From: an uncultured Nitrospiraceae bacterium
Lineage (GTDB): Bacteria > Nitrospirota > Thermodesulfovibrionia > Thermodesulfovibrionales > Dissulfurispiraceae
Assembly: GCA_963705105.1 (NCBI GenBank)
Contig: CAVPIW010000008.1
Location: 48,585 to 112,584, forward strand
Reading direction: 5' to 3'
Length of the DNA stretch: 64,000 nucleotides
Below, one piece after another: positions 1 to 64,000 of this stretch; positions within the stretch are counted from its first letter, which is position 1; each line of letters begins with the position of its first letter. The position numbers and the translations under genes were made by a program. The notes under the pieces are model-generated. The model made no database searches, was not told where the DNA came from, and saw only the letters and a list, made by a program, of their open reading frames with translations.

Positions 1-2
1 CG

Positions 3-39
3 AAAGCCGAGGGTAGACGGACGGGCCCCGGCTTTTTTT
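3..39 (+). terminator. Terminator-like hairpin upstream of aroF
   Basis: AAAGCCG(3-9) pairs with CGGCTTT(29-35) and is followed by a T7 run. Confidence 0.5.
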
Positions 40-54
40 CGCATATGCCAATTG

Positions 55-91
55 GAGAGGCCGGGTGCATAGCCCGGCCTCTCTCGTTTTT
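55..91 (+). terminator. Second terminator/attenuator-like hairpin in aroF leader
   Basis: Perfect 11-bp stem GAGAGGCCGGG(55-65)/CCCGGCCTCTC(73-83), then GTTTTT; about 20 nt before the start codon. Confidence 0.55.
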
Positions 92-111
92 CGGACAATG
101 AGGAGAAGAGC

Positions 112-1131
112 ATGATCATCGTAATGAAGACAACGGCGACGAAACGGGAAAAGGAAGACGTGATCAGACGGATCAAAGAACTGGGGTATAAACCGCATGT
201 CATACGCGGCACGACACGGGATGTCATCGGCGCCGTCGGTGACGAGAGGGGCAAGGTCGTCCTCCAAACCATCGAATCGATGCACGGTGTCGAAAGCGTC
301 GTGCCGATTCTCAAGCCCTATAAGCTTGCATCACGTGAAGTGCGGCGCGAAACGAGCATCGTGGAGATCACCAAGTCCGTTTCCATCGGCGGCAGGGAAA
401 TCATCGTTTTCGCAGGTCCCTGCGCCGTGGAGAGCGAGGGGCAGATCCTCGAAACGGCCAGGGCCGTGAAGGAGGCAGGCGCCCAGGTGTTCCGGGGCGG
501 TGCTTACAAGCCGAGGACGTCTCCGTACAGTTTCCAGGGGATGGGAGAGGAAGGGCTGAAGCTCCTCGCCAAGGCCCGCGAAGCGACGGGCATGCCTGTC
601 ATCACCGAAGTCGTCAATCCGGAAACGGCGGAACTCGTGGCCGAGTATGCCGATGTTCTCCAGATCGGGACGAGGAACGCCCAGAACTTCGAACTCCTGA
701 AACGCGTCGGCATGCTGAGAAAGCCCGTGCTCCTGAAACGGGGCATGTCCATGACCGTCCAGGAGTTGCTGATGAGCGCCGAGTATATCCTCAGCGAAGG
801 CAACCAGTCGGTCATTCTCTGTGAACGGGGGATCAGGACCTTCGAGACGGCGACACGAAACACACTCGATCTTTCGGCGATCCCGGTCCTGAAGGAAAGG
901 ACCCACCTGCCCGTCGTCGTCGACCCCTCCCATGCGACGGGACATCACCGGTATGTGGCGCCCATGGCCTATGCCGCTGTCGCTGCAGGTGCGGACGGTC
1001 TCATGATCGAGGTGCACCCCGATCCGGAACACGCCGCTTCGGACGGTCCCCAATCTTTGACGCCGAAGAATTTCGCAGAGGTGATGGCGAAACTGCGGTC
1101 CTTTGCGGAGGTGTCAGGCAGAAGCCTCTGA
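112..1131 (+). CDS. aroF: 3-deoxy-7-phosphoheptulonate (DAHP) synthase, type I-beta with N-terminal ACT-like domain
   Basis: Motifs [51 protein letters not shown]. Confidence 0.96.
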
Positions 1132-1132
1132 T

Positions 1133-1480
1133 CTAAGAGCCTTCCTCTATCGAAAAGAGCGGGTCCTCCAGCGCTTCGTTGCGGCAGACGGGACATCGTC
1201 CGGGTTTCTTCATGCGGTCCCTCTTCGTGAAAACGAAACCGCATTTCCTGCAGGCAGCGGCAATGACGACAAGCGGGTGTCCGGTCCTGCCCAGAGACCG
1301 GTGTATGTGCTCGAGGTGTTCATAGACCTCGCGCTCGGGCAGTCTCACGGCCGCGGATATCTCCCGCGCCGTCACGGCCCCCTGGTGAAGCAGGGCCATG
1401 ATCTGTTGCCTGATCGTTTCGTGCCGCTCTGCCGGGACGGGCGGTTCCCTGTCTCTCTTTTTCACCGGACATAACCCCAT
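1133..1480 (-). CDS. HTH plus Zn-ribbon putative transcriptional regulator
   Basis: TIRQQI..EVYEHLEHI HTH followed by CRKCGF and RCPVC zinc knuckles; exact start uncertain. Confidence 0.8.
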   Translation of the reverse strand: MGLCPVKKRDREPPVPAERHETIRQQIMALLHQGAVTAREISAAVRLPEREVYEHLEHIHRSLGRTGHPLVVIAAACRKCGFVFTKRDRMKKPGRCPVCRNEALEDPLFSIEEGS

Positions 1481-1564
1481 GCGTTCAAGGTCTATTCTTG
1501 GAAGGGTTTTGAACTATATCTGGCTTCCCGGCGTCAGCCATTGGTGTCCAAAATGATCTGAAAC

Positions 1565-1598
1565 GAGGCACTTTGCCCCGCCTTTGCTCTGCAATGTA
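1565..1598 (-). repeat. Degenerate left-end fragment of the rod-like repeat family
   Basis: Reverse complement ACATTGCAGAGCAAAGGCGGGGCAAAGTGCCTC resembles the family left arm. Confidence 0.5.
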
Positions 1599-1616
1599 AA
1601 CCCTGCGCAGCCGGAA

Positions 1617-1856
1617 TCAGGTTTCCCAGATGTTGTATTCGTGGAGAAGCCTGATGCCCATGTAGTAGCAGCAGTGGTTATGATTGAGATCGTTGATGAA
1701 GGACCGTTCGCTGCCGTCCTGAAAGAGTATCCGTACAAAGCAGAACCCCCCGGGTAAATCCGAGTGGCGCTCCTCGACGACCTCCCCCGAACCCCAGGAT
1801 ATATGTCTCAGATGCCTTACCCTGTCTCCGACCTGAAGGAACAGTCTTTTCCGCAT
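1617..1856 (-). CDS. DUF3553-like small protein
   Basis: GDRVRH..WGSGEVVE..VRILF pattern; extended -10 (TGGTATAAT) 7 nt upstream of ATG. Confidence 0.7.
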   Translation of the reverse strand: MRKRLFLQVGDRVRHLRHISWGSGEVVEERHSDLPGGFCFVRILFQDGSERSFINDLNHNHCCYYMGIRLLHEYNIWET

Positions 1857-1886
1857 TACCTGTATTATACCAAAGGGTCCTTTGAC

Positions 1887-2777
1887 CTACCGGATACGGG
1901 TACCGTACATCGAATAGACAAAATGCCCCGTAATGGTGAAGGTGTCGCTCCCCCATTCATCGGGAAGAGGCCAGTAAGGCTCGGCATCCCTGAGGGCCCT
2001 GATCGCCGCATCGTCGAGGCTCCTGTGCCCGGACGTGCGGACCAGCTCGACGGACCCCAGTTTGCCGTTCTTCGTGATGGTGAACCGGATGTAGAGGTCC
2101 CCGTAGATGCCGTTTCGGGCGGCATCCTCCGGGTATCGCCAGATATGCTCGATCCGCTCCCTCAGTCGCTGGAGATACCCGTGATAACGGAAATCTTTCG
2201 TGTTGAAGGTGATCCCGCCGCTGTCCGGGCGCGAGCCGCCCGGTTCTCCCCTCTGGGGGAGCTTTGCTATGACATCGCGGTCAAAGATCTTGTCCCGCGT
2301 GCTGCCGGGTCCGCTGCCCGGCGATGGGACTTTCCGGGATGTCCCTGGTCCATCGGGTTTTCCTGCGCCCTGTCCGGGGATACCGCCCTTTGTTGATAAG
2401 ACACCGTCAGGACTTTCTTTTACCCGAGGCGACGCCGTGTCGGTCTGTGAGGGGACATCGCGGGACGGCGCCGGGGCCTGACTCCGTCTCGCCTCCTGCT
2501 GTTCCGCCCGCGGGCGGGTCTCTCTGCGTGAAGGCGTGCTCTTCGGCGCCGGAACGGCAGGGGCGCTTCTCTGCCGGGGGGGGCTGACCTGCGCCGGCGG
2601 CCGCGGTTGCACGGGCCGGGAACCCCGGGGAGCGCTTTCAGTCCTCATTTCTTCGGGAGTTACGATCCGGGCGTACAATGGCGGCGTTCTCCTGGTCTTG
2701 TCTTCCTGAACGAAGATAAGTGCCAGGATCAGCAGGAGAATATGCAGAATGCCTGAGTAGAGGACGAACCTTTTCAA
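1887..2777 (-). CDS. tonB: TonB family energy transducer
   Basis: N-terminal TM with SxxLH, Pro-rich linker, C-terminal YP..A..G..F.I..SGHRSLDDAA TonB_C domain. Confidence 0.85.
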   Translation of the reverse strand: MKRFVLYSGILHILLLILALIFVQEDKTRRTPPLYARIVTPEEMRTESAPRGSRPVQPRPPAQVSPPRQRSAPAVPAPKSTPSRRETRPRAEQQEARRSQAPAPSRDVPSQTDTASPRVKESPDGVLSTKGGIPGQGAGKPDGPGTSRKVPSPGSGPGSTRDKIFDRDVIAKLPQRGEPGGSRPDSGGITFNTKDFRYHGYLQRLRERIEHIWRYPEDAARNGIYGDLYIRFTITKNGKLGSVELVRTSGHRSLDDAAIRALRDAEPYWPLPDEWGSDTFTITGHFVYSMYGTRIR

Positions 2778-2847
2778 ACTTTTCTATTTTACCACAGCGG
2801 GTAAGACCGCACCGAACCGGCAAAGGCGGGAGGGACAGTATGGATTT

Positions 2848-3091
2848 TCCTCCCAGTTGCGCAAGAAAGGCGGGGCGTATGCGCCGAAAACCTTGCTGCG
2901 GCGACACCAATGGTCAGCCACGCAAAGAGTGGAATCCCGTAGGGGCCGTTCCCCGAACGGCCCGACATCGATGAAGCTATTTCAGGCCGACGGCTGAAAA
3001 AGGTGAACTTTTTGCTGACACTCACACTGTCACTGACACTGTATTTCAGAGCGCTTCGCCACGCCTTTCCATGCAACTCCTACTACAAGGT
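2848..3091 (-). repeat. Rod-like interspersed repeat, long subtype with ~30 bp internal deletion
   Basis: Near-identical to 15148-15424; abuts the stop codon of the upstream gene; contains GTAG-REP at 2939-2963. Confidence 0.9.
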
Positions 3092-4260
3092 TAAAGCAGG
3101 TGACGGAGAAACTGCATGTACGAAATGAGGCCCCCCCTCCCTGATTCCTTTCTCAGAAATATCCGCATCGCAATCTCCCGGACTTCCGGCCGCTTATGGA
3201 GTAGCACCCATTTTTCGATGAGGTCATCGCTGCCGAAGAGGAGTTCTCTTAACGTATTCATAAGGAGGAACCTCTTCCTGAACGCATGTTCCCAAAGCTT
3301 GCGGTACATAGAGGGGCTGCTTTCACAGATCGCCTGAGCCGCGAACTCCCCTGATTTCATGGCATAGTAGATCCCCTCGTAGGTGATCGGCATGACCATG
3401 CCCGCGGCGTCGCCGGTGAAGATCACGTTCTTCCAGGAAAAAAGGGGGGACTTCCCCGAGGGAATCCTGAAGGTCCTTCTCTTCATTCCCCGGGATTCTT
3501 CCGGTAAGGCATCGGGCCTCCCGCCGAACCGCCGGTCGAGAAAGACCCTGAAGAGCGGGCCGAGGTCTCCTGAAGCGGTGCCGCCCGTCCCGATTGAAAA
3601 GCCGTCACCGGACGGGAAGACCCAGGAGTAAAACCCGGGCGCATGGCGCCTGCCGAACCAGAACTCGCAGCAGTCTCCGGGCTCACGGACGCCGTCGCTC
3701 CCTGAAAAGGTCTCCGATGTGATATGTGTACTGATCGTCGGCAGGGAAGGGGGCCTGGGAATGCCGAGGGCGGATCCGACTTTCCCGGTGACGCCGTCGG
3801 CCGCGACGATATAGTCCGACTCGACCTCTACGGTTTGGAAAGACTTTCCATTGCTTCCGGCGACATTTCTCCGGATCGTCGAAACGATGGTTTTGCCGGT
3901 CCTCGAAAATCCCGAGAATTCGCCTTCCATGACCACCGCACCTTCGCGGCCGGCGAGTTCACGAAGCACCTCGTCAAAGAGGCCCCGGTCCGTCATTGCC
4001 AGGTATCCTCCCGTGAGCGCTATCTCCTGTGCCTCGCCGCGCGGTGACACGACGAGGATCTTTCTCGCTTCCTTCCTGACAACTGTGTGGGGGATCTTGA
4101 ATTCTTCGAGGGCTGTGGAGGGGATCCCCCCTCCACAGGGTTTGACGAACGACATATTCCGCTCGACGAGTATCGTCTCCCTGCCTTGTCCGGCAAGAAA
4201 CCGGGCAGCCGTGGCGCCGGCAGGTCCTCCGCCGATGACGAGGGTGTGGGTCCTCACCAT
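3091..4260 (-). CDS. Geranylgeranyl reductase family FAD-dependent oxidoreductase
   Basis: GGGPAG FAD motif, KPCGGGI, YSWVFP, GDAAG..P.TYEGIYYAMKSG. Confidence 0.9.
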   Translation of the reverse strand: MVRTHTLVIGGGPAGATAARFLAGQGRETILVERNMSFVKPCGGGIPSTALEEFKIPHTVVRKEARKILVVSPRGEAQEIALTGGYLAMTDRGLFDEVLRELAGREGAVVMEGEFSGFSRTGKTIVSTIRRNVAGSNGKSFQTVEVESDYIVAADGVTGKVGSALGIPRPPSLPTISTHITSETFSGSDGVREPGDCCEFWFGRRHAPGFYSWVFPSGDGFSIGTGGTASGDLGPLFRVFLDRRFGGRPDALPEESRGMKRRTFRIPSGKSPLFSWKNVIFTGDAAGMVMPITYEGIYYAMKSGEFAAQAICESSPSMYRKLWEHAFRKRFLLMNTLRELLFGSDDLIEKWVLLHKRPEVREIAMRIFLRKESGRGGLISYMQFLRHLL

Positions 4261-4297
4261 GAATGACGGTCAGTGCAGAACAGACGGCGAATCTAAC

Positions 4298-4741
4298 TTA
4301 CGACTTCCCCCGTACCGTCATGACAGGACAAGTCGCATTTCTCACAACTCTTTCGGCCGTGCTTCCGAAAAGGACCCTGTCGAGACCCTTTCTCCCGTGG
4401 GTGCCTATCACGATAAGATCGACGGCGTTTTTCTCTGCAAATTTAAGGATTTCCTCATAGGGCACGCCCCGCAGGACGGTGAATTCAATATCCTTCATGT
4501 CCCTGCGCAGATCGAGGCCAAACCTCTCGAGTTCCTTCCGGGCGCTCGCCTCCATTTCCTTGTACATCTCATCGACTGAAATGTGAGGAATATAGAGACC
4601 GGAAGATGTTGAGATGTCGTACATAACGTGGAGCATCGAGAGTTTCGCTCCGTAACTCTTCGCCAGATCGACAGCGTAGGGGAGTGCATTGAGAGCCCCT
4701 TCGGAAAAATCGGTGGGGAAAAGAATCTTTTTAACCTCCAT
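4298..4741 (-). CDS. Universal stress protein (UspA family)
   Basis: KKILFPTDFS, DLIVIGTHGRKG..FGSTAERVVRNATCPV. Confidence 0.95.
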   Translation of the reverse strand: MEVKKILFPTDFSEGALNALPYAVDLAKSYGAKLSMLHVMYDISTSSGLYIPHISVDEMYKEMEASARKELERFGLDLRRDMKDIEFTVLRGVPYEEILKFAEKNAVDLIVIGTHGRKGLDRVLFGSTAERVVRNATCPVMTVRGKS

Positions 4742-4844
4742 ATGGCCTCCTTATGCGTGTTTCCCGCATCCCATCGGGATGCAATAGTATACATCATTCC
4801 GGAATCGAAACAAAGATCGAATCATACCCATCAATCGTCACACT

Positions 4845-4935
4845 TTCACTTTGTATGAAAAGGCGGGACAAAGTGCCTCAAAGCCTTGCTGATAGCGAGC
4901 ATGATCATTTGAAATTGGATATCGGAGATCCCAAT
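4845..4935 (+). repeat. Partial (left-half) copy of rod-like repeat
   Basis: GAAAAGGCGGGACAAAGTGCCTCAAAGCCTTGCTGATAGCGAGCATGAT matches the left arm of the 43751/56803 subtype. Confidence 0.75.
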
Positions 4936-4936
4936 G

Positions 4937-5734
4937 TCATGAGCCCTCACCTTTCCTCATCCTCAGATGGATGAACCGCATCCCTTCGAATGTGAGCGCC
5001 GGGATGACACGATGATGCCTCCCGATGAGGGGAGCGACCAACTCCACCGCTCCGCCGGTGAGCACGAGCGCAAGGGAGAAGCCCAGTTCACGCTCCATGT
5101 CGCCCACAAGCCGTTCAACAGCGCCCGCCGTCCCGCACACGATGCCGGCCCTGATCGAGGACAGCGTGTCCCGGCCCGGCAGGCTCAAGGGCTGACGGAG
5201 GTCGACAGCAGGGAGCTTCGCCGTTCCAGTGTGGAGAGCCCTTTCCATAAGCCAGATCCCCGGAAGGATCGCCCCTCCGATGAGGTCCCTCCGCCGTCCG
5301 ACAACGGTGATCGTCGTCGCCGTGCCGAAATCAACGATCGCAGTCGGTCCGTCGATGAGCACGACAGCTGCGACGGCATTGGCGATCCTGTCCGATCCCG
5401 TCTGCCCGGCATTGTCGACGGCGAACGTCAGGCCCGTATCGAGCCTGTGACTGACGATCAGCGGCTCCCTGCGACAGAGCCCCCTGAGGGCCTCGATGAT
5501 CCTCTTCGTGACGGCCGGCACGACAGAGGAGACGACGGCATCGAGATCACCGACACCGGCCGCCGGAGCCATGCCGGTCTGTGTAGCGATGAAACCGGCG
5601 ATCCTTTTTCGATAGGCTGCAACAGTCTGAAGGGGATTGAGAGGAACCTGAGAGGTCGCGCACCTGCTGCTTTCCGGGTCACTGTAGACACAGAGATTGA
5701 TGGTGCTGTTGCCGATATCCGCACAGAGGAGCAT
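4937..5734 (-). CDS. coaX: Type III pantothenate kinase
   Basis: DIGNS, GSDR, IVDFGTATT, GGAILPG, TGG motifs; start placed at MLLCADIG. Confidence 0.93.
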   Translation of the reverse strand: MLLCADIGNSTINLCVYSDPESSRCATSQVPLNPLQTVAAYRKRIAGFIATQTGMAPAAGVGDLDAVVSSVVPAVTKRIIEALRGLCRREPLIVSHRLDTGLTFAVDNAGQTGSDRIANAVAAVVLIDGPTAIVDFGTATTITVVGRRRDLIGGAILPGIWLMERALHTGTAKLPAVDLRQPLSLPGRDTLSSIRAGIVCGTAGAVERLVGDMERELGFSLALVLTGGAVELVAPLIGRHHRVIPALTFEGMRFIHLRMRKGEGS

Positions 5735-5753
5735 GGACCGGGCGGGGCGACGA

Positions 5754-6584
5754 TCAGGGCCGGAGATGGGCAAAGGACGGGTTCGGCGACTCCATCCTGA
5801 GGACCGTCACGTCTCCGGCGCTGATCTTTGAAATGGACTGGTCAGGCAGCCTGAGTATGAGCAGGCCTTCTTCGTCGATCCCCTCGGCGACGCCCGTCAT
5901 CTCCGATTCCGCCATCGCGACCCGCACGGCGCGGCCGAGCGTCGAGCAGAGCCGGACCCACTCCGACAGGACAGGGCCTTTACCCTCCCGCATCAGGATG
6001 TCATACCACGAGTCGAGCTCGCTGATCATTGATGCGGCAAGCCGGGACCGTGAATGGGTTTCTCCTGTCTCATCCCTGAGGGATGTCGCGGCGGACCTGA
6101 TTTCATCGGGAAAGTCCTCTGCCGTACCGTTGACATTGAGACCGATGCCGATGACGGCAGCCTCGATCCGGCCGGCCGAAGACCTCGTTTCCGTCAGGAT
6201 GCCGCCGAGCTTCTTCACGCCCACCATCATGTCGTTCGGCCATTTGATCGTCACGGGCACCGGCACACTCCGACGGATTGCCGATACGGAAGCGACAGCC
6301 GCCAGGAGGGTCAGGACGGGCGCGTCGCGGGGGAGCATCTCCGGTTTCAGGAGGATGCTCATGGAGATGTTTTTCCCTGGCGGCGACACCCAGGTCCTCC
6401 CGAGCCTCCCCCTGCCACTGTTCTGGCTGTCTGCAATAAAGACGGTGCCGTCGGCGAACCCGCTCCGGGCATGTTCCATAGCCAGCGTATTCGTCGAGCC
6501 GGCAGTGTCGAAACAGAAGATCTCCCTGCCGACAATTTTTTCCTCGCCGGAGAGGGCATGCCTGATGTCAGCCACGGAAATCAA
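5754..6584 (-). CDS. birA: Biotin--[acetyl-CoA carboxylase] ligase (no HTH)
   Basis: STN, QNSGRGRLGRTW, KWPND, KLGGIL, GIGLNVN motifs. Confidence 0.95.
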   Translation of the reverse strand: MISVADIRHALSGEEKIVGREIFCFDTAGSTNTLAMEHARSGFADGTVFIADSQNSGRGRLGRTWVSPPGKNISMSILLKPEMLPRDAPVLTLLAAVASVSAIRRSVPVPVTIKWPNDMMVGVKKLGGILTETRSSAGRIEAAVIGIGLNVNGTAEDFPDEIRSAATSLRDETGETHSRSRLAASMISELDSWYDILMREGKGPVLSEWVRLCSTLGRAVRVAMAESEMTGVAEGIDEEGLLILRLPDQSISKISAGDVTVLRMESPNPSFAHLRP

Positions 6585-6593
6585 CGGGTCAGA

Positions 6594-7208
6594 TCACTCC
6601 TGCTCCAGGATGACGACGTCGATCTTCCCCTTCAGGGCCTCTGCGAATTTCACCGCGTCTTTTTTATCGCCGACGATGGCGCCGTAGTGCATGGGTATGG
6701 CAACTTTCGGCTTGATGTCGAGCGCCGCCTGTACCGCTTCGTCAGCAGTCATGACGTATGTCCCTGAGACGGGCAGAAGGGCGATGTCAACCTTGTATGT
6801 TTTCATCTCCGGAATGTAGTCCGTATCTCCCGCCAGGTAAATCCTCTGACCGTTCACCGTGAATATATATCCGACCCATCCCTTGTCCTTCGTGTGAAAC
6901 TGCTTGTTCGTGTTATACGCGGCAACAGCTTCGACCTGTATCCCGCCCACATTTATCGTTTCGCCCGGCTTTATCACCTTGATATTTCCCTTCAGTTCCT
7001 CGGCGCATCCCTTCGGCGTGACGATGACCGTCTCCGGCCCCTGGATCATCTTCACGTCGTCGGGCGAGCAGTGATCAAAGTGTTCATGGGTGATGAGGAT
7101 GATGTCCGCCTTGTCTTTCTTCTTCAGCTTGAAGGGGTCGGTATAGATGACCTTTTCGCCGGTGATCTTGAATGTGTCGTGCCCCAGCCAGTGAATGTTC
7201 TGCACCAT
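6594..7208 (-). CDS. MBL-fold metallo-hydrolase
   Basis: WLGH, THEHFDH, AGDT, PMHYG motifs; SD GGAGG before MVQNIH. Confidence 0.9.
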   Translation of the reverse strand: MVQNIHWLGHDTFKITGEKVIYTDPFKLKKKDKADIILITHEHFDHCSPDDVKMIQGPETVIVTPKGCAEELKGNIKVIKPGETINVGGIQVEAVAAYNTNKQFHTKDKGWVGYIFTVNGQRIYLAGDTDYIPEMKTYKVDIALLPVSGTYVMTADEAVQAALDIKPKVAIPMHYGAIVGDKKDAVKFAEALKGKIDVVILEQE

Positions 7209-7381
7209 GGATCTGCCCTCCTTTTTCGCTCCGTGTAGAATAGCGGGAAACAAGCATTAAACGACAGCATAAAAGGCGAATAACTGCAATCTCCGCATCG
7301 GTTTCATCCTTATTCGAAGTGTAGTATATCACGGGAAAAACTGCAATCATTTTCTCATACATCTATTTGCTATAATGTGTG

Positions 7382-8305
7382 ATGACTCTCTACCTCATAG
7401 ACGGCAGCTCCTATATCTATCGGGCCTATCACGCCATCAGGGGCCTGAGCAGCTCGAAGGGCTTTCCCACCAATGCGATCTTCGGATTCACGAACATGCT
7501 GATCAAGATCATCAGGGAGAAGCGGCCCGAAGCCCTCTGCATCGTCTTCGACTCGCCTGTCCCGACGGAAAGGCATAAGCTGTATGAACAGTACAAGGCC
7601 CAGAGACCGGAGACCCCCAATGACCTCGTCGTCCAGATCCCCCACATCAAGGAGATCATCCGGGCCTTCCGCGTGACAGCCATCGAGATGCCCGGATACG
7701 AGGCCGACGACATCATCTGCACCGTCGCGCGCAGGGTCTCCGAGCAGGGCATGGACGTCTTCATCGTCAGCAGCGACAAGGACATGATGCAGATCGTCAG
7801 CGAGAGAGTTCGCATATTCGATCCGATGAAGGATGTCGTCATAGACGAAAAAACGGTCCTGGAGCGTTTCGGCCTGCCGCCGGAACGATTGAACGAGCTC
7901 ATGGCGCTCACGGGCGACGCGATCGATAACATCCCCGGAGTGAAGGGGATCGGGGAGAAGACGGCGAAGGAGCTGCTTCAGAGCGCAGGGAGCATCGACG
8001 ATCTCCTCGACAATCCGGGGGCCATCAGGAAAGAGAAACTCCGCGCGCTCATCACGGAAAACAGGGATATCATCAGGCTGAGCAGGACATTGGCGACTGT
8101 CAATGCCGACCTGCCCGTCCATATCGACCTGGAATCGCTGAAAGCCCGTGAGCCGGAATGGACTGAGATCCTCCGCCTTTTCAGGGAATTCGAATTCAGG
8201 AGCCTCATGAACCGCATACCCGCCGTCAGGGGAGAGCCGCGGGGGACGTACAGGACCGTCATGACCAGGGAGGAGCTCAGGGAGCTCATCGGGAGGATGG
8301 GATGA
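7382..8305 (+). CDS. polA: DNA polymerase I, 5'-3' exonuclease (N-terminal) part
   Basis: LIDGSS..YRAYHA, YEADD, SSDKD, LTGDAIDNIPGVKGIGEKTA; ends in TGA overlapping the next ATG. Confidence 0.9.
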   Translation: MTLYLIDGSSYIYRAYHAIRGLSSSKGFPTNAIFGFTNMLIKIIREKRPEALCIVFDSPVPTERHKLYEQYKAQRPETPNDLVVQIPHIKEIIRAFRVTAIEMPGYEADDIICTVARRVSEQGMDVFIVSSDKDMMQIVSERVRIFDPMKDVVIDEKTVLERFGLPPERLNELMALTGDAIDNIPGVKGIGEKTAKELLQSAGSIDDLLDNPGAIRKEKLRALITENRDIIRLSRTLATVNADLPVHIDLESLKAREPEWTEILRLFREFEFRSLMNRIPAVRGEPRGTYRTVMTREELRELIGRMG

Positions 8306-10059
8306 TCCAGCCCGGTCTGTTCGGCGCCGGAGATGCCGGGACACTCCGCCGCGAAATCGCCCTCGACATCGTCGCCGCCGGCGCCGGTCCCATGGACGGC
8401 CGGATCATCGGGGTCGCCCTCTGCATGGAGCAGCACGTCGCCTCCTACATCCCTGTCCGCCATGCCCACGGCCCCAATGTTGACGATGCACTTGTCCTGC
8501 TGAAAGACATCTTTGAGGATGAGGCGATGGCGAAGATCGGCCACAATCTGAAGCAGGCCATCCTCCTTCTCAGGCAGGAGGGAATCGACATGAAAGGTGA
8601 CCTGTATGACGCCATGGTGGCGGCTTATCTCCTCAACCCGAACACGCAGAGCCATGGCATCGAGGATGTGGCCCTTGAACACCTCGCCTGCAAGAAGCCG
8701 TCCGCCGCAGAAGTGCTCGGCAAGAGGACCTCCTGGGAGGATGTCGGGATTGATGAGGCAATGCAATTTGCCGCGGAAAACGCCGACATCTCTTTCGAAC
8801 TGAAGAATGTCCTGTTCGATGCCTTGCGCCGGGAGGAGCTCGACCGGCTCTACTTCGATATTGAGATGCCCCTGATCCGCGTCCTCGCCGGCATGGAAGA
8901 GGCAGGGGTGAAGATCGACGTCAACCGGATCGCGCAGTTGTCCGAAGAGCTCGAACGGGGACTTGCGACGCTGCAGCAGACGATATACGACGTCGCGGGA
9001 GAGGAGTTCAACATCAATTCCCCCCGCCAGCTCGGCGTCATCCTCTTCGACAGGATAGGACTGAAGCCTCTCAAGAAGACGAAGACCGGCTACTCCACAA
9101 GCGTCGAGGTGCTGGAGGAACTCGCCCTGAGCCATGATCTGCCGCGGGAGATCCTCTCGTACCGGACGCTGAACAAGCTGAAAACGACATACATCGATAC
9201 CCTTCCCAGGCTCGTCAACAAGCGCACCGGCAGGATCCACACATCCTTCAACCAGACGGCCACCGCCACGGGCAGGCTGAGCAGCAGCGACCCGAACCTC
9301 CAGAACATCCCGATCCGAGGCGAATGGGGTCCGAAGATGAGGGAGATCTTCATCGCCGATGAGGGGTGCATGCTCCTGTCCGCCGATTACTCGCAGGTCG
9401 AGCTGCGCGTCCTTGCCCATGTAAGCGGCGACGAGGGTCTCGTCGAGGCCTTCAGGAGCGGTATCGACATCCATACGCGGACGGCTGCGGGGATCTTCGG
9501 CGTCCCTCGGGAGGAGGTGACACCCGACATGAGGAGAGCGGCGAAGGTCGTGAACTTCGGCATCGTCTACGGCATCACACCCTTCGGTCTCTCCGAAGCC
9601 CTGGGTATCGCTCCCGCCGAGGCCGGACAGTACATCACTCAGTACTTCGAAACGCACAGGGGGGTGAAACGGTACATCGACGAGACCGTTGACGCGGTGC
9701 GCCGGTCCGGCTTTGCCGTCACGCTGCTCGGCAGAAAGAGGCCGATCCCCGACATCGGCAGCGCCAATGCGACGGTGAGGCAGCAGGCCGAGCGGCTCGC
9801 TGTCAACACCCCCATCCAGGGCACCGCGGCGGACCTCATAAAGAAGGCGATGATCGACATAGGGAACACGATCCGGGACCGGAAGCTCAGGACGCGCATG
9901 GTGCTTCAGATCCATGACGAGCTTCTCTTCGAAGGCCCCTCCGGTGAGATGGAGGAGGTGCGGGAGATCGTCAGGGAGGGCATGGAAAATGTGGTACCTC
10001 TTTCGGTTCCCCTGAGGGTCGACATCGGCTCGGGAAAAAACTGGGCCGAGGCGCATTGA
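8302..10059 (+). CDS. polA: DNA polymerase I, Klenow-like part (degenerate 3'-5' exonuclease plus family A polymerase)
   Basis: TATGRLSSSDPNLQNIP, motif A DYSQVELR, motif B RRAAKVVNFGIVYG, motif C QIHDEL. Confidence 0.92.
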   Translation: MIQPGLFGAGDAGTLRREIALDIVAAGAGPMDGRIIGVALCMEQHVASYIPVRHAHGPNVDDALVLLKDIFEDEAMAKIGHNLKQAILLLRQEGIDMKGDLYDAMVAAYLLNPNTQSHGIEDVALEHLACKKPSAAEVLGKRTSWEDVGIDEAMQFAAENADISFELKNVLFDALRREELDRLYFDIEMPLIRVLAGMEEAGVKIDVNRIAQLSEELERGLATLQQTIYDVAGEEFNINSPRQLGVILFDRIGLKPLKKTKTGYSTSVEVLEELALSHDLPREILSYRTLNKLKTTYIDTLPRLVNKRTGRIHTSFNQTATATGRLSSSDPNLQNIPIRGEWGPKMREIFIADEGCMLLSADYSQVELRVLAHVSGDEGLVEAFRSGIDIHTRTAAGIFGVPREEVTPDMRRAAKVVNFGIVYGITPFGLSEALGIAPAEAGQYITQYFETHRGVKRYIDETVDAVRRSGFAVTLLGRKRPIPDIGSANATVRQQAERLAVNTPIQGTAADLIKKAMIDIGNTIRDRKLRTRMVLQIHDELLFEGPSGEMEEVREIVREGMENVVPLSVPLRVDIGSGKNWAEAH

Positions 10060-10097
10060 ATCAAAGGGGCGTAAAAAAACATCAGGCAGGTGACGCG

Positions 10098-10436
10098 ATG
10101 GATGACAGTATATCGAATCGGAGACGGTTTCCCAGGATCAATGACCGTCTGAAGTTCAAATTGAGAGATCAGAAAACGGGCTGGACGGAGGACACGGTCA
10201 ACATCAGCGCCGGCGGCTTGAGGTTTCGGACGGACGTGGAGCACCGTGTGGGCGATGTTATAGGCGTCGACATCATCAAGGGGGGGGTCGGTGTGCCGAA
10301 TACGTACCTCCGGGTAACGGGAAGAGTCGTCAGGGTGATCGAAAGATCGGGGATGTTCGAAGTCGCCATAGAGTACACGGACATGAACGAGGACCTGAAA
10401 AAGGGCTTTGAGCGGTTCGTCCACCGGAAGGAATAA
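10098..10436 (+). CDS. PilZ domain protein
   Basis: RRRFPR and NISAGG c-di-GMP-binding motifs. Confidence 0.85.
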   Translation: MDDSISNRRRFPRINDRLKFKLRDQKTGWTEDTVNISAGGLRFRTDVEHRVGDVIGVDIIKGGVGVPNTYLRVTGRVVRVIERSGMFEVAIEYTDMNEDLKKGFERFVHRKE

Positions 10437-10464
10437 TGAAACGCCGGATCGACGGCCGTGAAGA

Positions 10465-10547
10465 GCGAGAGTGGCGGAACTGGCAGACGCACCAGACTTA
10501 GGATCTGGCGGGCAACCGTAGGGGTTCGACTCCCCTCTCTCGCACCA
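10465..10547 (+). tRNA. tRNA-Leu (anticodon TAG)
   Basis: Acceptor GCGAGAG/CTCTCGC, anticodon stem CCAGA/TCTGG with loop CTTAGGA, long variable arm, GTTCGAC T-loop, encoded CCA. Confidence 0.97.
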
Positions 10548-10580
10548 CATTTTTCTTTTACATCCTGAGACAATTACTTA

Positions 10581-10864
10581 ACATTGCAGTTGCGCAAAAA
10601 GGCGGGGCGAAACGCTCTGCAATACAGTGTCAGTGACAGTGTGAGTGTCAGCAAAAAGTTCACCTTTTTCAGCCGTCGGCCTGAAATAGATTCATCGATG
10701 TCGGGCCGTTCGGGGAACGGCCCCTACAGGATTCCACTCTTTGTGTGGTCGACCATTGGTTTGAAAGGTTGTCTTCTGTGAGGGTTATGGTGTCGCCGCA
10801 GCAAGGTTTTCGGCGCATTCACCCCAGCCCCGCCTTTCCCGGAAGTGTATTGCAACGATAAGGT
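10581..10864 (+). repeat. Rod-like interspersed repeat, long subtype
   Basis: Ends ACATTGCAGTTGC...TGCAACGATAAGGT; inverted near-copy of 15148-15424; REP at 10703-10727. Confidence 0.92.
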
Positions 10865-10884
10865 GACATGATGCAGCCCGTACC

Positions 10885-10945
10885 TGTCATCCCGGCTCGT
10901 CCGGGATCCTTCTTGAAAAATGATTCCCGACAAGCGGGAATGACA
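10885..10945. repeat. GTCAT(C/T)CC...GGAATGAC palindromic doublet (dRS3/REP-like)
   Basis: TGTCATCCCGG..CCGGGATC spacer GATTCCCG..CGGGAATGACA. Confidence 0.75.
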
Positions 10946-11000
10946 AGGATGTCATGACGTATATTAGGTGCTCCTTGGTATAATAGGAGTTGGGGATGAC

Positions 11001-11981
11001 GTGGACGACAACAGCAGGACAAAAGAAGATCTTCTGAAAGAACTTGAGGAACTGAAGCGCCGGTTCGGCCTTTCCGACGGCCCGGGGCGTCCCGGACCGT
11101 GCCTGGGCAGCGAGGAGCGCTACGGCGACCTTTTCGAGAACGTGAACGACCTGATCCAGTGCATCAGCGCCGAGGGGCGCTTCGTTTACGTCAACCAGGC
11201 GTGGAGAGAGACACTCGGCTATGCCGCTGAAGAGATCGAAAAACTCACCGTCTTCGACATAATCGACCAGGAAAGCATCGAACACTGCATGGACGTATTC
11301 GATCGTCTCAGGAAGGGGGAGAAAATCGACAGGGTCGAGGCTATCTTCCGAGCGAAGGATGGGAGCAGGGTCATGCTCGAGGGGAGCATCAGCACACGGT
11401 TTACCAACGGACAGTTGATATCGACCCGAGGCATTTTCCGCGACATCACGAAACGCAAGCGGCTTGAAGAGGAACTGCGCGCCCTCTCCCTGACCGACGA
11501 TCTGACGGGCCTCCGCAACAGGCGCGGATTCCTTACCCTTTCGGAGCAGCAGTTGAAGGTGGCCAGGCGGCTGATGAAGATGATGGTCCTCTTCTTCATC
11601 GACATCGATGGGATGAAAAAGATCAACGATACTCTCGGCCATCCCGCAGGCGACCGGGCACTCACCGAGACCGCCGAGGTGCTGAGAGGCAGCCTGCGCG
11701 AGTCCGACATCATCGCGCGGATCGGCGGCGACGAGTTTGCCGTCTTTTCCCTGGAGGGAGCGAGCCCCGATGTGGAGGGCATCCTGTCGAGGATCAGCGA
11801 AAGTATCAACAGCCTGAATTCAACGGAGGGACGTCCCTTTGCCCTCTCCCTCAGCATCGGCGTCGCGCGCTACAGTCATGATACGTCGCTGTCCGTCGAG
11901 GAGATGATCGCCGAAGCGGACCGCGCCATGTACGAACAGAAACGCAGCAAACAGAAACAATCCACACCCGGCTTGGCCTGA
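11001..11981 (+). CDS. PAS-domain diguanylate cyclase
   Basis: PAS/PAC (RDITKRK), DDLTGLRNRR, RESD I-site, intact GGDEF. Confidence 0.93.
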   Translation: MDDNSRTKEDLLKELEELKRRFGLSDGPGRPGPCLGSEERYGDLFENVNDLIQCISAEGRFVYVNQAWRETLGYAAEEIEKLTVFDIIDQESIEHCMDVFDRLRKGEKIDRVEAIFRAKDGSRVMLEGSISTRFTNGQLISTRGIFRDITKRKRLEEELRALSLTDDLTGLRNRRGFLTLSEQQLKVARRLMKMMVLFFIDIDGMKKINDTLGHPAGDRALTETAEVLRGSLRESDIIARIGGDEFAVFSLEGASPDVEGILSRISESINSLNSTEGRPFALSLSIGVARYSHDTSLSVEEMIAEADRAMYEQKRSKQKQSTPGLA

Positions 11982-12040
11982 TCAGGACAATCCGCGCAAA
12001 TCCTCAACGGACCGGCAGGTCCGGCGGATCTGCCCCCTGC

Positions 12041-13756
12041 CTATTTCATGAAAGGAAACACGTTATATCCCTCTGTGTCGAACAAAATCAGAGGAATCGC
12101 CCTGTTCTTTATCGTGAAGGATTCTGCGGTCGCGGGTGAAGAAGCCGGCATGACCAGGCCCTGCGCAGTTCTGGGCCTGCAAAGCCCCCCCGATCCCGGT
12201 ATCGGTTCATATCCAGCGTCGCAGCAGCGGTTCACATCGGGATGACAGAGAGCCACGGACGTACAGCAAGTCTTTCCGTCGGGACAGGCGACATTGCCCT
12301 CCCTACAGCAGAATCCCTCTCGCACACACCATGCACCGGGGTTGCAGCAGCCGTTGCCGCAACAGGGGTACCCGGGGGGACAGGCGCTGTTCCCGCAGCA
12401 CGTCCAGAAATCCGGCCAGCATTGGCCGCCGCAGACCTTCTCATCAGCTGCGCATCCTGTCAGAGTCACGGAGATGGATGCGCTACCTGTTACAGATTGT
12501 CCGGCGCCGTCTTTCACCGACACCGTAACGGCATATGTGCCCGCGCTGTTGTAAATGTGCCCGGCGGCCTGGGAGACCGAATCGACCCCCGAAAAAGTCG
12601 TTTTCCCACCGTCTCCCCAATCAAACGAATAATCGTATGGGCCTGTCCCTCCGGACGCCGTCGCCGTGCACATGGCGTCTTTCCCTACCTCCGCCTGAGA
12701 AACGCAGGAGAGAGACACGGCCATGGGCTCTCTGACCTGCAGTGCGATCGTCACGAGTCCAAATGCGAAATTGCTGTCATTGGCATAAAATTGCACATAA
12801 TGCATGCCGGGTGTGTCGAACGAGCGTGAGCAGGATTGACCCTCTGTCCATCCCGACGAACTGCAGACCGTCTTGTAGTGGTAAGGAGGCAAGCCCCCCG
12901 AGGCTTCAGCGGTCCACATGCCGCCTTCACCGACATCAAGCCATATGGGGCCGCTTGTCCCTAAGACCAGATTCTGTTTCCTTACAGATAAGAAGGTCTC
13001 GCCATAGCCCTGCCTGCCCTGCGCATCACGAACCTTCACATTAATATGTGCCCAGCCATTATACGAGAAACTCTTCACCTGAGTATCCGTCGTTGCACTT
13101 GTCGTGATTTCACGGGATTCCCCCGCAAGGTTCCATGCAAAAACAAGGGGAGGGACGGGAGCCCCGTCATTCTCAAAGGCCGAAACGACTCCCGTAAAGG
13201 AGACATCTTTCTCCGCATCGATAGTTTGCGCTGGCTTCGATATCGCCACTGAAAGAATTTTCGTAACAGCGACTGCGTAAGAGGTTGTGCCTGTGCAGAC
13301 AGCTTCTTTTCCTTTCATGGCGAGAAAGGTTACCTTTACGTTGTCGATATGATCGAAGCGGTCGGGCGCCTCGTCATGCCACACGTAAAGTCCGTTGCCC
13401 ATGGGGACAGCGGTTCCACTTGTCTCCCCCTTGATCTCGACAAAGTCTATCTCGTCGCGCCAAAGGGCGGGGATCCGGACTTCAACCGTCACAGTTCCGC
13501 CATCGTTCACCGAATACTTATCGAGCGTGATGCTCCCTGCACAGGTCTGGCCTTTCGTGCCCTGTCCCGCCGACGGAGGGGCAGGCGTGGCTTCAGTCTC
13601 GTCGGCGTACCAGTCGAGCTGGGGCTCGGCTGAAGATGCATACAGAGGCATTGTGAGCAAGACGAGAGCAACCGTCACCGCGGCAAGAGCCGTCGCACAT
13701 AGAGAAAAATATCGACGTCCTGATCTGTCTATCACGTTGAGTTCCGTCTTTACCAT
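12041..13756 (-). CDS. Secreted PKD-domain protein with Cys-rich C-terminal repeats
   Basis: Signal-like N-terminus, PKD motif YSFDWGDG..HIY..AGTY, about 20 Cys in the C-terminal 95 aa. Confidence 0.8.
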   Translation of the reverse strand: MVKTELNVIDRSGRRYFSLCATALAAVTVALVLLTMPLYASSAEPQLDWYADETEATPAPPSAGQGTKGQTCAGSITLDKYSVNDGGTVTVEVRIPALWRDEIDFVEIKGETSGTAVPMGNGLYVWHDEAPDRFDHIDNVKVTFLAMKGKEAVCTGTTSYAVAVTKILSVAISKPAQTIDAEKDVSFTGVVSAFENDGAPVPPLVFAWNLAGESREITTSATTDTQVKSFSYNGWAHINVKVRDAQGRQGYGETFLSVRKQNLVLGTSGPIWLDVGEGGMWTAEASGGLPPYHYKTVCSSSGWTEGQSCSRSFDTPGMHYVQFYANDSNFAFGLVTIALQVREPMAVSLSCVSQAEVGKDAMCTATASGGTGPYDYSFDWGDGGKTTFSGVDSVSQAAGHIYNSAGTYAVTVSVKDGAGQSVTGSASISVTLTGCAADEKVCGGQCWPDFWTCCGNSACPPGYPCCGNGCCNPGAWCVREGFCCREGNVACPDGKTCCTSVALCHPDVNRCCDAGYEPIPGSGGLCRPRTAQGLVMPASSPATAESFTIKNRAIPLILFDTEGYNVFPFMK

Positions 13757-13772
13757 GGTATCATTCTCCTCC

Positions 13773-14993
13773 TTACCGCGACGGGATCACGAAGACAAGC
13801 CTGTCGCCGGAAAACCCGAACACGATGCCGTCGTAGATGAAGTGCTTGTCCGTCCTGAACAGGTCGAAGAACTTGCCGCTGCCCGGCGGAGACGATGTCA
13901 TCGACAACGGCTGACCGTGAAGTGCGAGGATGCCCTCCGTCGTCATGTCAAAGGAGTAGTTCTCCGGCCGGAGCTGCGCAGGCTGAGGCGTCAGGCCGGC
14001 AGTGTCAACCTGGACCTCTTTCATGAAGATACCGTTTGTGAAGAACTCCCGCACCCCCCGGGTGATATAGATCCAGGCCTCGTCAATCCTGATCACACCG
14101 CCCTGCTCCCTGAATGTCTTGATGAATTGCTGGGGGTAGCCGATTTTATTGACGAAGGCCTGCTGGGCCGGCGAAAGTTTGTCAAAGGACAGGACCGAAA
14201 CAGCGGCGTTGCTTGTCCATGTATTCACGTCAAAGAGGTTGGCGAAATTGCCGACCATCACTCCGGCAAAGATGTAATCACCGGAGAGAAGCGACGAGGG
14301 CAAAACAATGTCGGGAAGGATCGAGCCGGTCTCTTTCACCGGGTTGACGCCGATCTGATAGGGAACGATCTGATCGGTCACGCCGTAGCCGGCCAGAAAC
14401 AAGGGAGGCAGTCCCGGCGCTATCAGGATGACATAGAGGTCCGACGGACCCGTCATCGTCCCGGGCGTGACGTCAAAATCCCAGCGGAAAGTATTGCCCG
14501 GCCCGGCCGCCGCTGAGCTTAACGGCATGTCGAGTTTGTGTTTGGTCTCTGCCGGAGCCGCGTCGACGGTTGCCGTGACGGTGAAGTCGATGGGGAACAG
14601 GATCTGACTCACGTTGACGGGTGTGATGTACCACCGCCCCTCCCTGAGGGGAGGTGTCGAGGTCGGGGTGACCTCGATCCGCTCGTGGGAGTCGACGGCC
14701 GTCGAAACGAAGTCGGCCCCGTCGTACAGTTCTCCATAGTTGGCCCCCTGCAGGGGCGCACCGTACTTCAGGAAGAGGTCGAGGTCGCCCCGGTCCGCCG
14801 CGAGGGTCACTGTCAGCCTGGTCGCCCGGGCGGGCACCTCGATGTAGTGGTTGGTGTATGTGCCCATAGAGAGGGTCAGCGAGACGGGCACACCGCTCTG
14901 GAGCGCCGTCTGGGCATAGACCGGCGTCATCAAGAGCATCAGGTCTGCGCATATCAGCAGAAAAACAAAGATGAAATGAAGAGATCTTTTCAT
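13773..14993 (-). CDS. Secreted protein with pre-peptidase C-terminal (PPC)-like domain
   Basis: Signal peptide ending VYA; YIEVP..ATRLTVTL..GDLDLFLKYG..GRWYI PPC pattern. Confidence 0.75.
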   Translation of the reverse strand: MKRSLHFIFVFLLICADLMLLMTPVYAQTALQSGVPVSLTLSMGTYTNHYIEVPARATRLTVTLAADRGDLDLFLKYGAPLQGANYGELYDGADFVSTAVDSHERIEVTPTSTPPLREGRWYITPVNVSQILFPIDFTVTATVDAAPAETKHKLDMPLSSAAAGPGNTFRWDFDVTPGTMTGPSDLYVILIAPGLPPLFLAGYGVTDQIVPYQIGVNPVKETGSILPDIVLPSSLLSGDYIFAGVMVGNFANLFDVNTWTSNAAVSVLSFDKLSPAQQAFVNKIGYPQQFIKTFREQGGVIRIDEAWIYITRGVREFFTNGIFMKEVQVDTAGLTPQPAQLRPENYSFDMTTEGILALHGQPLSMTSSPPGSGKFFDLFRTDKHFIYDGIVFGFSGDRLVFVIPSR

Positions 14994-15029
14994 GGCTTCC
15001 GTCCTCACGATACTGCGGAATTTGCCGGT

Positions 15030-15138
15030 TGTTATACCCGCAACCCCTCACTTGATGCGGGGCGTCGGGAATCACCCTGAAGCAAAGAAAGATTCCGGAC
15101 CGATCCTCGGCTGTGCGAGGGCAAGAGCCGGAATGACA
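15030..15138. repeat. Expanded GTCATTCC/GGAATGAC palindromic doublet with nested hairpins
   Basis: TGTTATACCCG..CGGGAATC spacer GATTCCGG..CCGGAATGACA; same class as 10885-10945. Confidence 0.65.
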
Positions 15139-15147
15139 GCACTGTAT

Positions 15148-15424
15148 ACCTTATCGTTGTAACACACTCCCGGAAAGGCGCGGTGTATGCGCCGAAAACC
15201 TTGCTGCGGCGACACCATAACTCTCACGGAAGACAATCTTTCAAACCAATGGTCGACCACACAAAGGATGAAATCGTGTAGGGGCCGTTCCCCGAACGGC
15301 CCGACATCGATGAAGCTGTTTCAGGCCGACGGCTGAAAAAGGTGAACTTCTTGCTGACACTCACACTGTCACTGACACTGTATTTCAGAGCGCTTCGCCC
15401 CGCCTTTCCATGCAACTGCAAGGT
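15148..15424 (-). repeat. Rod-like interspersed repeat, long subtype
   Basis: Ends ACCTTATCGTTGTA...TGCAACTGCAAGGT; REP at 15278-15302. Confidence 0.92.
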
Positions 15425-15701
15425 AGCCCTACGATCAAACGAATCGGCAACTCCTGAAAATCCCCGTCTGACGACGGGAAAACAATGACTTCTTTCTTTC
15501 TGAATATCATGAAAAAGAGGGCTTGTCAACACAATATTTCTTATTGATCAATAGAGATCGCTTATAGATCGTGTCATTGATAACGTCAAGGGGACGGCGG
15601 GGTGGGCAAGCCGATACGGCAAGCCCCTGTATCCCCCTTCTCCAGGGGGGAATAAGAAAAGGAAAAGAGAGGGGACGTGTCGTCGCAGGAAGATGAGTGG
15701 A

Positions 15702-17309
15702 CTACTTTTTTTCTTTCCAGTACGGGTTTGCGAGGTCCTCAAAGGCGGTGAGGGCGGCGACGGAGGCCTGGCCCACGGCTGTGACGATCTGTTTCACTCC
15801 TCCTGTCACATCGCCCGCCGCATAGACAAGGGGCACGGACGTGCGCATCTTGTCGTCAACCCTGATGTAGCCCTCTTCATTGAGATCGAGGCCGAGCACC
15901 CGGGCGATGTCGATGTTCGGGTCATACCCGACGGCGATGAAGACACCCTTGACAGGTTCCTCCGTCACAACACCAGTTTTGGTGTTCTCGATCTTCAGCT
16001 TCGTCACAACCTTGTCACCGCTGATCTCCCTGACCACGCTGTTCCAGATCACGGGGATGCCGGCCTTGAAGAGGCTCTCCTGGAGATTCATCTCGGCCCT
16101 CAGTGTGTCCCTCCTGTGCAGGAGCGTCACATCGGCGCCGAGCCCGTTCAGGTAAAGGGCGTCCGTCACGGCCGTGTTTCCCCCTCCCACGACGATGACG
16201 CGCTTGCCGTCCTTGAAGAAATAGCCGTCACAGGTGGCGCAGGAACTGACGCCTTTCCCGTAGTACTCGTCCTCTCCCGGCACGCCCAGCTTCCGGTACC
16301 GAGCGCCCGTCGCGACAAGCACGGCCTTTGTTATGTAAATGCCCCAGGTCGTCGTGGTGCGGAAACGCCCGTCTTCGCGGGCGATCTCCTGTATCTGTTC
16401 GGAGATGTGGATATCGGAGTACTGCGCAGCCTGCTGGGCCAGCAGGTCGACGAGAGACTTTCCGGCGATGCGGGAAAATCCGGGATAGTTTTCTACGACG
16501 GGGGTGACGGTGATCTGCCCCCCGATGTTCTCCCGCTCGATGACGACCGTCTTCAGCCCTGCCCGCTCAGCGTAAATCGCGGCGGTCAGTCCCGCCGGTC
16601 CTGCCCCGACGATCAGGAGGTCCTTCTCCACGGGCTTGTCCGAGAAGCCCGCAGGGGCCGCCTCGGGCTTCTTGAGGGTCAGGAGGGATTCGATGAAGAT
16701 CTCCTCGGGCTCCACGCCGGGGGCGACGAGAACGCCGTTGACGAAGGTCTGCGGCACCGACACGATGCCGTACTTCCCGGCGATGTCCTGGTTCTCGTAG
16801 ATCTCGATGACATCGACGGACACGAGGTCGCTCCGCACGAGGGCCGCCGACACGGCGGTGACGACGGACTGGGGGCAGTAGGGGCAGGTGGGGCTCACAA
16901 AAACCTGGATGTCCCTCTTCTCGCGCAGGTCCTGGAGTCTCTTCAGGGATTCTCCCGAGATGACAACACCGCCTGTTGAAACCATGAGGATCGTCGTGAT
17001 GAGCGACCGTCCCTCCTCGCCGAGGGGGGCGCCGGAGAACCGGATCTTGTACTTGTCCGGCTCGATGAGAACAGTCGGGGACCGCTGAACATCTCTTTTC
17101 TTCGCCTGTTCGTCTCCGACCTGATGATAGGACACTTTGATTTTCTTCGAGAGCTGGGGAAGGACCTTCATGAGGTCGAGCAGGACCTCGTTATATGTAT
17201 CGTTGGTTCCCTTCTGTGTGAAGACCTCGATCCTGACGTCGTTCTGCAGCTCCTTGAATGTGTCCTTGAGGACTTTCTTTATTTCGTCGGTGATGATTTC
17301 TTTTTCCAT
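15702..17309 (-). CDS. Thioredoxin reductase fused to N-terminal thioredoxin folds (AhpF-like)
   Basis: CPYC in the second Trx fold; GAGPAG, SCATCDG, GGGNTA, AAGD motifs. Confidence 0.9.
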
Positions 17310-17397
17310 ACAATTATTGTAGCCATATCCCACCCTCTTTGCAATTGCTCCGGCCCGTCGCCGCACCGCGCCGGCGATAATGTTTTATAATAATGTA

Positions 17398-20300
17398 ATG
17401 CTCACCCCTTCTTCACTCGCCGCCGAACACCGGACGCACATCATCGACAGCCTTCGGGACAGCGGAAAGAACAGGATCACGTCTCTTTCCCTTTCCCATC
17501 TCGCTCTCTTCCTCTCCCAGGCCGAAAGGCCCTATGTGGTCATCGAAGATTCCGGAGAAAATGCGCAGGCCCTCGTGCGGGACATCACCTTTTTCCGGGG
17601 GATGACCGGACCTGCCGCTCCTGCCGGAAATTCGCCCGCTCCCCTGTGCTTCCCCTCACCGTCCGATGCCGGGGATATCGGGCAGAGGGCACGGGTCGTG
17701 AAAGCCCTCGCAGAAGACCCGCTCCTGCCCGTCGTGACAACCCGCGATGCCTCTCTGACCGGGTTTTCCGTCGCAGCCATCGGTGAGACGATCGTCACCG
17801 TCGAAAAAGGGCTCTCCATCGAACGGCACCGCTTTCAGTCCCTCCTGGCCCGGCTGGGATACCGCAATGTGAGCGTCGTCGCCGAGCAGGGTGAGTACAG
17901 CGAGCGCCGGTGGCTGTTCGATATTTTTCCCGTGACGGAAGATGCTCCCATCCGTATCGAATTCTTCGGCGACGAAATAGACACGCTGAGGGTCTTTGAC
18001 ATAGAGACACAGAGAACGGTCCGTGAGGTCCCCGGGTTGACCATCCTCCCCGCCGCCGAACCGGACAGGACGGGAAATCTCATCGACGAACTCGCCGGCG
18101 GCGCCAGGGACTTCTACCGGTACGGGACGGAAGAGGATGATCTCTCCCGCAGCCCCTGCGTCACCTTTTCACATTTGCCCATTGAAGACGAGGGCATCCC
18201 GTCAGGCGAACTCCCCCTCCGCGGATATGGCATCACCGCCGATGAGAGGACGTCCCTCGAAGAGATCGCACCGGCGATCATGAATTGCCGGGAGCGAGTC
18301 ATGGCCGTTCTGCCTTCAAGGGGCCAGGCGGAGCGTTTCAGGGACATCCTCTTCGACGGGGGGCTCGTCGCTCCCGTTCTGGCTCCCGCTGAGGCGGGGT
18401 CCTATCCGGGACCGGTCTGCATCATCGTGGGGTCCCTGTCGTCGGGCCTCCATATACCGGGCCTGATGGTCCTCACCGACAGGGAGCTCTTCGGTGAACG
18501 GCCCGCCCACAGGCCGATGAAGAAATCGAAGGTCTCGGGGCTCCTGCTGAACATCGATGACCTGCGACCGGGAGACTTCGTCGTCCACACGGACCACGGC
18601 ATCGGGAAGTTCGTCGGCATGCAGCGCCAGAAGACCGAGGACCGCGAAGAGGATCTGATCACCCTCGAGTACGCCGGCGGCGACAGGCTCCACATACCCT
18701 TCCAGAGTGTCGGAAGACTCCAGAAGTACGTCGCCGGCGAGGGCCACGTGCCGGCATTGGACAGGCTCGGCGGAAAGAGGTGGCAGAAGACGAAGGAAAA
18801 GGCCCGTCAGGGGATCAAAGAAATGGCCGAAAAACTCCTGAAGCTCTATGCCGAGCGGACCGTTTCGCGGGGTTTCACCTTCAGCGACGACACGCCGATG
18901 CACAGGGAATTCGACGATTTCTTCTCCTACGAGGAGACGGAGGACCAGCTCAGGGCGACGGAAGAGATCACAAGGCATATGCGCTCGGACAAGCCCATGG
19001 ACATGCTCCTCTGCGGCGACGTGGGATACGGCAAGACTGAAGTGGCCATGAGGGCCGCTTTCAGGGCCGTCTACGACGGCAAACAGGTCGCTGTCCTCGT
19101 GCCGACGACGCTCCTGGCGGAGCAGCACCACAGAACATTCCGGACAAGGTTCTCGGGGTTCCCCGTGAAGATCGACTACCTCAGCAGGTTCAAACATTCC
19201 GCCGATGTGAAGAAATGCCGCAAGGCCCTCGCAGCGGGCGAGACGGACATCGTCATCGGGACCCACATGCTCCTTCACAAAGATGTCAGCTTCCACGACC
19301 TCGGGCTCCTCATCATCGACGAGGAGCATCGCTTCGGCGTGGCCCAGAAGGAGAGGCTGAAGGAGCTGAAGGGCGGCGTCGATGTCCTTACCCTCACGGC
19401 CACGCCCATCCCGAGAACGCTTCACCTGTCCCTTTCGGGAGTCAGGGAGATCTGCAATATCGAGACCCCCCCGGAGGAGCGCCGGGCTGTGCGGAGCATC
19501 GTGACCGTCTTCAGTGAAAGGACGATCAGGGAAGCCATCGGGCGTGAGCTGCAGCGGGGCGGACAGGTCTTTTTCCTTCACAACAGGATCCGGGACATCG
19601 GGAAAGTGGCGGAGCTGCTGACGAAGCTCGCTCCCGGCGCAGGGATCGCCGTCGCACACGGACAGATGAGGGAAGCCGACCTCGAACGGATCATGCTCTC
19701 CTTTCTCGACAGGAAGGCGGACATTCTGCTCTGCACGGCCATCATCGGGTCCGGCCTCGACATACCGACGGCGAACACCATACTCATCGACAGGGCGGAC
19801 GCCTTCGGTTTGGCCGATCTCTACCAGCTCCGGGGGCGGGTCGGCAGGGGCGCCCTCCAGGCATACGCCTACTTCCTCGTGCCGGGCGAGGACTTTCTCA
19901 GCGATGACGCCAAGAAGAGGCTCACGGCCATCCAGGAGATGAGCTATCTCGGCGCCGGGTTCAGGCTGGCCCTCAGGGACCTCGAAATCCGCGGCGCCGG
20001 CAACCTCCTCGGCGCCGAACAGTCGGGGCATATCTACAGCCTCGGTTTTGACCTCTACATGGAGATGCTTGAGAAGGCGGTATCTGAGCTGAAGGGCGAA
20101 GTGAGGGCCGAGGCCTTCGATCCCCAGATCAGCCTTCAGGTATCGGCGTTCATACCGGAGGACTACATATCCGACATCAGCCTGAGGCTGAGTGTGTACA
20201 GGAGGATCTCGGCCCTCCAGGCCGCCGATGCCCTCGAAGACCTGGCAGGCGAGATCGAAGACAGGTTCGGTCCCGTCCCGGACGAGGTCCGGCACCTTCT

Positions 20301-20607
20301 CCATGTCATGCGCATCAAGATCTATGCGCGGAAGCTGTTCATCTCCAAAGTGTCGGGCTATGACGGCTCCTACCGGTTTACCCTTACCGCCGAAGGACAT
20401 GAGCGGTATGGTATTCCGGTGGACTTTTTCGACAGGCTCCTGCAGACGCTCGTCGCCATGAACACGGCACAGGATGAATTCAGGGGAAAAATCAGGTTCC
20501 ATCCCGACGGGTTCGAGCTGAACACGGGCCGTCCCGGCGCCGGCAAAGGCATTGTCCTTGTCGAAAATGCTCTCAGGAGGCTTTCCGGAAGCCTTGCGAA
20601 AGACTGA
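17398..20607 (+). CDS. mfd: Transcription-repair coupling factor
   Basis: UvrB-like N-terminus, CarD-like RID (VVHTDHGIG), CGDVGYGKT, DEEHRFG, QLRGRVGR, TRG motif DLEIRGAGNLLG. Confidence 0.96.
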   Translation: MLTPSSLAAEHRTHIIDSLRDSGKNRITSLSLSHLALFLSQAERPYVVIEDSGENAQALVRDITFFRGMTGPAAPAGNSPAPLCFPSPSDAGDIGQRARVVKALAEDPLLPVVTTRDASLTGFSVAAIGETIVTVEKGLSIERHRFQSLLARLGYRNVSVVAEQGEYSERRWLFDIFPVTEDAPIRIEFFGDEIDTLRVFDIETQRTVREVPGLTILPAAEPDRTGNLIDELAGGARDFYRYGTEEDDLSRSPCVTFSHLPIEDEGIPSGELPLRGYGITADERTSLEEIAPAIMNCRERVMAVLPSRGQAERFRDILFDGGLVAPVLAPAEAGSYPGPVCIIVGSLSSGLHIPGLMVLTDRELFGERPAHRPMKKSKVSGLLLNIDDLRPGDFVVHTDHGIGKFVGMQRQKTEDREEDLITLEYAGGDRLHIPFQSVGRLQKYVAGEGHVPALDRLGGKRWQKTKEKARQGIKEMAEKLLKLYAERTVSRGFTFSDDTPMHREFDDFFSYEETEDQLRATEEITRHMRSDKPMDMLLCGDVGYGKTEVAMRAAFRAVYDGKQVAVLVPTTLLAEQHHRTFRTRFSGFPVKIDYLSRFKHSADVKKCRKALAAGETDIVIGTHMLLHKDVSFHDLGLLIIDEEHRFGVAQKERLKELKGGVDVLTLTATPIPRTLHLSLSGVREICNIETPPEERRAVRSIVTVFSERTIREAIGRELQRGGQVFFLHNRIRDIGKVAELLTKLAPGAGIAVAHGQMREADLERIMLSFLDRKADILLCTAIIGSGLDIPTANTILIDRADAFGLADLYQLRGRVGRGALQAYAYFLVPGEDFLSDDAKKRLTAIQEMSYLGAGFRLALRDLEIRGAGNLLGAEQSGHIYSLGFDLYMEMLEKAVSELKGEVRAEAFDPQISLQVSAFIPEDYISDISLRLSVYRRISALQAADALEDLAGEIEDRFGPVPDEVRHLLHVMRIKIYARKLFISKVSGYDGSYRFTLTAEGHERYGIPVDFFDRLLQTLVAMNTAQDEFRGKIRFHPDGFELNTGRPGAGKGIVLVENALRRLSGSLAKD

Positions 20608-20668
20608 ACACCTCTTTCAAACTTTCCCGCTCTGGACTTCGCGGAGGAAATCGGGTAAACTGGATGAC

Positions 20669-21376
20669 ATGAAGAGGTTCGCTGCAACGGCGCTGATCAT
20701 GCTCTTTTTCGTCACGGGCTGCGCGACAATGAGTCCGGACAAGGAAAAGGAGGCATCCTTCTATTACACCATGGGTGTCTCGGCTCTGAACGAGGGCAAC
20801 GTCCAGAATGCCTTCGTCCATTTCCAGAAGGCCTATCAGCTCAACCCATACAACAAGGAGATCATGAACAGCCTCGGCCTCGTGTATTCGCAGCTCGAGG
20901 AGAACGACAAGGCACGGGACCTCTTCCTCAAGGCGATCGTCGAAGACCCGAATTTTGCCGAGGCCCACAACAATCTCGGCGTGACGTACATGAAGATGGA
21001 GAGATGGAACGACGCCGTCGAGTCTTTCAAACGGGCACTGGCGAACCCGCTCTACCCGACCCACGAACGGGCTTTTTACAACATGGGGATGTCCTACTAC
21101 CGCATGGGGAACTACGACGGCGCCATCAATGCCTTCAAAGATTCCCTGAGGCGCTCTCCCGCCTTTCCCTATCCCTATTATGGTCTCGCCCTCGCCCTGA
21201 ACAAACTCTCCCGTTTCGGCGAGGCCGCCACTGCGATGACGAAGGCGATCGAGCTCGATCCCGCCTATAAAGGCAACAGGGAAACGTTCCTGGATGACAT
21301 GAACGAGCGCAGCCTGACCGCCAAGGGCCACGACGAGAGAGACATACGGGATTATATCGAGATCATGAAGTATTAG
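20669..21376 (+). CDS. TPR lipoprotein, PilF/PilW-like
   Basis: Lipobox VTGC, TPRs (AHNNLG, ALANPLYPT). Confidence 0.8.
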   Translation: MKRFAATALIMLFFVTGCATMSPDKEKEASFYYTMGVSALNEGNVQNAFVHFQKAYQLNPYNKEIMNSLGLVYSQLEENDKARDLFLKAIVEDPNFAEAHNNLGVTYMKMERWNDAVESFKRALANPLYPTHERAFYNMGMSYYRMGNYDGAINAFKDSLRRSPAFPYPYYGLALALNKLSRFGEAATAMTKAIELDPAYKGNRETFLDDMNERSLTAKGHDERDIRDYIEIMKY

Positions 21377-21390
21377 CCTCTTTGGTGCAT

Positions 21391-22641
21391 ATGGTGAGAC
21401 CACCCCGCAACGGTTCCGCAAACTCTTCGTTTCGTTTCCTCATCCCCTTCCTCCTCATCCTTATCCTAATCTCTTTCGGCGGTTGCGCGGGAAAAGACGC
21501 CTCCCGTTTTGCCTTCGTCGTCGTCGGTGACACGAGAACGGAACCCTACGTGACGGGCGGATTGAAACAGGCCGGTGAGGTGAAAAAGGTCCTCGGAATG
21601 CGCTTCCGCGGGAGCGACATCCTGCTGTCCCATGACGAGACCGGTTCGGAGGTGATCAGGGCCGATATTACGGAAAAAAGCGGCAGCCGGACCACCATTC
21701 ACTACCGGGACGGATGGCCGCGGCTCATCTCGGCGACAAAAGACGGCGACATGAAGGTGATCATGCGCGACAGCGGCAGGAAATGGGTCTATGACCGGGT
21801 CGTCTCGACGATTCAACGTGACGTCTCGTCATATCCCGGCGGGTCCGCCTTCGTCGTCCACGGTGGAGATATATCGCTTTTCGGCGCCCAGGGGAAAAGC
21901 CTTGACGAGAACCCCTACTGGCAGCTCTTCGATGCTGAATTCCTCAGCCGCCTGCCTGCTGTGAGCGCCGGCTTTCCCCTGCCTTCACGCATCATCGCGG
22001 CCGTCGGCAACCACGAGACATGGCTCGACGAACCGATGGAAGGCATGCTGACCACCATGCCGTGGCTCCGTCAATTTGGACTGTCGAAGGAGCGCAGGAT
22101 CTACGCCGCCACATTCATGAACTGCCGTTTCATCTTTCTTGACTCGGGCGACTACGGGGTCAGCGGCGAGATCTGGGGAAACTATCCGCCCTTCAGAGAG
22201 CAGATGGATTTCCTCACCGATGAGCTGAAGAGGGCACGGGAGACGGGAACAGACCACGTCTTCATCGTCTATCATAAACCGTCCTTCATCAAAGTGGGCC
22301 ACGACCCGCTCCCTGACGACCTGAATCCGCACAAATATATCCGGCCCTTTGCAAAAGACCTGAGGATATATGTCTTCAACAGCCATTCACACACTACCGA
22401 GCACTACCTTGTCGACGGGATCCGGTATCTCGTCCTCGGTGCGGGCGGGGCGCCGCAGAAGTTCGAAACCGCCAAACATCCCTCCCCCCAGGAAGAACTC
22501 TACTGGAAAGGGGCAGAGAGGGTCGAGGAGTACAACTTCCTGCGCGTGGAAGTCGAAGGCCCGACCACCAGGGGGACCATCCACCGCTTCCGCCCCGGCG
22601 ATCCCCTTCGTCCCTTCAGCACCGTCACAATATTCGAATAA
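21391..22641 (+). CDS. Calcineurin-like metallophosphoesterase, probable lipoprotein
   Basis: GDTR, HGGD, GNHE, YHKP, SHSH motifs; FGGC lipobox; start uncertain. Confidence 0.8.
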   Translation: MVRPPRNGSANSSFRFLIPFLLILILISFGGCAGKDASRFAFVVVGDTRTEPYVTGGLKQAGEVKKVLGMRFRGSDILLSHDETGSEVIRADITEKSGSRTTIHYRDGWPRLISATKDGDMKVIMRDSGRKWVYDRVVSTIQRDVSSYPGGSAFVVHGGDISLFGAQGKSLDENPYWQLFDAEFLSRLPAVSAGFPLPSRIIAAVGNHETWLDEPMEGMLTTMPWLRQFGLSKERRIYAATFMNCRFIFLDSGDYGVSGEIWGNYPPFREQMDFLTDELKRARETGTDHVFIVYHKPSFIKVGHDPLPDDLNPHKYIRPFAKDLRIYVFNSHSHTTEHYLVDGIRYLVLGAGGAPQKFETAKHPSPQEELYWKGAERVEEYNFLRVEVEGPTTRGTIHRFRPGDPLRPFSTVTIFE

Positions 22642-22695
22642 GGGGTCAGACTTGCGAATTGCTTTTGGCCGGCAGCCCGCCATCAGGCGGGCGGT

Positions 22696-22745
22696 CTTCA
22701 AGGCTTTGAGGCGCTTCGCCCCGCCCGTTCATGCAGATGAAAGGT
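22696..22745 (-). repeat. Partial (left-end) copy of rod-like repeat
   Basis: Reverse complement ACCTTTCATCTGCATGAACGGGCGGGGCGAAGCGCCTCAAAGCCTTGAAG. Confidence 0.8.
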
Positions 22746-22874
22746 TTACAGGACCTTTTGATTTACGTCTTTCACGAGAACATCCATTGTGACGCCTCTC
22801 ACTGCTGCAGACGTCCGTTTGATGCATCATAGGCGAAGATACGGTATCATTACATGATAATTCGTGAGGATCGC

Positions 22875-24386
22875 ATGACCAGCTGTCTGCATATCAAGGC
22901 CATTAAAATGGCACTCCTTCTTTCTGTGATGTTGATAGCCACCCTGGCTTTTGTTCACAACGGCTTCGCAGCGCCGTCCGTTGCCGGATGTTCAGTTTTC
23001 AGTGCGGATAACGTATGGAACACGCCTGTTGACACTTTGCCCCTGGACCCGAATTCTCAAGCGTACGTCACGACCATCGGGGAAAACAAAGGGCTTCACG
23101 CCGACTTCGGTTCAGGCCTGTGGGATGGCGGGCCCATCGGCATTCCCTATACGATCGCAACGGGGTTGCAGCCGCTCGTGAACGTCTCGTTCCAATACGC
23201 AAGTGAGAGCGACCCGGGTCCCTACCCCATCCCGCCCGATGCACTCATCGAGGGAGGGCCGCAGTCAGACGGAGACAGGCATGTTCTGGTCATCGACAGC
23301 GACAATTGCGTCCTCTACGAACTGTTTGCCGCCTATCCTCAAACCGACGGCTCATGGCACGCAGGTTCGGGAGCGATTTTCAACCTGCGTTCCAATGCCC
23401 TGCGGCCGTCGACGTGGACATCTGCTGACGCTGCCGGACTTCCCATTCTCCCCGGGCTGGTGAGGTACGACGAGGTTGCCGCAGGCGAGATAAAACATGC
23501 CTTGCGCTTTACCGCTCCGCAAACCAGAGATGCCTTCATTTGGCCTGCTCGCCACGAGGCCTCAAGTCTGACAGGGCAACAGTATCCGCCAATGGGTCAG
23601 CGATTCCGTCTTAAGGCGAGTTTCGATGTTTCGGACTTCTCTGAGGCTGCCCGGGTCATCCTCAGGGCTTTGAAGAAGTACGGTATGATCCTGGCTGACA
23701 ACGGGTCTTCATGGTACATATCGGGTGCACCCGATCCGGGATGGGACAATGATGTGCTTCACGAACTCGGAAGCGTTACCGGCTCGGCATTTGAAGCCGT
23801 TGACGAGTCTTCGTTGATGATAAGCCATGATTCCGGGCAGGTTGCCGTCCATCCGGCCGAATTCCAGTTGACCACAACGGTGAATGCATCTCAGGCAGGC
23901 GCGGCAGTCCCCGACTGCTCGGCAGGATGCTGGTATGACAGCGGCGCTCTGGCGTCCCTCGTTGCAGTCCCCGCCGCAGGGCATGTCTTTGACGGATGGA
24001 GCGGGGATTGCGCGGGCAGGAACCCTTCCGTCTCGGTTGCCATGACGGCGCCGAAGGGCTGCACAGCCGATTTCACAGCCTGCGCTGATCTGCCGGTGAG
24101 GATCATGGCGGAGGGATTCTTGACCGTTCAAGGGGCATACAGAGCTGCAGGGGAGAACGATGTTATCAGGATTCTTGCCGCAGATCTGCAGGAAGAGCTG
24201 CTTCTGGACCGCTCAATATCCGTAATCCTCAAAGGTGGTCATACCTGCGGCTATGGCTCAAATCCTTCCATGAGTCTGATAAGGGGACCGGTCGTCATTA
24301 CCCAGGGGACGGTCACGGTAGAAAACCTGCTGATCATAAGCGCGGCGGCTGCGCCGTCTCCCCCGGGGACTCCGCCAGTACCATAG
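22875..24386 (+). CDS. Secreted protein with InlB B-repeat-like module
   Basis: Signal peptide, conserved-looking TSADAAGLPILPGLVRYDEV domain, FDGWSGDC B-repeat; start uncertain. Confidence 0.75.
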   Translation: MTSCLHIKAIKMALLLSVMLIATLAFVHNGFAAPSVAGCSVFSADNVWNTPVDTLPLDPNSQAYVTTIGENKGLHADFGSGLWDGGPIGIPYTIATGLQPLVNVSFQYASESDPGPYPIPPDALIEGGPQSDGDRHVLVIDSDNCVLYELFAAYPQTDGSWHAGSGAIFNLRSNALRPSTWTSADAAGLPILPGLVRYDEVAAGEIKHALRFTAPQTRDAFIWPARHEASSLTGQQYPPMGQRFRLKASFDVSDFSEAARVILRALKKYGMILADNGSSWYISGAPDPGWDNDVLHELGSVTGSAFEAVDESSLMISHDSGQVAVHPAEFQLTTTVNASQAGAAVPDCSAGCWYDSGALASLVAVPAAGHVFDGWSGDCAGRNPSVSVAMTAPKGCTADFTACADLPVRIMAEGFLTVQGAYRAAGENDVIRILAADLQEELLLDRSISVILKGGHTCGYGSNPSMSLIRGPVVITQGTVTVENLLIISAAAAPSPPGTPPVP

Positions 24387-24554
24387 TCCTGATCTCCTTT
24401 CGTCGAATTACCGGCCCCTCCCCGCAGCGGAAAAATCATTGTTCTTCATTTTTTCCGCGTTGTGAACACAAATTTATACGGTTCAACTGCATTTCCGCTT
24501 CTGTCCTTGAAGTTCCTGAACTTCTCCGTGTTTTATACATGAGGTAGACTTGAG

Positions 24555-24857
24555 ATGCCGAAGCTCAATGTCGCGAACATTGAGTCCTCCGATTTTCTCG
24601 GGTGCGGCATCGACAGGGGCATCGAGGTGCTCGATAACTCGGGCATCACCGACACTGCGCTGGCCTTCACAATCGTCGATCCGTTGGAGGCCGGGGATCC
24701 GCTTTCGATCTTCTGCACGAGGGCCGGAGGTGCCGCGGGCGACATCGTGGGGGTCTGGTCGTGTGACCTCGGTGATGTGGGCTCACTGACTCTGGACATG
24801 AAACAGGATCGAACTGTCACCATTACCGGGGTCCTGCAGAACTGCCAGATCGACTGA
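24555..24857 (+). CDS. Truncated paralog of the C-terminal half of the 26018-26606 gene
   Basis: 24577-24905 is highly similar to 26325-26652; has its own GAGG SD; no signal peptide. Confidence 0.55.
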   Translation: MPKLNVANIESSDFLGCGIDRGIEVLDNSGITDTALAFTIVDPLEAGDPLSIFCTRAGGAAGDIVGVWSCDLGDVGSLTLDMKQDRTVTITGVLQNCQID

Positions 24858-24983
24858 TCCGACGATAGAGCGTCCCAACTCTTTCCAGGGCATCACATGC
24901 CCCGCAGTTGTCAGCTTAAACAGACGGGGTCAATAACGGGGACATATCAGGTCTGTTTCTTGAAAGAGTGCTATGGGAAGAAG

Positions 24984-25006
24984 AGGCCCCTCCGTGGGAG
25001 GGGCCT
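24984..25006 (-). terminator. Hairpin after cold-shock gene
   Basis: AGGCCCCTCC/GGAGGGGCCT 10-bp stem about 10 nt after the stop. Confidence 0.65.
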
Positions 25007-25015
25007 TGTGGTTGG

Positions 25016-25216
25016 TTAGAGTTTGACGACGTTGATAGCTTTGGGGCCCTTCGGACCCTTTTCGGTATCGAAGCTGACTTTGTCACCCTCGGCAAGACTC
25101 TTGAAGCCATTGCCCTGGATGGACGTGTGATGAACAAAAACGTCGGTGCTGTCTTCACTCGTGATGAAGCCAAAGCCCTTGCTGTCGTTGAACCACTTCA
25201 CAGTTCCTTGTGTCAT
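25016..25216 (-). CDS. cspA: Cold-shock protein (CSD)
   Basis: GTVKWFN..KGFGFI (RNP1), DVFVH (RNP2); SD AGGAGGT. Confidence 0.96.
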
Positions 25217-25260
25217 GTTGGTTACCTCCTTTTTCTGGATTAAAATCTCAGAAGCAGCCA

Positions 25261-25298
25261 ACAAAAAAGGGCCACAATATTAAAAGTCTTTGTGGCCC
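25261..25298 (-). promoter_or_regulatory. Terminator-like hairpin in csp leader
   Basis: GGGCCACAA/TTGTGGCCC stem followed on the minus strand by T6, about 45 nt upstream of ATG. Confidence 0.6.
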
Positions 25299-25503
25299 GT
25301 TATGAACGCAAAAACTTCTAAGACCTTGCATTAATAATATCACATACCATGTCAATTAGACAAGTCGTCATTTAGAGTATGACACCCGCCGGATTTCGGG
25401 AGCTGCGGCGCATCCTGCGCGACCTCATTCAGATCGATGAAAAACAAGATCGCCGAATTTCCCCGACGGCAGGCCGGGTTCACCCCGGATGAACATTAAC
25501 ATT

Positions 25504-25718
25504 ACCTTCCAGTTGCATGAAGGGGCGGGGCGAAGCGCCTCAAAGCCTTGATGAAGGCGACGATGAGCATTGTCAGGTTCGTCCTTCAGGATTCCACTCT
25601 TTGTGTGATCGATCAGTGGTTTAAAAGGTCGTCTTTCGTTGCGATTATGGTGTCGCCGCATCAAGGTTTTCCGCGCATACACCCCGCCCCTTCAGTCCGG
25701 CGTATGCAACATTAAGGA
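25504..25718 (+). repeat. Rod-like interspersed repeat, short subtype
   Basis: ACCTTCCAGTTGCA...TGCAACATTAAGG; colinear with 29373-29585. Confidence 0.92.
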
Positions 25719-25760
25719 TTATATAGGAGATCACAATACTCGTGCTGACATTATTTTTCC

Positions 25761-25789
25761 TTGACACCGACTTCTTTATCGGTTATATA
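25761..25789 (+). promoter_or_regulatory. Putative sigma70 promoter
   Basis: TTGACA-17-TATATA. Confidence 0.55.
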
Positions 25790-26017
25790 TGAGATAAAGA
25801 ATTGGGAGATGCTGAAACACCGTGTCGCGAAGGGACGATTGGTGGTCGGCATTCACGGCGCTGATAGTGAAAAAAAGGGGGTAGGATACAAAAGATGAAA
25901 AATTGGGAGCAGGTCGAACCTCGTTAGGGAAATGGCCTCGAGGTGGGGGCGGGTCCCACCCGGGAGAGGGTTCTCCTGTGCATTGATTTCGAACTCTGTG
26001 CCACGAAGGAGGGCGGT

Positions 26018-26606
26018 ATGATGAGATCCTTATTGGTCGGTCTGGCAGTCGCAGTTCTTGTCGTGACCATGTGTTTCGGGGCCGCCGATGCCCAGATATC
26101 CTTCAGTCAAGGTTATGTGAACACCATCGGCAACGACGTCTTCCTGACCATACCCGAGATCAGTAGCGGAACCGTCCAGGGGTGGGTGACCTGGAAATTG
26201 AACTTCGGCACCATATCATGGGACCTGGAGGATTTTGGCCTCACCGCTGATGTGCCGAAACTGGGATCGCGGACGGCAAACGGAAGGTACCTGTACCATG
26301 CTCAGAAGAGTATCGTAGTGATCGACATTGAGTTCTCCGATTTTCTCGGGTGCGGCATCGACAGGGGGATCGAGGTGCTCGACGTCTCGGGCATTACCGA
26401 CACTGCACTGAACTTCACTATCGTCGAGCCGTTGGAGGCCGGGGATCCGCTTTCGATCTTCTGCACGAGGGCCGGACGGTGCCGCGGGCGACATCGTGGG
26501 GGTCTGGTCGTGTGACCTCGGCGATGTGGGCTCATTGACTCTGAACATGAAACAGGACAGGACTGTCACCATTACGGGGGTCATGCAGAACTGCCTGCTC
26601 GACTGA
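26018..26606 (+). pseudogene. Secreted hypothetical protein with +1 frameshift at 26477
   Basis: SD AAGGAGG, signal peptide; extra C relative to the paralog (GGACGGT vs GGAGGT); corrected frame ends NCLLD*. Confidence 0.75.
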
Positions 26607-26926
26607 CCTCACGGCGGAGCGTCTCAACTCTTTCCGGGGCATCCCAGCCCCGGAAGGCTTTTATATCGACACGTTCTCTTTTTATGTCGACAACGTCTAT
26701 ACATCACTGCGATACAGAGTCGGCAAATCCTGACGCCCTTATACTTCTTTATCTCCAGCAAATCATCATCTCCCGTCACCAGATACGCAGCTTTTGCAGG
26801 CAGTGCACAGGCGATAACGCTGTCGTCATCGGCGTCGCGGCCATGGCGTTCCTTGATTACCGGAACGGCCTGATCGGTTAGGCGCTTGCATTTGCAAGGG
26901 AATTAAATATAATGAAAGGAAAAGTC

Positions 26927-27037
26927 ATGAGAGAAACACCGGTGATCTTGGACCCCGAACCGGGCATTTATTGCCGGTGGAGCTGTGGAAAGCCAGGCAA
27001 TTTGCCGTTCTGTGATGGCGCTCATAAAAACCCCTGA
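26927..27037 (+). pseudogene. Degenerate CDGSH iron-sulfur domain small ORF (36 aa)
   Basis: Translates MRETPVILDPEPGIYCRWSCGKPGNLPFCDGAHKNP; PFCDGAH signature present, canonical first Cys and Ser altered. Confidence 0.6.
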
Positions 27038-27150
27038 CAAAGAGGAACGCGAGCGAAGGCGCATCGAAGTAGCCTCAAAAAGTAGTGTGCACCGGATCGC
27101 CGGCGTCATTGGGGTATCCGGGGCACAATCCTTCTCACAGGAGGTGTGCT

Positions 27151-29124
27151 ATGACTGAGGGAATTACCAGACGGACCTTTCTGGGCGCCGGAGCCGCCGG
27201 GATGCTCTCCCTTTGTGGCTGCAAAACTCTGAACAGACCGACGCAACGGACAGACATGCCGGCTGACATTATCCTTTTTAACGGCAAGATCACCACCCTC
27301 GATGGTGCCAAACCTCAGGTCTCGGCCGTTGCCATGGCCGGAGGACTCATAACCGCCACCGGGGGCGAAGAACTCCTCGCTGCCGCAACCGGCAAGACCA
27401 GGAGGATCGACCTCAAGGGGAGGCGGGTCATCCCCGGCCTGAACGATTCGCATACCCACGTCATCCGCGGCGGTCTCAGTTACAATCTGGAGCTTCGCTG
27501 GGACGGGGTTCCCTCTCTCGCCGACGGTTTGCGCATGCTGAAAGAGCAGGCACAACGAACTCCTCCCGGCCAATGGGTTCGGGTCATCGGCGGCTGGAGC
27601 GAATTTCAGTTCGCTGAGCGGCGCATGCCCACGCTCGAGGAGATCAACGCCGTCTCTCCCGATACGCCGGTCTTCGTCCTGCACCTGTATTGCCGCGGAA
27701 TGTTGAACAAGGCCGCTCTGCGGGCCTGCGGCTACACGAAAGACACGCCGGACCCGCCCGCCGGTGAAATCCAGCGCGACGCAAGCGGCAACCCCACCGG
27801 GCTTCTCATCGCCCGTCCCAATGCCGGCATTCTTTACGCCACCGTCGGCAAGCAACCGAAACTGCCGCCCGAACATCAGATGAACTCTTCGCGTCACTTC
27901 ATGCGCGAGTTGAATCGCCTCGGCCTCACCAGCCTGGTGGACGCCGGCGGCGGATCGCAAATCTATCCGGATGACTATGCGATCATCGAGGAGCTTCACA
28001 AGCGGGGTGAAATGACCGTGCGCATGGCCTACAACATTTTCACGCAAAAGCCCAAAGAGGAAAAAGAGGATTTCCTGCGTACCATGAAGCTGACCGCGCC
28101 CGGCAAAGGTGACGATTTCTACCGCTGCAACGGTGCCGGAGAAATGCTGGTTTACTCGGCAGCGGACTTCGAGGATTTCATGGAACCCCGGCCCGATCTC
28201 CCGTCCGACCTGGAGCGGGATCTGAAAGAGGTCGTTTCGCTGCTAGCCGCCAATAAATGGCCGTTCCGCATTCACGCAACCTATGACGAAAGCATCTCCC
28301 GCATGCTGAACGTGTTCGAAGAGGTGAACCGCGAAATCCCCTTCAAAGACTTACAATGGATCTTCGATCATTGTGAAACCATCTCCGACCGCAGCCTCGA
28401 ACGTGTCAAAGCTTTGGGAGGCGGCATTGCCATCCAGGACCGCATGGCCTTCCAGGGGGAGTATTTCCTGGACCGGTACGGGAAGCAGGCAGCGGAGCGG
28501 ACGCCGCCGGTTCGAAAAATGCTCGATCTTGGCATTCCCGTGGGGGCGGGCACCGATGCAACCCGCGTGGCCAGCTATAACCCCTGGCTTTCCCTGTATT
28601 GGCTGGTTGCCGGGAAGACACTGGGCGGCGCCTCGTTGTATTCCAGAGCAAACCGCCTCAGCCGGGAGGAAGCATTGAAGCTCTATACCCAGGGCAGCAG
28701 TTGGTTCTCCGGTGAAAGCGGCAGGAAAGGGGCAATCTCCGTCGGCCAATTGGCGGATGTCACCGCGCTCACTGAAGATTACTTTTCGGTGCCGGAAGAG
28801 AAGATCAAGGGGATCGAGTCGGTCCTTACCATTGTCAACGGGAAGATTGTATACGGCGCTCAGGAATTTCATAACCTTGACCCGGCTCCCCTGCCGGTTC
28901 TGCCGGAATGGTCGCCCGTAAAGGTTTATGGCGGGTACGGGGCGCCGCTGGATGTTCGCAAAGCCGCCCGCGCCGGTGTCCCGGTCCCCCTGCACCAGCA
29001 TTCTGCTGAGTGCCGCTCGCACGGCTGTCTCCATGCCGCCCGGCAACTCCTGGTCGGCATCAAGGCTGCTGCTCCCCGTTACGGTGATTTCTGGGGCCTG
29101 GGTTGCGACTGTTTTGCGTTCTGA
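27151..29124 (+). CDS. Amidohydrolase family 3 (YtcJ-like) with Tat signal
   Basis: TRRTFL twin-arginine motif; PGLNDSHTH, RIHATYDE, DHCE, GTDAT; SD AGGAGG. Confidence 0.9.
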   Translation: MTEGITRRTFLGAGAAGMLSLCGCKTLNRPTQRTDMPADIILFNGKITTLDGAKPQVSAVAMAGGLITATGGEELLAAATGKTRRIDLKGRRVIPGLNDSHTHVIRGGLSYNLELRWDGVPSLADGLRMLKEQAQRTPPGQWVRVIGGWSEFQFAERRMPTLEEINAVSPDTPVFVLHLYCRGMLNKAALRACGYTKDTPDPPAGEIQRDASGNPTGLLIARPNAGILYATVGKQPKLPPEHQMNSSRHFMRELNRLGLTSLVDAGGGSQIYPDDYAIIEELHKRGEMTVRMAYNIFTQKPKEEKEDFLRTMKLTAPGKGDDFYRCNGAGEMLVYSAADFEDFMEPRPDLPSDLERDLKEVVSLLAANKWPFRIHATYDESISRMLNVFEEVNREIPFKDLQWIFDHCETISDRSLERVKALGGGIAIQDRMAFQGEYFLDRYGKQAAERTPPVRKMLDLGIPVGAGTDATRVASYNPWLSLYWLVAGKTLGGASLYSRANRLSREEALKLYTQGSSWFSGESGRKGAISVGQLADVTALTEDYFSVPEEKIKGIESVLTIVNGKIVYGAQEFHNLDPAPLPVLPEWSPVKVYGGYGAPLDVRKAARAGVPVPLHQHSAECRSHGCLHAARQLLVGIKAAAPRYGDFWGLGCDCFAF

Positions 29125-29372
29125 ACATTACTTGACAAGAAACTCCAGTGCGGGTTAGATGAAACGAAAGTTTGTCGCATGGTAGGGAAGCGTCAATTAA
29201 CTCCGGCGCAAGGTCGATGCAGCGGCCGGTCTTCTCGGCAGGACATGCATCGTCGAAACAATTGAACCTCGTTTGCTACCGTACGTACCGCTTCAACTTT
29301 AGGGAAACGGCAAAGAAAACCGGCCTGATGGTGAGGCCGGAGTCGCTTCCGTGAGCATTTACTGTATACTAA

Positions 29373-29585
29373 ACCTTGCAGTTGCATAGAAAGGCGTGGC
29401 GAAGCGCCTCAAAGCCTTGCTGAAGGCGACGATACGCCTCGTCAGCTTCGTGTTTCAGGATTCCACTCTTTGTGTCATCGACCATTGGCTTATAGGTCAT
29501 CTCTCGTTTGATATAGGTGTCGCCGCAGCAAGGTTTTCGGCGCATACACCCCGCCTTTCCCGGGAGTGTATTGCAACGATAAGGT
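29373..29585 (+). repeat. Rod-like interspersed repeat, short subtype (213 bp reference copy)
   Basis: ACCTTGCAGTTGCA...TGCAACGATAAGGT with long imperfect inverted arms. Confidence 0.93.
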
Positions 29586-29633
29586 AAAGATGATTGCCTG
29601 AAATATGGATGTCTTTTTTCTCTGCCGAGCATT

Positions 29634-30116
29634 ATGAACCGGAATAAGATATGCTCTGATTGTGGTGTCGAGTACCTCCCGCACGTCGAAAAGTGCGCCG
29701 ACTGCGGCGCCGTCCTCATGCTGCACGAGGAGTACGAGAAAGCACAGGGGGAAAAAGAACGGCTCAGGGGGCAGGCCGTCGACAGCGCGGTCGCTGTCAG
29801 GGAGGGCGATCTCAGTTGGATGAGTGAACTGCGCTCCGTGCTTGTCGACTCCGGCATTCCCTGCACCGTCCGCACGGAGTCAGTCTGCAGGAAGGGCTGC
29901 CGCGACAAATACTATTTATTCGTATCCCGCGATGACGTGGAACGGGCGCAGCAGCGCATCGAAGAATACTTCGCGGAATTGCATCCCGAGATCCGCGCTT
30001 CTCAGGATCTGCTCGGCGAGGGCAAATGCCCGGCCTGCGGATCCCCCGTCGGCGATAAAGACCGCGCCTGCCCCGATTGCGGCCTGATGCTCGTCATTGA
30101 GGAAGAAGAGGGGTAG
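29634..30116 (+). CDS. Zinc-ribbon / DUF2007-like protein
   Basis: CSDC..CADC, central L.SVL.DSGIPC, C-terminal CPAC..CPDC. Confidence 0.8.
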   Translation: MNRNKICSDCGVEYLPHVEKCADCGAVLMLHEEYEKAQGEKERLRGQAVDSAVAVREGDLSWMSELRSVLVDSGIPCTVRTESVCRKGCRDKYYLFVSRDDVERAQQRIEEYFAELHPEIRASQDLLGEGKCPACGSPVGDKDRACPDCGLMLVIEEEEG

Positions 30117-30549
30117 AAGGACAAAGTCGAATAGAACAGGGCAGTTAGGTGACCTGAAAACCCGAATCCAGACAGCTTGCCTTTTTCACCGCCCCGCTGC
30201 TTATTCAGCGCTTCTCCGACCTCCCGATCGCTCAACTCAGCATCGATAAGACGCCGCCGCCCCTTTTCCATGACGAAACGGGCAAACGGCGTATCTGCAA
30301 TAAACAAGACCTGACCCCCTTATTACCTTTTATTACTTATTAGCTGCGCGAAATAACTCAGTTCAGCGTGAGCGCTCTCACGAGATGGACTCTCTTGTAT
30401 CACAATGAAATAACTACATAATATCAGGCTCACCCTCACATCCCGGGATTTCCGTGTATGTCTGACGATACAAACGCCATTCCAGGGTACGACGAAACCA
30501 AGAGAAATAATGATTGCATATCAGTCTGTTAGAGAAGCCATGGCATTCA

Positions 30550-30565
30550 TGGTATCGTTCTTGCT
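30550..30565 (+). promoter_or_regulatory. Putative sigma54 (-24/-12) promoter
   Basis: TGGTATCGTTCTTGCT: GG-N10-GC with TTGC. Confidence 0.65.
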
Positions 30566-30775
30566 TGCTCAATAGTTCACAAAACGCGTCTTTAAAGAAA
30601 CTGCCGAGCGGTCCACAATTCATGTATGCCAAAGGAGGAGGTGACGGGGTTTGTGGCAGTGGAACCTGGAACGGAGGAAGGTTGCATGTCTCACAGACCT
30701 TTTGGGAGATCTGACAGTTTCCCCAAGGGTGCTGGATGAAGTTATCTTTGAAAGGAGGTGAGTTCGTCCGGACCT

Positions 30776-30799
30776 GTATTGACAGAGGCGTGTCAATAC
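30776..30799. promoter_or_regulatory. Perfect inverted repeat (operator or RNA hairpin)
   Basis: GTATTGACA-N6-TGTCAATAC, 51 nt upstream of the start. Confidence 0.45.
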
Positions 30800-30850
30800 G
30801 ATGTCGCTGAAAAAGCGATCGAAAAAGTTGCAGAAAAAAAGGGAGGTAAT

Positions 30851-33127
30851 GTGACAAAGAAAGCAATACTGACACTATTAGCGGTTTTTGCGGTGACTGT
30901 TCTCGTCGCCTGGGTACCTGTGGCTGAGTCCGTATCGGGCTATTATACGAGCCAGGGCTGCACGGACTGCCACGCGGCCACACCCACCACATGCAAGGGA
31001 TGCCACGCCCACGGGACGCATTCAAGCGTCGCAGGAAACGGCATAAACATCACCGGAACAACGAATACCACTTCATACAACCCCGGCCAAACCGTATCGG
31101 TGACGATTGCCGGAGGAGTGAACTCAGGATGGGTTCGCGCCATACTCTATAATCAGAACATGGTGGAGCTTGCAAGGAGCACCGGTACGGCGACCGGCGG
31201 CATGGGCGGCGGCGCAAGCACGCCCGTTACCTTAACCGCTCCTGCGCCGACTACTCCGGGTACCTACACATGGAATGTGGCCTGGTACGGCAACTCATAT
31301 GACGGCGGTACTCCTTCATACGGACCGCGCTGGACTCCTGACCCGAACAATCCGGATCACGGACAGGAAATCGTTGCGACCAATTCCTTTACCGTCGTCG
31401 CAGTGGCGCCGGCCCCAGCGCCCGAAATCAACCCGAATCCGGCATCGCTGAACTTCGGCACGGTGAGCACCGGTGCTTCATCAACGCTGACCGCGCAGAT
31501 CCAGAACCTGGGCAACGCGACCCTGAACGTGACGGCCATCGCCCGCTGCGCGGGAACATCCGCAGAATACACATTCTCTCCGACGACGCCGTTCACCGTG
31601 CCCGCTAACGGCACCGCGACCCTCTCCGTCACGTACACGCCGACGGCTGCAGGGACCGATTCAGGCTGCATCCAGATCACGAACAACGACGCTAATGAGG
31701 GGACACTCCAGCTGAACGTATCGGGAACGGGCAACGTGCCGCCTCCGGCCGCAGTGCCTGACATCAACACGAACCCGGCGTCTCTCAGTTTCGGGACGGT
31801 CACCGTGGGGAGTCCGGCCACGCTTACGACACAGGTACAGAACCTCGGTAACGCAGGCCTCAACATCACGAGCATCGTCAGGTGTTCGGGCACGAGCACG
31901 GAGTTCACCGTCTCTCCTGCCGGACCTCTCACAGTAGCCGCAGCTGCAAATGCACCGGTGACGGTGACGTACACGCCGACCGGGGCAGGAACGGACAGCG
32001 GCTGCATCCAGATCAACAGCAATGATCCCGCCACGCCTGCGGTGCAGGTGACGGTTTCAGGGACAGGCAATGTGCCGGCGCCGCCGCCTGCGGCAGCGAT
32101 CAACCTGAACCCGACGTCGCTCAACTTCAATACGGTGACGGTCGGCAACAACGCGACGCTCACCGCAGCTATTCAGAACACGGGCAATGGCGCATTGAAC
32201 ATCACGGGCATAGCCCTCTGTTCAAACACCAGCACAGAGTACGCAGTGACTCCTGCGGCCCCGATCACCGTCGCAGCAGGGGCTAATGCTACGCTGTCGG
32301 TCCGCTATACGCCGACCGCGGCAGGCACCGATGCGGGATGCATCCAGATCACGAGCAATGCGACGGCTGCACCGGTCAGCCTGGCCTTGAGCGGCGCCGG
32401 CGTGAACCCGACTCCGCCGCCTCCCGCAGGATCTCCCGACATCAGCCTCGCACCGAACACGGTCGATTTCGGCTCGGTGACAGTCGGCGGCTCTGCGACG
32501 CAGACGGTACAGGTCCGGAACATCGGGACTGCCGACCTCGTAGTGAGTCGTATTTCCCTTTGCACCGGTACGACCTCTGAGTTGAGCTGGACAACACAGT
32601 CTCTCACTATCCTTGCCGGCAGCAGTGCGCCTTTCTCCGTGACGTACCGGCCTGCAGCCGCGGGAGCGGACACGGGTTGTATAGTGTTCGAGAGCAACGA
32701 CGCGGGCAACCCGACGGTGAGTCTCCAGGTGAGTGGCTCAGGCGTCGCCCCGGCCCCGCCCCCTGCCGGCTCGGTTGACCTCGACATCAGGAGATTTACG
32801 GCGACATCCTCCGTTGATCTCGCACAGGTGGGACCGGTTGAGATCAGGCTCTCGGTGGTCAATGCAGGAAGGGTCGCCGGACAGGCGCAAGCAACGGTGG
32901 TCGGTATGCAGAACGGGACGAGGGTCTACGAGCGGACCGTCACAGTATCTGACCCTGTCACAGAGGGAAGCACTTCCTTCAGGTTCCCGTCCTATGTGCC
33001 CACTGCTACCGGGAGGATCACATGGACCGCTACCATCGCCGATGGGAACTCAGACACCGACCGGATGAGCGTGACGACCCTCGTCGTCGACAACGCCGGT
33101 GATGAGCATGACGAGGAGGATGATTAG
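30851..33127 (+). CDS. Secreted diheme c-type cytochrome with four ASH/choice-of-anchor-D Ig-like repeats
   Basis: SD GGAGG plus GTG, signal peptide, CTDCH and CKGCH, four P.SL.FG.V..N.G..L repeats separated by Pro linkers. Confidence 0.85.
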   Translation: MTKKAILTLLAVFAVTVLVAWVPVAESVSGYYTSQGCTDCHAATPTTCKGCHAHGTHSSVAGNGINITGTTNTTSYNPGQTVSVTIAGGVNSGWVRAILYNQNMVELARSTGTATGGMGGGASTPVTLTAPAPTTPGTYTWNVAWYGNSYDGGTPSYGPRWTPDPNNPDHGQEIVATNSFTVVAVAPAPAPEINPNPASLNFGTVSTGASSTLTAQIQNLGNATLNVTAIARCAGTSAEYTFSPTTPFTVPANGTATLSVTYTPTAAGTDSGCIQITNNDANEGTLQLNVSGTGNVPPPAAVPDINTNPASLSFGTVTVGSPATLTTQVQNLGNAGLNITSIVRCSGTSTEFTVSPAGPLTVAAAANAPVTVTYTPTGAGTDSGCIQINSNDPATPAVQVTVSGTGNVPAPPPAAAINLNPTSLNFNTVTVGNNATLTAAIQNTGNGALNITGIALCSNTSTEYAVTPAAPITVAAGANATLSVRYTPTAAGTDAGCIQITSNATAAPVSLALSGAGVNPTPPPPAGSPDISLAPNTVDFGSVTVGGSATQTVQVRNIGTADLVVSRISLCTGTTSELSWTTQSLTILAGSSAPFSVTYRPAAAGADTGCIVFESNDAGNPTVSLQVSGSGVAPAPPPAGSVDLDIRRFTATSSVDLAQVGPVEIRLSVVNAGRVAGQAQATVVGMQNGTRVYERTVTVSDPVTEGSTSFRFPSYVPTATGRITWTATIADGNSDTDRMSVTTLVVDNAGDEHDEEDD

Positions 33128-33186
33128 TCGGAACGGGACTGAGCGGTTATCGCTCCGTCGGTCTTGCCCCTCGTTGCACAGTTTCG

Positions 33187-33210
33187 GGCGGGGGGCTTCG
33201 GCCCCCCGCC
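33187..33210 (+). terminator. GC-rich hairpin with UUCG loop
   Basis: GGCGGGGGGC-TTCG-GCCCCCCGCC. Confidence 0.65.
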
Positions 33211-33271
33211 GCTCACCGTGTCATGAGTAGCTGAGGCGGACATTTCAGAAAACAATTATGTTAAGCAGTCC

Positions 33272-33300
33272 GAAGGGGCCGGCAATTCGCCGGCCCCTTC
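33272..33300. terminator. GC-rich hairpin
   Basis: GAAGGGGCCGGC-AATTC-GCCGGCCCCTTC. Confidence 0.55.
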
Positions 33301-33336
33301 ATTATATACATATCGCACATAGCGCTGCGACATCTG

Positions 33337-33365
33337 TTGACACTTTTCGGGGACGCAGTTACAAT
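33337..33365 (+). promoter_or_regulatory. Putative sigma70 promoter for ygiD operon
   Basis: TTGACA-17-TACAAT. Confidence 0.65.
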
Positions 33366-33436
33366 TGTTCGTGCCGGTGGAGCGGTTTTTCAAGCATGAC
33401 GAAATTATAACAATGTGCCTGAAAGTCGATTAATAA

Positions 33437-33472
33437 ACCTTTCAGTTGCATGAAAAGGCGGGCCGCAACGCT
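33437..33472 (+). repeat. Left-end fragment of rod-like repeat
   Basis: ACCTTTCAGTTGCATGAAAAGGCGGG. Confidence 0.7.
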
Positions 33473-33498
33473 GTCCGCGCTGACGAGGAGTTATTCTC

Positions 33499-34296
33499 AT
33501 GAATACAAAAATGCCCGTCCTTTTCGCCGCTCACGGCTCGCCGATGAACATCGTCCTCGACAACGACTTCACGAGGAGCCTCAAAGCATGGGGCAGGAAG
33601 CTGCCCCGTCCCAAAGCCATCATGGTCGTCTCGGCCCACTGGCTCACAAAGGGTACCTTTGTCGGCTGTATGGACCATCCACGGACGATCCACGACTTTT
33701 ACGGCTTCCCCGACGAACTGTACCGGCTGACGTACCCCTGCCCCGGCTCGCCCGACGACGCCCGGTTCGTAACCACCGCCGTGAAAGCGCCTCCCGTTTC
33801 ATGCGATATGACGTGGGGGCTCGATCATGCGTCCTGGGCCGTCCTGAGGCATCTCTATCCGGGGGCGGACATCCCGGTTTTCGAATTGAGCCTTGACTAC
33901 TCGTGGAACGACTGGCACGCGAAGCCTCTCCGGTATCATTACGACCTGGCGCGGCAGCTCTCGGGACTCCGGGACCGAGGCGTCCTCGTCATGGGGAGCG
34001 GCAACATCGTTCATAACCTCGCCATGCTTGACTGGGAAAACATCGATGCCGAACCCTTCGACTGGGCCCGCCGGTTTGACGAAGAGGTGAAGAAGAGCCT
34101 GCTCGGCGGTAATCACGAAGCGCTCATCCGCTATCAGGACATGGAAGGGTCGGCATCCCTTGCCGTCCCCAGCCTGGATCATTACCTGCCGATGGTCTAT
34201 GCGATCGCGCTGCAGGAAGAAAACGAGCCCCTCACGTTTATTCACGAGGGCTTTCAGTACGGATCGGTCTCGATGCGCTGCTTTCAGATCGGGTAG
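33499..34296 (+). CDS. ygiD: 4,5-DOPA-type extradiol dioxygenase (LigB family)
   Basis: HGSPM, SAHW, TIHDFYGFP, WGLDHASW, GSGNIVHNL, DHYLP. Confidence 0.92.
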   Translation: MNTKMPVLFAAHGSPMNIVLDNDFTRSLKAWGRKLPRPKAIMVVSAHWLTKGTFVGCMDHPRTIHDFYGFPDELYRLTYPCPGSPDDARFVTTAVKAPPVSCDMTWGLDHASWAVLRHLYPGADIPVFELSLDYSWNDWHAKPLRYHYDLARQLSGLRDRGVLVMGSGNIVHNLAMLDWENIDAEPFDWARRFDEEVKKSLLGGNHEALIRYQDMEGSASLAVPSLDHYLPMVYAIALQEENEPLTFIHEGFQYGSVSMRCFQIG

Positions 34297-34299
34297 AGG

Positions 34300-35349
34300 A
34301 TGAGTGATCCCGTCGGGCTTCTCGTGAGGCTGGTCGAGTCGGAATATATTCCTGATGCGGTGATACGGGCGGGGATCAGGTCCCTGAACAGGAAGAGGCT
34401 GAGACTGGAGCACCGGGGTGGAGGCGAGGCCCTGAGCGAGCATCGGCGACATTTTATCGAAATGCTGAGGCACAGCCCTATCGCCGTGATGACCGATGCC
34501 GCAAACAGGCAGCACTACGAAGTCCCCGCCGATTTTTTCCTGCTCGTCCTCGGAAGGCGCCTGAAGTACAGCTGCTGCCTCTACCCGAAGGGGACGGAGA
34601 CCCTCGACGAGGCTGAGGAGGAGATGCTCCGTCTCACCTGCGAGCGGGCGCAGATCGGCGACGGCATGGACATCCTGGAACTGGGCTGCGGCTGGGGATC
34701 ACTGACGCTCTGGATGGCGGAGCGGTATCCGCTGTCGAAAGTCACAGCCGTCTCGAACTCCACACCCCAAAGGGAGTTTATCGAAGACCGCTGCAAAGAA
34801 AGGGGCATGGCAAACGTCAGTGTCATTACTGCAGACATGAATTATTTCGAGACGGACAGACATTTCGACAGGATCGTTTCAATAGAGATGTTCGAACACA
34901 TGCGGAACTACGAAAAACTGCTGGGGAAAGTAGCGTCCTGGCTGAAGCCGGAGGGGAAGCTCTTTGTGCACATCTTCAGCCACAGGGAATATGCCTATCT
35001 GTTCGAAATGGAGGGCGGGGACGACTGGATGGGACGGCACTTTTTCAGCGGAGGGATCATGCCCTCCGACGACCTGCTGCTCCATTTCCGGGACGATGTG
35101 GTCGTTGAGGCCCATTGGCAGGTGACGGGCACACATTACGAGAAGACGGCCGAGCACTGGCTGGCCAACATAGATGCAAGGAAAAGCGCATTGATGCCTG
35201 TCCTGGAAAAGACTTACGGGAAAGCCGACGCCTCACTCTGGTTGCGGCGCTGGAGGATTTTTTTCATGGCCTGCGCGGAGCTCTTCGGGTTTCGCGACGG
35301 CCGGGAATGGGGCGTCTCTCATTATCTCTTCCGAAAGCGACGTTATTGA
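34300..35349 (+). CDS. SAM-dependent methyltransferase, cyclopropane-fatty-acyl synthase-like (short form)
   Basis: ANRQHYEVP, LKYSCC, LELGCGWGSL, SIEMFEHMRN, FFSGGIMPS. Confidence 0.9.
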   Translation: MSDPVGLLVRLVESEYIPDAVIRAGIRSLNRKRLRLEHRGGGEALSEHRRHFIEMLRHSPIAVMTDAANRQHYEVPADFFLLVLGRRLKYSCCLYPKGTETLDEAEEEMLRLTCERAQIGDGMDILELGCGWGSLTLWMAERYPLSKVTAVSNSTPQREFIEDRCKERGMANVSVITADMNYFETDRHFDRIVSIEMFEHMRNYEKLLGKVASWLKPEGKLFVHIFSHREYAYLFEMEGGDDWMGRHFFSGGIMPSDDLLLHFRDDVVVEAHWQVTGTHYEKTAEHWLANIDARKSALMPVLEKTYGKADASLWLRRWRIFFMACAELFGFRDGREWGVSHYLFRKRRY

Positions 35350-35891
35350 ACGTGAAAGCGGTTGTTGCACACTTTCGCCAGACCACAGAGCGCCGGCATG
35401 GCGACTGCCCATGCGATAGCGATACCCAACAGCGCCTGAAAATCCGGTATGGCCGTCATTGCGCCCAGTTTCGCCCCGCTGTAATAGGCCAGGGGACCGC
35501 CGACAGCACCGAAGGCGGACGCGAGCAGATAGCGTCCCCGGAGCCAGGCCATGGACACATTCAATGTCATGGCGAGGTTCACCCAGAGCATTACCATCCA
35601 TAGGGAACTGAAGGGATGAGGGAAGCCATAGGGAATGGGCGTGAAAAGGCCAGCCGCGATGAGACCCGAATCGACGGCAAACCCCGTCAAAGCTGCGGAC
35701 AATGCCAGCAGCAGCTCAGGTCGCCAGTCCGGAGAAAGCGCAAGGTGTACGGCAAGAGCGATCGGGACGACGACCACGCCGAGCCAGGGCACTCCGTGGG
35801 CGGCACCGAGGACGGCGACGAACCAGGATGCCTGAAAGGTGACGACATTGACGATTTTTCGCAGGCCCGATCCCTGCGTCACCGCGGTCAT
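35343..35891 (-). CDS. DUF2878 family membrane protein
   Basis: N.V.FQ.SW, W...LW..LA.TLN.SM.WL, GAVGGPLAYYSG.KLGA; ATGA overlap with cfa. Confidence 0.85.
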   Translation of the reverse strand: MTAVTQGSGLRKIVNVVTFQASWFVAVLGAAHGVPWLGVVVVPIALAVHLALSPDWRPELLLALSAALTGFAVDSGLIAAGLFTPIPYGFPHPFSSLWMVMLWVNLAMTLNVSMAWLRGRYLLASAFGAVGGPLAYYSGAKLGAMTAIPDFQALLGIAIAWAVAMPALCGLAKVCNNRFHVQ

Positions 35892-37177
35892 CGGGCCTGC
35901 CGCGGAAGAATGTCCCCAAGGCGGCATGCCGGCTTCGCAAGGATCATCTGGACGTCCCCGACGTACCGCTCGCTGAATGCCGCCTCGCAATAACTGAGAT
36001 AAAACTCCCACATCCTTATAAAACTCTCGGGATAGCCGAGGTGCCTGACCTCCGGGAGACGGGCAAGGAACCTCTCCCTCCAGAGTTGGAGCGTTTTCAC
36101 GTAATGGTGCGTAATGTCCTCGAGGTGAATGAGCTTCATGTCCGTCGCATCGGAGATGGAGCGTGTGATCGCGCTGATCGACGGGATGACCCCCCCGGGG
36201 AAAATATACCGTATGATGAAGTCCGGTGAGCGCAGATGGGACCTGTAGACCTGGTCGGTCATCGTGATCGCCTGGAGGGCCATCAGGCCGTCGTCCTTCA
36301 GCCTGTCGGAGCAGGTCCTGAAATAGCGGTCAAAAAAATGGTTCCCCACGGCCTCAATCATCTCGATAGAGACGACCTTGTCGAAAGTCCCCTTCAGTTC
36401 CCGGTAATCCTCCAGCAGGAGCTCTATCCGGTCTGACAGACCCGCCTGCGCAACCCGCTCCTTCGCCCAGTCGTATTGATTGCGGGAGATCGTGGTCGTC
36501 GTAACCCTGCAGCCGTACTGCGTCGCCGCATGGATTGCAAAACCGCCCCAGCCCGTCCCGATTTCGAGGACCAGATCGCGGGGACGGAGCGCGAGCTTCC
36601 TGCAGATGAGGTCGTACTTCGCCAGAGCCGCCTCTCCGAGTGTGGAATCTTCACGCTCGAAGATGTTGCAGGAGTATGTCATGGTCTCGTCGAGCCAGAG
36701 GGAATAAAAGTCGTTTCCTATGTCGTAGTGCGCCGCAATGTTCCTCCTGCTCCCCCGCTTCGTGTTTTTACGAAGGGCATGCAACAGTTTATGGAGCAAC
36801 GCGGTAAAACGCGCCGCCCCTCCCTCCATCTCCAGCAGTACCCCCCTGTTCAGGAGGATGATCCTGATCAGCGCCGTCAGATCATCTGTGGACCAGTAAC
36901 CGCACATGTACGATTCGCCGGCACCGATGCTCCCCCCGAAAGCGACATCGGCGTAAAAGGCGGGATCAGAGACGGTGATGGTGACGCGGGGCGGTCCGTC
37001 ATCCCCGAAATCGAACCGCTCTTTTGCCTCCACGATGGTAATCCGGCCACTCCTTATCTTTGCCAGAAGAGACAGGACTTGTCGTCTCGCGATTTTTGTC
37101 AGCGCGCCGATTAGTCCTGACGGAATGATGCGCAGACCCGGCATGCTGCGCGTCGGCACAATACCGTCCCGGCTCAT
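35888..37177 (-). CDS. cfa: Cyclopropane-fatty-acyl-phospholipid synthase family methyltransferase
   Basis: NIAAHYDIGNDFY, MTYSC, LEIGTGWGG, SIEMIEAVG, YIFPGG, RMWEFYL. Confidence 0.92.
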   Translation of the reverse strand: MSRDGIVPTRSMPGLRIIPSGLIGALTKIARRQVLSLLAKIRSGRITIVEAKERFDFGDDGPPRVTITVSDPAFYADVAFGGSIGAGESYMCGYWSTDDLTALIRIILLNRGVLLEMEGGAARFTALLHKLLHALRKNTKRGSRRNIAAHYDIGNDFYSLWLDETMTYSCNIFEREDSTLGEAALAKYDLICRKLALRPRDLVLEIGTGWGGFAIHAATQYGCRVTTTTISRNQYDWAKERVAQAGLSDRIELLLEDYRELKGTFDKVVSIEMIEAVGNHFFDRYFRTCSDRLKDDGLMALQAITMTDQVYRSHLRSPDFIIRYIFPGGVIPSISAITRSISDATDMKLIHLEDITHHYVKTLQLWRERFLARLPEVRHLGYPESFIRMWEFYLSYCEAAFSERYVGDVQMILAKPACRLGDILPRQAR

Positions 37178-37178
37178 G

Positions 37179-37946
37179 TCACTTCACCACTCCGGCACTT
37201 TTCGGTGGATGGGTGTAAACGGGCACGCCCTTCATCCAGAGCCGCAGGGCCTGCCAGTAGATGCCTGCAACGACCTTGACCGTCATGAAGGGGTACCTGA
37301 TAAGCATGAGCGCCAGGCCAGGGCCGCTGATCTCCCTTCTCGTCATGGCCAGGTCGGCCTCGAAGATTTTCTTTCCCTTTTCCATGTTGATCATATGTAC
37401 ATTCAGGGCCGGGCCGGGCTCCGTAAAGGACCAGTCATACTCGATGTCCATATCGATGAAGGGAGAGACATGGAAGGCCTTGGTGAGCATGAATCGCTTC
37501 TGCGCCTCCGTCCCGACGTTCTGCGCCCTGTCGAGCACATAGCAAAAGACCTCGCCCCAGGGGGTGTTGTGGACCTCGACGATGATCGTCTCGACGTGCC
37601 TGTCCGCCGCGTCGTAACAGTAATAGAATGTGGCGGGGTTGAAGTTGTGCCCGAAATAACGCAAGTGGCACATCATACGGATGGGGCCTGCCGGCCTGAT
37701 TCCGGTCCTCTGCTGGACAAGGTCCCGGACGGCTGTGTCGATCGGCACGGCAGGATCGCCGAAGTGGTCCCTGCGCCTGAAGTACGCAACATTCACGCCC
37801 TTCACGGACCACAGCCAGCGCGATCTGAAAGCGGTCTCCATCTCCGCAAGGTCGAGGTACAGAAAAAAGATCGCATAGCGGAAGGAGTGCTCCTTGGGGA
37901 CATAGCGCCTGTGGCGGACATGTCCTTCGTAAATCGCACTGACCAT
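37179..37946 (-). CDS. DUF1365 family protein
   Basis: G.VRHRR..P..H.F.Y, FNP.TFYYC, EVHNTPWGE, KAFHVSPF, IYWQALRLW.KG. Confidence 0.9.
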   Translation of the reverse strand: MVSAIYEGHVRHRRYVPKEHSFRYAIFFLYLDLAEMETAFRSRWLWSVKGVNVAYFRRRDHFGDPAVPIDTAVRDLVQQRTGIRPAGPIRMMCHLRYFGHNFNPATFYYCYDAADRHVETIIVEVHNTPWGEVFCYVLDRAQNVGTEAQKRFMLTKAFHVSPFIDMDIEYDWSFTEPGPALNVHMINMEKGKKIFEADLAMTRREISGPGLALMLIRYPFMTVKVVAGIYWQALRLWMKGVPVYTHPPKSAGVVK

Positions 37947-39191
37947 TCAGAGCCCCTTCCCGAAGAACCTGCAGGCGGCCAGCGCACTGTTCACTCCGTC
38001 TTCGTGAAACCCGTAGCCCCAGTAGGCGCCGCAGTAATGCGTACGGTTCCTGCCGCTGATCTCGCCATGGCGCCGCTGCGTACGCGGCGCGTTGACCGTA
38101 TACTGAGGGTGGTGATAGAGATAGGTCCCAACGGTCTTCTCGCTCATTATAGCGCCGGGACGGTTCAGGGTGACGCAGAATTCCTCCCTGCAGTCGAGTG
38201 TCTGCAGAATGTTCATGTTATACGTCAGCGACACCCTGGCAATCTCTTCCCTCGGGATGAGGTAGTTCCAGCTCGACCACAGTTTCCGCCGCTCCGGCAG
38301 GACCGACGAGTCCATGTGCAGGATGACCTGGTTCTGCTGGTAAGGGATCGAACCGAGGATTTCACGCTCCCGCGGAGTGGCGCTCTTCAGCATCCGTAAT
38401 GCCTGGTCGCTGTGACATCCGAACACCACATGATCAAAGCGCTCGGCAATACCGTCCTCAGGGTGAACTTCGACATGATCCTCATGCCGCACGACTGTCC
38501 GGACGGGTGTGTTGAGCCTGATCCTGTCGGCAAAGGGCTTTGTGAGCTTCTCGACGTATCGCTTCGACCCGCCCTTGATGACCTTCCACTCGATGGGATG
38601 CCTGACCTCGAGAATGCCGTGGTTCCTGAGGAACTTCACCAGGCTCCGGAGCGGAAAATCGTGGATCCGGGCGGAATCGGTCGACCAGAGGGAGGAACAG
38701 AGAGGGAAGATAAAATAATCGATGAACTGCCGCGAATATCCGTGCCTGTGGAGGTAAGATCCCAGCGCCTGCTCGTCGCTTCCCTCCCGGAGAAGGCCGG
38801 TAAAGGCGCTCCGGAACCGCAGGATATCCAGGATCATCCGGTAAAAGGATGGCTTCAGAAGATTGCGCCGCTGCGCGAAAAAGGTGTCGAGATTATGCGG
38901 GCCGTATTCGAGTCCCGTCCGCTCGCATTTGACGCTGAAAGTCATGGCAGATCTCTGGTAATCCACGCCGAGTCTTTTCAGCAGCGTCACGAAATTGGGA
39001 TAGGTCGTCTCATTGAACACGATGAACCCCGTGTCGACGGCATAGGTCTTTCCCTCCACCTCCACGTCATGCGTGTCGGTATGGCCGCCGGCGTAATCGT
39101 TCGCTTCGAAGACAGTTATGTCGTTGTCCCCGCAGAGGAGATAGGCGGCGGTGAGGCCGGAAATGCCGGCGCCTATAACAGCTATCTTCAT
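37947..39191 (-). CDS. FAD-dependent oxidoreductase (amine oxidase-like)
   Basis: GAGISGL, GGHT.T, VDTGFIVFN..TYPNF, SSWNY, GAYWGYGFHEDG. Confidence 0.92.
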   Translation of the reverse strand: MKIAVIGAGISGLTAAYLLCGDNDITVFEANDYAGGHTDTHDVEVEGKTYAVDTGFIVFNETTYPNFVTLLKRLGVDYQRSAMTFSVKCERTGLEYGPHNLDTFFAQRRNLLKPSFYRMILDILRFRSAFTGLLREGSDEQALGSYLHRHGYSRQFIDYFIFPLCSSLWSTDSARIHDFPLRSLVKFLRNHGILEVRHPIEWKVIKGGSKRYVEKLTKPFADRIRLNTPVRTVVRHEDHVEVHPEDGIAERFDHVVFGCHSDQALRMLKSATPREREILGSIPYQQNQVILHMDSSVLPERRKLWSSWNYLIPREEIARVSLTYNMNILQTLDCREEFCVTLNRPGAIMSEKTVGTYLYHHPQYTVNAPRTQRRHGEISGRNRTHYCGAYWGYGFHEDGVNSALAACRFFGKGL

Positions 39192-39328
39192 GTCACCGCT
39201 CCCTGCACACTCGCTCTCATCAACAACAGCGTGCGGCGAGACCCTGAAAACGAGGATGGGGCTTGGTTTCTGAAGGAAATGTCACGGTAAACCTCGTATC
39301 GCATTATTTTGGAAACCGGTGCTGCATG

Positions 39329-39745
39329 CTATTTTAACCAACGGTCGAAATGCGCTGCCGCGAGGGTCCCGACGGCGTTCAGGAAAGCGCCCCAGCAGAT
39401 GTCGATGAGTGACAGGCGGAGCGGCCAGTCTTTCAGGAGCGAATAGTTCGTCATGTCATAGATCGTGTAGACCACAATTCCGTAAACCGCGCCCCAGAAA
39501 ATACTGGACGTCACAACGTTGTCCGGCGAGACCCTGGGCAGGGCGAAAAGCACGATGCCTGCGGGAATGGCGACATAGACGAGCAGCGCCGCCCAGATGA
39601 CAGGCTGCAGGGCTTCGCCCGAGATCCTCAGGAACCCGCTCAGATCCTTTTTGTAGAGGCTTGATGCGAAGAATCCGAGCCAGATGTAATCAAGGACGAA
39701 CAAAATCGGGGGGAGGCACAGGAATACCTTGATGTTATGCCACAT
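39329..39745 (-). CDS. DUF2177 family membrane protein
   Basis: LD.IWLG..Y, Y..YDMTN..L..WP..DICWG; SD AGGAGG. Confidence 0.85.
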   Translation of the reverse strand: MWHNIKVFLCLPPILFVLDYIWLGFFASSLYKKDLSGFLRISGEALQPVIWAALLVYVAIPAGIVLFALPRVSPDNVVTSSIFWGAVYGIVVYTIYDMTNYSLLKDWPLRLSLIDICWGAFLNAVGTLAAAHFDRWLK

Positions 39746-39756
39746 GGGCACCTCCT

Positions 39757-40527
39757 TTATGCTTTCGGCGGGAGCGGAAAGAAAGCGCTTGTTCTCCGCC
39801 TGTAATCCTCGTAATCCCTGTTTCCCTCGTACTTCCTCTCAAGCATGGGGATGCCGGAGACTTTCAGGATCAGGAAAGTGATCGTTATCGGCCCGATGAG
39901 AGCGGCCAGACCGTTTCCGGATGACAGCGCCAGCAGGTAAATGCCCCACCAGAGGGTCACCTCGCCGAAATAATTGGGGTGCCGGCTGTAACGCCAAAGC
40001 CCGCTCATAATGACCTTTCCCCTGTTCGCGGGGTCTCTCTTGAAACGGAGGAGTTGCCAATCGGCGACGGCTTCAAACAGGAAGCCCGTGATCCAGACGA
40101 GCACGCCGGCGGCGTCCAGAAGGGACAAGGGTTCTGTCCCGGACGTGATGACAAGGATGACCGGCAGCGCGACCACGAGGAGCAGAAACCCCTGGAGCAG
40201 GAACACCTGGAAGAAGGCGCGTATGTTTGCATAATTTCCCCATTCCCTCCTCCAGGCCCTGTATCGGGCGTCCTCAGGCTTTCCCCTGTTCCGCAGGGAG
40301 ACGTGAAGGGACAGGCGTATTCCCCAGACAGCGACGAGAGCCATGACGAGGTATGCCCGGGCATGGAGGTGTTCGCTGACCGCCGCCGCTGTCACGGCGG
40401 CGACGATAAAACCGGGACCCCAGGCGATATCGGCGACATCGAATCGTGACAACGCCCGTGCCGCCAGGTACCATGCAGTCATGTATGCGGCGACAGCGAC
40501 AGCCTCGGTCAGTAATATAATTTTCAT
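39757..40527 (-). CDS. DUF1295 (steroid 5-alpha-reductase-like) membrane protein
   Basis: D.AWG, ED.RY, EAVAD.QL..FK, GLWRYSRHPNYFGE, SGIPMLE. Confidence 0.92.
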   Translation of the reverse strand: MKIILLTEAVAVAAYMTAWYLAARALSRFDVADIAWGPGFIVAAVTAAAVSEHLHARAYLVMALVAVWGIRLSLHVSLRNRGKPEDARYRAWRREWGNYANIRAFFQVFLLQGFLLLVVALPVILVITSGTEPLSLLDAAGVLVWITGFLFEAVADWQLLRFKRDPANRGKVIMSGLWRYSRHPNYFGEVTLWWGIYLLALSSGNGLAALIGPITITFLILKVSGIPMLERKYEGNRDYEDYRRRTSAFFPLPPKA

Positions 40528-40586
40528 CTCATGCCGGAGTCCGTTTCAGACTCCTTCCCGTCCTCCTCCCAAAGATTCCGCCGGAT

Positions 40587-41084
40587 TCATGAAGTATTCC
40601 TCCCGAAGAGATAACTCCACTGCGCCCCCCGCAGCTCCTGCTCAAAACCCCACTTCACGACAAGGGTGTCCGCGTCACGCTCGATGATCCTTTTATGTGT
40701 GCGGCAGTATAGAGGCTTGTGTCCCAGGTAAACGTGGGCAAATTCATGGGCGATCGTGTAGAGGACGTCATTCCTCCCGTACTCGCAAAGGTTGGAGATG
40801 AAAAGGACAATCGTGCGAAGAGGGATCTCGGGGTCTCCCTGGCCGGAGTTGAAGGTCACGAAGGAATTCATTGCCGGCTGTGTGACCCGCAGGCCGGGAG
40901 CCCGCGCGAAGAAATCGAAGGCATTCTCCGGGAGCCTGCAGAAGAACTCCAGGAGATACTGCCCGAATCTGTCGTCGCAAGGCCCCAGGATGAGCCTGTC
41001 CACGAGATCTGTCGCATAAGCCTGACGTGCGGCCCGATCGGGACGTTCGTTTTCCACGGATGCAATTCCTTTGACGTAAAGCAT
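40587..41084 (-). CDS. Hypothetical protein with HExxH motif
   Basis: TIAHEFAHVYLGH...ERDAD..WGF zincin-like motif. Confidence 0.6.
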   Translation of the reverse strand: MLYVKGIASVENERPDRAARQAYATDLVDRLILGPCDDRFGQYLLEFFCRLPENAFDFFARAPGLRVTQPAMNSFVTFNSGQGDPEIPLRTIVLFISNLCEYGRNDVLYTIAHEFAHVYLGHKPLYCRTHKRIIERDADTLVVKWGFEQELRGAQWSYLFGRNTS

Positions 41085-41452
41085 CGATCGCAGGAAACCT
41101 GCGGGGAGTCAGGTCATCTGCCCTGTCACGTCCATGGAAAAAACTCCGGAAGTCCCGCTCCCCTGCGGTCTTCTGAAGGCTCAGCCCTCTTCAAATGAAG
41201 ATCAGGCACATTTATATTACTATGCTGTAGAAGATTTGGTAAATATTTCTTGAGAATGAAAAACACTGCAGGATGAAAGACGGCGCCCTCGTGCTCCATG
41301 CTCAGCGTTCATGAGCTTACGCAACGCCAGGGCCAAGAGTGTGGAACGAGAGTTGTTCCCCCGTTGAGTCTGCTTACTGACTCGTACTACCGGTGTGTCT
41401 GACTCATTGTCAGGGAACAATGGGCTAATCCCCTAATCATGTCGATCAGGGG

Positions 41453-41848
41453 CTAAAGGCCAAGATCTAAAACAGGCAGGTCGATCATATCACGGCAGAT
41501 GGTAGTGGTCCCCTGATCGGACCAGGCAGCCAAACGTTGGCCTGCCCAGAAGGGCCTCACATCACTCTTGCCTACCCGAAATTCCAACTGGTTGCCGCTG
41601 ACACACGCAGACGATGAGCTGAAGCTGCCGTTTCCTGCTGCCGGCACGAAGTAGTTGATATCGCTTCTCCCCTCCAGCATCCTCACCAGGATGTGCATGT
41701 CGGCGCCGAACTTGTATCCGAACGTCGGGTCCAATGGTCCGTTCAGGACATAGCGCACATAGATAAAACTGCTGTCCTGGGCCAGATAGACTTCCCTGAT
41801 ATCCCGTCCGTTTTCATAAGCCCTCCATCGATGATTCTCGTGAGTCAT
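41453..41848 (-). CDS. Hypothetical protein, probably a C-terminal gene fragment
   Basis: Beta-rich DIREVYLAQD..Y.R pattern; no signal peptide; begins 7 nt after the AAA stop. Confidence 0.45.
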   Translation of the reverse strand: MTHENHRWRAYENGRDIREVYLAQDSSFIYVRYVLNGPLDPTFGYKFGADMHILVRMLEGRSDINYFVPAAGNGSFSSSSACVSGNQLEFRVGKSDVRPFWAGQRLAAWSDQGTTTICRDMIDLPVLDLGL

Positions 41849-41854
41849 GGACCT

Positions 41855-42937
41855 CTACGTTCGGGAATAGGTCACGCTGTCTCTTTCGAACTCTTTTATG
41901 GTTTCATTCGTCAAGGTAGGACTGACTTTCCGGAGAAGGTGAAGAAACGTATCAGTCGTTACACGGTAGTCCTGCTTTGTTTCATATTCCTGTTCAAAAG
42001 AGAATTGAGCGACCTGCTGATACAGATATTCCAGGTCTGCGGGCGTATATCCGGACGTCTTCTTCACAACCAGATCCAGGTCGACGCCGCCGGTGTTCAG
42101 TTTCGCGAGGTAATGCTGCAGAATCGTCCTTCTCCCATCTTCGTCCAGGGCGCCAACGGGAATAATGCAATCGAAACGTCCGGGCCGGAGGAGTGCGGCA
42201 TCCAGTTGCCGGATGTAGTTGGTGGCACAGACAAGCAAAACCTTGTTCCCCTGATTCTTGAGCAGAGGGACCTGTTTGAGAAGCTCGTTGGTAATGGATT
42301 TGTCAACCCGTCCTGCCGTGTCCCGACTGCCCGCCAATTCATCGAACTCGTCGATGAAGATGACCGCCTCCTCCAGATTTCGGGCCTTTTCCATTACCAT
42401 ATGCAGATTGGCACCGATCTTCTCCACTCCCTCTGCCATGAGCATGCTCGGCAGTATCTCAATGTACCACCACGACAGGATGCCTGCAATCGCCTTTACA
42501 AAATGGGTCTTGCCGGTACCCGGGGGTCCGAAGAATATAATGGTCTTTGGCGGAGTCACGCCATGCTTGAGCGAGAGGCCCTCCTCCTTGAGAGGAAGGA
42601 TGATTCTCCTTTGAACCAGCTGTTTTGGAGGTTGCGAGTCAGATATGGTATCCCAAATTTCCCTGCTGATGGTCTGAGCCCCCATCTCTGTCAACAGGTC
42701 TCTCCGTTTGTACTCCATAAACTCTTTGACGGCCTGATCCATGTTTTCGAGAAAATCAATGCAGGCAGTCCGAAACCCCACGTCGCGCCCAAGCTTTTCA
42801 GAGAGAAGCCACTTATGCTGCAGTATCTTAGGCCAGAGGTCAGCCGCCATATCAGGCTCGAGTTTCATGCCGCTGGATTCAAATATCGTGCTTGCAGCAA
42901 CCTCGGGTGATGGTATCTCCGGCGCCGCTTCGTTCAT
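41855..42937 (-). CDS. AAA+ ATPase with N-terminal DUF4032-like domain
   Basis: HKWLLSEKLGRDVG N-domain; Walker A GPPGTGKT, Walker B IFIDE, SRH ATN..LD.ALLRPGRFD. Confidence 0.9.
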   Translation of the reverse strand: MNEAAPEIPSPEVAASTIFESSGMKLEPDMAADLWPKILQHKWLLSEKLGRDVGFRTACIDFLENMDQAVKEFMEYKRRDLLTEMGAQTISREIWDTISDSQPPKQLVQRRIILPLKEEGLSLKHGVTPPKTIIFFGPPGTGKTHFVKAIAGILSWWYIEILPSMLMAEGVEKIGANLHMVMEKARNLEEAVIFIDEFDELAGSRDTAGRVDKSITNELLKQVPLLKNQGNKVLLVCATNYIRQLDAALLRPGRFDCIIPVGALDEDGRRTILQHYLAKLNTGGVDLDLVVKKTSGYTPADLEYLYQQVAQFSFEQEYETKQDYRVTTDTFLHLLRKVSPTLTNETIKEFERDSVTYSRT

Positions 42938-43065
42938 ACTTTTCCTCCTTATGGCCGTGTCTTCTTAGCTTCTCGACGAAAAGCCCAAAAACGAGAGCCC
43001 TAACCCTCCAAACTGAGCTTGTGACACCTCAGGCTTTGAGACATGATGCCGATTTGGAAATTCTG

Positions 43066-43449
43066 TTAAAGCCATTCTCCCTTGTTCCATTTTCTCCTGT
43101 ATTTTTCAAGCATGACAAAAGCAAGCCATAGTTTTTCCATACTATCAAATTTTTCAAAGTATGACGATTTTTCTCCCATTAAGACATTGCTGAATGCTAT
43201 AGCTAAATCCCAGGGCATTGCATAATCTTCAATTACCATCTCCTGCAGTTGGTCTTGTCTTGGAATCCAAACAGCCTTTATCGTCTTTAAATAAGATACC
43301 TCTTTCTCAAGCTCACTCATAATGGGCTGACATGGTGAAGTCAAGCCTAATGACATCGAGACATAAAAGTCTCCAAACTCAGGTTGCCACCGCGCTTGTA
43401 TCTCTTCTATCCCCTCACACATCCTGATATAGTCAGACGATCTATCCAT
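43066..43449 (-). CDS. Hypothetical protein, AT-rich
   Basis: SD AGGAGG; 127-aa ORF with W.PRQDQLQEM and SME.LWLAFVM motifs. Confidence 0.75.
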   Translation of the reverse strand: MDRSSDYIRMCEGIEEIQARWQPEFGDFYVSMSLGLTSPCQPIMSELEKEVSYLKTIKAVWIPRQDQLQEMVIEDYAMPWDLAIAFSNVLMGEKSSYFEKFDSMEKLWLAFVMLEKYRRKWNKGEWL

Positions 43450-43750
43450 ACAACCTCCTAATCGTCAAAACATAAGGGCCAGCTGACACATCCTTATACC
43501 ATCGATGTTTCACATAATCCAGGAAATTCTGCCTTTACTTTCGTCAACGACGGTCATCAGCACAATTGTCGGCTGTTTCATCTCGCTTCTTCCCTCATAT
43601 ATAACCGATAAAGGGATGGGTGTCAAGAGGAAAATAATGTTTCAGCTGTTCAATTACAGGGCCTGTGCCCGGAGTGTCGCGGGCAGTCAGAGGATCATGC
43701 GGTTGTGGGAATGACAACTTGTACGGTCCTGCGTATGAACAGCCAAGTAC

Positions 43751-43963
43751 CCCCTGTAGTTGCATGAAAAGGCGGGGCAAAGCGCCCCAAAGCCTCGCTG
43801 ATAGCGACATTGATCATTCTAAGTTCGTTGATCAGGATTCCATCCTCTGTGTCACCGACCGTCGGCCGGAAATAGTCTTTATGGGAAGGCAAAGGTTTCG
43901 CAGTACCGATGCTTTTCGGCGCCTTCGTCCCGCCTTTCCTGATGGCGTATGCAACGACAAGGT
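43751..43963 (+). repeat. Rod-like interspersed repeat, diverged short subtype
   Basis: 213 bp; GTTGCATGAAAAGGCGGGG...CCCGCCTTTCC..TGCAACGACAAGGT. Confidence 0.9.
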
Positions 43964-43968
43964 ACTCT

Positions 43969-45062
43969 CTATTTGCCGAGAATGATTTTCAGGAAGACAT
44001 TGCGCGGCGGATGAGCTTCTTTCACGAGGTCGGCCAATTTGCACAGGGCTGCAACGACAACGAACACTGAAAGAGTAATGACGATGAACAGGTAATCCGA
44101 AGAGACCTGCTCCACCCCCGCCAGTGCGAGAAGGGGTTTGAGGCCATACTCGCCGAGAGCCTGATGCGAAATATAGACCAACATGGAGTATTTCCCGAAG
44201 AAGACAGGGATCGCACTCCAGGAGTTATGACTCACTCTGATAAATAGGGCGACCTGAGCGAGAATGGCCCCGGTCGAGAAGAAGGCAAAACCGTATGTGG
44301 GCGGATAGAAAATCTCCGAATATCCTGCGCGACTCGCCAGGATTCCTCTGTTGGTGAGATTGGGGAATGCCGAAGTGGGAACGAACAGGAGGAATGTCCC
44401 GAGAGCGAGAAGGGCCAGTCCGGGAATGGCAAGTCGTGCAATGGAGGGCTGGTTTTCGCCTCGGAACATAAAGCTGAACAGGGAGGCACCGACAAATGCA
44501 TATCCCAGCCAGGGGAACAGGGGGAAATATCCGTCGATGAACCAGCTTGCGGCGAGGCGTGACACATCGGGCACGTACAGACCATCCAGGTCGATTTCCA
44601 GGACTTCGGGATGATAGCCGACGAGAGACTGGAGAAGCGGCCCCCCAGGATAAGGATTGCTCCTGAAGCAATGAGTGACGGCATTTTCTGCTGACGGACT
44701 GCATATATGAGCGGGATGCCGATGCCGATCACGTACAGGACATCCACGCTTGCGAAAGGCAGAAGCCTCCAGACCAGGGTATCCAGAAGAGCCCCTGTCA
44801 GAACGACCAGGGCACCGCGCGTCAGATAATATTTAAAATCGTGCCTTTGTGAACTCAGGATCACCATGCCCGCACTGAGAGAGATGAACGTCGGCGCCGC
44901 GAGGGAGCTCATGATCCGGTACCACATCGCATGGGGCTCAGCGTAATAAGGAGATAGATTTGCCGGAATCATCAGCATGATGGCGATCCCGCGAAGGAAG
45001 TCGACCCAGAGAATGCGATCCTCGCTCCGTGATCTTTCAGGATTGCCGGGGCCCGCGTTCAT
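43969..45062 (-). pseudogene. DUF1624/heparan-alpha-glucosaminide N-acetyltransferase-like membrane protein, frameshifted at G6 tract (44641-44646)
   Basis: N-half D.LRG.AI.LM..AAP.F..G and C-half FPLFPWLG..G.YS..Y..H are in different frames; one added G fuses them. Confidence 0.8.
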
Positions 45063-45095
45063 CGTGTGCGATATGGATACGTTGAAGATGAGTTG

Positions 45096-45309
45096 ACCTT
45101 TCTGTTGCATGAAAAGGCGGGACGAAGCGCCTCAAAGCCTTGCTGAAGGCGACGACACGCATTGTCAGCTTTGTGTTTCAGGAATCCAAACTTTGTGTCA
45201 TCGACCATCTGTTTATAATTCGTCTTTCCTTTCGATACAGGTGTCGCCGCAGCAAGGTTTTCGGCGCATTCACCCCGCCTTTTCGGATGTCTTATTGCAA
45301 CGACAAGGT
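45096..45309 (+). repeat. Rod-like interspersed repeat, short subtype
   Basis: ACCTTTCTGTTGCA...TGCAACGACAAGGT, 214 bp. Confidence 0.92.
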
Positions 45310-45318
45310 TAATTTTGT

Positions 45319-45900
45319 CTATTTCCCGCTCTGCTTTTCTTTCAGATAGTTGGGCAGGAGGGACGTCCCTCCCGAATGCTGCTCCGTGACGACGTATTCA
45401 AAGGTGCTGCTCTCCTTCGGCCAGAAGATCATGGAGTTCTTTGCCGTTGTGACCTTTTGGCCGTTTGTCGACACGATCTTGTTTCCGGCCGGCAGGAAGA
45501 GGACGACCTCGTCATTGATCATTTCAAAGCGCCAGCCGTTGGCATGGACATAGGTCATGATCGCGGCTTTGGACGGGAAGCACTTGGGACATTTGACTTT
45601 CTGCATCTTGCGGGCGGACAGCACGTCCTTTTCCTCGAACAATTCCTTTGAAATGTCCTCGACCACATCGGGATCGAATTCCGGCTTCTGTTCCGCGATC
45701 AGCCGCTTCAGCTCGGCCCAGTCGTTCTCGACGCTGTAGTTCTTTTCGTCGACTCCTTTTTTCGAGCGGAGGTCATAGTACTCCCGTGTAATTATGCCGG
45801 TGTCAAAGTTGAGAGAGAACCTGTACTGTGAGACCGTGATGCAACCTGTCAAAAGGACGGAGATGCTGATACTCAGAAACAAGAGACTAATCGTTTTCAT
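45319..45900 (-). CDS. Hypothetical lipoprotein
   Basis: MKTISLLFLSISISVLLTGC lipobox; internal CPKC. Confidence 0.75.
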   Translation of the reverse strand: MKTISLLFLSISISVLLTGCITVSQYRFSLNFDTGIITREYYDLRSKKGVDEKNYSVENDWAELKRLIAEQKPEFDPDVVEDISKELFEEKDVLSARKMQKVKCPKCFPSKAAIMTYVHANGWRFEMINDEVVLFLPAGNKIVSTNGQKVTTAKNSMIFWPKESSTFEYVVTEQHSGGTSLLPNYLKEKQSGK

Positions 45901-45972
45901 AATTGTTGTCCCTTCCTTTAACACGACTATCACATGCGGCACAGGGCAATCCGGCCATCTGTCGGCAGATGG

Positions 45973-46248
45973 TTATTTGGCCTCTATCAGCTTTCCGTTA
46001 ACGAATTTGTGAATGATGCTGGCAACATATGTCTGATAAGGCAGCCCCTCACTAATTGCCCGTTTCTGCAATTCCGTCAGGTCTCTTTCTGATATTCGTA
46101 TGTTGAGACGTTTATCTTTTCGCAGGGTGTTCCGTGCATACCTCATTAATTCGGCTTTTCTTTTTGAAAGATCCTTCACCGGAATCCATTCGCCTCTTTC
46201 AAAGCTCTCCAGTATTTCCTGTTCTTCTTTGGTCAGTTTCGCTTTCAT
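45973..46248 (-). CDS. Type II antitoxin (CopG/RHH, BrnA-like)
   Basis: KDKRLNIRIS..DL..A..EGLPYQT; ATGA overlap with the toxin gene. Confidence 0.85.
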   Translation of the reverse strand: MKAKLTKEEQEILESFERGEWIPVKDLSKRKAELMRYARNTLRKDKRLNIRISERDLTELQKRAISEGLPYQTYVASIIHKFVNGKLIEAK

Positions 46249-46523
46249 TTCTTACCCCCGAAATACAATTCCGTCGCCTTTCTGCCTGGAATAACGGTTT
46301 TCAAAAATATTTCCTCTTCATCTTCAACGTAGGGCACAACGTATGCGCAACTGTCTATTCCAATTACCATTACCCGTTGTTTAGGGTGTTTTGTTTGATC
46401 CGGATGGAGATGGTCGTCCAGGATATCTCCCTTCTCGATATAATAGACAATATCCTCAAAGCAGACTCCTCTTAGTTCTTTGAGTTTCAAACTTTTTTCA
46501 GTGTTCCAATTGATCTGTTTCAT
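46245..46523 (-). CDS. BrnT-like type II toxin
   Basis: W..EK..LK..RG..FE, HP.Q..Q, Y.VPYVE..FLKT.IP.RKAT. Confidence 0.85.
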   Translation of the reverse strand: MKQINWNTEKSLKLKELRGVCFEDIVYYIEKGDILDDHLHPDQTKHPKQRVMVIGIDSCAYVVPYVEDEEEIFLKTVIPGRKATELYFGGKK

Positions 46524-46608
46524 CTACTGACAGATTATCACATTGTGTGCATTTTGGCAACCTCTTATTCCCGTCAGGGCTCCCCCCCATGATACGTCCC
46601 GGGTTAAA

Positions 46609-48534
46609 CCGAAGTTCCGGTAGGGGGACAAGCTAACCTGTTGTTATTTTGATAGGAAACCATCGAGTTAGGTTTTCTGTACTGGCAACAAGCCCAGCAA
46701 CTGCATAGCTCTCTCCTGTAACGGGCTGTACTCTGTATGCTGAACGAATGTCAGTGCGTCGGGCTGCGATTGTACCCGGCATCGGTTACGGCACCGGGTT
46801 GCCAATTCCGCCAGAAGACTCTGAAAGCTGTGAATCGGAAGACCATCCTCTGTCGTCCGTCTCGTCTTCTTTTTCCGTGCCGACTCCGATGGCTGCGCGG
46901 GAGCCACAGGATCACGCGTGACGCGCAGCTCCTGCAGGTGCTCGTCATCAAACAGCAGCGGAGCGAGCGCCTCCCTCATGTGCCATTCCACATAATAGGC
47001 CAGCATGCACAGAAAGATGTGCGCCCGGACATGATCAGACGTGAAGTGCCGGATGGGCCGGACCAGCAGGTCAACCCCCTTGAGACAGCGGAATGCCCTC
47101 TCCACTTGTGACAGGCCCTTGTACTGCCGTACCGTATCAGCCGCCGACATCTCCTCCGCAGACTCACTGGTGCGGACCACGTAGATCCCGTCCAGCCGCA
47201 TCTCACGCTCGATGGACTCCTCATTCCTCCTGCACTGAAACAGTCCATCCTGGATCGTCAGAGCAAAATGCTTCCCGACCTTGTACCGGTTGATCACCTT
47301 GCCGACCTTCTGTCCAATCTCGCTTGCCGTCAGCGGATGCCTGCTCCTGCGCTGCACCTGCGCAGCGATCTTCTGGAGGTCCCTCTGCGCTGCCTCGATC
47401 AACTCCTGCCTCTTGCGACGACGCTCCTCCGCCAGCAGCGGATTGAAACACGCGATCAAACGCTCACCGGGGTACTCCGGCGAGGTGATCTCCGCAAGGT
47501 TCGTCCGATCAAAAAGCGACAACTGCAGATCCCCCGTGTCCACCAGATCCCGGATCGCCCGGCTCTTCAATGCTGAGATCCAGCCGATCCCCGGATACCC
47601 CTTCAGTACATCAATCCTCGCTTGGGTCAACATTCCCCGGTCCCCGACCAGAATAACCCGGGACAGCCCAAACCGTTGCCGCAGCTTCTGCACCTGATCC
47701 GCAACCGTCGAGGGGTCCCCCGTATCGCCCGGATACACATCGACGGCTACAGGCCTGCCCGCACGGTCCGTCAGAACCCCGTACACAATGATCGGCAAAC
47801 CCCTCTTGTCGTCTCGGTTGTATCCATAGCTGACCAAAGGACACGTGTGCCCCTCGTAATAACTGCTGCTGACGTCATACAGCACCACCGAACCCTCCGT
47901 AAGATGCCGCTTCGCCAGGTTCCTCTCTATGTCCGGCTGCCTCTGGATCAGCCAGTCCAAAGCCCCGTACAGTTCCTCGCTGTCCGCATCCCTCACCGAC
48001 ACCTCCTCGGCCAGCGTGCTGCTGTGCCACAGCCTCGTGGTGGCCAGCTTCGAACAGGGATGGATCAGCCGCTGCGCGATCATCGCCACAACCAGATCAC
48101 GCTGCCGTGAGCGCTCCGGCGCAATCATCGCGTCCAACCCCAGACGTGTGATCGTCCCCAGGATCGCCTCGACGTTGCCGTGCGGCAGGGACCGCTCGAT
48201 ATGAAACAGGTCTTTCGTGCTGATAAGCTCCTCGCCCCGCAGCAGGGCGCGGAGAGTTTCGACTTTCTGCATCGGCCAGTCGGAGATGTTGGCCACGGTG
48301 CGCTTTCTGATCTTCTTGCCCTCTCTCCATGCCTCACGGATGAGGATGGCGGGACGGGAGGTACGGTTCGGGACGATGTCGATGTACATGGTAACAATAA
48401 TAGCATAATGATCATCTATTGTCAAGCATAAAATATATATTACATGGGAACATAGGCAAAGCGCAAACGATCACATCCGCTTGCTCTTCAAGGATTATCC
48501 GGTCGACCTAACTTGTTTTTGGCTGGAACTTCGG
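46609..48534 (-). mobile_element. IS1634-family insertion sequence
   Basis: Terminal IR CCGAAGTTCC (46609) / GGAACTTCGG (48534); flanks GTTAAA/GCTAAA are an imperfect duplication. Confidence 0.88.
46668..48389 (-). CDS. IS1634 family DDE transposase
   Basis: LYDVSSSYYEG, GDRGM, YK.L..VERAFR.LK, VRAHIFLCMLAY; QLSLF clamp-type motif; TTGACA-17-TATTAT promoter 7 nt before ATG. Confidence 0.93.
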   Translation of the reverse strand: MYIDIVPNRTSRPAILIREAWREGKKIRKRTVANISDWPMQKVETLRALLRGEELISTKDLFHIERSLPHGNVEAILGTITRLGLDAMIAPERSRQRDLVVAMIAQRLIHPCSKLATTRLWHSSTLAEEVSVRDADSEELYGALDWLIQRQPDIERNLAKRHLTEGSVVLYDVSSSYYEGHTCPLVSYGYNRDDKRGLPIIVYGVLTDRAGRPVAVDVYPGDTGDPSTVADQVQKLRQRFGLSRVILVGDRGMLTQARIDVLKGYPGIGWISALKSRAIRDLVDTGDLQLSLFDRTNLAEITSPEYPGERLIACFNPLLAEERRRKRQELIEAAQRDLQKIAAQVQRRSRHPLTASEIGQKVGKVINRYKVGKHFALTIQDGLFQCRRNEESIEREMRLDGIYVVRTSESAEEMSAADTVRQYKGLSQVERAFRCLKGVDLLVRPIRHFTSDHVRAHIFLCMLAYYVEWHMREALAPLLFDDEHLQELRVTRDPVAPAQPSESARKKKTRRTTEDGLPIHSFQSLLAELATRCRNRCRVQSQPDALTFVQHTEYSPLQERAMQLLGLLPVQKT

Positions 48535-48688
48535 GCTAAAGGGCAAGTTTCAGCAGGATACCTGTCGCCCGGGACCTGAAGGGTTGTCGGAACGAGGTCG
48601 ACTATAGGCTAGTGCCGCCGCAGTGACGAGGCCGGAGAAAGGTTCTATACGGGACGTGTCCCTGTCCGATTATGAACAATCAGTTGTC

Positions 48689-50086
48689 TTATGAAATTGT
48701 TCTGCCCTGTTCTTGTCGTCGGAGGGCCATCATCCCTGTTATCTGCTCACTTGCTTCCACTGCAGATATGATGAATTGCCTTGTGACATGCGGGGTTTCG
48801 TAGTAGAAGAACTGTTTAAAGTGACGCGGGTAACGCTCAATTAAACTGAGCGTATATTGATCATGACAATACCAAGGGAGTGTCGGTTCGATCAAGTCGA
48901 GATCAGTAACAAGCCTTGCTCCCTCAAAGCCCTCGGATCCGGGGAGCGGAACCAGGGGGATAATCTCGCTGGGCAAGACACCCATATCAAGGAGCTTCTT
49001 ATGCTGCGCGACGGTGGCAATCACCTCGTCTTCCGTTTCCCAAGGGAATCCTATGATTTGTGAACAGGTGATATGAATTCCGATAGCAGCGGCGATTTCG
49101 ATCATGGCCATCGTTCGCTCAACGTCAACGGGCTTCGAGATTCTGTCGAGTGTCTTCTGGCTCGCACTCTCGACACCAACGAAGATATTGACGCAACCCG
49201 CTTCACGCATCTCTTCAAGCTCCTCACGTGATGCATCAGCAATCCTCATGGCGCACGCCCAATCCCATTGTCGACCTGTCAGTCTGATCAGTCTGCAAAG
49301 CTCAGAGACTTCGGCGCTTGGCTTCGCAAAGTTGTCTCCGATCATGAGAAAACGCGTCAGCCCAGTCGCATTGTGCAATCGTTCCATCTCCTCGACGACG
49401 CGTGACGCGGACTTGCGCCGCACTCGCCTATTCCAGAACTGGGTTGTCGAGCAGAATTTGCACCGCCCGTAACAGCCCCGAAGCGCCTCGATTCGCGCAA
49501 AAGCCACATCGCCACTCATTTGTGGGCGGTCACGGAAATCGATGAAGGGAAGCGCGTCAAGATGCGAGATGAGAGTCCGCGGAGTCATCTTGCCCTGACG
49601 CGTCGCCACTCCCTCGATGTTCACCCATTCCTCCGGGGTCCCTCGCCGGTACGCCTTTAACATGGCGAGGAATGACGCCTCTCCCTCGCCAACAACGACG
49701 GCATCAACAAAGGGGAAGTCTTCCAAAGTCTCCGCGTGCAGGAAAGATGCGTGGGGACCTCCAAGTACTATGGACGTGTTCGAGCTCACTGCTCGAATCC
49801 TTTGCGCAACATATAGCATGATTGGCAGCGAGCCGCTGATTGTCATGAGCCCCACCATGTCATACTCAGCCGGATCAAAAAGAGCGCATATTGCCTCGCC
49901 AATCTCTGTTGTTAAAGGGGAGTCATGCAAGTTCGAAAGGCCCTCAAGGTTAAGTACTTCGACGTCATATTGCTCCCCCCGAGCCGCGGACTGCAGGCTG
50001 TACAGCCCAATAGGATGATATGATCGCAAACGCTTCCCTTTGAACGCGGGCGACGGCACCAAGAGAACTCTTATGTCGCTGCTCAT
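48689..50086 (-). CDS. Cobalamin-binding radical SAM protein (class B methyltransferase-like)
   Basis: B12 domain (PIGL..L, LGGPHAS, VVVGEGE), RGCYGRCKFC CxxxCxxC, GVESAS, IIGFPWET. Confidence 0.92.
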   Translation of the reverse strand: MSSDIRVLLVPSPAFKGKRLRSYHPIGLYSLQSAARGEQYDVEVLNLEGLSNLHDSPLTTEIGEAICALFDPAEYDMVGLMTISGSLPIMLYVAQRIRAVSSNTSIVLGGPHASFLHAETLEDFPFVDAVVVGEGEASFLAMLKAYRRGTPEEWVNIEGVATRQGKMTPRTLISHLDALPFIDFRDRPQMSGDVAFARIEALRGCYGRCKFCSTTQFWNRRVRRKSASRVVEEMERLHNATGLTRFLMIGDNFAKPSAEVSELCRLIRLTGRQWDWACAMRIADASREELEEMREAGCVNIFVGVESASQKTLDRISKPVDVERTMAMIEIAAAIGIHITCSQIIGFPWETEDEVIATVAQHKKLLDMGVLPSEIIPLVPLPGSEGFEGARLVTDLDLIEPTLPWYCHDQYTLSLIERYPRHFKQFFYYETPHVTRQFIISAVEASEQITGMMALRRQEQGRTIS

Positions 50087-50145
50087 AGCGCTGAACCCTC
50101 CCTGCGTCCCATGAGCACAGTTAGTTAAGCAAAATATGGTGTACC

Positions 50146-50382
50146 CTACCTGGCCACAAGTTCCTCATAGTGTTGTTGGAATTCCGCCCCGAAGCTCTTC
50201 GCCTCAACGCCGCCTTGCTCATACGCTTCTTTCGCAAGCACAATAGCCCGAAAAAGATCATCGGGCGAGAATGGTTCGCCAACTGCCTTTCTCAGTTCAC
50301 CTATTGCATTGACCAGACGAATGTGCACGTCTGGGTTCGCCAACAGCGCCTCATGCAGCTTCTTCACGCTCTCTGATGCCAT
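50146..50382 (-). CDS. Small protein, candidate Nif11-like RiPP precursor
   Basis: Strong SD AAAGGAGGT; 78 aa directly upstream of the radical SAM gene; GEPFSPDDL and EQGG motifs. Confidence 0.7.
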   Translation of the reverse strand: MASESVKKLHEALLANPDVHIRLVNAIGELRKAVGEPFSPDDLFRAIVLAKEAYEQGGVEAKSFGAEFQQHYEELVAR

Positions 50383-50603
50383 TTCGCACCTCCTTTGGGA
50401 AAAATGCTCATATTACGTATGGAGAGCCCGCACATCTGTGTTCTCCCCATGTCCCTTAAAACAATATGGTGCAGCGCCGGGAAATCCAATCTCGCCGCCC
50501 TGACATTGCGATATTATGAAGGGTCTCGTACAATATAGCAACTCAATCATCAACTTAGAGCCCGGACTTCTTTGTGTCTTTCTCTGTTCCCGGTCAGGCA
50601 CCG

Positions 50604-51782
50604 TTACTTGGTCATTATCTGGATGCTGAAGAGTATCTCATAGAACGGTGTGTCCGGCCTCTTTCTCACGACAGCCAGCGAAGTGAAGGAATCCGTTTCG
50701 GGTATCCTGACGCCGGCGAGCACATGGTGCGCACGCTCATGGACGGGATTGACCTGAATTGTTGCGGACTCTTTTCTCTCGCCCTGTGACGGCTTTTCTC
50801 CCGGCGGGTCCAGGACGAAGGAGAGTTTCTTTTCCTGCGTCGTCTCATGTGAAGCCTGAATGTTGTATATAACCGCTACCTCCACCCGATCAGACTGAGG
50901 ACAACAATGTGTAATATAGAGGTGGATATTTTGCTCCCCTTTCATGAGAACGACTTTGTCCCCCTGTCGCACCTCACCAAAGTCGAAGTACCCGGGTCGC
51001 GTTTCTATTGTCAGCCTCAGCGCGCCGACCCTGGGAGAGCAGCCGCCGAACAGGTTGTCACGATATCCCGTCAATTGAGCACTGTTGTTTGATGTCGTCT
51101 CCTCGGCCACCTCACTGGACGCCGCCACGGCGAAGTAGACTATGCAAACCGATTCAGGCCACTCGATCTCACGCCGACTGGGGACCAGTCGCATCTCCTC
51201 TCCCTGTTCGAGGGAAATAGACTTCTGGAAACTCTTGCCGAATGAAACGTGGGCTCCCTGGAGCCGATCGAGGGCGATGACGTTCAGGGTGACCGGTCCC
51301 TCGAACCGCGATCCCCTGTTCTTCAGAGTAAACCCGATCACGTCGAGGTATTTGCCCTCAAAGAGCCCAAGGGCCTTCAGATCCGTCACCACCAGATCGG
51401 GTTTGGCAGGCGCCTCAATAACACGTACCTGCACGACATCTCTCTCAGAGTAAAGCTTTCCGTCGCTGACCGTCAGCGCAACCACATATGTCCCTTTTTT
51501 CGATGCCAGGAATGTTGCTGTTTTGCCGAACCGGTTTTGAAGGACCTCTTTGCCTGCTCCTTCAGGCGCGGCGAGCAACTCCCAGAGAAAGGAGAGCGAA
51601 TGTCCCTCAGGGTCGAAGCTTCCCGACCCGTCAAGAAAGACCAATTCTCCCGGGAAGCACAGCTGGTCCATACCCCCTTTGGCGATTGGCGGTTTGTTTG
51701 GTCCCGGAACTTCAGCGGCCTGACAGGGGATAATGGACAAGAGCATGAGGATGAGGACGGCGGCAAACAATGTTTTTTTCAC
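50604..51782 (-). CDS. Secreted PKD/CARDB-like domain protein
   Basis: SD AAGGAGG plus GTG, signal peptide, N.PP.A..G.DQ..LDGSGSFDPEG..L.F.W, PDLVV..N.G..E....NN. Confidence 0.8.
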   Translation of the reverse strand: MKKTLFAAVLILMLLSIIPCQAAEVPGPNKPPIAKGGMDQLCFPGELVFLDGSGSFDPEGHSLSFLWELLAAPEGAGKEVLQNRFGKTATFLASKKGTYVVALTVSDGKLYSERDVVQVRVIEAPAKPDLVVTDLKALGLFEGKYLDVIGFTLKNRGSRFEGPVTLNVIALDRLQGAHVSFGKSFQKSISLEQGEEMRLVPSRREIEWPESVCIVYFAVAASSEVAEETTSNNSAQLTGYRDNLFGGCSPRVGALRLTIETRPGYFDFGEVRQGDKVVLMKGEQNIHLYITHCCPQSDRVEVAVIYNIQASHETTQEKKLSFVLDPPGEKPSQGERKESATIQVNPVHERAHHVLAGVRIPETDSFTSLAVVRKRPDTPFYEILFSIQIMTK

Positions 51783-52209
51783 GGATGCCTCCTTGCGGCG
51801 CAGTGGACAGTCATACAAATCGCGGACCCCAAAGGGTTCATTCTCCTATACAGCATCTCCATTCTTACCCCATGTATAACCGATAAGTAGGCGGGTGTCA
51901 ACAGGAAAATATTGTGTCGGGATCCAATGGTCTGGCGTTTGCACTATGTCGGTGGTGCCTAAAGGCGGTCAGCATTGAGATCGACGCATTGTTAGCGAAA
52001 GTCCTGAGGGAAGGGAGGAGACGGCGTAGGGGTAAAATGAAACCTTTAATCGGAAGGCTTCTTGTAAACGCACTTGCTGTACACATTCAAAAGGTGCACT
52101 TCCTCGTATGCAAATAAAACCTCATCAACGAGTGAAGCAACCAAGAATGATATTTTCCGAGGGAACGGCGTGGACGAGGTGAAAAGGACATTTAGGATTT
52201 ACGGGTTAT

Positions 52210-52980
52210 TCACTCCCCCACCTCCATCACATCCGACTCCTCATAGCGGCTTGCGATATGGATTGGAAGCTCGTTGCCGACTATGCTCCGATGGGTTTCG
52301 AGGGCGAGGGCAGGGTAGTTGTTCTCCGCCGAGAGGTGGGCGAGGCAGGCCCACCGGAGGCGGGAGCCGGCCACCCTGAGCAGCTCCGCCGACTCGGCGT
52401 TCGACAGGTGCCCCCGGGGGCCCCGGATGCGGTTCTTGAGGAACTCGGGGTACGAGCTGTGGCTGAGCATGTCCGGGTCGTAGTTGCTCTCGATGATGAC
52501 GGCGTCAAGGGTCGAGACGGCGTTCACGAGCCTCTCGCAGACATGGCCGAGGTCGGTCAGGATGCCGAGGCGGAGTCCTTCCGATGAAATGACGAAGGCT
52601 GCTCCCTCTTCACCGTCGTGGTTTGTCGGCACCGTCTCGACGGCGAGGCCGTCGAACTCGATGACGTCGCCGGGCAGAAAGTCACAGACCTTCTTCATCG
52701 CGCCGAGGCGATGTCTCATGACGGCGCAGGAGTGTGTTCCAGGCGACATAAAGACGGGCAGGCCGAACTTCCGGTGGAACACGCCGGCGTATCGGACGTG
52801 GTCCCCGTGGTCATGGGAGATGATGACGGCATCGACGTCCCTGATATTTCGCCCATGCCGGGCGAGCCTGCTTTCCGCCAGGGCCCCGCAGATGCCGGCA
52901 TCGAAGAGGAGGCGGACGCCCGATGCCTCGACATAGATGCAGTTACCGTTGCTGCCCGACTGAAGGGAGATGGCGATCAT
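52210..52980 (-). CDS. MBL-fold hydrolase (WalJ/YycJ-like)
   Basis: SGSNGN, SHDHGDH, TDLG, IESNYD, GHLSN, AHLS.ENN. Confidence 0.9.
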   Translation of the reverse strand: MIAISLQSGSNGNCIYVEASGVRLLFDAGICGALAESRLARHGRNIRDVDAVIISHDHGDHVRYAGVFHRKFGLPVFMSPGTHSCAVMRHRLGAMKKVCDFLPGDVIEFDGLAVETVPTNHDGEEGAAFVISSEGLRLGILTDLGHVCERLVNAVSTLDAVIIESNYDPDMLSHSSYPEFLKNRIRGPRGHLSNAESAELLRVAGSRLRWACLAHLSAENNYPALALETHRSIVGNELPIHIASRYEESDVMEVGE

Positions 52981-54848
52981 GGTCCGGCCGGCTCCTCGCA
53001 GGTGAGGAGTTCAGCCTCGAATTCCTTCGCCCGTGCATCGTGTTCGTCGGTGAGGTCGGCCAGCTCCCCGAAGAGGCGGTCTATCCGCTCTTTGGCCTCG
53101 TGAATGGACTTCGAAAGGCCTGCCAGCTCCTGCCAGTTGCCCTTTTCCGAGGCGATGACGAGCCGGTTCGTGTCCCGGTCCGTCTCCTTTTCGAGCCTTA
53201 CGATCTCCTCTTCCGCCGCTGCAATCCTCTCCTTCAGGGACCCGAGCGCTTTCGACCGCCGCGTGATGATGTCGGCGCGCATGCGGCGCAGGTCCTTCCT
53301 GGTCGCAGCCTTCCGGTCCCTCTCCGCCGGCAGTCCCTCGGCAGGCTTTGTCTCCTCCTGCTGCCACCCGATCCGGTTCAGAAAGTCCTCATAGGTCCCC
53401 TCGAAGACCCTGACCGTCCCGTCGTCGAAAACGACGAGCCGCGTGGCGACGGCCTTCAGGATCATCTCGCTGTGGGTGACGATGATGATGGCGCCGTCGA
53501 AGTCATCGAGGGCCTCCAGCAGGGCGTCCACGGATTCCATATCGAGGTGGTTCGTCGGCTCGTCGAGGAGGAGGAGATTGGAGGGCGTCGCGAGGAGTTT
53601 TCCGAGGGCCACCCTGCTCCGCTCTCCGCCGGACAGGAGCGAGATTTTCTTCAGGGCGTTGTCGCCGTCGAACATCATAATGCCGCAGACCGTCCTCACC
53701 TGGGTGCGGCTTCTCGACGGGTCCGCGGACTGCACCTCCTCTTCGACGGTCGCTCCGGGGTCGAGGAGGTCGATCTTGGTTTGGCTGAAGTGGCCCAGTT
53801 TCATGTGGGGATGGCGGCGGACCTCTCCCCGCACGGGCGGGAGTTCTCCGGCGAGGACATTGAGAAGGGTGGTTTTGCCTTTTCCGTTCATGCCGATGAT
53901 CCCGATCCTGTCACCCTTGGCGACGGTGAGATTGAGACCTTCGAAGAGGAGCGGGCCTGGGGGGGCGTACGTAAAGGCGACGTCCTCCGCGTCGAGGAGC
54001 CACTTGCCGGCAAAGGGGGCGCTCGTAAAGGAGAAGTCGAGGGTCCTGATCTGCGTGAGCTGGTCGAGCTTTTCCCGCTTGCCGAGGGCCTTGATTTTTG
54101 ACTGCACAGCCCTGGCCCTCGTCGCCTGGGCCCTGAAACGGTTGATGAACTGCTCCACCTCCTTCCGTCTCTTTTCGTCGTTCAGCCGCGTCTTCTCGTA
54201 GACCTCCTCTTCAAGGAGAATCTGATCGTAGTACTTCCCCGTCGGACCGGCGACCTTCCGGACCTTGCCGCGGTGGATGCCCATGGTGTGGGTGGTAACG
54301 CTGTCCATGAAGGAGCGGTCATGGGTGATGACGATGAGCTCGTTCCGCCAATACCGGAGAAACCGGGCGAGCCAGCGGATGGAGACGATGTCGAGGTAAT
54401 TTGTCGGCTCGTCCAGCAGCAGGAGGTTCGGCTCGGTGATGAGGAGCTTTGCAAGATTCAGCCGGACCTGATAGCCCGACGACAGGGCCCAGGGACTCCG
54501 CGGGAAGTCATCTTCGGAGAACCCGAGACCGAGGAGGATCGCCTTGACCCTGTATGATTCGTCCTTTCCGTCCTCCCCCGTGCCGAGATGGAGACAGCCC
54601 TCGCCGAGGACGGTTTCCTTTGTGAAATCGGTGTGCTGCGACAGGTGGCCGATACGATAGTCGTTCGGGATGCCGATGACGCCGTCGTCGGGCCGTTCCT
54701 CGCCGATGATCAGACGGAAGAGGGTTGTCTTGCCGGAGCCGTTCCTCCCGACGAGGCCGATCCGTTCACCGGGACTGACGGTGAAGGAAACGTCGTCGAA
54801 GATCACCTGCCTGCCGTAGGCCTTGCTGAGCCGGGAGGCCTGTATCAT
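52977..54848 (-). CDS. ABC-F family ATPase
   Basis: Two ABC domains (GRNGSGKT, GMNGKGKT, LDEPTN x2), no TM, C-terminal coiled coil; ATGA overlaps at both ends. Confidence 0.93.
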   Translation of the reverse strand: MIQASRLSKAYGRQVIFDDVSFTVSPGERIGLVGRNGSGKTTLFRLIIGEERPDDGVIGIPNDYRIGHLSQHTDFTKETVLGEGCLHLGTGEDGKDESYRVKAILLGLGFSEDDFPRSPWALSSGYQVRLNLAKLLITEPNLLLLDEPTNYLDIVSIRWLARFLRYWRNELIVITHDRSFMDSVTTHTMGIHRGKVRKVAGPTGKYYDQILLEEEVYEKTRLNDEKRRKEVEQFINRFRAQATRARAVQSKIKALGKREKLDQLTQIRTLDFSFTSAPFAGKWLLDAEDVAFTYAPPGPLLFEGLNLTVAKGDRIGIIGMNGKGKTTLLNVLAGELPPVRGEVRRHPHMKLGHFSQTKIDLLDPGATVEEEVQSADPSRSRTQVRTVCGIMMFDGDNALKKISLLSGGERSRVALGKLLATPSNLLLLDEPTNHLDMESVDALLEALDDFDGAIIIVTHSEMILKAVATRLVVFDDGTVRVFEGTYEDFLNRIGWQQEETKPAEGLPAERDRKAATRKDLRRMRADIITRRSKALGSLKERIAAAEEEIVRLEKETDRDTNRLVIASEKGNWQELAGLSKSIHEAKERIDRLFGELADLTDEHDARAKEFEAELLTCEEPAGP

Positions 54849-55657
54849 GCCCTCTGCACGAGTGTCATGGCGCCGGTAGGGCAGTGCCTCCGGCAGAGGC
54901 CGCAGCCGAAGCAACGGTCAGCCAGGACGACAGCTTTGAAAGAGCCCTGCTCCTGCACGGATTCAATGGCGCCGAACTGGCATTGGGGGGCGCAGAGGCC
55001 ACAGCCGTCACAGAGTTCAGCGTTCACGGCGGCCGCCTGCTCGGCCCTCGCCATGGTCTCGACGCCGATGCCCGCAAGGGTGCGCATGGCGAGGCAGTCT
55101 TCGAGGGAGCAGTTGCAGACGGCGCCGATGAAGGGCGTCATCATCGTCCAGATGGTGTGCACCGCGCCGTGGTCTTCAAGGCTGTCCATCTGGACAACGG
55201 CTTCCTCGGGGGCAAGGGACTCGAGTCCTTCATCGTGGGCCATGCCGAAATAGGCCATGTCTATGTCCTTGTACCACGGGTCGGGTCCGTAGCTGATCCC
55301 GTAGCAGCAGCGCTCCTCTTTCCCCTTCGTCGCCCAGCGGCAGGCGCAGGGCATCCTGACGACGGTCCGGGACTGAAGCACGAGGTCCCGTATCTCCTCG
55401 ATCGGCAGCACCTGACCGAAGTGCTCCGTTTTCGCGCGCTCGACCATCGCCTTCACGACCGGATCGGGGAGCCGGCCCTTGCGCCGGAAGATCGTTTCGA
55501 GGCGGCCGAGGGTCCTGAATCCCTCGTCGATGGTCGTCCTGAGGAAGCCTTCGATGTATTTCCTGCGCTTCAGGTCCGACAGGAGGTCCTGGGCGTAGTT
55601 CGCCGCGTTGCGGTACCAGACCTTACCGTCGCCGTGCTTGGTACAGAACTCACACAT
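54845..55657 (-). CDS. 4Fe-4S dicluster domain protein
   Basis: MCEFC.KHG N-terminus, CACR, CNC, two CxxCxxCxxxC motifs. Confidence 0.88.
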   Translation of the reverse strand: MCEFCTKHGDGKVWYRNAANYAQDLLSDLKRRKYIEGFLRTTIDEGFRTLGRLETIFRRKGRLPDPVVKAMVERAKTEHFGQVLPIEEIRDLVLQSRTVVRMPCACRWATKGKEERCCYGISYGPDPWYKDIDMAYFGMAHDEGLESLAPEEAVVQMDSLEDHGAVHTIWTMMTPFIGAVCNCSLEDCLAMRTLAGIGVETMARAEQAAAVNAELCDGCGLCAPQCQFGAIESVQEQGSFKAVVLADRCFGCGLCRRHCPTGAMTLVQRA

Positions 55658-55666
55658 CGTCCGGCC

Positions 55667-56719
55667 TCATGCGAAATAGCCTTTCAGCCGCGATGCGAGT
55701 TCTTCCGGCGTAATGATGATCACCTCGGACTGGAGCACCTTTTGGAGGAAGAAATCGTCGTTCCGGTAGTTTGGATAGACGTTTTGTCTGTTCATGATCT
55801 TCACGAGGCAACGGAACCCGTTTTCTCCGGACGATGCCCTCTCCGAAAAGAGGGTGAAGTTGAAGCTCAGGTGACCCAGTTCTTCAAAAAAGGCGAGGAC
55901 CTTTGAAATCCCCGACGCCAGGTCATGCAGGTCCTGCTCGGAGAGGCGCACGAGGTCGCCCTCCCGCTCATGGACGGCGATGATCTCGTTGCTGCCTGCC
56001 GGCGAGAAGGAAGCCATCCAGTGCCAGGCGCCCTCCTGTTGCACATACCGCTCCGCCCGGTCACGCTCGGCCCTGATGAGGTCGGCGTGATATGCCGTGC
56101 CGTTCCTCCCGTGCCAGGCGCGGCATGCCCCGGAAACCCTCGCCTGGTATGAAAGGGCGACGGGGGTGACGAGCATCTGCAGGTGAGGATGGACGAGGCT
56201 TGCGCCGGCGGGGAAAAGATAGTTCATGTTGATGTTGACGAAGACGGCCGACGGGTCCTTCTCGTAGACGGACCGGAGAAAACTCTGGGACGCCAGGAAA
56301 CTGTCAGAGATAATGTCGGGCGTGAATTCGGAGAGTTTGAGGAAATGGGTCGCGCACATGGAGATGACGGCATGATATGTGCCGAGGGGAAAGAGGTTCG
56401 AAAAGAGGACGGCGTCGCCGGACCGGATCTTGCCTTCGGGAATGAGGTCGAAAGAGAACGGAGAGGCGATCTTGTCGATCTTATCGCAGCAGAAGATGCA
56501 GGTCTTCGCCGATTCCCGGACGAGGGTCTCGACGAGTTGCGGGTCATTCTGACCGAAATAGGTCTTTGCCTTATCCCTGAAGAAGGGGTTGAACACGCTC
56601 GTGTCGCCGAGGAGGGGGTCTTTCCGGATCTCGATGGCGTGGGTGACCTCTTCGAAGTTCTTGAGAGGGTTGAGGAACTTTGCCTCGATAGGGATAATTT
56701 CAAAGGATATGTCGCTCAT
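55667..56719 (-). CDS. GalT-like HIT-superfamily nucleotidyltransferase
   Basis: EIR.DPL.G, CIFC, NLFP, N.NY..PAGASLVHPHLQ (HxHxQ). Confidence 0.82.
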   Translation of the reverse strand: MSDISFEIIPIEAKFLNPLKNFEEVTHAIEIRKDPLLGDTSVFNPFFRDKAKTYFGQNDPQLVETLVRESAKTCIFCCDKIDKIASPFSFDLIPEGKIRSGDAVLFSNLFPLGTYHAVISMCATHFLKLSEFTPDIISDSFLASQSFLRSVYEKDPSAVFVNINMNYLFPAGASLVHPHLQMLVTPVALSYQARVSGACRAWHGRNGTAYHADLIRAERDRAERYVQQEGAWHWMASFSPAGSNEIIAVHEREGDLVRLSEQDLHDLASGISKVLAFFEELGHLSFNFTLFSERASSGENGFRCLVKIMNRQNVYPNYRNDDFFLQKVLQSEVIIITPEELASRLKGYFA

Positions 56720-56802
56720 AAGTCTCTCCGCAGAAGAATTAACGCATTGGTGTCCATAATAACGTGACACGAGGACAGGGCATGATTTCTTCGCATAACA
56801 AA

Positions 56803-57015
56803 CCCTTATCACCGCAATGAGATCTCCCGAAAGACGGGGCGAATGCGCCGAAAAGCATCGGTGCTGCGAAACCTCTGCCTTCCCGTACAGACAATTGCAG
56901 CCAACGATCGATGACAGGTCGAATGAATTCCTGATACACCAATAATAAACAATCATGCTCGCTATCAGCGAGGCTTTGAGGCGTTTTGCCCCGTCTTTTC
57001 GCGCAAGGAAACCGT
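56803..57015 (-). repeat. Rod-like interspersed repeat, diverged short subtype
   Basis: 213 bp; reverse complement aligns with 43751-43963. Confidence 0.85.
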
Positions 57016-57108
57016 GAATTATGCTTCAGAAAACACCCCCTGTCCTCGTTTTTGGGATCCGGTCATATTTACGACACGAGGAGTCGCATGACACGGTGGG
57101 GCGACGAC

Positions 57109-58695
57109 TCAGCTCGGGTAGACCGTCATGCCCCTTTCTCCGCTCACGATCTCGTAGTGCGACATCCAGCCGTCACCCCTGGCCGGAAAGTCAGACCGGT
57201 ACTGGGCGCCGACACTGTTGTTTCGCTCCAGTGCGGCTCTCGTAACCATAAGGGCGACGGTGAGCATGTTCTTCACTTCAAGCCAGCGCCGCGTTTTCAC
57301 AGCGCCGTCCATGTCAGATTCAAGAGCGATCAGCTGATCGAGCCCCTCGTTGAGGGATTCGGCGCAGCGGATGATCCCCGCCTTTTCCCAGGCGATCCTT
57401 CTCAGGGCCGTTCTGATCTCGTCGACGTGGCTCGCTTCTTCCGCAGCCGGGGGCCTGATATCTTCACGCTCTTCCGTGTCAAAAGAGGGATCCGTCACGA
57501 CGATGCCGCCGGGAGTGGACGCGAGCGCGTCCCGGGCGGCCCGGTAACCGTACACAAGTCCTTCGAGCAGGCTGTTGCTGGCGAGCCTGTTCGCCCCGTG
57601 CACGCCTGTGCATGCGGCTTCTCCCGCCGCATAGAGACCGGGGACACTCGTGGCGCCGTTTATATCCGTCTTGATTCCCCCCATGAAATAATGCGCAGCC
57701 GGTGAGACGGGAATCATGTCCCTCGTAATGTCGATGTCGTACTGAAGGCACGTGGCATAGATCATGGGGAAACGCTTCTTTATGAAATCGGCTTTCAGGT
57801 GAGTAAGATCGAGATAGACATAGCCGCTCTGTGTTCTCACAAGCTGGGAGATGATAGCCCGCGACACGATGTCCCTCGGCGCGAGTTCCGCATCGGGGTG
57901 GTAGGACTTCATGAAGGCTTCGCGGTGAATGTTCCTGAGGACCGCGCCTTCTCCCCGCATGGCCTCGCTGAGGAGGAACTGGGGAGCGGACGGTGAATAG
58001 AGGACCGTCGGATGGAACTGGACGAACTCCATGTCTTCGAGAACGGCGCCGGCCCGGTAGGCGATGGCCATGCCGTCTCCCGTTGCAACGGAGGGGTTCG
58101 TCGTGCGCGAATAGACCTGCCCGGCGCCGCCTGTGGCGAGGATCGTCGCCCTCGCCCCGATCGTGACGACCTCCATGTCCATGAGGACCTGGGCGCCTCT
58201 GCATCGTCCGTCATCGATCATGAGGTCTACGGCCATGGAAAAAGGGAACCTCTGCGCCCCTGTCAGCGTTTTCACCTTGCTGATCAGCGCCCGCTCCAGC
58301 TCTTTGCCCGTGGAATCGCCGTGGGCATGGAGAATCCTCCGTCGGGAGTGGGCCGCTTCCCTCGTGAAGGAGAGCTTCGTCCCTTCCCTGTCGAATTCGG
58401 CGCCCCATTCGATCAGCTCCAGGATCCGCTCCGGCCCTTCTTCAACAAGGACGCGAACGGCCTCTTCATTGCAGAGGCCATCTCCCGCCTTGATCGTGTC
58501 TTCGAAATGGATGCCCACCTCGTCCTCGTCGCTGAGGGCCACGGCGACGCCGCCCTGGGCATACTGGGTGCCGCATTCCGTGGGGATGTCCTTTGTCACG
58601 ACGATGACCCGCCCGTGGGGGGCAAGCTCGATGGCCGCCCTCAGGCCGGCCACCCCGCCGCCGATGATGAGAAAATCACAGTTCAGGTGACGCAT
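57109..58695 (-). CDS. nadB: L-aspartate oxidase
   Basis: GGGVAGL, YAQGG, EAAHSRRRILH, QFHPT, ELAPRD, AHY.MGG, HGANRLASNSLLE; alternative GTG start at 58725. Confidence 0.95.
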   Translation of the reverse strand: MRHLNCDFLIIGGGVAGLRAAIELAPHGRVIVVTKDIPTECGTQYAQGGVAVALSDEDEVGIHFEDTIKAGDGLCNEEAVRVLVEEGPERILELIEWGAEFDREGTKLSFTREAAHSRRRILHAHGDSTGKELERALISKVKTLTGAQRFPFSMAVDLMIDDGRCRGAQVLMDMEVVTIGARATILATGGAGQVYSRTTNPSVATGDGMAIAYRAGAVLEDMEFVQFHPTVLYSPSAPQFLLSEAMRGEGAVLRNIHREAFMKSYHPDAELAPRDIVSRAIISQLVRTQSGYVYLDLTHLKADFIKKRFPMIYATCLQYDIDITRDMIPVSPAAHYFMGGIKTDINGATSVPGLYAAGEAACTGVHGANRLASNSLLEGLVYGYRAARDALASTPGGIVVTDPSFDTEEREDIRPPAAEEASHVDEIRTALRRIAWEKAGIIRCAESLNEGLDQLIALESDMDGAVKTRRWLEVKNMLTVALMVTRAALERNNSVGAQYRSDFPARGDGWMSHYEIVSGERGMTVYPS

Positions 58696-58777
58696 AAGTT
58701 CAGCGGACCGTTCTCCGGGATTCACATCTGACGATACAGACGGTGCTATTCATGCTCATCATTTTACCATACCGTTC

Positions 58778-58806
58778 TTGACAAATACCCTTGTATTCAC
58801 TAAAAT
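58778..58806 (+). promoter_or_regulatory. Putative sigma70 promoter
   Basis: TTGACA-17-TAAAAT. Confidence 0.65.
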
Positions 58807-58880
58807 CCGACTGTGTCACAGATCGACTGATGCACGGAGACCCCGATCTCCTCAGTCCATCAATCCAGGAGGAAGAAAGA

Positions 58881-59378
58881 GTGAGCGACAAGGGAAAAGA
58901 GACACTGGCGGAATCTCTGAAAGGATACAAGGAGAAAATCGCCCCTGTGACCAAGGCGACCCTGTCCTGGGAGAGGGACCTCCTCTTCGTCGGCAGGACC
59001 CAACAGGGCTACGAGATCGAGTTCGACGCCCATGTGCAGTGGGGGTGCAAGCCCACGGACGCCCTTCTCCTGAGCCTTGCGGGATGCATGGGTATCGATG
59101 TGGTGAGCTTTCTCCAGAAAATGAAGGCCGAGATCGCGGATTTCAAAATGGATATCGTGGGCGAGCGGAACCCCACACCTCCCCAGTACTACAAATCTGT
59201 GGACATGGTCCTTCATATCGCAGGGAAAAACCTCGATGCCAAAAAGGTGGACAGGGCTGTCGCCCTTTCCCACGAAAGGTATTGCTCCGTGTACAACTCC
59301 CTGAGGAAGGACATGGAGGTGAAGGTCCGGTACACCCTGGAAGAAAGGGAGCCGAAGCCGAAAGAAGCTACCGATTGA
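58881..59378 (+). CDS. OsmC/Ohr family protein
   Basis: SD AGGAGG plus GTG; P..LL..LAGC.G.DV..L.KM, A..LS..RYCSV. Confidence 0.88.
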   Translation: MSDKGKETLAESLKGYKEKIAPVTKATLSWERDLLFVGRTQQGYEIEFDAHVQWGCKPTDALLLSLAGCMGIDVVSFLQKMKAEIADFKMDIVGERNPTPPQYYKSVDMVLHIAGKNLDAKKVDRAVALSHERYCSVYNSLRKDMEVKVRYTLEEREPKPKEATD

Positions 59379-60073
59379 TAACGGGTATCGTCATCCCGAC
59401 GGAGCTTGAGGCGTCTCTGATCATCGAAGGCCTCGGCGGCGCTTTCACAACGATACAGAGGAAGCGCTTCTATCAGGGTGCCCTGGCAGAAGACACAGTG
59501 ATCGTGCTCTGCATCTGCGGCATCGGCAAGGCGAATGCCGCCCACGGAACGACCCTCCTGATCGAATATCACAGTCCTGACCTTGTCTGCACACTCGGCG
59601 TTGCCGGCGCCTATCCGTCGTCGGGGCTGGTGGTGGGCGATCTCGCCGTGGCGGAAAGGGAGATCTACGGCGATGAGGGGCTGCTCCTGAGTGACGGCTT
59701 GAAGACCATGGAATCACTGGACCTGCCCCTCTTTGTGGACGGCATCCGCGAGTTTTATAACGAGTTCCCTCTCATCATACCGGAGCCTTTCGGGGCCGTC
59801 GCGAAAAAGGGGAACTTTGTGACCCTGTCGGGTTGTACGGGCACGATGAGCCGGGCCAGGGAGATCGAGCAGAGGTTCGGCGCAGTCTGTGAGACGATGG
59901 AGGGCGCCGCCGTCGCCCACGTCTGCCGGATCAACGGAATACCGGCCTGCGAAGTCCGCGGCATCAGCAATGTCATTGAGGACCGCGAAGCCCGTCCCCT
60001 CAGCATGCCAGACATCGTCGCCGCCGCCCTCAAAGTCCAGGAATTCTTCCTCTCCTGCGCACACCTCCTATAG
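59375..60073 (+). CDS. mqnB: Futalosine hydrolase
   Basis: GIGKANAA, GVAGAY, EIYGDEG, T.SGCTGT..RA, E.MEGAAVAH, EVRGISN..EDR; TTGA overlap with osmC. Confidence 0.85.
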   Translation: MITGIVIPTELEASLIIEGLGGAFTTIQRKRFYQGALAEDTVIVLCICGIGKANAAHGTTLLIEYHSPDLVCTLGVAGAYPSSGLVVGDLAVAEREIYGDEGLLLSDGLKTMESLDLPLFVDGIREFYNEFPLIIPEPFGAVAKKGNFVTLSGCTGTMSRAREIEQRFGAVCETMEGAAVAHVCRINGIPACEVRGISNVIEDREARPLSMPDIVAAALKVQEFFLSCAHLL

Positions 60074-60118
60074 CTGCAGCATTTTCTCTCCCCTTCGGGC
60101 TAACATAATAAGAAGACA

Positions 60119-62275
60119 ATGGATCTCCTTTCCCTTGACAGAGGACTCTTCTATCTCATCAACGGGGGCATGGCTAATGCCTTTTTTAACGCCCTGATGC
60201 CGGTCATCACGGACAAGGGGTATCTCCTTATGATCCCCTATCTCCTCGTCCTATTCGGAAAGGCTCACCGGGAAAAGGAAAAGGACGGTTCGGCGCTGCT
60301 GCGGACCGCCTTTTCTGCCCTTATCCTCTCCCTTTTCGCCATTCTCCTCTCGGACTGGCTGTCCCATGAGCTGAAACACATCGTCGGGAGGCCCCGACCG
60401 TGCAAAGTCCTGGAGGGTGTGCATCTCCTCGTCGGCTGCACAGGGTCCGGTTCGATGCCGTCGAACCATGCGACAAACTCCTTTGCCGTTGCCCTGACCC
60501 TCGGAGGTCTCCTGTGCCGGTCCGTCTCTCCTTTGCTGATCTCATTGCCCCTTCTTCTCGCCGGGCTGATCGCCTTCTCCCGGATATCCGTGGGCGTCCA
60601 CTATCCCTCCGATGTCCTTGCCGGTGCGCTCATGGGGGGGCTGATCGCACTGTTCATGATCCGGTCATTCCGGCGGACCGTCGTCAGTTACAGGGAGAGG
60701 CCATACAGGACCGTCGTGATCGTCAGCCTGCTCATCATCAGCGTGTTCAGGGTCTACTATATTCTCCATGGTCCCCTCGATCTGAGCCCTGACGAGGCGC
60801 ATTACTGGGAATGGTCAAGGATGCCCGATCTCAGCTATTACTCGAAGGGACCCATGATCGCTTATATCATTCACGCCGGAACGGCCCTGCTCGGAGACAC
60901 CGTCATCGGCGTCCGCTGGCCGGCGGTCATCTTCTCGGCCCTGAGCAGCCTCTGCCTCTTCAGGCTCGGGACTGCCCTGTACGCTAGCGAGGCCGCCGGC
61001 GCCGGGGCAGCGCTCCTCTTTCAGGCCATCCCGCTCTATGCCCCCTTCGGCGTTCTTCTGACCATCGACTCTCCTTTCCTTTTCTTCTGGATCCTCTCTC
61101 TGCTTCTTTTCTGGGAGACCGTCGGCGGCGGGAACAATGCCGGAAAGGGCAGGGAGGCATCCCGTCGCTCCCGGGGCGAAGACCCGGGTCTCCTCCGTTG
61201 GTCCCTCCTGGGACTCTCCGTCGGCCTCGGTCTTCTCACGAAATACACCATGGCGTTCTTTTTTCCCTGCGCCCTGCTCCTCCTCGTCCTGTCGGAAAAA
61301 CGGCATCTCCTGAAACGGCCCGGTCCCTACTGGTCGGCGGTCCTGAGCCTCCTCGTCTTCAGTCCCGTCATCATCTGGAACAACCAGCACGGGTGGGTGA
61401 CCCTGAAACACACGGCCGGTCAGGCCCATGTCTCCGAGGGGCTGCAGTTTTCGTTGAAATATTTCTTTGAATTCGCCGGATCACAGCTCGGCGTCGTGAC
61501 ACCCATCATCTTCGTGCTGATCATCATCGCACTCTTCAGGTTGAGAAAAGGGGAGCCTCGATTGCAGAGCCTCTTCCTCCTTGCCTTTTCGGTGCCCGTC
61601 ATCGGGTTCTTCATGCTCAAGAGCATGCAGGGAAAGGTCCAGGCAAACTGGGCCATGACAGGGTACATCACGGGGATTATCGCCCTTGCCGGGCTCCTGG
61701 CCCGGGAATTTGCCGCAGGGCGGGGCGGATGGGCGGGTACGAGCAGACTCGTGAAGGGCGGATGTATCGGCGCAGGCCTCGCCCTCCTCCTCACTGCTCT
61801 CAGTCACTATCCTCAGGTTTTGGACCTGCCGCCGAAGCTTGACCCATCGTCGCGCCTCCGGGGCTGGGAGCAGCTCGGCGCGGAGGTCACAAGGCTGTCG
61901 GGACTCTTTCATGGGGAGACCCCGGTTTTCCTGTTTTCGGACAGCTATCAGGTCGCGAGCGAGCTTGCTTTTTACGTAAAGGGGCAGCCGAGGACATACT
62001 GCATCAATCTCGGCAGGAGGATGAATCAGTATGACCTCTGGCCCGACATGAACACGGCGGCGGATGCGGAGAGACGGTCGGGACGGCCGGTCATCCACGG
62101 CATCCTGGTCCGGATGGGTGACTCCGGCATGCCGCCCCTCGTATCGCAGGCCTTTGAAAAAACCGAGAAGAAACGGTTCGCCGTCTATGAGGGAAAACGG
62201 CTCCTGAGGGAATATTCCCTGTTCATCTGTTATAATTTTAAGGGCTTTTCCCTCGAAAAGCCGGACACATATTAA
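60119..62275 (+). CDS. PAP2 phosphatase fused to GT39/ArnT-like glycosyltransferase
   Basis: K..VGRPRP, SMPSNH, SR..VGVHYPSDV; DEAHYWEWS..YYSKGP, TID.P, GLGLL.KY. Confidence 0.88.
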   Translation: MDLLSLDRGLFYLINGGMANAFFNALMPVITDKGYLLMIPYLLVLFGKAHREKEKDGSALLRTAFSALILSLFAILLSDWLSHELKHIVGRPRPCKVLEGVHLLVGCTGSGSMPSNHATNSFAVALTLGGLLCRSVSPLLISLPLLLAGLIAFSRISVGVHYPSDVLAGALMGGLIALFMIRSFRRTVVSYRERPYRTVVIVSLLIISVFRVYYILHGPLDLSPDEAHYWEWSRMPDLSYYSKGPMIAYIIHAGTALLGDTVIGVRWPAVIFSALSSLCLFRLGTALYASEAAGAGAALLFQAIPLYAPFGVLLTIDSPFLFFWILSLLLFWETVGGGNNAGKGREASRRSRGEDPGLLRWSLLGLSVGLGLLTKYTMAFFFPCALLLLVLSEKRHLLKRPGPYWSAVLSLLVFSPVIIWNNQHGWVTLKHTAGQAHVSEGLQFSLKYFFEFAGSQLGVVTPIIFVLIIIALFRLRKGEPRLQSLFLLAFSVPVIGFFMLKSMQGKVQANWAMTGYITGIIALAGLLAREFAAGRGGWAGTSRLVKGGCIGAGLALLLTALSHYPQVLDLPPKLDPSSRLRGWEQLGAEVTRLSGLFHGETPVFLFSDSYQVASELAFYVKGQPRTYCINLGRRMNQYDLWPDMNTAADAERRSGRPVIHGILVRMGDSGMPPLVSQAFEKTEKKRFAVYEGKRLLREYSLFICYNFKGFSLEKPDTY

Positions 62276-62302
62276 ACTGCACGATTCACAAGCGCCGGGT
62301 GT

Positions 62303-63274
62303 ATGCTTCATCCGGATCAGGAGAAAACGGTGACTGTTTCGGTCGTCATTCCGCTCTTTAATGAGGAAGAAAATGTCGAGGTCCTCCATGAAAGGCTGAA
62401 GGAGGTGCTGACGGGACTCGGAACGGAATATGAGATCATCTATGTCGATGACGGCAGCGGCGACAAGACCCTGTCACTCCTCGAAAATATCCAGAAGGAT
62501 GACAGGTCTGTGGTGATCCTCAGCCTGAGGAGGAATTTCGGGCAGACCGCCGCCTTCGCCGCAGGATTCGACTTCGCCAGGGGCGACATCGTGATCACCA
62601 TGGACGGCGACCTGCAGAACGATCCGAAGGACATCCCCCGCCTCATCGGGATGATGAAAAACTACGACCTCGTGAGCGGGTGGCGCAGAAAGCGGAAGGA
62701 CACATTCCTGACGCGCAGACTCCCCTCGATCATCGCCAACTGGCTCATCAGCAGGGTCACCGGAGTGAGGCTCCATGACTACGGGTGCTCCCTCAAGGCA
62801 TACCGGAGGGATGTGGTGAAGAATCTCAGGCTTTACGGAGAGATGCACCGGTTCATCCCGGCCGTGGCGAGCTGGTACGGTGTGCGGATCGGCGAAATCG
62901 AAACCACCCACCATCCCCGCCTCAGGGGCAAGTCCAAATACGGCATTTCACGGACGATCAAGGTCCTCCTCGACCTCGTGACGGTCAAGTTCCTCCAGAG
63001 CTTCTCGACAAAACCGATCCAGTTTTTCGGCCCCATGGGTGTCCTCTTCGGACTCTCCGGGTTCGGGATATCCCTCTACCTCACCCTCGAAAAGCTGATC
63101 AGGGGCATCGATATCGGCGGCAGGCCGCTCCTGTTGCTCGGCGTCCTGCTGATCATCGTCGGCGTCCAGTTCATCGGCATGGGGCTCCTCGGGGAGATGC
63201 TCGTGAGGGTCTATCATGAAAGCCAGAAGAAACCCATCTACACGATAAAGAGAATCATTGGACCAGGCGCATAG
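62303..63274 (+). CDS. Glycosyltransferase family 2 (ArnC/DPM-like)
   Basis: SVVIP.FNEE, VDDGS.D, RNFGQ, MDGDLQNDP, two C-terminal TM helices. Confidence 0.92.
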   Translation: MLHPDQEKTVTVSVVIPLFNEEENVEVLHERLKEVLTGLGTEYEIIYVDDGSGDKTLSLLENIQKDDRSVVILSLRRNFGQTAAFAAGFDFARGDIVITMDGDLQNDPKDIPRLIGMMKNYDLVSGWRRKRKDTFLTRRLPSIIANWLISRVTGVRLHDYGCSLKAYRRDVVKNLRLYGEMHRFIPAVASWYGVRIGEIETTHHPRLRGKSKYGISRTIKVLLDLVTVKFLQSFSTKPIQFFGPMGVLFGLSGFGISLYLTLEKLIRGIDIGGRPLLLLGVLLIIVGVQFIGMGLLGEMLVRVYHESQKKPIYTIKRIIGPGA

Positions 63275-64000
63275 TCGGACCAGGCAGGCGGCCCTCGTCG
63301 TTCTCAAAGTCGCCGTCAGTACATTTCTTATCGCATTCCTGCTGTCGAGAATCGGGGGCAAGGTCGTCATCAGCCAGATCATGCTCTCGGACCCCGTCGC
63401 TTTTATCGCGTCCGCATTCATGTATCTGGCCGCCTCATATGTCTCCACCCTTCGATGGAAACTCTTCATCCCCTGTGATATTCCGCCGCCGAGGCTCTTT
63501 TCCATGTATATGATCGGGGCCTTTTTCAACACATGCATGCCCGGCATCATCGGGGGGGACGCGGTCAAGGCTTTTTACCTCAGCAGGGCCGTCAGGGAGC
63601 TGTCCGAAGGGCAGAAAGAAGTCGCTCAGGGAGAGAGGAAGCATGAAGGCGGCGAGACGCCCGGTGACTGGAACGTGATTGCTGTGGCGTCGACGTTCTT
63701 CGACCGCTATGTCGGCCTCAGTGCGCTCATTGCCATCAATATCGTCGCCTATCCCTTCGGGTACTCAATCCTCAGGGACACACCGTTCCGGTGGTTTCCG
63801 CCGATTCTCTTTCTTCTCTTTCTCATCGGCAGCGGCGTGCTTTTCGGTGCGAAGCTCGGCGGGAGGTTCGATTTCCTGCGGAAAACATACCAATATTTTG
63901 ACAGCTACCGGTCCTCAAAGGTGCTCATGAAGTCTTTCCTGTTATCCCTTGTCGTTCAAGCCTTGGGGATTCTCTCGGCATTCGTGATTGCAAGAGGCCT
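63258..64000 (+). CDS. Lysylphosphatidylglycerol-synthase TM / flippase-like protein (runs off window)
   Basis: Manual translation from TTG: LKVAVS..LRWK..FFNTCMPGIIGGDAVKAFYL..DRYVGL. Confidence 0.85.
   Translation, partial: MDQAHSRTRQAALVVLKVAVSTFLIAFLLSRIGGKVVISQIMLSDPVAFIASAFMYLAASYVSTLRWKLFIPCDIPPPRLFSMYMIGAFFNTCMPGIIGGDAVKAFYLSRAVRELSEGQKEVAQGERKHEGGETPGDWNVIAVASTFFDRYVGLSALIAINIVAYPFGYSILRDTPFRWFPPILFLLFLIGSGVLFGAKLGGRFDFLRKTYQYFDSYRSSKVLMKSFLLSLVVQALGILSAFVIARG

Follow-up and report, generated by a model that had tools for sequence, protein, structure and literature searches.

What kind of element is the repeat of about 213 bp that recurs through the genome of this uncultured Nitrospiraceae bacterium, how is it moved, and is the pairing of its two arms kept by selection? 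These questions are raised by a stretch of 64,000 nucleotides (the window, whose numbering is used throughout), for which an initial annotation had described a rod-shaped repeat with compensatory changes between its arms and had suggested a folded single-stranded DNA substrate or a structured RNA. We consider the repeat, with a probability of about 0.9, to be a MITE, that is, a non-autonomous transposon with terminal inverted repeats (TIRs). As such it is ordinary in kind; what is unusual is that one short stretch of its arms keeps its pairing through repeated matching mutations. Whether the pairing itself is selected is evenly balanced in our judgement, while the explanation taken whole, with most weight on the identification as a MITE, we regard as likely.

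An abundant repeat family

A search of the 4.23-Mb host genome (G000, 99.4% complete) with nhmmer gave 847 matches, of which 779 do not overlap: 367 full-length copies, 182 with the left part only, 145 with the right part only and 85 others. Together they occupy 113,972 bp or 2.70% of the genome, at a spacing of about one copy per 5 kb, scattered among ordinary genes. The repeat recognised from the window is real and, with 367 full and about 410 partial copies genome-wide, far more abundant than had been seen there. The length, said to be fixed, has a mode of 211-213 bp but spreads from 188 to about 283 bp. The repeat has no coding capacity for a transposase, and only short spurious open reading frames overlap it. 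Subfamilies are mosaics with exchangeable inner arms, and one other genus (G004) has a sister family that shares this architecture and is flanked by TAAA.

All five short copies in the window start within 1 nt of the positions given earlier. The copy at 29374-29584 (+ strand, 211 bp), which is intergenic and polymorphic for insertion in metagenomes, serves as the reference for numbering within the element; it is flanked by TAAA on both sides (29370-29373 and 29585-29588). The copy at 25505-25717 (+, 213 bp, nhmmer score 238.3 bits) lies between ATTA at 25501-25504 and ATTA at 25718-25721. Three of four flanking letters agree for the 211-bp copy at 43752-43962 (+, TACC and TACT), a member of the A'-type inner-arm subfamily, and for the 212-bp copy at 45097-45308 (+, TTGA and TTAA); the flanks of the 211-bp copy at 56804-57014 (−, TTCA and GTTT), which belongs to a divergent subfamily forming a 23-copy cluster, do not match. 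The three long copies were also placed, at 15149-15423 (−, 275 bp, flanks GCTA and TATA), 10582-10863 (+, 282 bp, flanks TTAA and TGAC) and, in degraded form, 2849-3090 (−, 242 bp, flanks TTAA and AAAA). In the first of these a GTGTCA-rich segment, unpaired with the right arm, stands in place of the left inner arm, and the second lies 37 nt downstream of a tRNA gene. Among the fragments, two derive from the left arm (4845-4910, +; 22694-22749, −) and one, of 43 nt, from the left end (33429-33471, +).

Target-site duplication and mobility

Copies run from CC to GG and are bounded by a direct 4-bp duplication of the form TNNA, with a flank consensus of T(0.77)NNA(0.88) before CC and T(0.86)NNA(0.80) after GG. 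Of the 367 full copies, 192 could be anchored on both sides and entered this test, the remaining 175 being left out as unanchorable; the flanking 4-mers are identical in 109 of the 192 (shuffled mean 11.5, maximum 22). Where the 4-mer is not a palindrome (158 copies), 83 copies match directly and 2 as the reverse complement. Each of the four flank positions agrees across the two sides in 151-158 of the 192 copies, against 44-58 at control positions, and copies with an intact duplication have higher HMM scores (median 201 bits against 109-153). The statement that there are no target-site duplications was therefore mistaken.

A comparison of empty sites, suggested at the outset, was run on metagenome contigs and gave a clear result for the reference copy. 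Its exact empty site is present on one contig each in runs X1, X2 and X3, which come from three studies; the joint leads from 29369 to 29585, so that 215 bp are skipped, with an ambiguity of four letters that fit either side. The flanks of the X1 contig differ from the window at 0 of 613 nt and at 2 of 1464 nt. The contigs of run X4 hold no such joint and those of the metagenomes no empty site for the copy at 25505-25717, in both cases with the proviso that contigs cannot show absence; the right junction of the latter copy is spanned by one X1 contig. Within the genome, 103 pairs of copies are less than 3% apart, and one pair, at 0% divergence, lies in unrelated flanks (flank identity 0.13 and 0.33).

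The identification is carried by four direct observations, namely the copy number, the 4-bp direct duplication, the exact empty site and the near-identical copies at unrelated loci. The duplication and the exact empty site mark the repeat as a MITE, moved in trans, and with no enzyme in the element this bears out the earlier suggestion that it is mobilised by an enzyme encoded elsewhere. As near-identical strains differ in its insertions, the element still contributes actively to genome change. A transposase encoded elsewhere would insert it, a non-coding element of about 211 bp that runs from CC to GG and has long, imperfect inverted arms, by cutting TNNA sites with a 4-nt stagger. This enzyme is probably a DDE-type transposase; the CC ends and the 4-bp duplication resemble those of IS1380 elements in related genomes.

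Arm pairing and covariation at helix H3

The element begins with CCTTnnnGTTGCA and ends with TGCAACnnnAAGG, and its arms pair over about 57 nt. That they do pair, as first described, is supported by the folding of the reference copy, which as DNA (−37.5 kcal/mol, z −3.0) is better than 200 of 200 shuffles and as RNA likewise beats 200 of 200 on either strand (z −4.1 and −5.0). The description as rod-shaped is apt for the 57 nt or so of each arm but too strong for the central ~85 nt, which are weakly structured. The arms change about three times less per column than the centre. Variation is nevertheless highest in the outermost 16 nt, the place at which one would look for the action of a transposase, and this counts against our explanation. 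Nor is pairing generally needed: the left inner arm is unable to pair in 133 of the 343 copies of the eight largest subfamilies. Most arm pairing is a plain consequence of long inverted ends, and most copies decay by one-sided changes: across all helices, 1,060 single pair-breaking changes stand against 47 double compensations.

These compensatory changes are real but local. On a tree of the 367 copies, true partner columns change together on one branch 105 times against 36 expected, while non-partner cells do so at 1.64 times expectation, the tree having been built from the columns later tested. Of these 105, 47 are double changes from one Watson-Crick pair to another, against 2-11 when partners are shifted by one to three columns, and 26 of the 47 independent events fall in helix H3. 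The 7-bp core of this helix (AAAGGCG/CGCCTTT) is subterminal, 17-23 nt in from the tip on the left and 27-33 nt in on the right. In the reference copy its halves are at 29390-29396 and 29552-29558 (+ strand), that is, element positions 17-23 and 179-185, and between these positions the co-change matrix forms a clean anti-diagonal. The counts at pairs 18-23 are 3, 5, 4, 4, 7 and 5, against 0.06-0.38 expected. The ratio of double to single pair-breaking changes is 26:132 for helix H3 and 26 to 106 for its core, compared with 0.01-0.03 in other helices; H5 and H6, the longest well-paired helices with 18 pairs, have 5 double against 168 single pair-breaking changes. Covariation is also seen, to a lesser degree, in the neighbouring helix H4. 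Across genera, 8 of 31 pairs have changed on both sides, with a covariation score of 0.267 that was reached by none of 500 shuffles. The co-varying boxes quoted in the initial annotation exist, and covariation at exactly those positions holds in the tree-aware count; its claim that pairing is maintained stands, beyond shared ancestry, for one helix and not for the whole element.

Two copies in the window illustrate these changes. The copy at 25505-25717 carries the compensated H3 variant GAAGGGGCGGGG/CCCCGCCCCTTC, both partners of pairs 18/184 and 19/183 having changed on its terminal branch, and that at 56804-57014 carries the compensated pair AAAGACGGGG/CCCCGTCTTT, its subfamily descending from a double change at 21/181 on an internal branch with 23 descendants. 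In the H3 core, mismatched variants never form clades of more than 5 copies, while one compensated variant reaches 23. The duplication is no better kept in copies with a compensated H3 (identical in 5 of 11) than in consensus copies (75 of 128).

We put the odds at about even that the arms must pair at H3 for a copy to be propagated, where pairing might act, for example, by folding single-stranded DNA into a hairpin that draws the ends together or offers a double-stranded site for binding. The strongest competing explanation, though in our view distinctly the less probable one, accepts the MITE and holds that the matching arm changes are a by-product of mutation rather than of selection, through template switching in the quasi-palindrome as it is replicated, or through conversion of one inverted arm by the other. 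The distribution of the double changes suits it well, as 41 of the 47 sit on terminal branches and hence in single copies, and could therefore have arisen by mutation in resident copies and not by selection on active ones. Several copies have moreover changed two pairs at once, in some cases neighbouring ones (18/184 with 19/183, 21/181 with 22/180, 22/180 with 23/179), and where the pairs are neighbours a single conversion tract is a cheaper explanation than four mutations in succession; G:T mismatches are as common as A:C mismatches, so that nothing points to a single functional strand. However, such a process would have to favour the H3 core over H5 and H6 (26 against 106, compared with 5 against 168) while failing to iron out a 10-nt asymmetric bulge and conserved mismatches that persist in all subfamilies, and the identical stretches between the arms, at about 12 nt or less, are a poor substrate for conversion.

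It is also conceivable, although we doubt it, that propagation depends on this subterminal helix and that a transposase or host factor then reads the folded hairpin (single-stranded DNA or a cruciform) by its shape instead of recognising the sequence of each end. If true, an element whose integration still uses a staggered 4-bp cut would include a step that depends on structure, and the distinction between classic double-stranded TIR transposons and single-strand hairpin substrates (IS200/IS605 ends or attC sites, for example) would become less sharp.

A host role of the copies as structured RNA, or as carriers of one, for instance in mRNA stability or regulation, with the pairing kept in the RNA, appears disfavoured and is in our estimate improbable. 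It would account for the RNA folds on both strands, for the covariation in H3 and H4 and for the lower rate of change in the arms, and it has a precedent in the duplication-flanked bcr1 repeat. Yet the copies have no preferred orientation relative to co-directional neighbouring genes (104 the same and 104 opposite, by a crude call of reading frames), and pair-breaking changes show no G:T excess (280 G:T, 316 A:C), both of which argue against an RNA role. The interior of the reference copy is without a promoter-like or terminator-like site, and one copy is plainly missing from near-identical strains. The Rfam search that had been proposed matched no family in Rfam 15 to the repeat: a tRNA was the only match at gathering score across the window, and the best scores on the copy at 25505-25717, 12.3 and 10.9 bits, had E values no lower than 1.

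The bcr1 repeat of the Bacillus cereus group (Klevan et al. 2007), as summarised in PMC3184786, is about 155 bp long with 5-bp flanking direct repeats, occupies positions that are not conserved between strains, and has compensatory base changes by which a duplex structure is preserved. In the same account it is reported to be transcribed, with the compensatory changes and the pairing placed at the RNA level. The short flanking duplication, the non-conserved positions and the compensatory changes are common to both repeats; in contrast to bcr1, the MITE has no orientation bias, no G:U excess and covariation confined to a 7-bp helix and its neighbour.

Least probable, unsupported and largely refuted by the duplications, is the REPIN-like or attC-like substrate of the initial annotation, a folded single-stranded DNA moved by an HUH enzyme (RAYT) or a tyrosine recombinase: the repeat is indeed abundant and an inverted doublet that forms a hairpin, its pairing is kept at one helix, and the genome encodes four Y1_Tnp (HUH) proteins, but its copies are flanked by a direct duplication of 4 bp whose sequence varies, the empty site keeps one copy of that duplication, and the four HUH genes have no repeat within 400 bp and no high-copy repeat in their flanks. 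The duplication and exact empty sites are the mark of a staggered-cut transposase and not of HUH/RAYT or integron recombination, neither HUH nor integron recombination making, to our knowledge, such a target duplication. REPINs resemble the MITE as abundant intergenic inverted hairpin doublets moved in trans, the REPIN enzyme being single-copy; we know of no target duplication made by them, and their RAYT gene is flanked by the REPIN repeat. Neither the absence of a duplication nor a repeat-flanked RAYT gene was found for the MITE. Sites of the attC type lie at cassette boundaries beside an integron integrase and are not known to make a target duplication, whereas the present repeat recurs about every 5 kb amid ordinary genes and has a duplication of 4 bp.

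Candidate parents and related elements

A transposase bounded by the ends of the MITE, which the initial annotation had proposed to look for, was not found in the host genome, nor was any autonomous element with these ends. The resident IS256, IS3, ISL3, IS481, IS4, IS1634, IS1182, IS630 and IS110 elements have no matching ends, no parent IS was among the loci fetched from G004 or from the family, pairs of end motifs outside known copies occur at chance level, and the contig ends that were checked conceal no parent element. Arm pairs 0.6-6 kb apart were rejected as a parent, as they enclose host genes. Read from the sequence, these encode a DEAD-box helicase, a nitrogenase-like protein, a radical SAM enzyme, a methyltransferase and a Glu-tRNA synthetase-like protein.

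Some elements share single features with the MITE. For the single-copy IS1182, the adjoining TTGA/TTGA was first read as a 4-bp duplication of the TNNA kind, a reading since withdrawn: about 16 nt beyond TTGA (TCAAGGGCTGACCCC) recur beside IS1182 ends in other genomes, and TTGA therefore lies inside the IS1182 element or its terminal hairpin. The ends of IS1182 and the MITE have only the core CTGTTGC in common. The ends of IS1634 (558 aa, five copies) share ACAGTTG..GAAAAG with the MITE, but its duplications measure 5 bp and it carries six additional terminal bases. An IS110-type element ends about 30 nt outside a MITE end, in a different short repeat, and so does not target this MITE.

The MITE also resembles IS1380, a family with CC termini and a duplication of 4-5 bp. 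Its transposase (NF033539) is present in the related genomes G076, G077 and G004, and in G076 and G077 all four copies examined have ends that start with CC and sit between perfect direct repeats of 4 bp (TTAG, CTAA, TTAG and CTAG, an AT-centred site). The ends that begin with CC and the length of the duplication fit the MITE; the inverted ends differ (CCCAGATAATTCATAAAT against CCTTGCAGTTGCAT in the MITE), as does the target (YTAR against TNNA), and G000 has no copy of an IS1380 transposase above the family cut-off, so that an IS1380-derived element was rejected. The initial annotation had reasoned that an ordinary MITE would have ends matching the TIRs of a known IS and target duplications at young copies; the duplications are there, while a match to known ends and a parent are absent.

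Among bacterial MITEs, of which Correia, ERIC, Chunjie and Nezha are listed in Table 1 of PMC3184786, the repeat finds its place. These are likewise non-coding elements of 100-300 bp with a high copy number and terminal inverted repeats, flanked by short direct duplications that decay with age, able to form stem-loops and differing in their insertions between close strains. The repeat departs from them in its 4-bp TNNA duplication rather than TA, in arms that pair over about 57 nt, in its share of 2.7% of the genome, in its mosaics with exchangeable inner arms and in that no parent IS was found. Literature searches on TNNA-target transposases, reviews of IS families, IS1182-linked MITEs and MITEs in Nitrospir* brought up nothing bearing on this repeat family.

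The MITE makes up 2.7% of the 4.2-Mb genome of an environmental bacterium, and its differences between near-identical strains also make it a handy strain marker in this lineage. Its localised covariation poses a testable question, namely whether an element of the cut-and-paste type must base-pair its two ends, for which the hundreds of natural variants are a ready-made mutational series. Beyond the host genome, a scan of a genome-contig collection returned MITE copies only, on three contigs of one MAG, and a scan of a metagenome-contig collection returned a MITE copy only, on one contig (L072), which is orthologous to C5:550044-551122 (93.8% identity) and likewise carries a copy.

Ends, target duplication and spread of the repeat

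The repeat of about 211 bp (reference copy 29374-29584) has all the features that define a MITE family, other than a known parent. The initial annotation had reported no target-site duplications, a claim overturned by the copies that could be anchored by conserved end motifs, namely 192 of the 367 full copies in the genome, the other 175 having no recognisable motif at one or other end. These anchored copies have CC...GG termini, a modal length of 211-213 bp and T-N-N-A at both flanks, and the flanking 4-mers form a direct 4-bp TNNA duplication, identical in 109 of the 192, where shuffling gives 11.5 on average and 22 at most. Left and right flanks agree in 151-158 of the 192 at each of the four positions, compared with 44-58 at neighbouring control positions, and among the 158 copies whose 4-mers are not self-complementary 83 match directly and 2 in inverted orientation. 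Profile scores are higher where the duplication is intact, so these copies are younger.

Logan contigs from four metagenome runs were compared with window positions 25000-30200, and one contig each from X1, X2 and X3, which are runs of three studies, carries the empty site of the reference copy, with 29369 joined straight to 29585. At this joint 215 letters are missing and 4 letters fit either side, which corresponds to the 211-bp element plus one TAAA; the flanks of the X1 contig differ from the window at 0 of 613 nt and 2 of 1464 nt. Within the genome, 103 pairs of copies are less than 3% different, one pair showing no differences yet lying in unrelated flanks, and a metagenome contig whose flank is about 6% diverged also carries the element at the orthologous locus; the family is thus old, and has been active recently as well. 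Close by, the strains differ by another indel, where the X1 and X2 contigs skip 175 and 170 letters at 29127-29301 (joints 29126 to 29302 and 29131 to 29302); it directly follows the stop of gene 27085-29124, and what is missing there is no MITE copy.

A search profile built from four copies inside the window matches there 12 times, at the five short full-length copies, at three long variants and at fragments, no more than 1 nt from the positions first annotated. Across the genome (4,226,846 bases, 19 contigs) it gives 847 hits, or 779 once overlapping ones are dropped: 367 full length, 182 left arm only, 145 right arm only and 85 other pieces, covering 113,972 bases (2.70%). On the contigs of this draft genome 211 full copies have minus and 156 plus orientation, the numbers between convergent genes being 54 and 25. 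A 36-letter arm pattern, allowing at most 3 mismatches, was scanned across 390 genomes of the class and occurs in two, this genome (241 times) and G004, from another genus of the same family (19 times), which holds a sister family of the same layout with TAAA flanks. Beyond these, scanning the species-genome and metagenome collections brought up nothing but contigs of the G004-like MAG and one other contig. That MAG (L069-L071) is publicly labelled Chloroflexota, while a genome search puts G004 in the same family as the present genome; either that label or the family placement may be off. Rfam contains no family for the repeat, and a literature search covering few subscription papers gave no description of it or of MITEs in this lineage. 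A known precedent is bcr1 of Bacillus, likewise a repeat with flanking duplications and compensatory changes, as described in PMC3184786.

Pairing between the arms

In computed folds about 57 nt of each arm are paired, with a 10-nt asymmetric bulge in the right arm, around a weakly structured centre of about 85 nt. The earlier term "rod-shaped" is overstated, because 133 of 343 copies (four of the eight largest subfamilies) have as left inner arm a GTGTCA-rich segment that cannot pair with the right arm. The subfamily reading took in the eight largest, with 24 full copies in smaller clusters left out, and reveals a mosaic of three left and two right inner-arm kinds. Pairwise divergence has a median of 34%, and that to the nearest neighbour 8.7%.

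When 41 arm pairs are scored over the 367 copies, Watson-Crick pairs fill 75% of the cells and variation is mostly one-sided. When changes are placed by parsimony on a tree of the copies, both columns of a true pair change on one branch in 105 cases, where 36 are expected, while non-partner cells reach 1.64 times expectation; of the 105, 47 are double changes from one Watson-Crick pair to another, against 2-11 with partners slid by 1-3 columns. The 7-bp subterminal helix H3 (AAAGGCG/CGCCTTT; element positions 17-23 with 179-185) holds 26 of the 47 and gives a clean anti-diagonal in the co-change matrix, and the helix after it contributes the co-changing pairs 32/169 and 33/168. Double changes stand to single pair-breaking ones as 26:132 in H3 and as 0.01-0.03 elsewhere. 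Since the excess is concentrated in H3 and its neighbour, the compensatory changes seen initially are real but local, and do not extend to the whole rod. Compensated pairs in H3 are of at least 13 different types, transversion pairs among them; its core is consensus in 219 copies, a fully paired variant in 42, mismatched in 100 and gapped in 6, and mismatched variants never exceed 5 copies in a clade, one compensated variant having reached 23. In a ten-sequence alignment across the two genera 94.5% of cells are paired against 36-51% when slid, for a structure drawn from the same alignment; both sides have changed in 8 of 31 pairs, and none of 500 shuffles reaches the covariation score.

This sharply localised pairing constraint is the feature worth testing. 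We put the odds at about even that pairing of the arms is required for a copy to spread, a reading favoured by the concentration of double changes in H3, as the longer helices H5 and H6 are without such an effect (5 double against 168 single changes). The alternative is that one arm acquires a change and the other then copies it by template switching or inter-arm conversion, in keeping with the 41 of 47 double changes on terminal branches and with several copies in which two adjacent pairs changed at once. Matched changes at the two ends would bring no advantage with a protein that recognises the sequence of each end separately. There is no sign of a single functional RNA strand: where the neighbouring genes are co-directional, 104 copies share their orientation and 104 are opposed to it, and pair-breaking changes yield G:T 280 times and A:C 316 times.

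Candidate mobilising enzymes

No transposase-bearing element bounded by the MITE ends was found in the genome, contig ends included, and none of its transposase families (IS256, IS3, ISL3, IS481, IS4, IS1634, IS1182, IS630, IS110-type) has matching ends. A reading of TTGA at the IS1182 copy as a target duplication was rejected. The sole DDE_Tnp_1-type transposase of G004 belongs to the IS1380 family, and the relatives of this transposase in two further genomes (G076, G077) show CC ends, with a perfect 4-bp duplication at 4 of 4 copies, the same signature as the MITE but with different end sequences; the present genome has no IS1380 gene. It has four single-copy Y1_Tnp (HUH) genes of 221-323 aa (C5:264358-265311, C7:292476-293141, C5:339353-340258 and C6:957389-958360), none associated with the MITE. 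A GGGCTGACCCC-type motif lies upstream of two of the four, and also directly outside IS1182 inverted repeats in several genomes.

Neighbours of the copies

An intact IS1634-family element (46605-48539; ORF 46668-48425, minus strand, a 585-aa transposase with 310 bits to NF033559) lies about 1.3 kb from the copy at 45097-45308; its ends, ..CCGAAGTTCC.., are unlike those of the MITE, and a second copy is at C6:620490-622424. A separate short repeat with TGTCATTCCGGC adjoins several MITE copies (window ~15105-15140 and 10885-10900; L090 and L091 on contig C5), and both C5 copies of an IS110-type element sit inside it, with junctions ..ATTCCGG.., one of them about 30 nt beyond the end of a MITE copy. 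A tRNA gene (10465-10544, 56 bits) is 37 nt upstream of the long variant 10582-10863, and the copy at 25505-25717 lies between two stretches of about 330 bp (24577-24907 and 26325-26656) that are 1.75 kb apart and share 87-93% identity. Different genes share upstream a promoter-like block (43579-43643, 51854-51918 and ~25740-25790), which runs TTGACACC ... TATATA and has CCGATAAAG in the middle; one instance is beside a MITE copy, and the block may be a regulatory site common to these genes. The long ORF 30758-33127 contains four tandem units of about 336 bp (31628-32700), with 63-79% similarity over 62 nt, which are probably a repeated protein domain.

Follow-up and report, generated by a model that had tools for sequence, protein, structure and literature searches.

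A rare, conserved gene pair for a small peptide and a B12-binding radical SAM enzyme in an uncultured Nitrospiraceae bacterium: a possible minimal RiPP unit

What is the substrate of a B12-binding radical SAM enzyme whose gene stands directly behind a single small open reading frame? B12 radical SAM enzymes transfer methyl groups to unactivated carbons. According to the excerpted part of a review, most of their sequence clusters lack a known substrate (PMC12931638). We address the question for two genes in the window, the whole 64-kb stretch of DNA (64,000 nt) analysed from an uncultured Nitrospiraceae bacterium (genome G000). Since the enzyme clade carries a likely substrate in a two-gene unit, a single co-expression would suffice to test the reaction.

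The first gene, P0001 (50146..50382, minus strand), encodes a 78-aa protein of an unnamed family, a likely RiPP precursor with support from homologues and codon-position bias. The second, P0002 (48689..50086, minus strand), encodes a 465-aa B12-binding radical SAM enzyme that is ApyD-like and has no RRE match. The Shine-Dalgarno sequence AAGGAGGT (50388..50395, minus strand) lies 5 nt before the ATG of P0001 and is conserved in the related locus L025, and a Shine-Dalgarno-like AGGGAGGG (50096..50103, minus strand) is located 9 nt before the ATG of P0002, within the 59-nt spacer. Codons 2-55 of P0001 differ from those of the L025 homologue by 16, 9 and 33 mismatches at codon positions 1, 2 and 3, respectively, and this third-position bias, together with the conserved Shine-Dalgarno sequence, indicates that P0001 is a real gene under coding constraint. 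A sigma70-like consensus match (9/12; 50513..50541, minus strand), 130 nt upstream of P0001, is a possible promoter of this gene. No significant hairpin was found in the spacers of the locus, nor was a terminator found there when looked for.

An IS1634 element (46605..48539, minus strand; NF033559, 310 bits) begins 149 nt past the stop codon of P0002 and is context, outside the peptide/enzyme unit. Its limits were set from a second copy, 99.3% identical, on contig C6 of the source genome (C6:620490-622424), and the two nearly identical copies suggest recent activity; a diverged 325-nt piece is present on C7. Beyond the element there is nothing but a toxin-antitoxin-like pair (BrnT-like and CopG-like, both under the Pfam cut-off) and unrelated genes, and no peptidase, transporter or tailoring gene is encoded among the scanned ORFs neighbouring P0001 and P0002. 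These results agree with a preliminary description of the locus, in which a 78-aa ORF with a Shine-Dalgarno sequence was placed 59 nt upstream of a co-oriented B12 radical SAM gene (coordinates, strands, spacing and Shine-Dalgarno sequence were all verified), near IS1634 and a toxin-antitoxin pair and without adjacent peptidase, transporter or tailoring genes. Upstream of P0001 and co-oriented with it is a gene (50604-51818, minus strand) that was not seen near the other loci; its product is a PKD-domain protein of 404 aa that begins like a signal peptide. An HGSNAT-like membrane acyltransferase (43969-45110, minus strand) is encoded in two overlapping frames of 292 aa and 201 aa, with a probable frameshift.

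The same description had called P0002 a cobalamin (class B) radical SAM enzyme, and its domains bear this out. A B12-binding Rossmann domain (aa 22-141; 49664..50023, minus strand; PF02310, E 2.4e-16, 60 bits against a cut-off of 32) is followed by a radical SAM domain (Pfam Radical_SAM, E 1.7e-21), both above cut-off, with an intact CxxxCxxC motif for the [4Fe-4S] cluster (C205/C209/C212; 49451..49474, minus strand), and it is by this B12-binding and CxxxCxxC architecture that class B enzymes are recognized. The CxxxCxxC motif is present in 19/19 close homologues, and PF02310 was matched in all 19 clade A enzymes. A DxHxxG motif is present neither in P0002 nor in any of the 19, and the same holds for base-off, His-off enzymes, TokK and TsrM among them, as described in excerpts of one paper (PMC13331322). 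The source genome encodes cobS.

The best NCBIfam match of P0002 was ApyD (NF050148), with 194.9 bits over residues 24-451 against a cut-off of 750, while the next best match scored 121 bits; ApyD was also the best NCBIfam match for 6/6 related enzymes scanned. The HMMs of AprD4 and ArsL gave 48 and 66 bits, as compared to 195 bits for ApyD, and TIGR03975 gave 96 bits (cut-off 282). A Pfam search for an RRE/PqqD domain found none in the 19 clade A enzymes, including P0002. The AlphaFold model of P0002 has a pLDDT of 90, and its Foldseek matches are AprD4 (top), MgmA (second), TsrM, CysS and TokK. In the excerpted review, AprD4 is said not to bind cobalamin (PMC12931638). Phylogenetic analysis placed P0002 in a clade of two halves with an SH support of 100 (FastTree; 47 of 106 rows), and the clade was recovered with an SH-aLRT of 99 in IQ-TREE (23 of 36 rows), where all figures come from a quick tree. 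The locus L031 appeared as a sister lineage to this clade in FastTree (support 87), but IQ-TREE gave no support for this placement, which was rejected.

We compared the gene neighbourhoods of the radical SAM homologues. A family peptide is the next gene upstream of the enzyme in 6/6 in-clade loci having upstream DNA, namely the window, L001 and L025 in clade A and L026, L027 and L028 in the sister clade. The co-occurring small ORF that the preliminary description had proposed as a check was thus found at every scored locus. The peptide of L028 is cut by the contig end, and the in-clade loci L060 and L091, whose sequence starts within the enzyme gene, were left unscored. A common source and same-size contigs (53,866, 5,717 and 3,500 nt) point indirectly to another three peptide/enzyme pairs. 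To avoid circularity, HMMs built from one clade only were used in the pairing test. With the clade A-only HMM, the upstream ORFs of L025, L001, L027 (E-value 0.1) and L026 (E-value 2.7) were the top four of 13,503 ORFs from 107 radical SAM loci, and with the clade B-only HMM the top four in the same set were those of L026, L027 (E-value 1e-9), L001 and L025. As a control, a small ORF with a Shine-Dalgarno sequence and an ATG start was located directly upstream of the enzyme in 5 of 74 out-of-clade radical SAM loci, as counted by a rough rule that missed L031, whose second precursor has no ATG start.

P0001 and P0002 are thus a rare, conserved gene pair across unrelated bacteria. Homologues occur in a Bacillota MAG, Deltaproteobacteria, Dehalococcoidia and Actinomycetota. 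No close homologue of P0002 was found in 60 relatives, and searches of 400 same-phylum genomes and of 400 from the phylum of G415 found no P0001-type peptide. The clade enzyme was also sought among 100 G415 relatives and in two further phyla (331 and 87 genomes), with one match, L146, a 689-aa enzyme with a C-terminal extension. The best match to the clade enzyme was 32% in plasmids, and the best full-length match in viral contigs was also 32%. The patchy spread of the pair is likely due to horizontal transfer.

The peptide family comprises 32 sequences, aligned from a full HMMER search (3 short homologues), the closest enzyme loci and an alignment search (32 proteins). Three long proteins (P0094, P0095 and P0098, the last a repeat protein) were excluded as chance matches; the 46-aa fragment P0133 was omitted from set A5, and P0131 from set A7. 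The peptides fall outside all Pfam and NCBIfam models, and HMM-based mining therefore misses the family. Residues 1-47 of P0001 (50242..50382, minus strand) form a conserved, predicted helical leader-like region with the pattern helix, NP, helix, GExF[S/T], helix, as judged from AlphaFold and hhalign. The AlphaFold model contains helices at residues 4-15, 17-34 and 40-55, with block pLDDT values of 85-95 over residues 1-50 and a tail of low confidence (pLDDT 55-73). The leader is kept across the family and the tails differ by clade. This is the general RiPP arrangement, in which a small gene is consistently found next to that of a dedicated maturase and encodes a conserved leader and a variable core.

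Three types of tail were identified. The clade A peptides (11 sequences that form 10 clusters at 90% identity, with the L025 peptide and P0107 in one cluster) all retain N16-P17, L23 and F68-x-x-H71-Y72. The clade B peptides (20 sequences of 60-62 aa, one of them named from Dehalococcoidia) all end with [VI]TG[IL]. The third type is Trp-ended, with VTLTWD in L027 and VTFKW in L028 (38% over 39 aa). A peptide of the highly conserved [VI]TG[IL] family (P0113-P0132) was observed upstream of a sister-clade enzyme at a single locus, L026:381-2167. Fold searches with the P0001 model, which bear on a shared fold with the solved Os1348, gave no clear structural match (best Z 4.2), a PDB sequence search gave a best E-value of 0.076, and the ESM Atlas gave no usable match for P0001, with leads for P0117 all under 0.9. 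A match of P0001 to OST-HTH/LOTUS (E 0.0014, below cut-off, in 1 of 32 members) was dismissed as chance.

The element F68-x-x-H71-Y72 (50167..50181, minus strand), overlooked in the preliminary description, is invariant in the 11 close homologues and is the likely modification site, as judged from its conservation. Long ORFs of the source genome contain F-x-x-H-Y only 45 times in 1.93 million residues. The variant F-W-x-H-Y is found in 6 of the 11 clade A peptides, and the C-terminal residue of P0001 is Arg. Attention had previously been drawn to an EQGG sequence as a double-glycine site whose cleavage would release a Cys-free 20-mer core. The two glycines, G57-G58 (50209..50214, minus strand), are indeed present, but a GG at that distance from the Phe occurs in 1/11 homologues. 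Double-glycine motifs are usually preceded by hydrophobic residues at positions -4 and -7. In P0001 both positions are Glu. The EQGG is thus probably not a cleavage site, and the 20-mer core is abandoned. A conserved basic cleavage residue was also considered and rejected: Lys or Arg is located 8-9 residues before the Phe in 8/11 peptides, but P0001 has Glu there and a Lys at -6.

The N-terminal region had been likened by eye to Nif11-type leaders. Membership in the Nif11 family was rejected: none of the 32 peptides matched PF07862, TIGR03798, TIGR03793, NF038399 or PF14407 at E<=1, so that the proposed HMM check against PF07862 came out negative; there is no conserved GG, and no C39 transporter is linked. 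The source genome contains no match to PF07862 (the control genome was positive) or to NF038399, and its one C39 domain stands alone in a frame of 252 aa on a different contig, with none beside P0001. What stands of the likeness is a distant, clan-level similarity in profile-profile comparisons. With hhalign, the family aligned to five Nif11 sequences at 73% with a 5-residue gap and the leader aligned to 14 Os1348-type precursors at 92.9% (P 3.8e-7, 42 gapless columns), scores that derive from thin alignments; as a reference, Nif11 and Os1348 align to each other at 93.6%. In control comparisons, 0/60 and 0/50 column shuffles came near the real score, and none of 62 natural control profiles reached that of the Os1348 comparison (best 17.9, as compared to 37.6). 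Clade B alone gave 0.6% to Nif11 and 34% to Os1348, and the single-sequence HMM scores of the family against Nif11 or Os1348 did not rise above the top score among about 23,400 background fragments. We suggest that the P0001 leader bears a distant likeness to the NHLP/Nif11 clan, as a divergent member that best fits the Os1348-type precursors. Support for the clan reading comes from L031, where true Os1348-type precursors precede ApyD-like enzymes; the family HMM ranks the two L031 precursors sixth and seventh of 13,503 ORFs. Two small ORFs of G000 that topped the leader HMM search are CsbD-like by eye and were taken as chance matches. An identical 59-aa CsbD-like ORF (by eye) occurs twice on contig C12 of this genome, at about 63600-65600 and 77500-79000.

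The gene content of the related loci differs. L025 has the same two-gene layout as the window, peptide and enzyme only, while L001 encodes a peptide, two enzymes and a LuxR-type regulator, and two enzymes are also present on the 53,866-nt contig. At L001 and on this contig alike, the two enzymes belong to two different sequence types, the same two in both cases, and the peptide contains F-W-x-H-Y. Counted by eye, P0002 agrees with the first of these types in about 14 of the 19 diagnostic columns, and the second type alone forms a supported clade in IQ-TREE. No protease, exporter or MNIO gene was found in the three clade A loci (window, L001 and L025). The clusters with Trp-ended tails (L027:4163-6538 and L028:1-2875) consist of the peptide, a B12 radical SAM enzyme and a trypsin-like protease (PF13365); such a protease is likewise encoded in L060 of the sister clade, and L028 adds a Trp halogenase. 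By their gene content, these sister-clade clusters look like a fuller RiPP cluster. A search of G000 with the L027 protease as query did not find a protease of this type. The more distant, ApyD-like L031 (845-4611) contains two tandem units, each with an Os1348-type precursor and an enzyme, and these units follow a membrane protein fragment that is M50-peptidase-like by eye.

Taken with the sequence comparisons, we consider it moderately probable that P0001 and P0002 constitute a minimal RiPP pair and that P0002 C-methylates the F-x-x-H-Y tail of P0001. P0002 would bind the helical leader of P0001, and reductive cleavage of SAM would generate a 5'-deoxyadenosyl radical that abstracts a hydrogen from the tail, probably at a beta-carbon, whereupon methylcobalamin would donate a methyl group to the tail residue (+14 Da). 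Tyr72 would be the first candidate target by analogy with ApyD, and Phe68 or His71 the next; a second modification may be added at the loci with two enzymes and F-W-x-H-Y tails, and the leader would be removed by a host protease or retained. The earlier proposal of a minimal RiPP-like unit of a peptide and a dedicated class B radical SAM enzyme is upheld by the 6/6 pairing, the conserved leader, the clade-varying tails and ApyD as the best match; tails that change by clade under a constant leader, with Trp-ended tails accompanied by a protease and a halogenase, constitute a RiPP pattern. The methylation reading is weakened by an ApyD score far below the cut-off, by the RRE-less enzymes and by AprD4 as the top structural match. 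It is unlikely, in our judgement, that P0002 of the same RiPP pair instead cross-links the aromatic side chains of F-x-x-H-Y or F-W-x-H-Y into a small macrocycle (-2 Da). Such chemistry would be suited by the three invariant aromatic residues at positions i, i+3 and i+4; the B12 radical SAM enzyme PbsB is described, in the part of the paper available, as making aryl C-C cross-links in biphenomycin-like RiPPs (PMC12257519), and the review excerpt states that no feature separates methylating from non-methylating members of B12 radical SAM enzymes (PMC12931638). In that same account, however, PbsB required prior hydroxylation by an MNIO in the precursor tested (PMC12257519), and the three clade A loci have no MNIO gene; the best family match, ApyD, is a methylase. 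The last 12 residues are free of F, W, Y, H and C in 20/20 clade B tails, so aromatic cross-linking by the sister enzyme is impossible there; this is in line with C-methylation of aliphatic residues and argues for a scaffold that is basically methylating.

It seems to us quite unlikely that P0001 is a folded partner or carrier kept whole, with P0002 acting on another protein or metabolite or methylating intact P0001, which would then function uncut. Such a role is made possible by the protease- and exporter-free clade A loci and by the crystallization of Os1348 as a stable helical homodimer, as reported in the excerpted paper (PMC7726476); F64, F68, H71 and Y72 could also line one face of a helix predicted at low confidence for residues 64-77, and B12 radical SAM enzymes methylate proteins too, with MgmA as the second structural match. 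The complete change of the tail between clades under a constant leader speaks against it, as do the low pLDDT of the P0001 tail and the occurrence of Trp-ended tails with a protease and a Trp halogenase. A horizontally carried remnant of a larger cluster, unproductive here, or non-B12 chemistry of the AprD4/ArsL kind, is highly improbable. The patchy range, with no close enzyme in the 60 relatives and no peptide in the 400 same-phylum genomes, could be taken in its favour, as could the closeness of IS1634 (149 nt downstream of P0002) and, for the non-B12 alternative, the rank of AprD4 in Foldseek. Yet both ORFs are intact with good Shine-Dalgarno sequences, P0001 shows third-position bias, the two-gene layout recurs independently in L025, and past IS1634 there is only the toxin-antitoxin pair and unrelated genes; a non-B12 enzyme fits poorly with HMM scores of 48 (AprD4) and 66 bits (ArsL) against 195 for ApyD, and with PF02310 in 19/19 enzymes. 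A further scheme is conceivable that we regard as doubtful, that of an undescribed RiPP family in uncultured bacteria: an RRE-less ApyD-like clade would directly read a compact three-helix leader of the NHLP clan and would have diversified to act on three unrelated cores. P0002 would then carry out a reaction absent from the literature searched, beta-methylation of His or a His-Tyr or Phe-His cross-link on F-x-x-H-Y, and a second paralogue would modify the extra Trp in the two-enzyme loci.

We also compared the pair with known systems. In aminopyruvatide biosynthesis (NF050148), ApyD, which has an RRE, beta-methylates the penultimate Tyr of its precursor, and a B12 radical SAM enzyme is likewise combined with a RiPP precursor having a Tyr near the C-terminus, as far as the accessible part of the paper describes it (PMC10635010). 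Unlike ApyD, P0002 scores 195 bits (cut-off 750), is about 180 aa shorter and has no RRE match; the locus is without the MNIO, P450 and methyltransferase of the ApyD cluster, and P0001 has neither the C-terminal Asp nor the central Cys motif of that precursor. The Os1348/Franean1_4349 precursors of the NHLP clan (NF038399, PF14407; PMC7726476) match gaplessly over the first 42 residues and, as in L031, can precede ApyD-like enzymes, whereas 0/32 members of the P0001 family match their HMM at E<=1 and the tail motif is unrelated. With the Nif11 precursors (PF07862, TIGR03798) P0001 shares a collinear helix-DP/NP-helix-G-x-F-helix pattern, but it has a 5-residue deletion, no conserved double-glycine and no adjoining C39 transporter. 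The PoyB/PoyC enzymes of proteusins, whose leader is of the NHLP type, and the bottromycin methylases are class B radical SAM enzymes that C-methylate ribosomal peptides. The P0001/P0002 locus differs from these in having no epimerase, YcaO or transporter, a short leader and a TIGR03975 score of 96 bits. PbsB is also a B12 radical SAM enzyme acting on an aromatic, His-containing motif, but its motif is FHAFRF, and the residue that it cross-links is ortho-Tyr, which an MNIO produces (PMC12257519). Clavusporin, with a DUF5825 protein, is a different system as outlined in the excerpt (PMC10849626).

The architecture is thus known RiPP logic, and this familiarity limits the surprise; what is new is the leader, together with the cores and the enzyme clade without an RRE. 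No paper on the peptide family was found in the literature searched, which omits most subscription papers, and a keyword search of the supplement files of PMC11117315, as far as these were accessible, found no mention of it. Methylation of the tail, which is likely, would place the peptides in a family of enzyme-modified peptides with no earlier description. One leader occurs with three kinds of tail, the aromatic FxxHY, the aliphatic [VI]TG[IL] and the Trp-ended one, which offers a direct comparison of how the target changes on one enzyme scaffold, and binding of the leader without a detectable RRE, if true, would be a separate finding.

Small ORFs of other kinds were observed at more distant loci. 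In L029 (7281-9090), a 64-aa ORF that is rich in Lys, contains a GG and has an aromatic/Cys tail is located directly upstream of an ApyD-like radical SAM enzyme (281 bits) and is a candidate for another precursor type, as judged from its sequence. L107 (1465-1701) contains a 78-aa Nif11-like ORF (PF07862 over the cut-off) with no GG and an aromatic-rich WLLRWMHF end. In L037 (5537-9296), L033 and L112, the gene of a longer ApyD-like enzyme follows an ORF whose C-terminal part is rich in Cys, and L037 also encodes a possible diiron enzyme, identified by eye.
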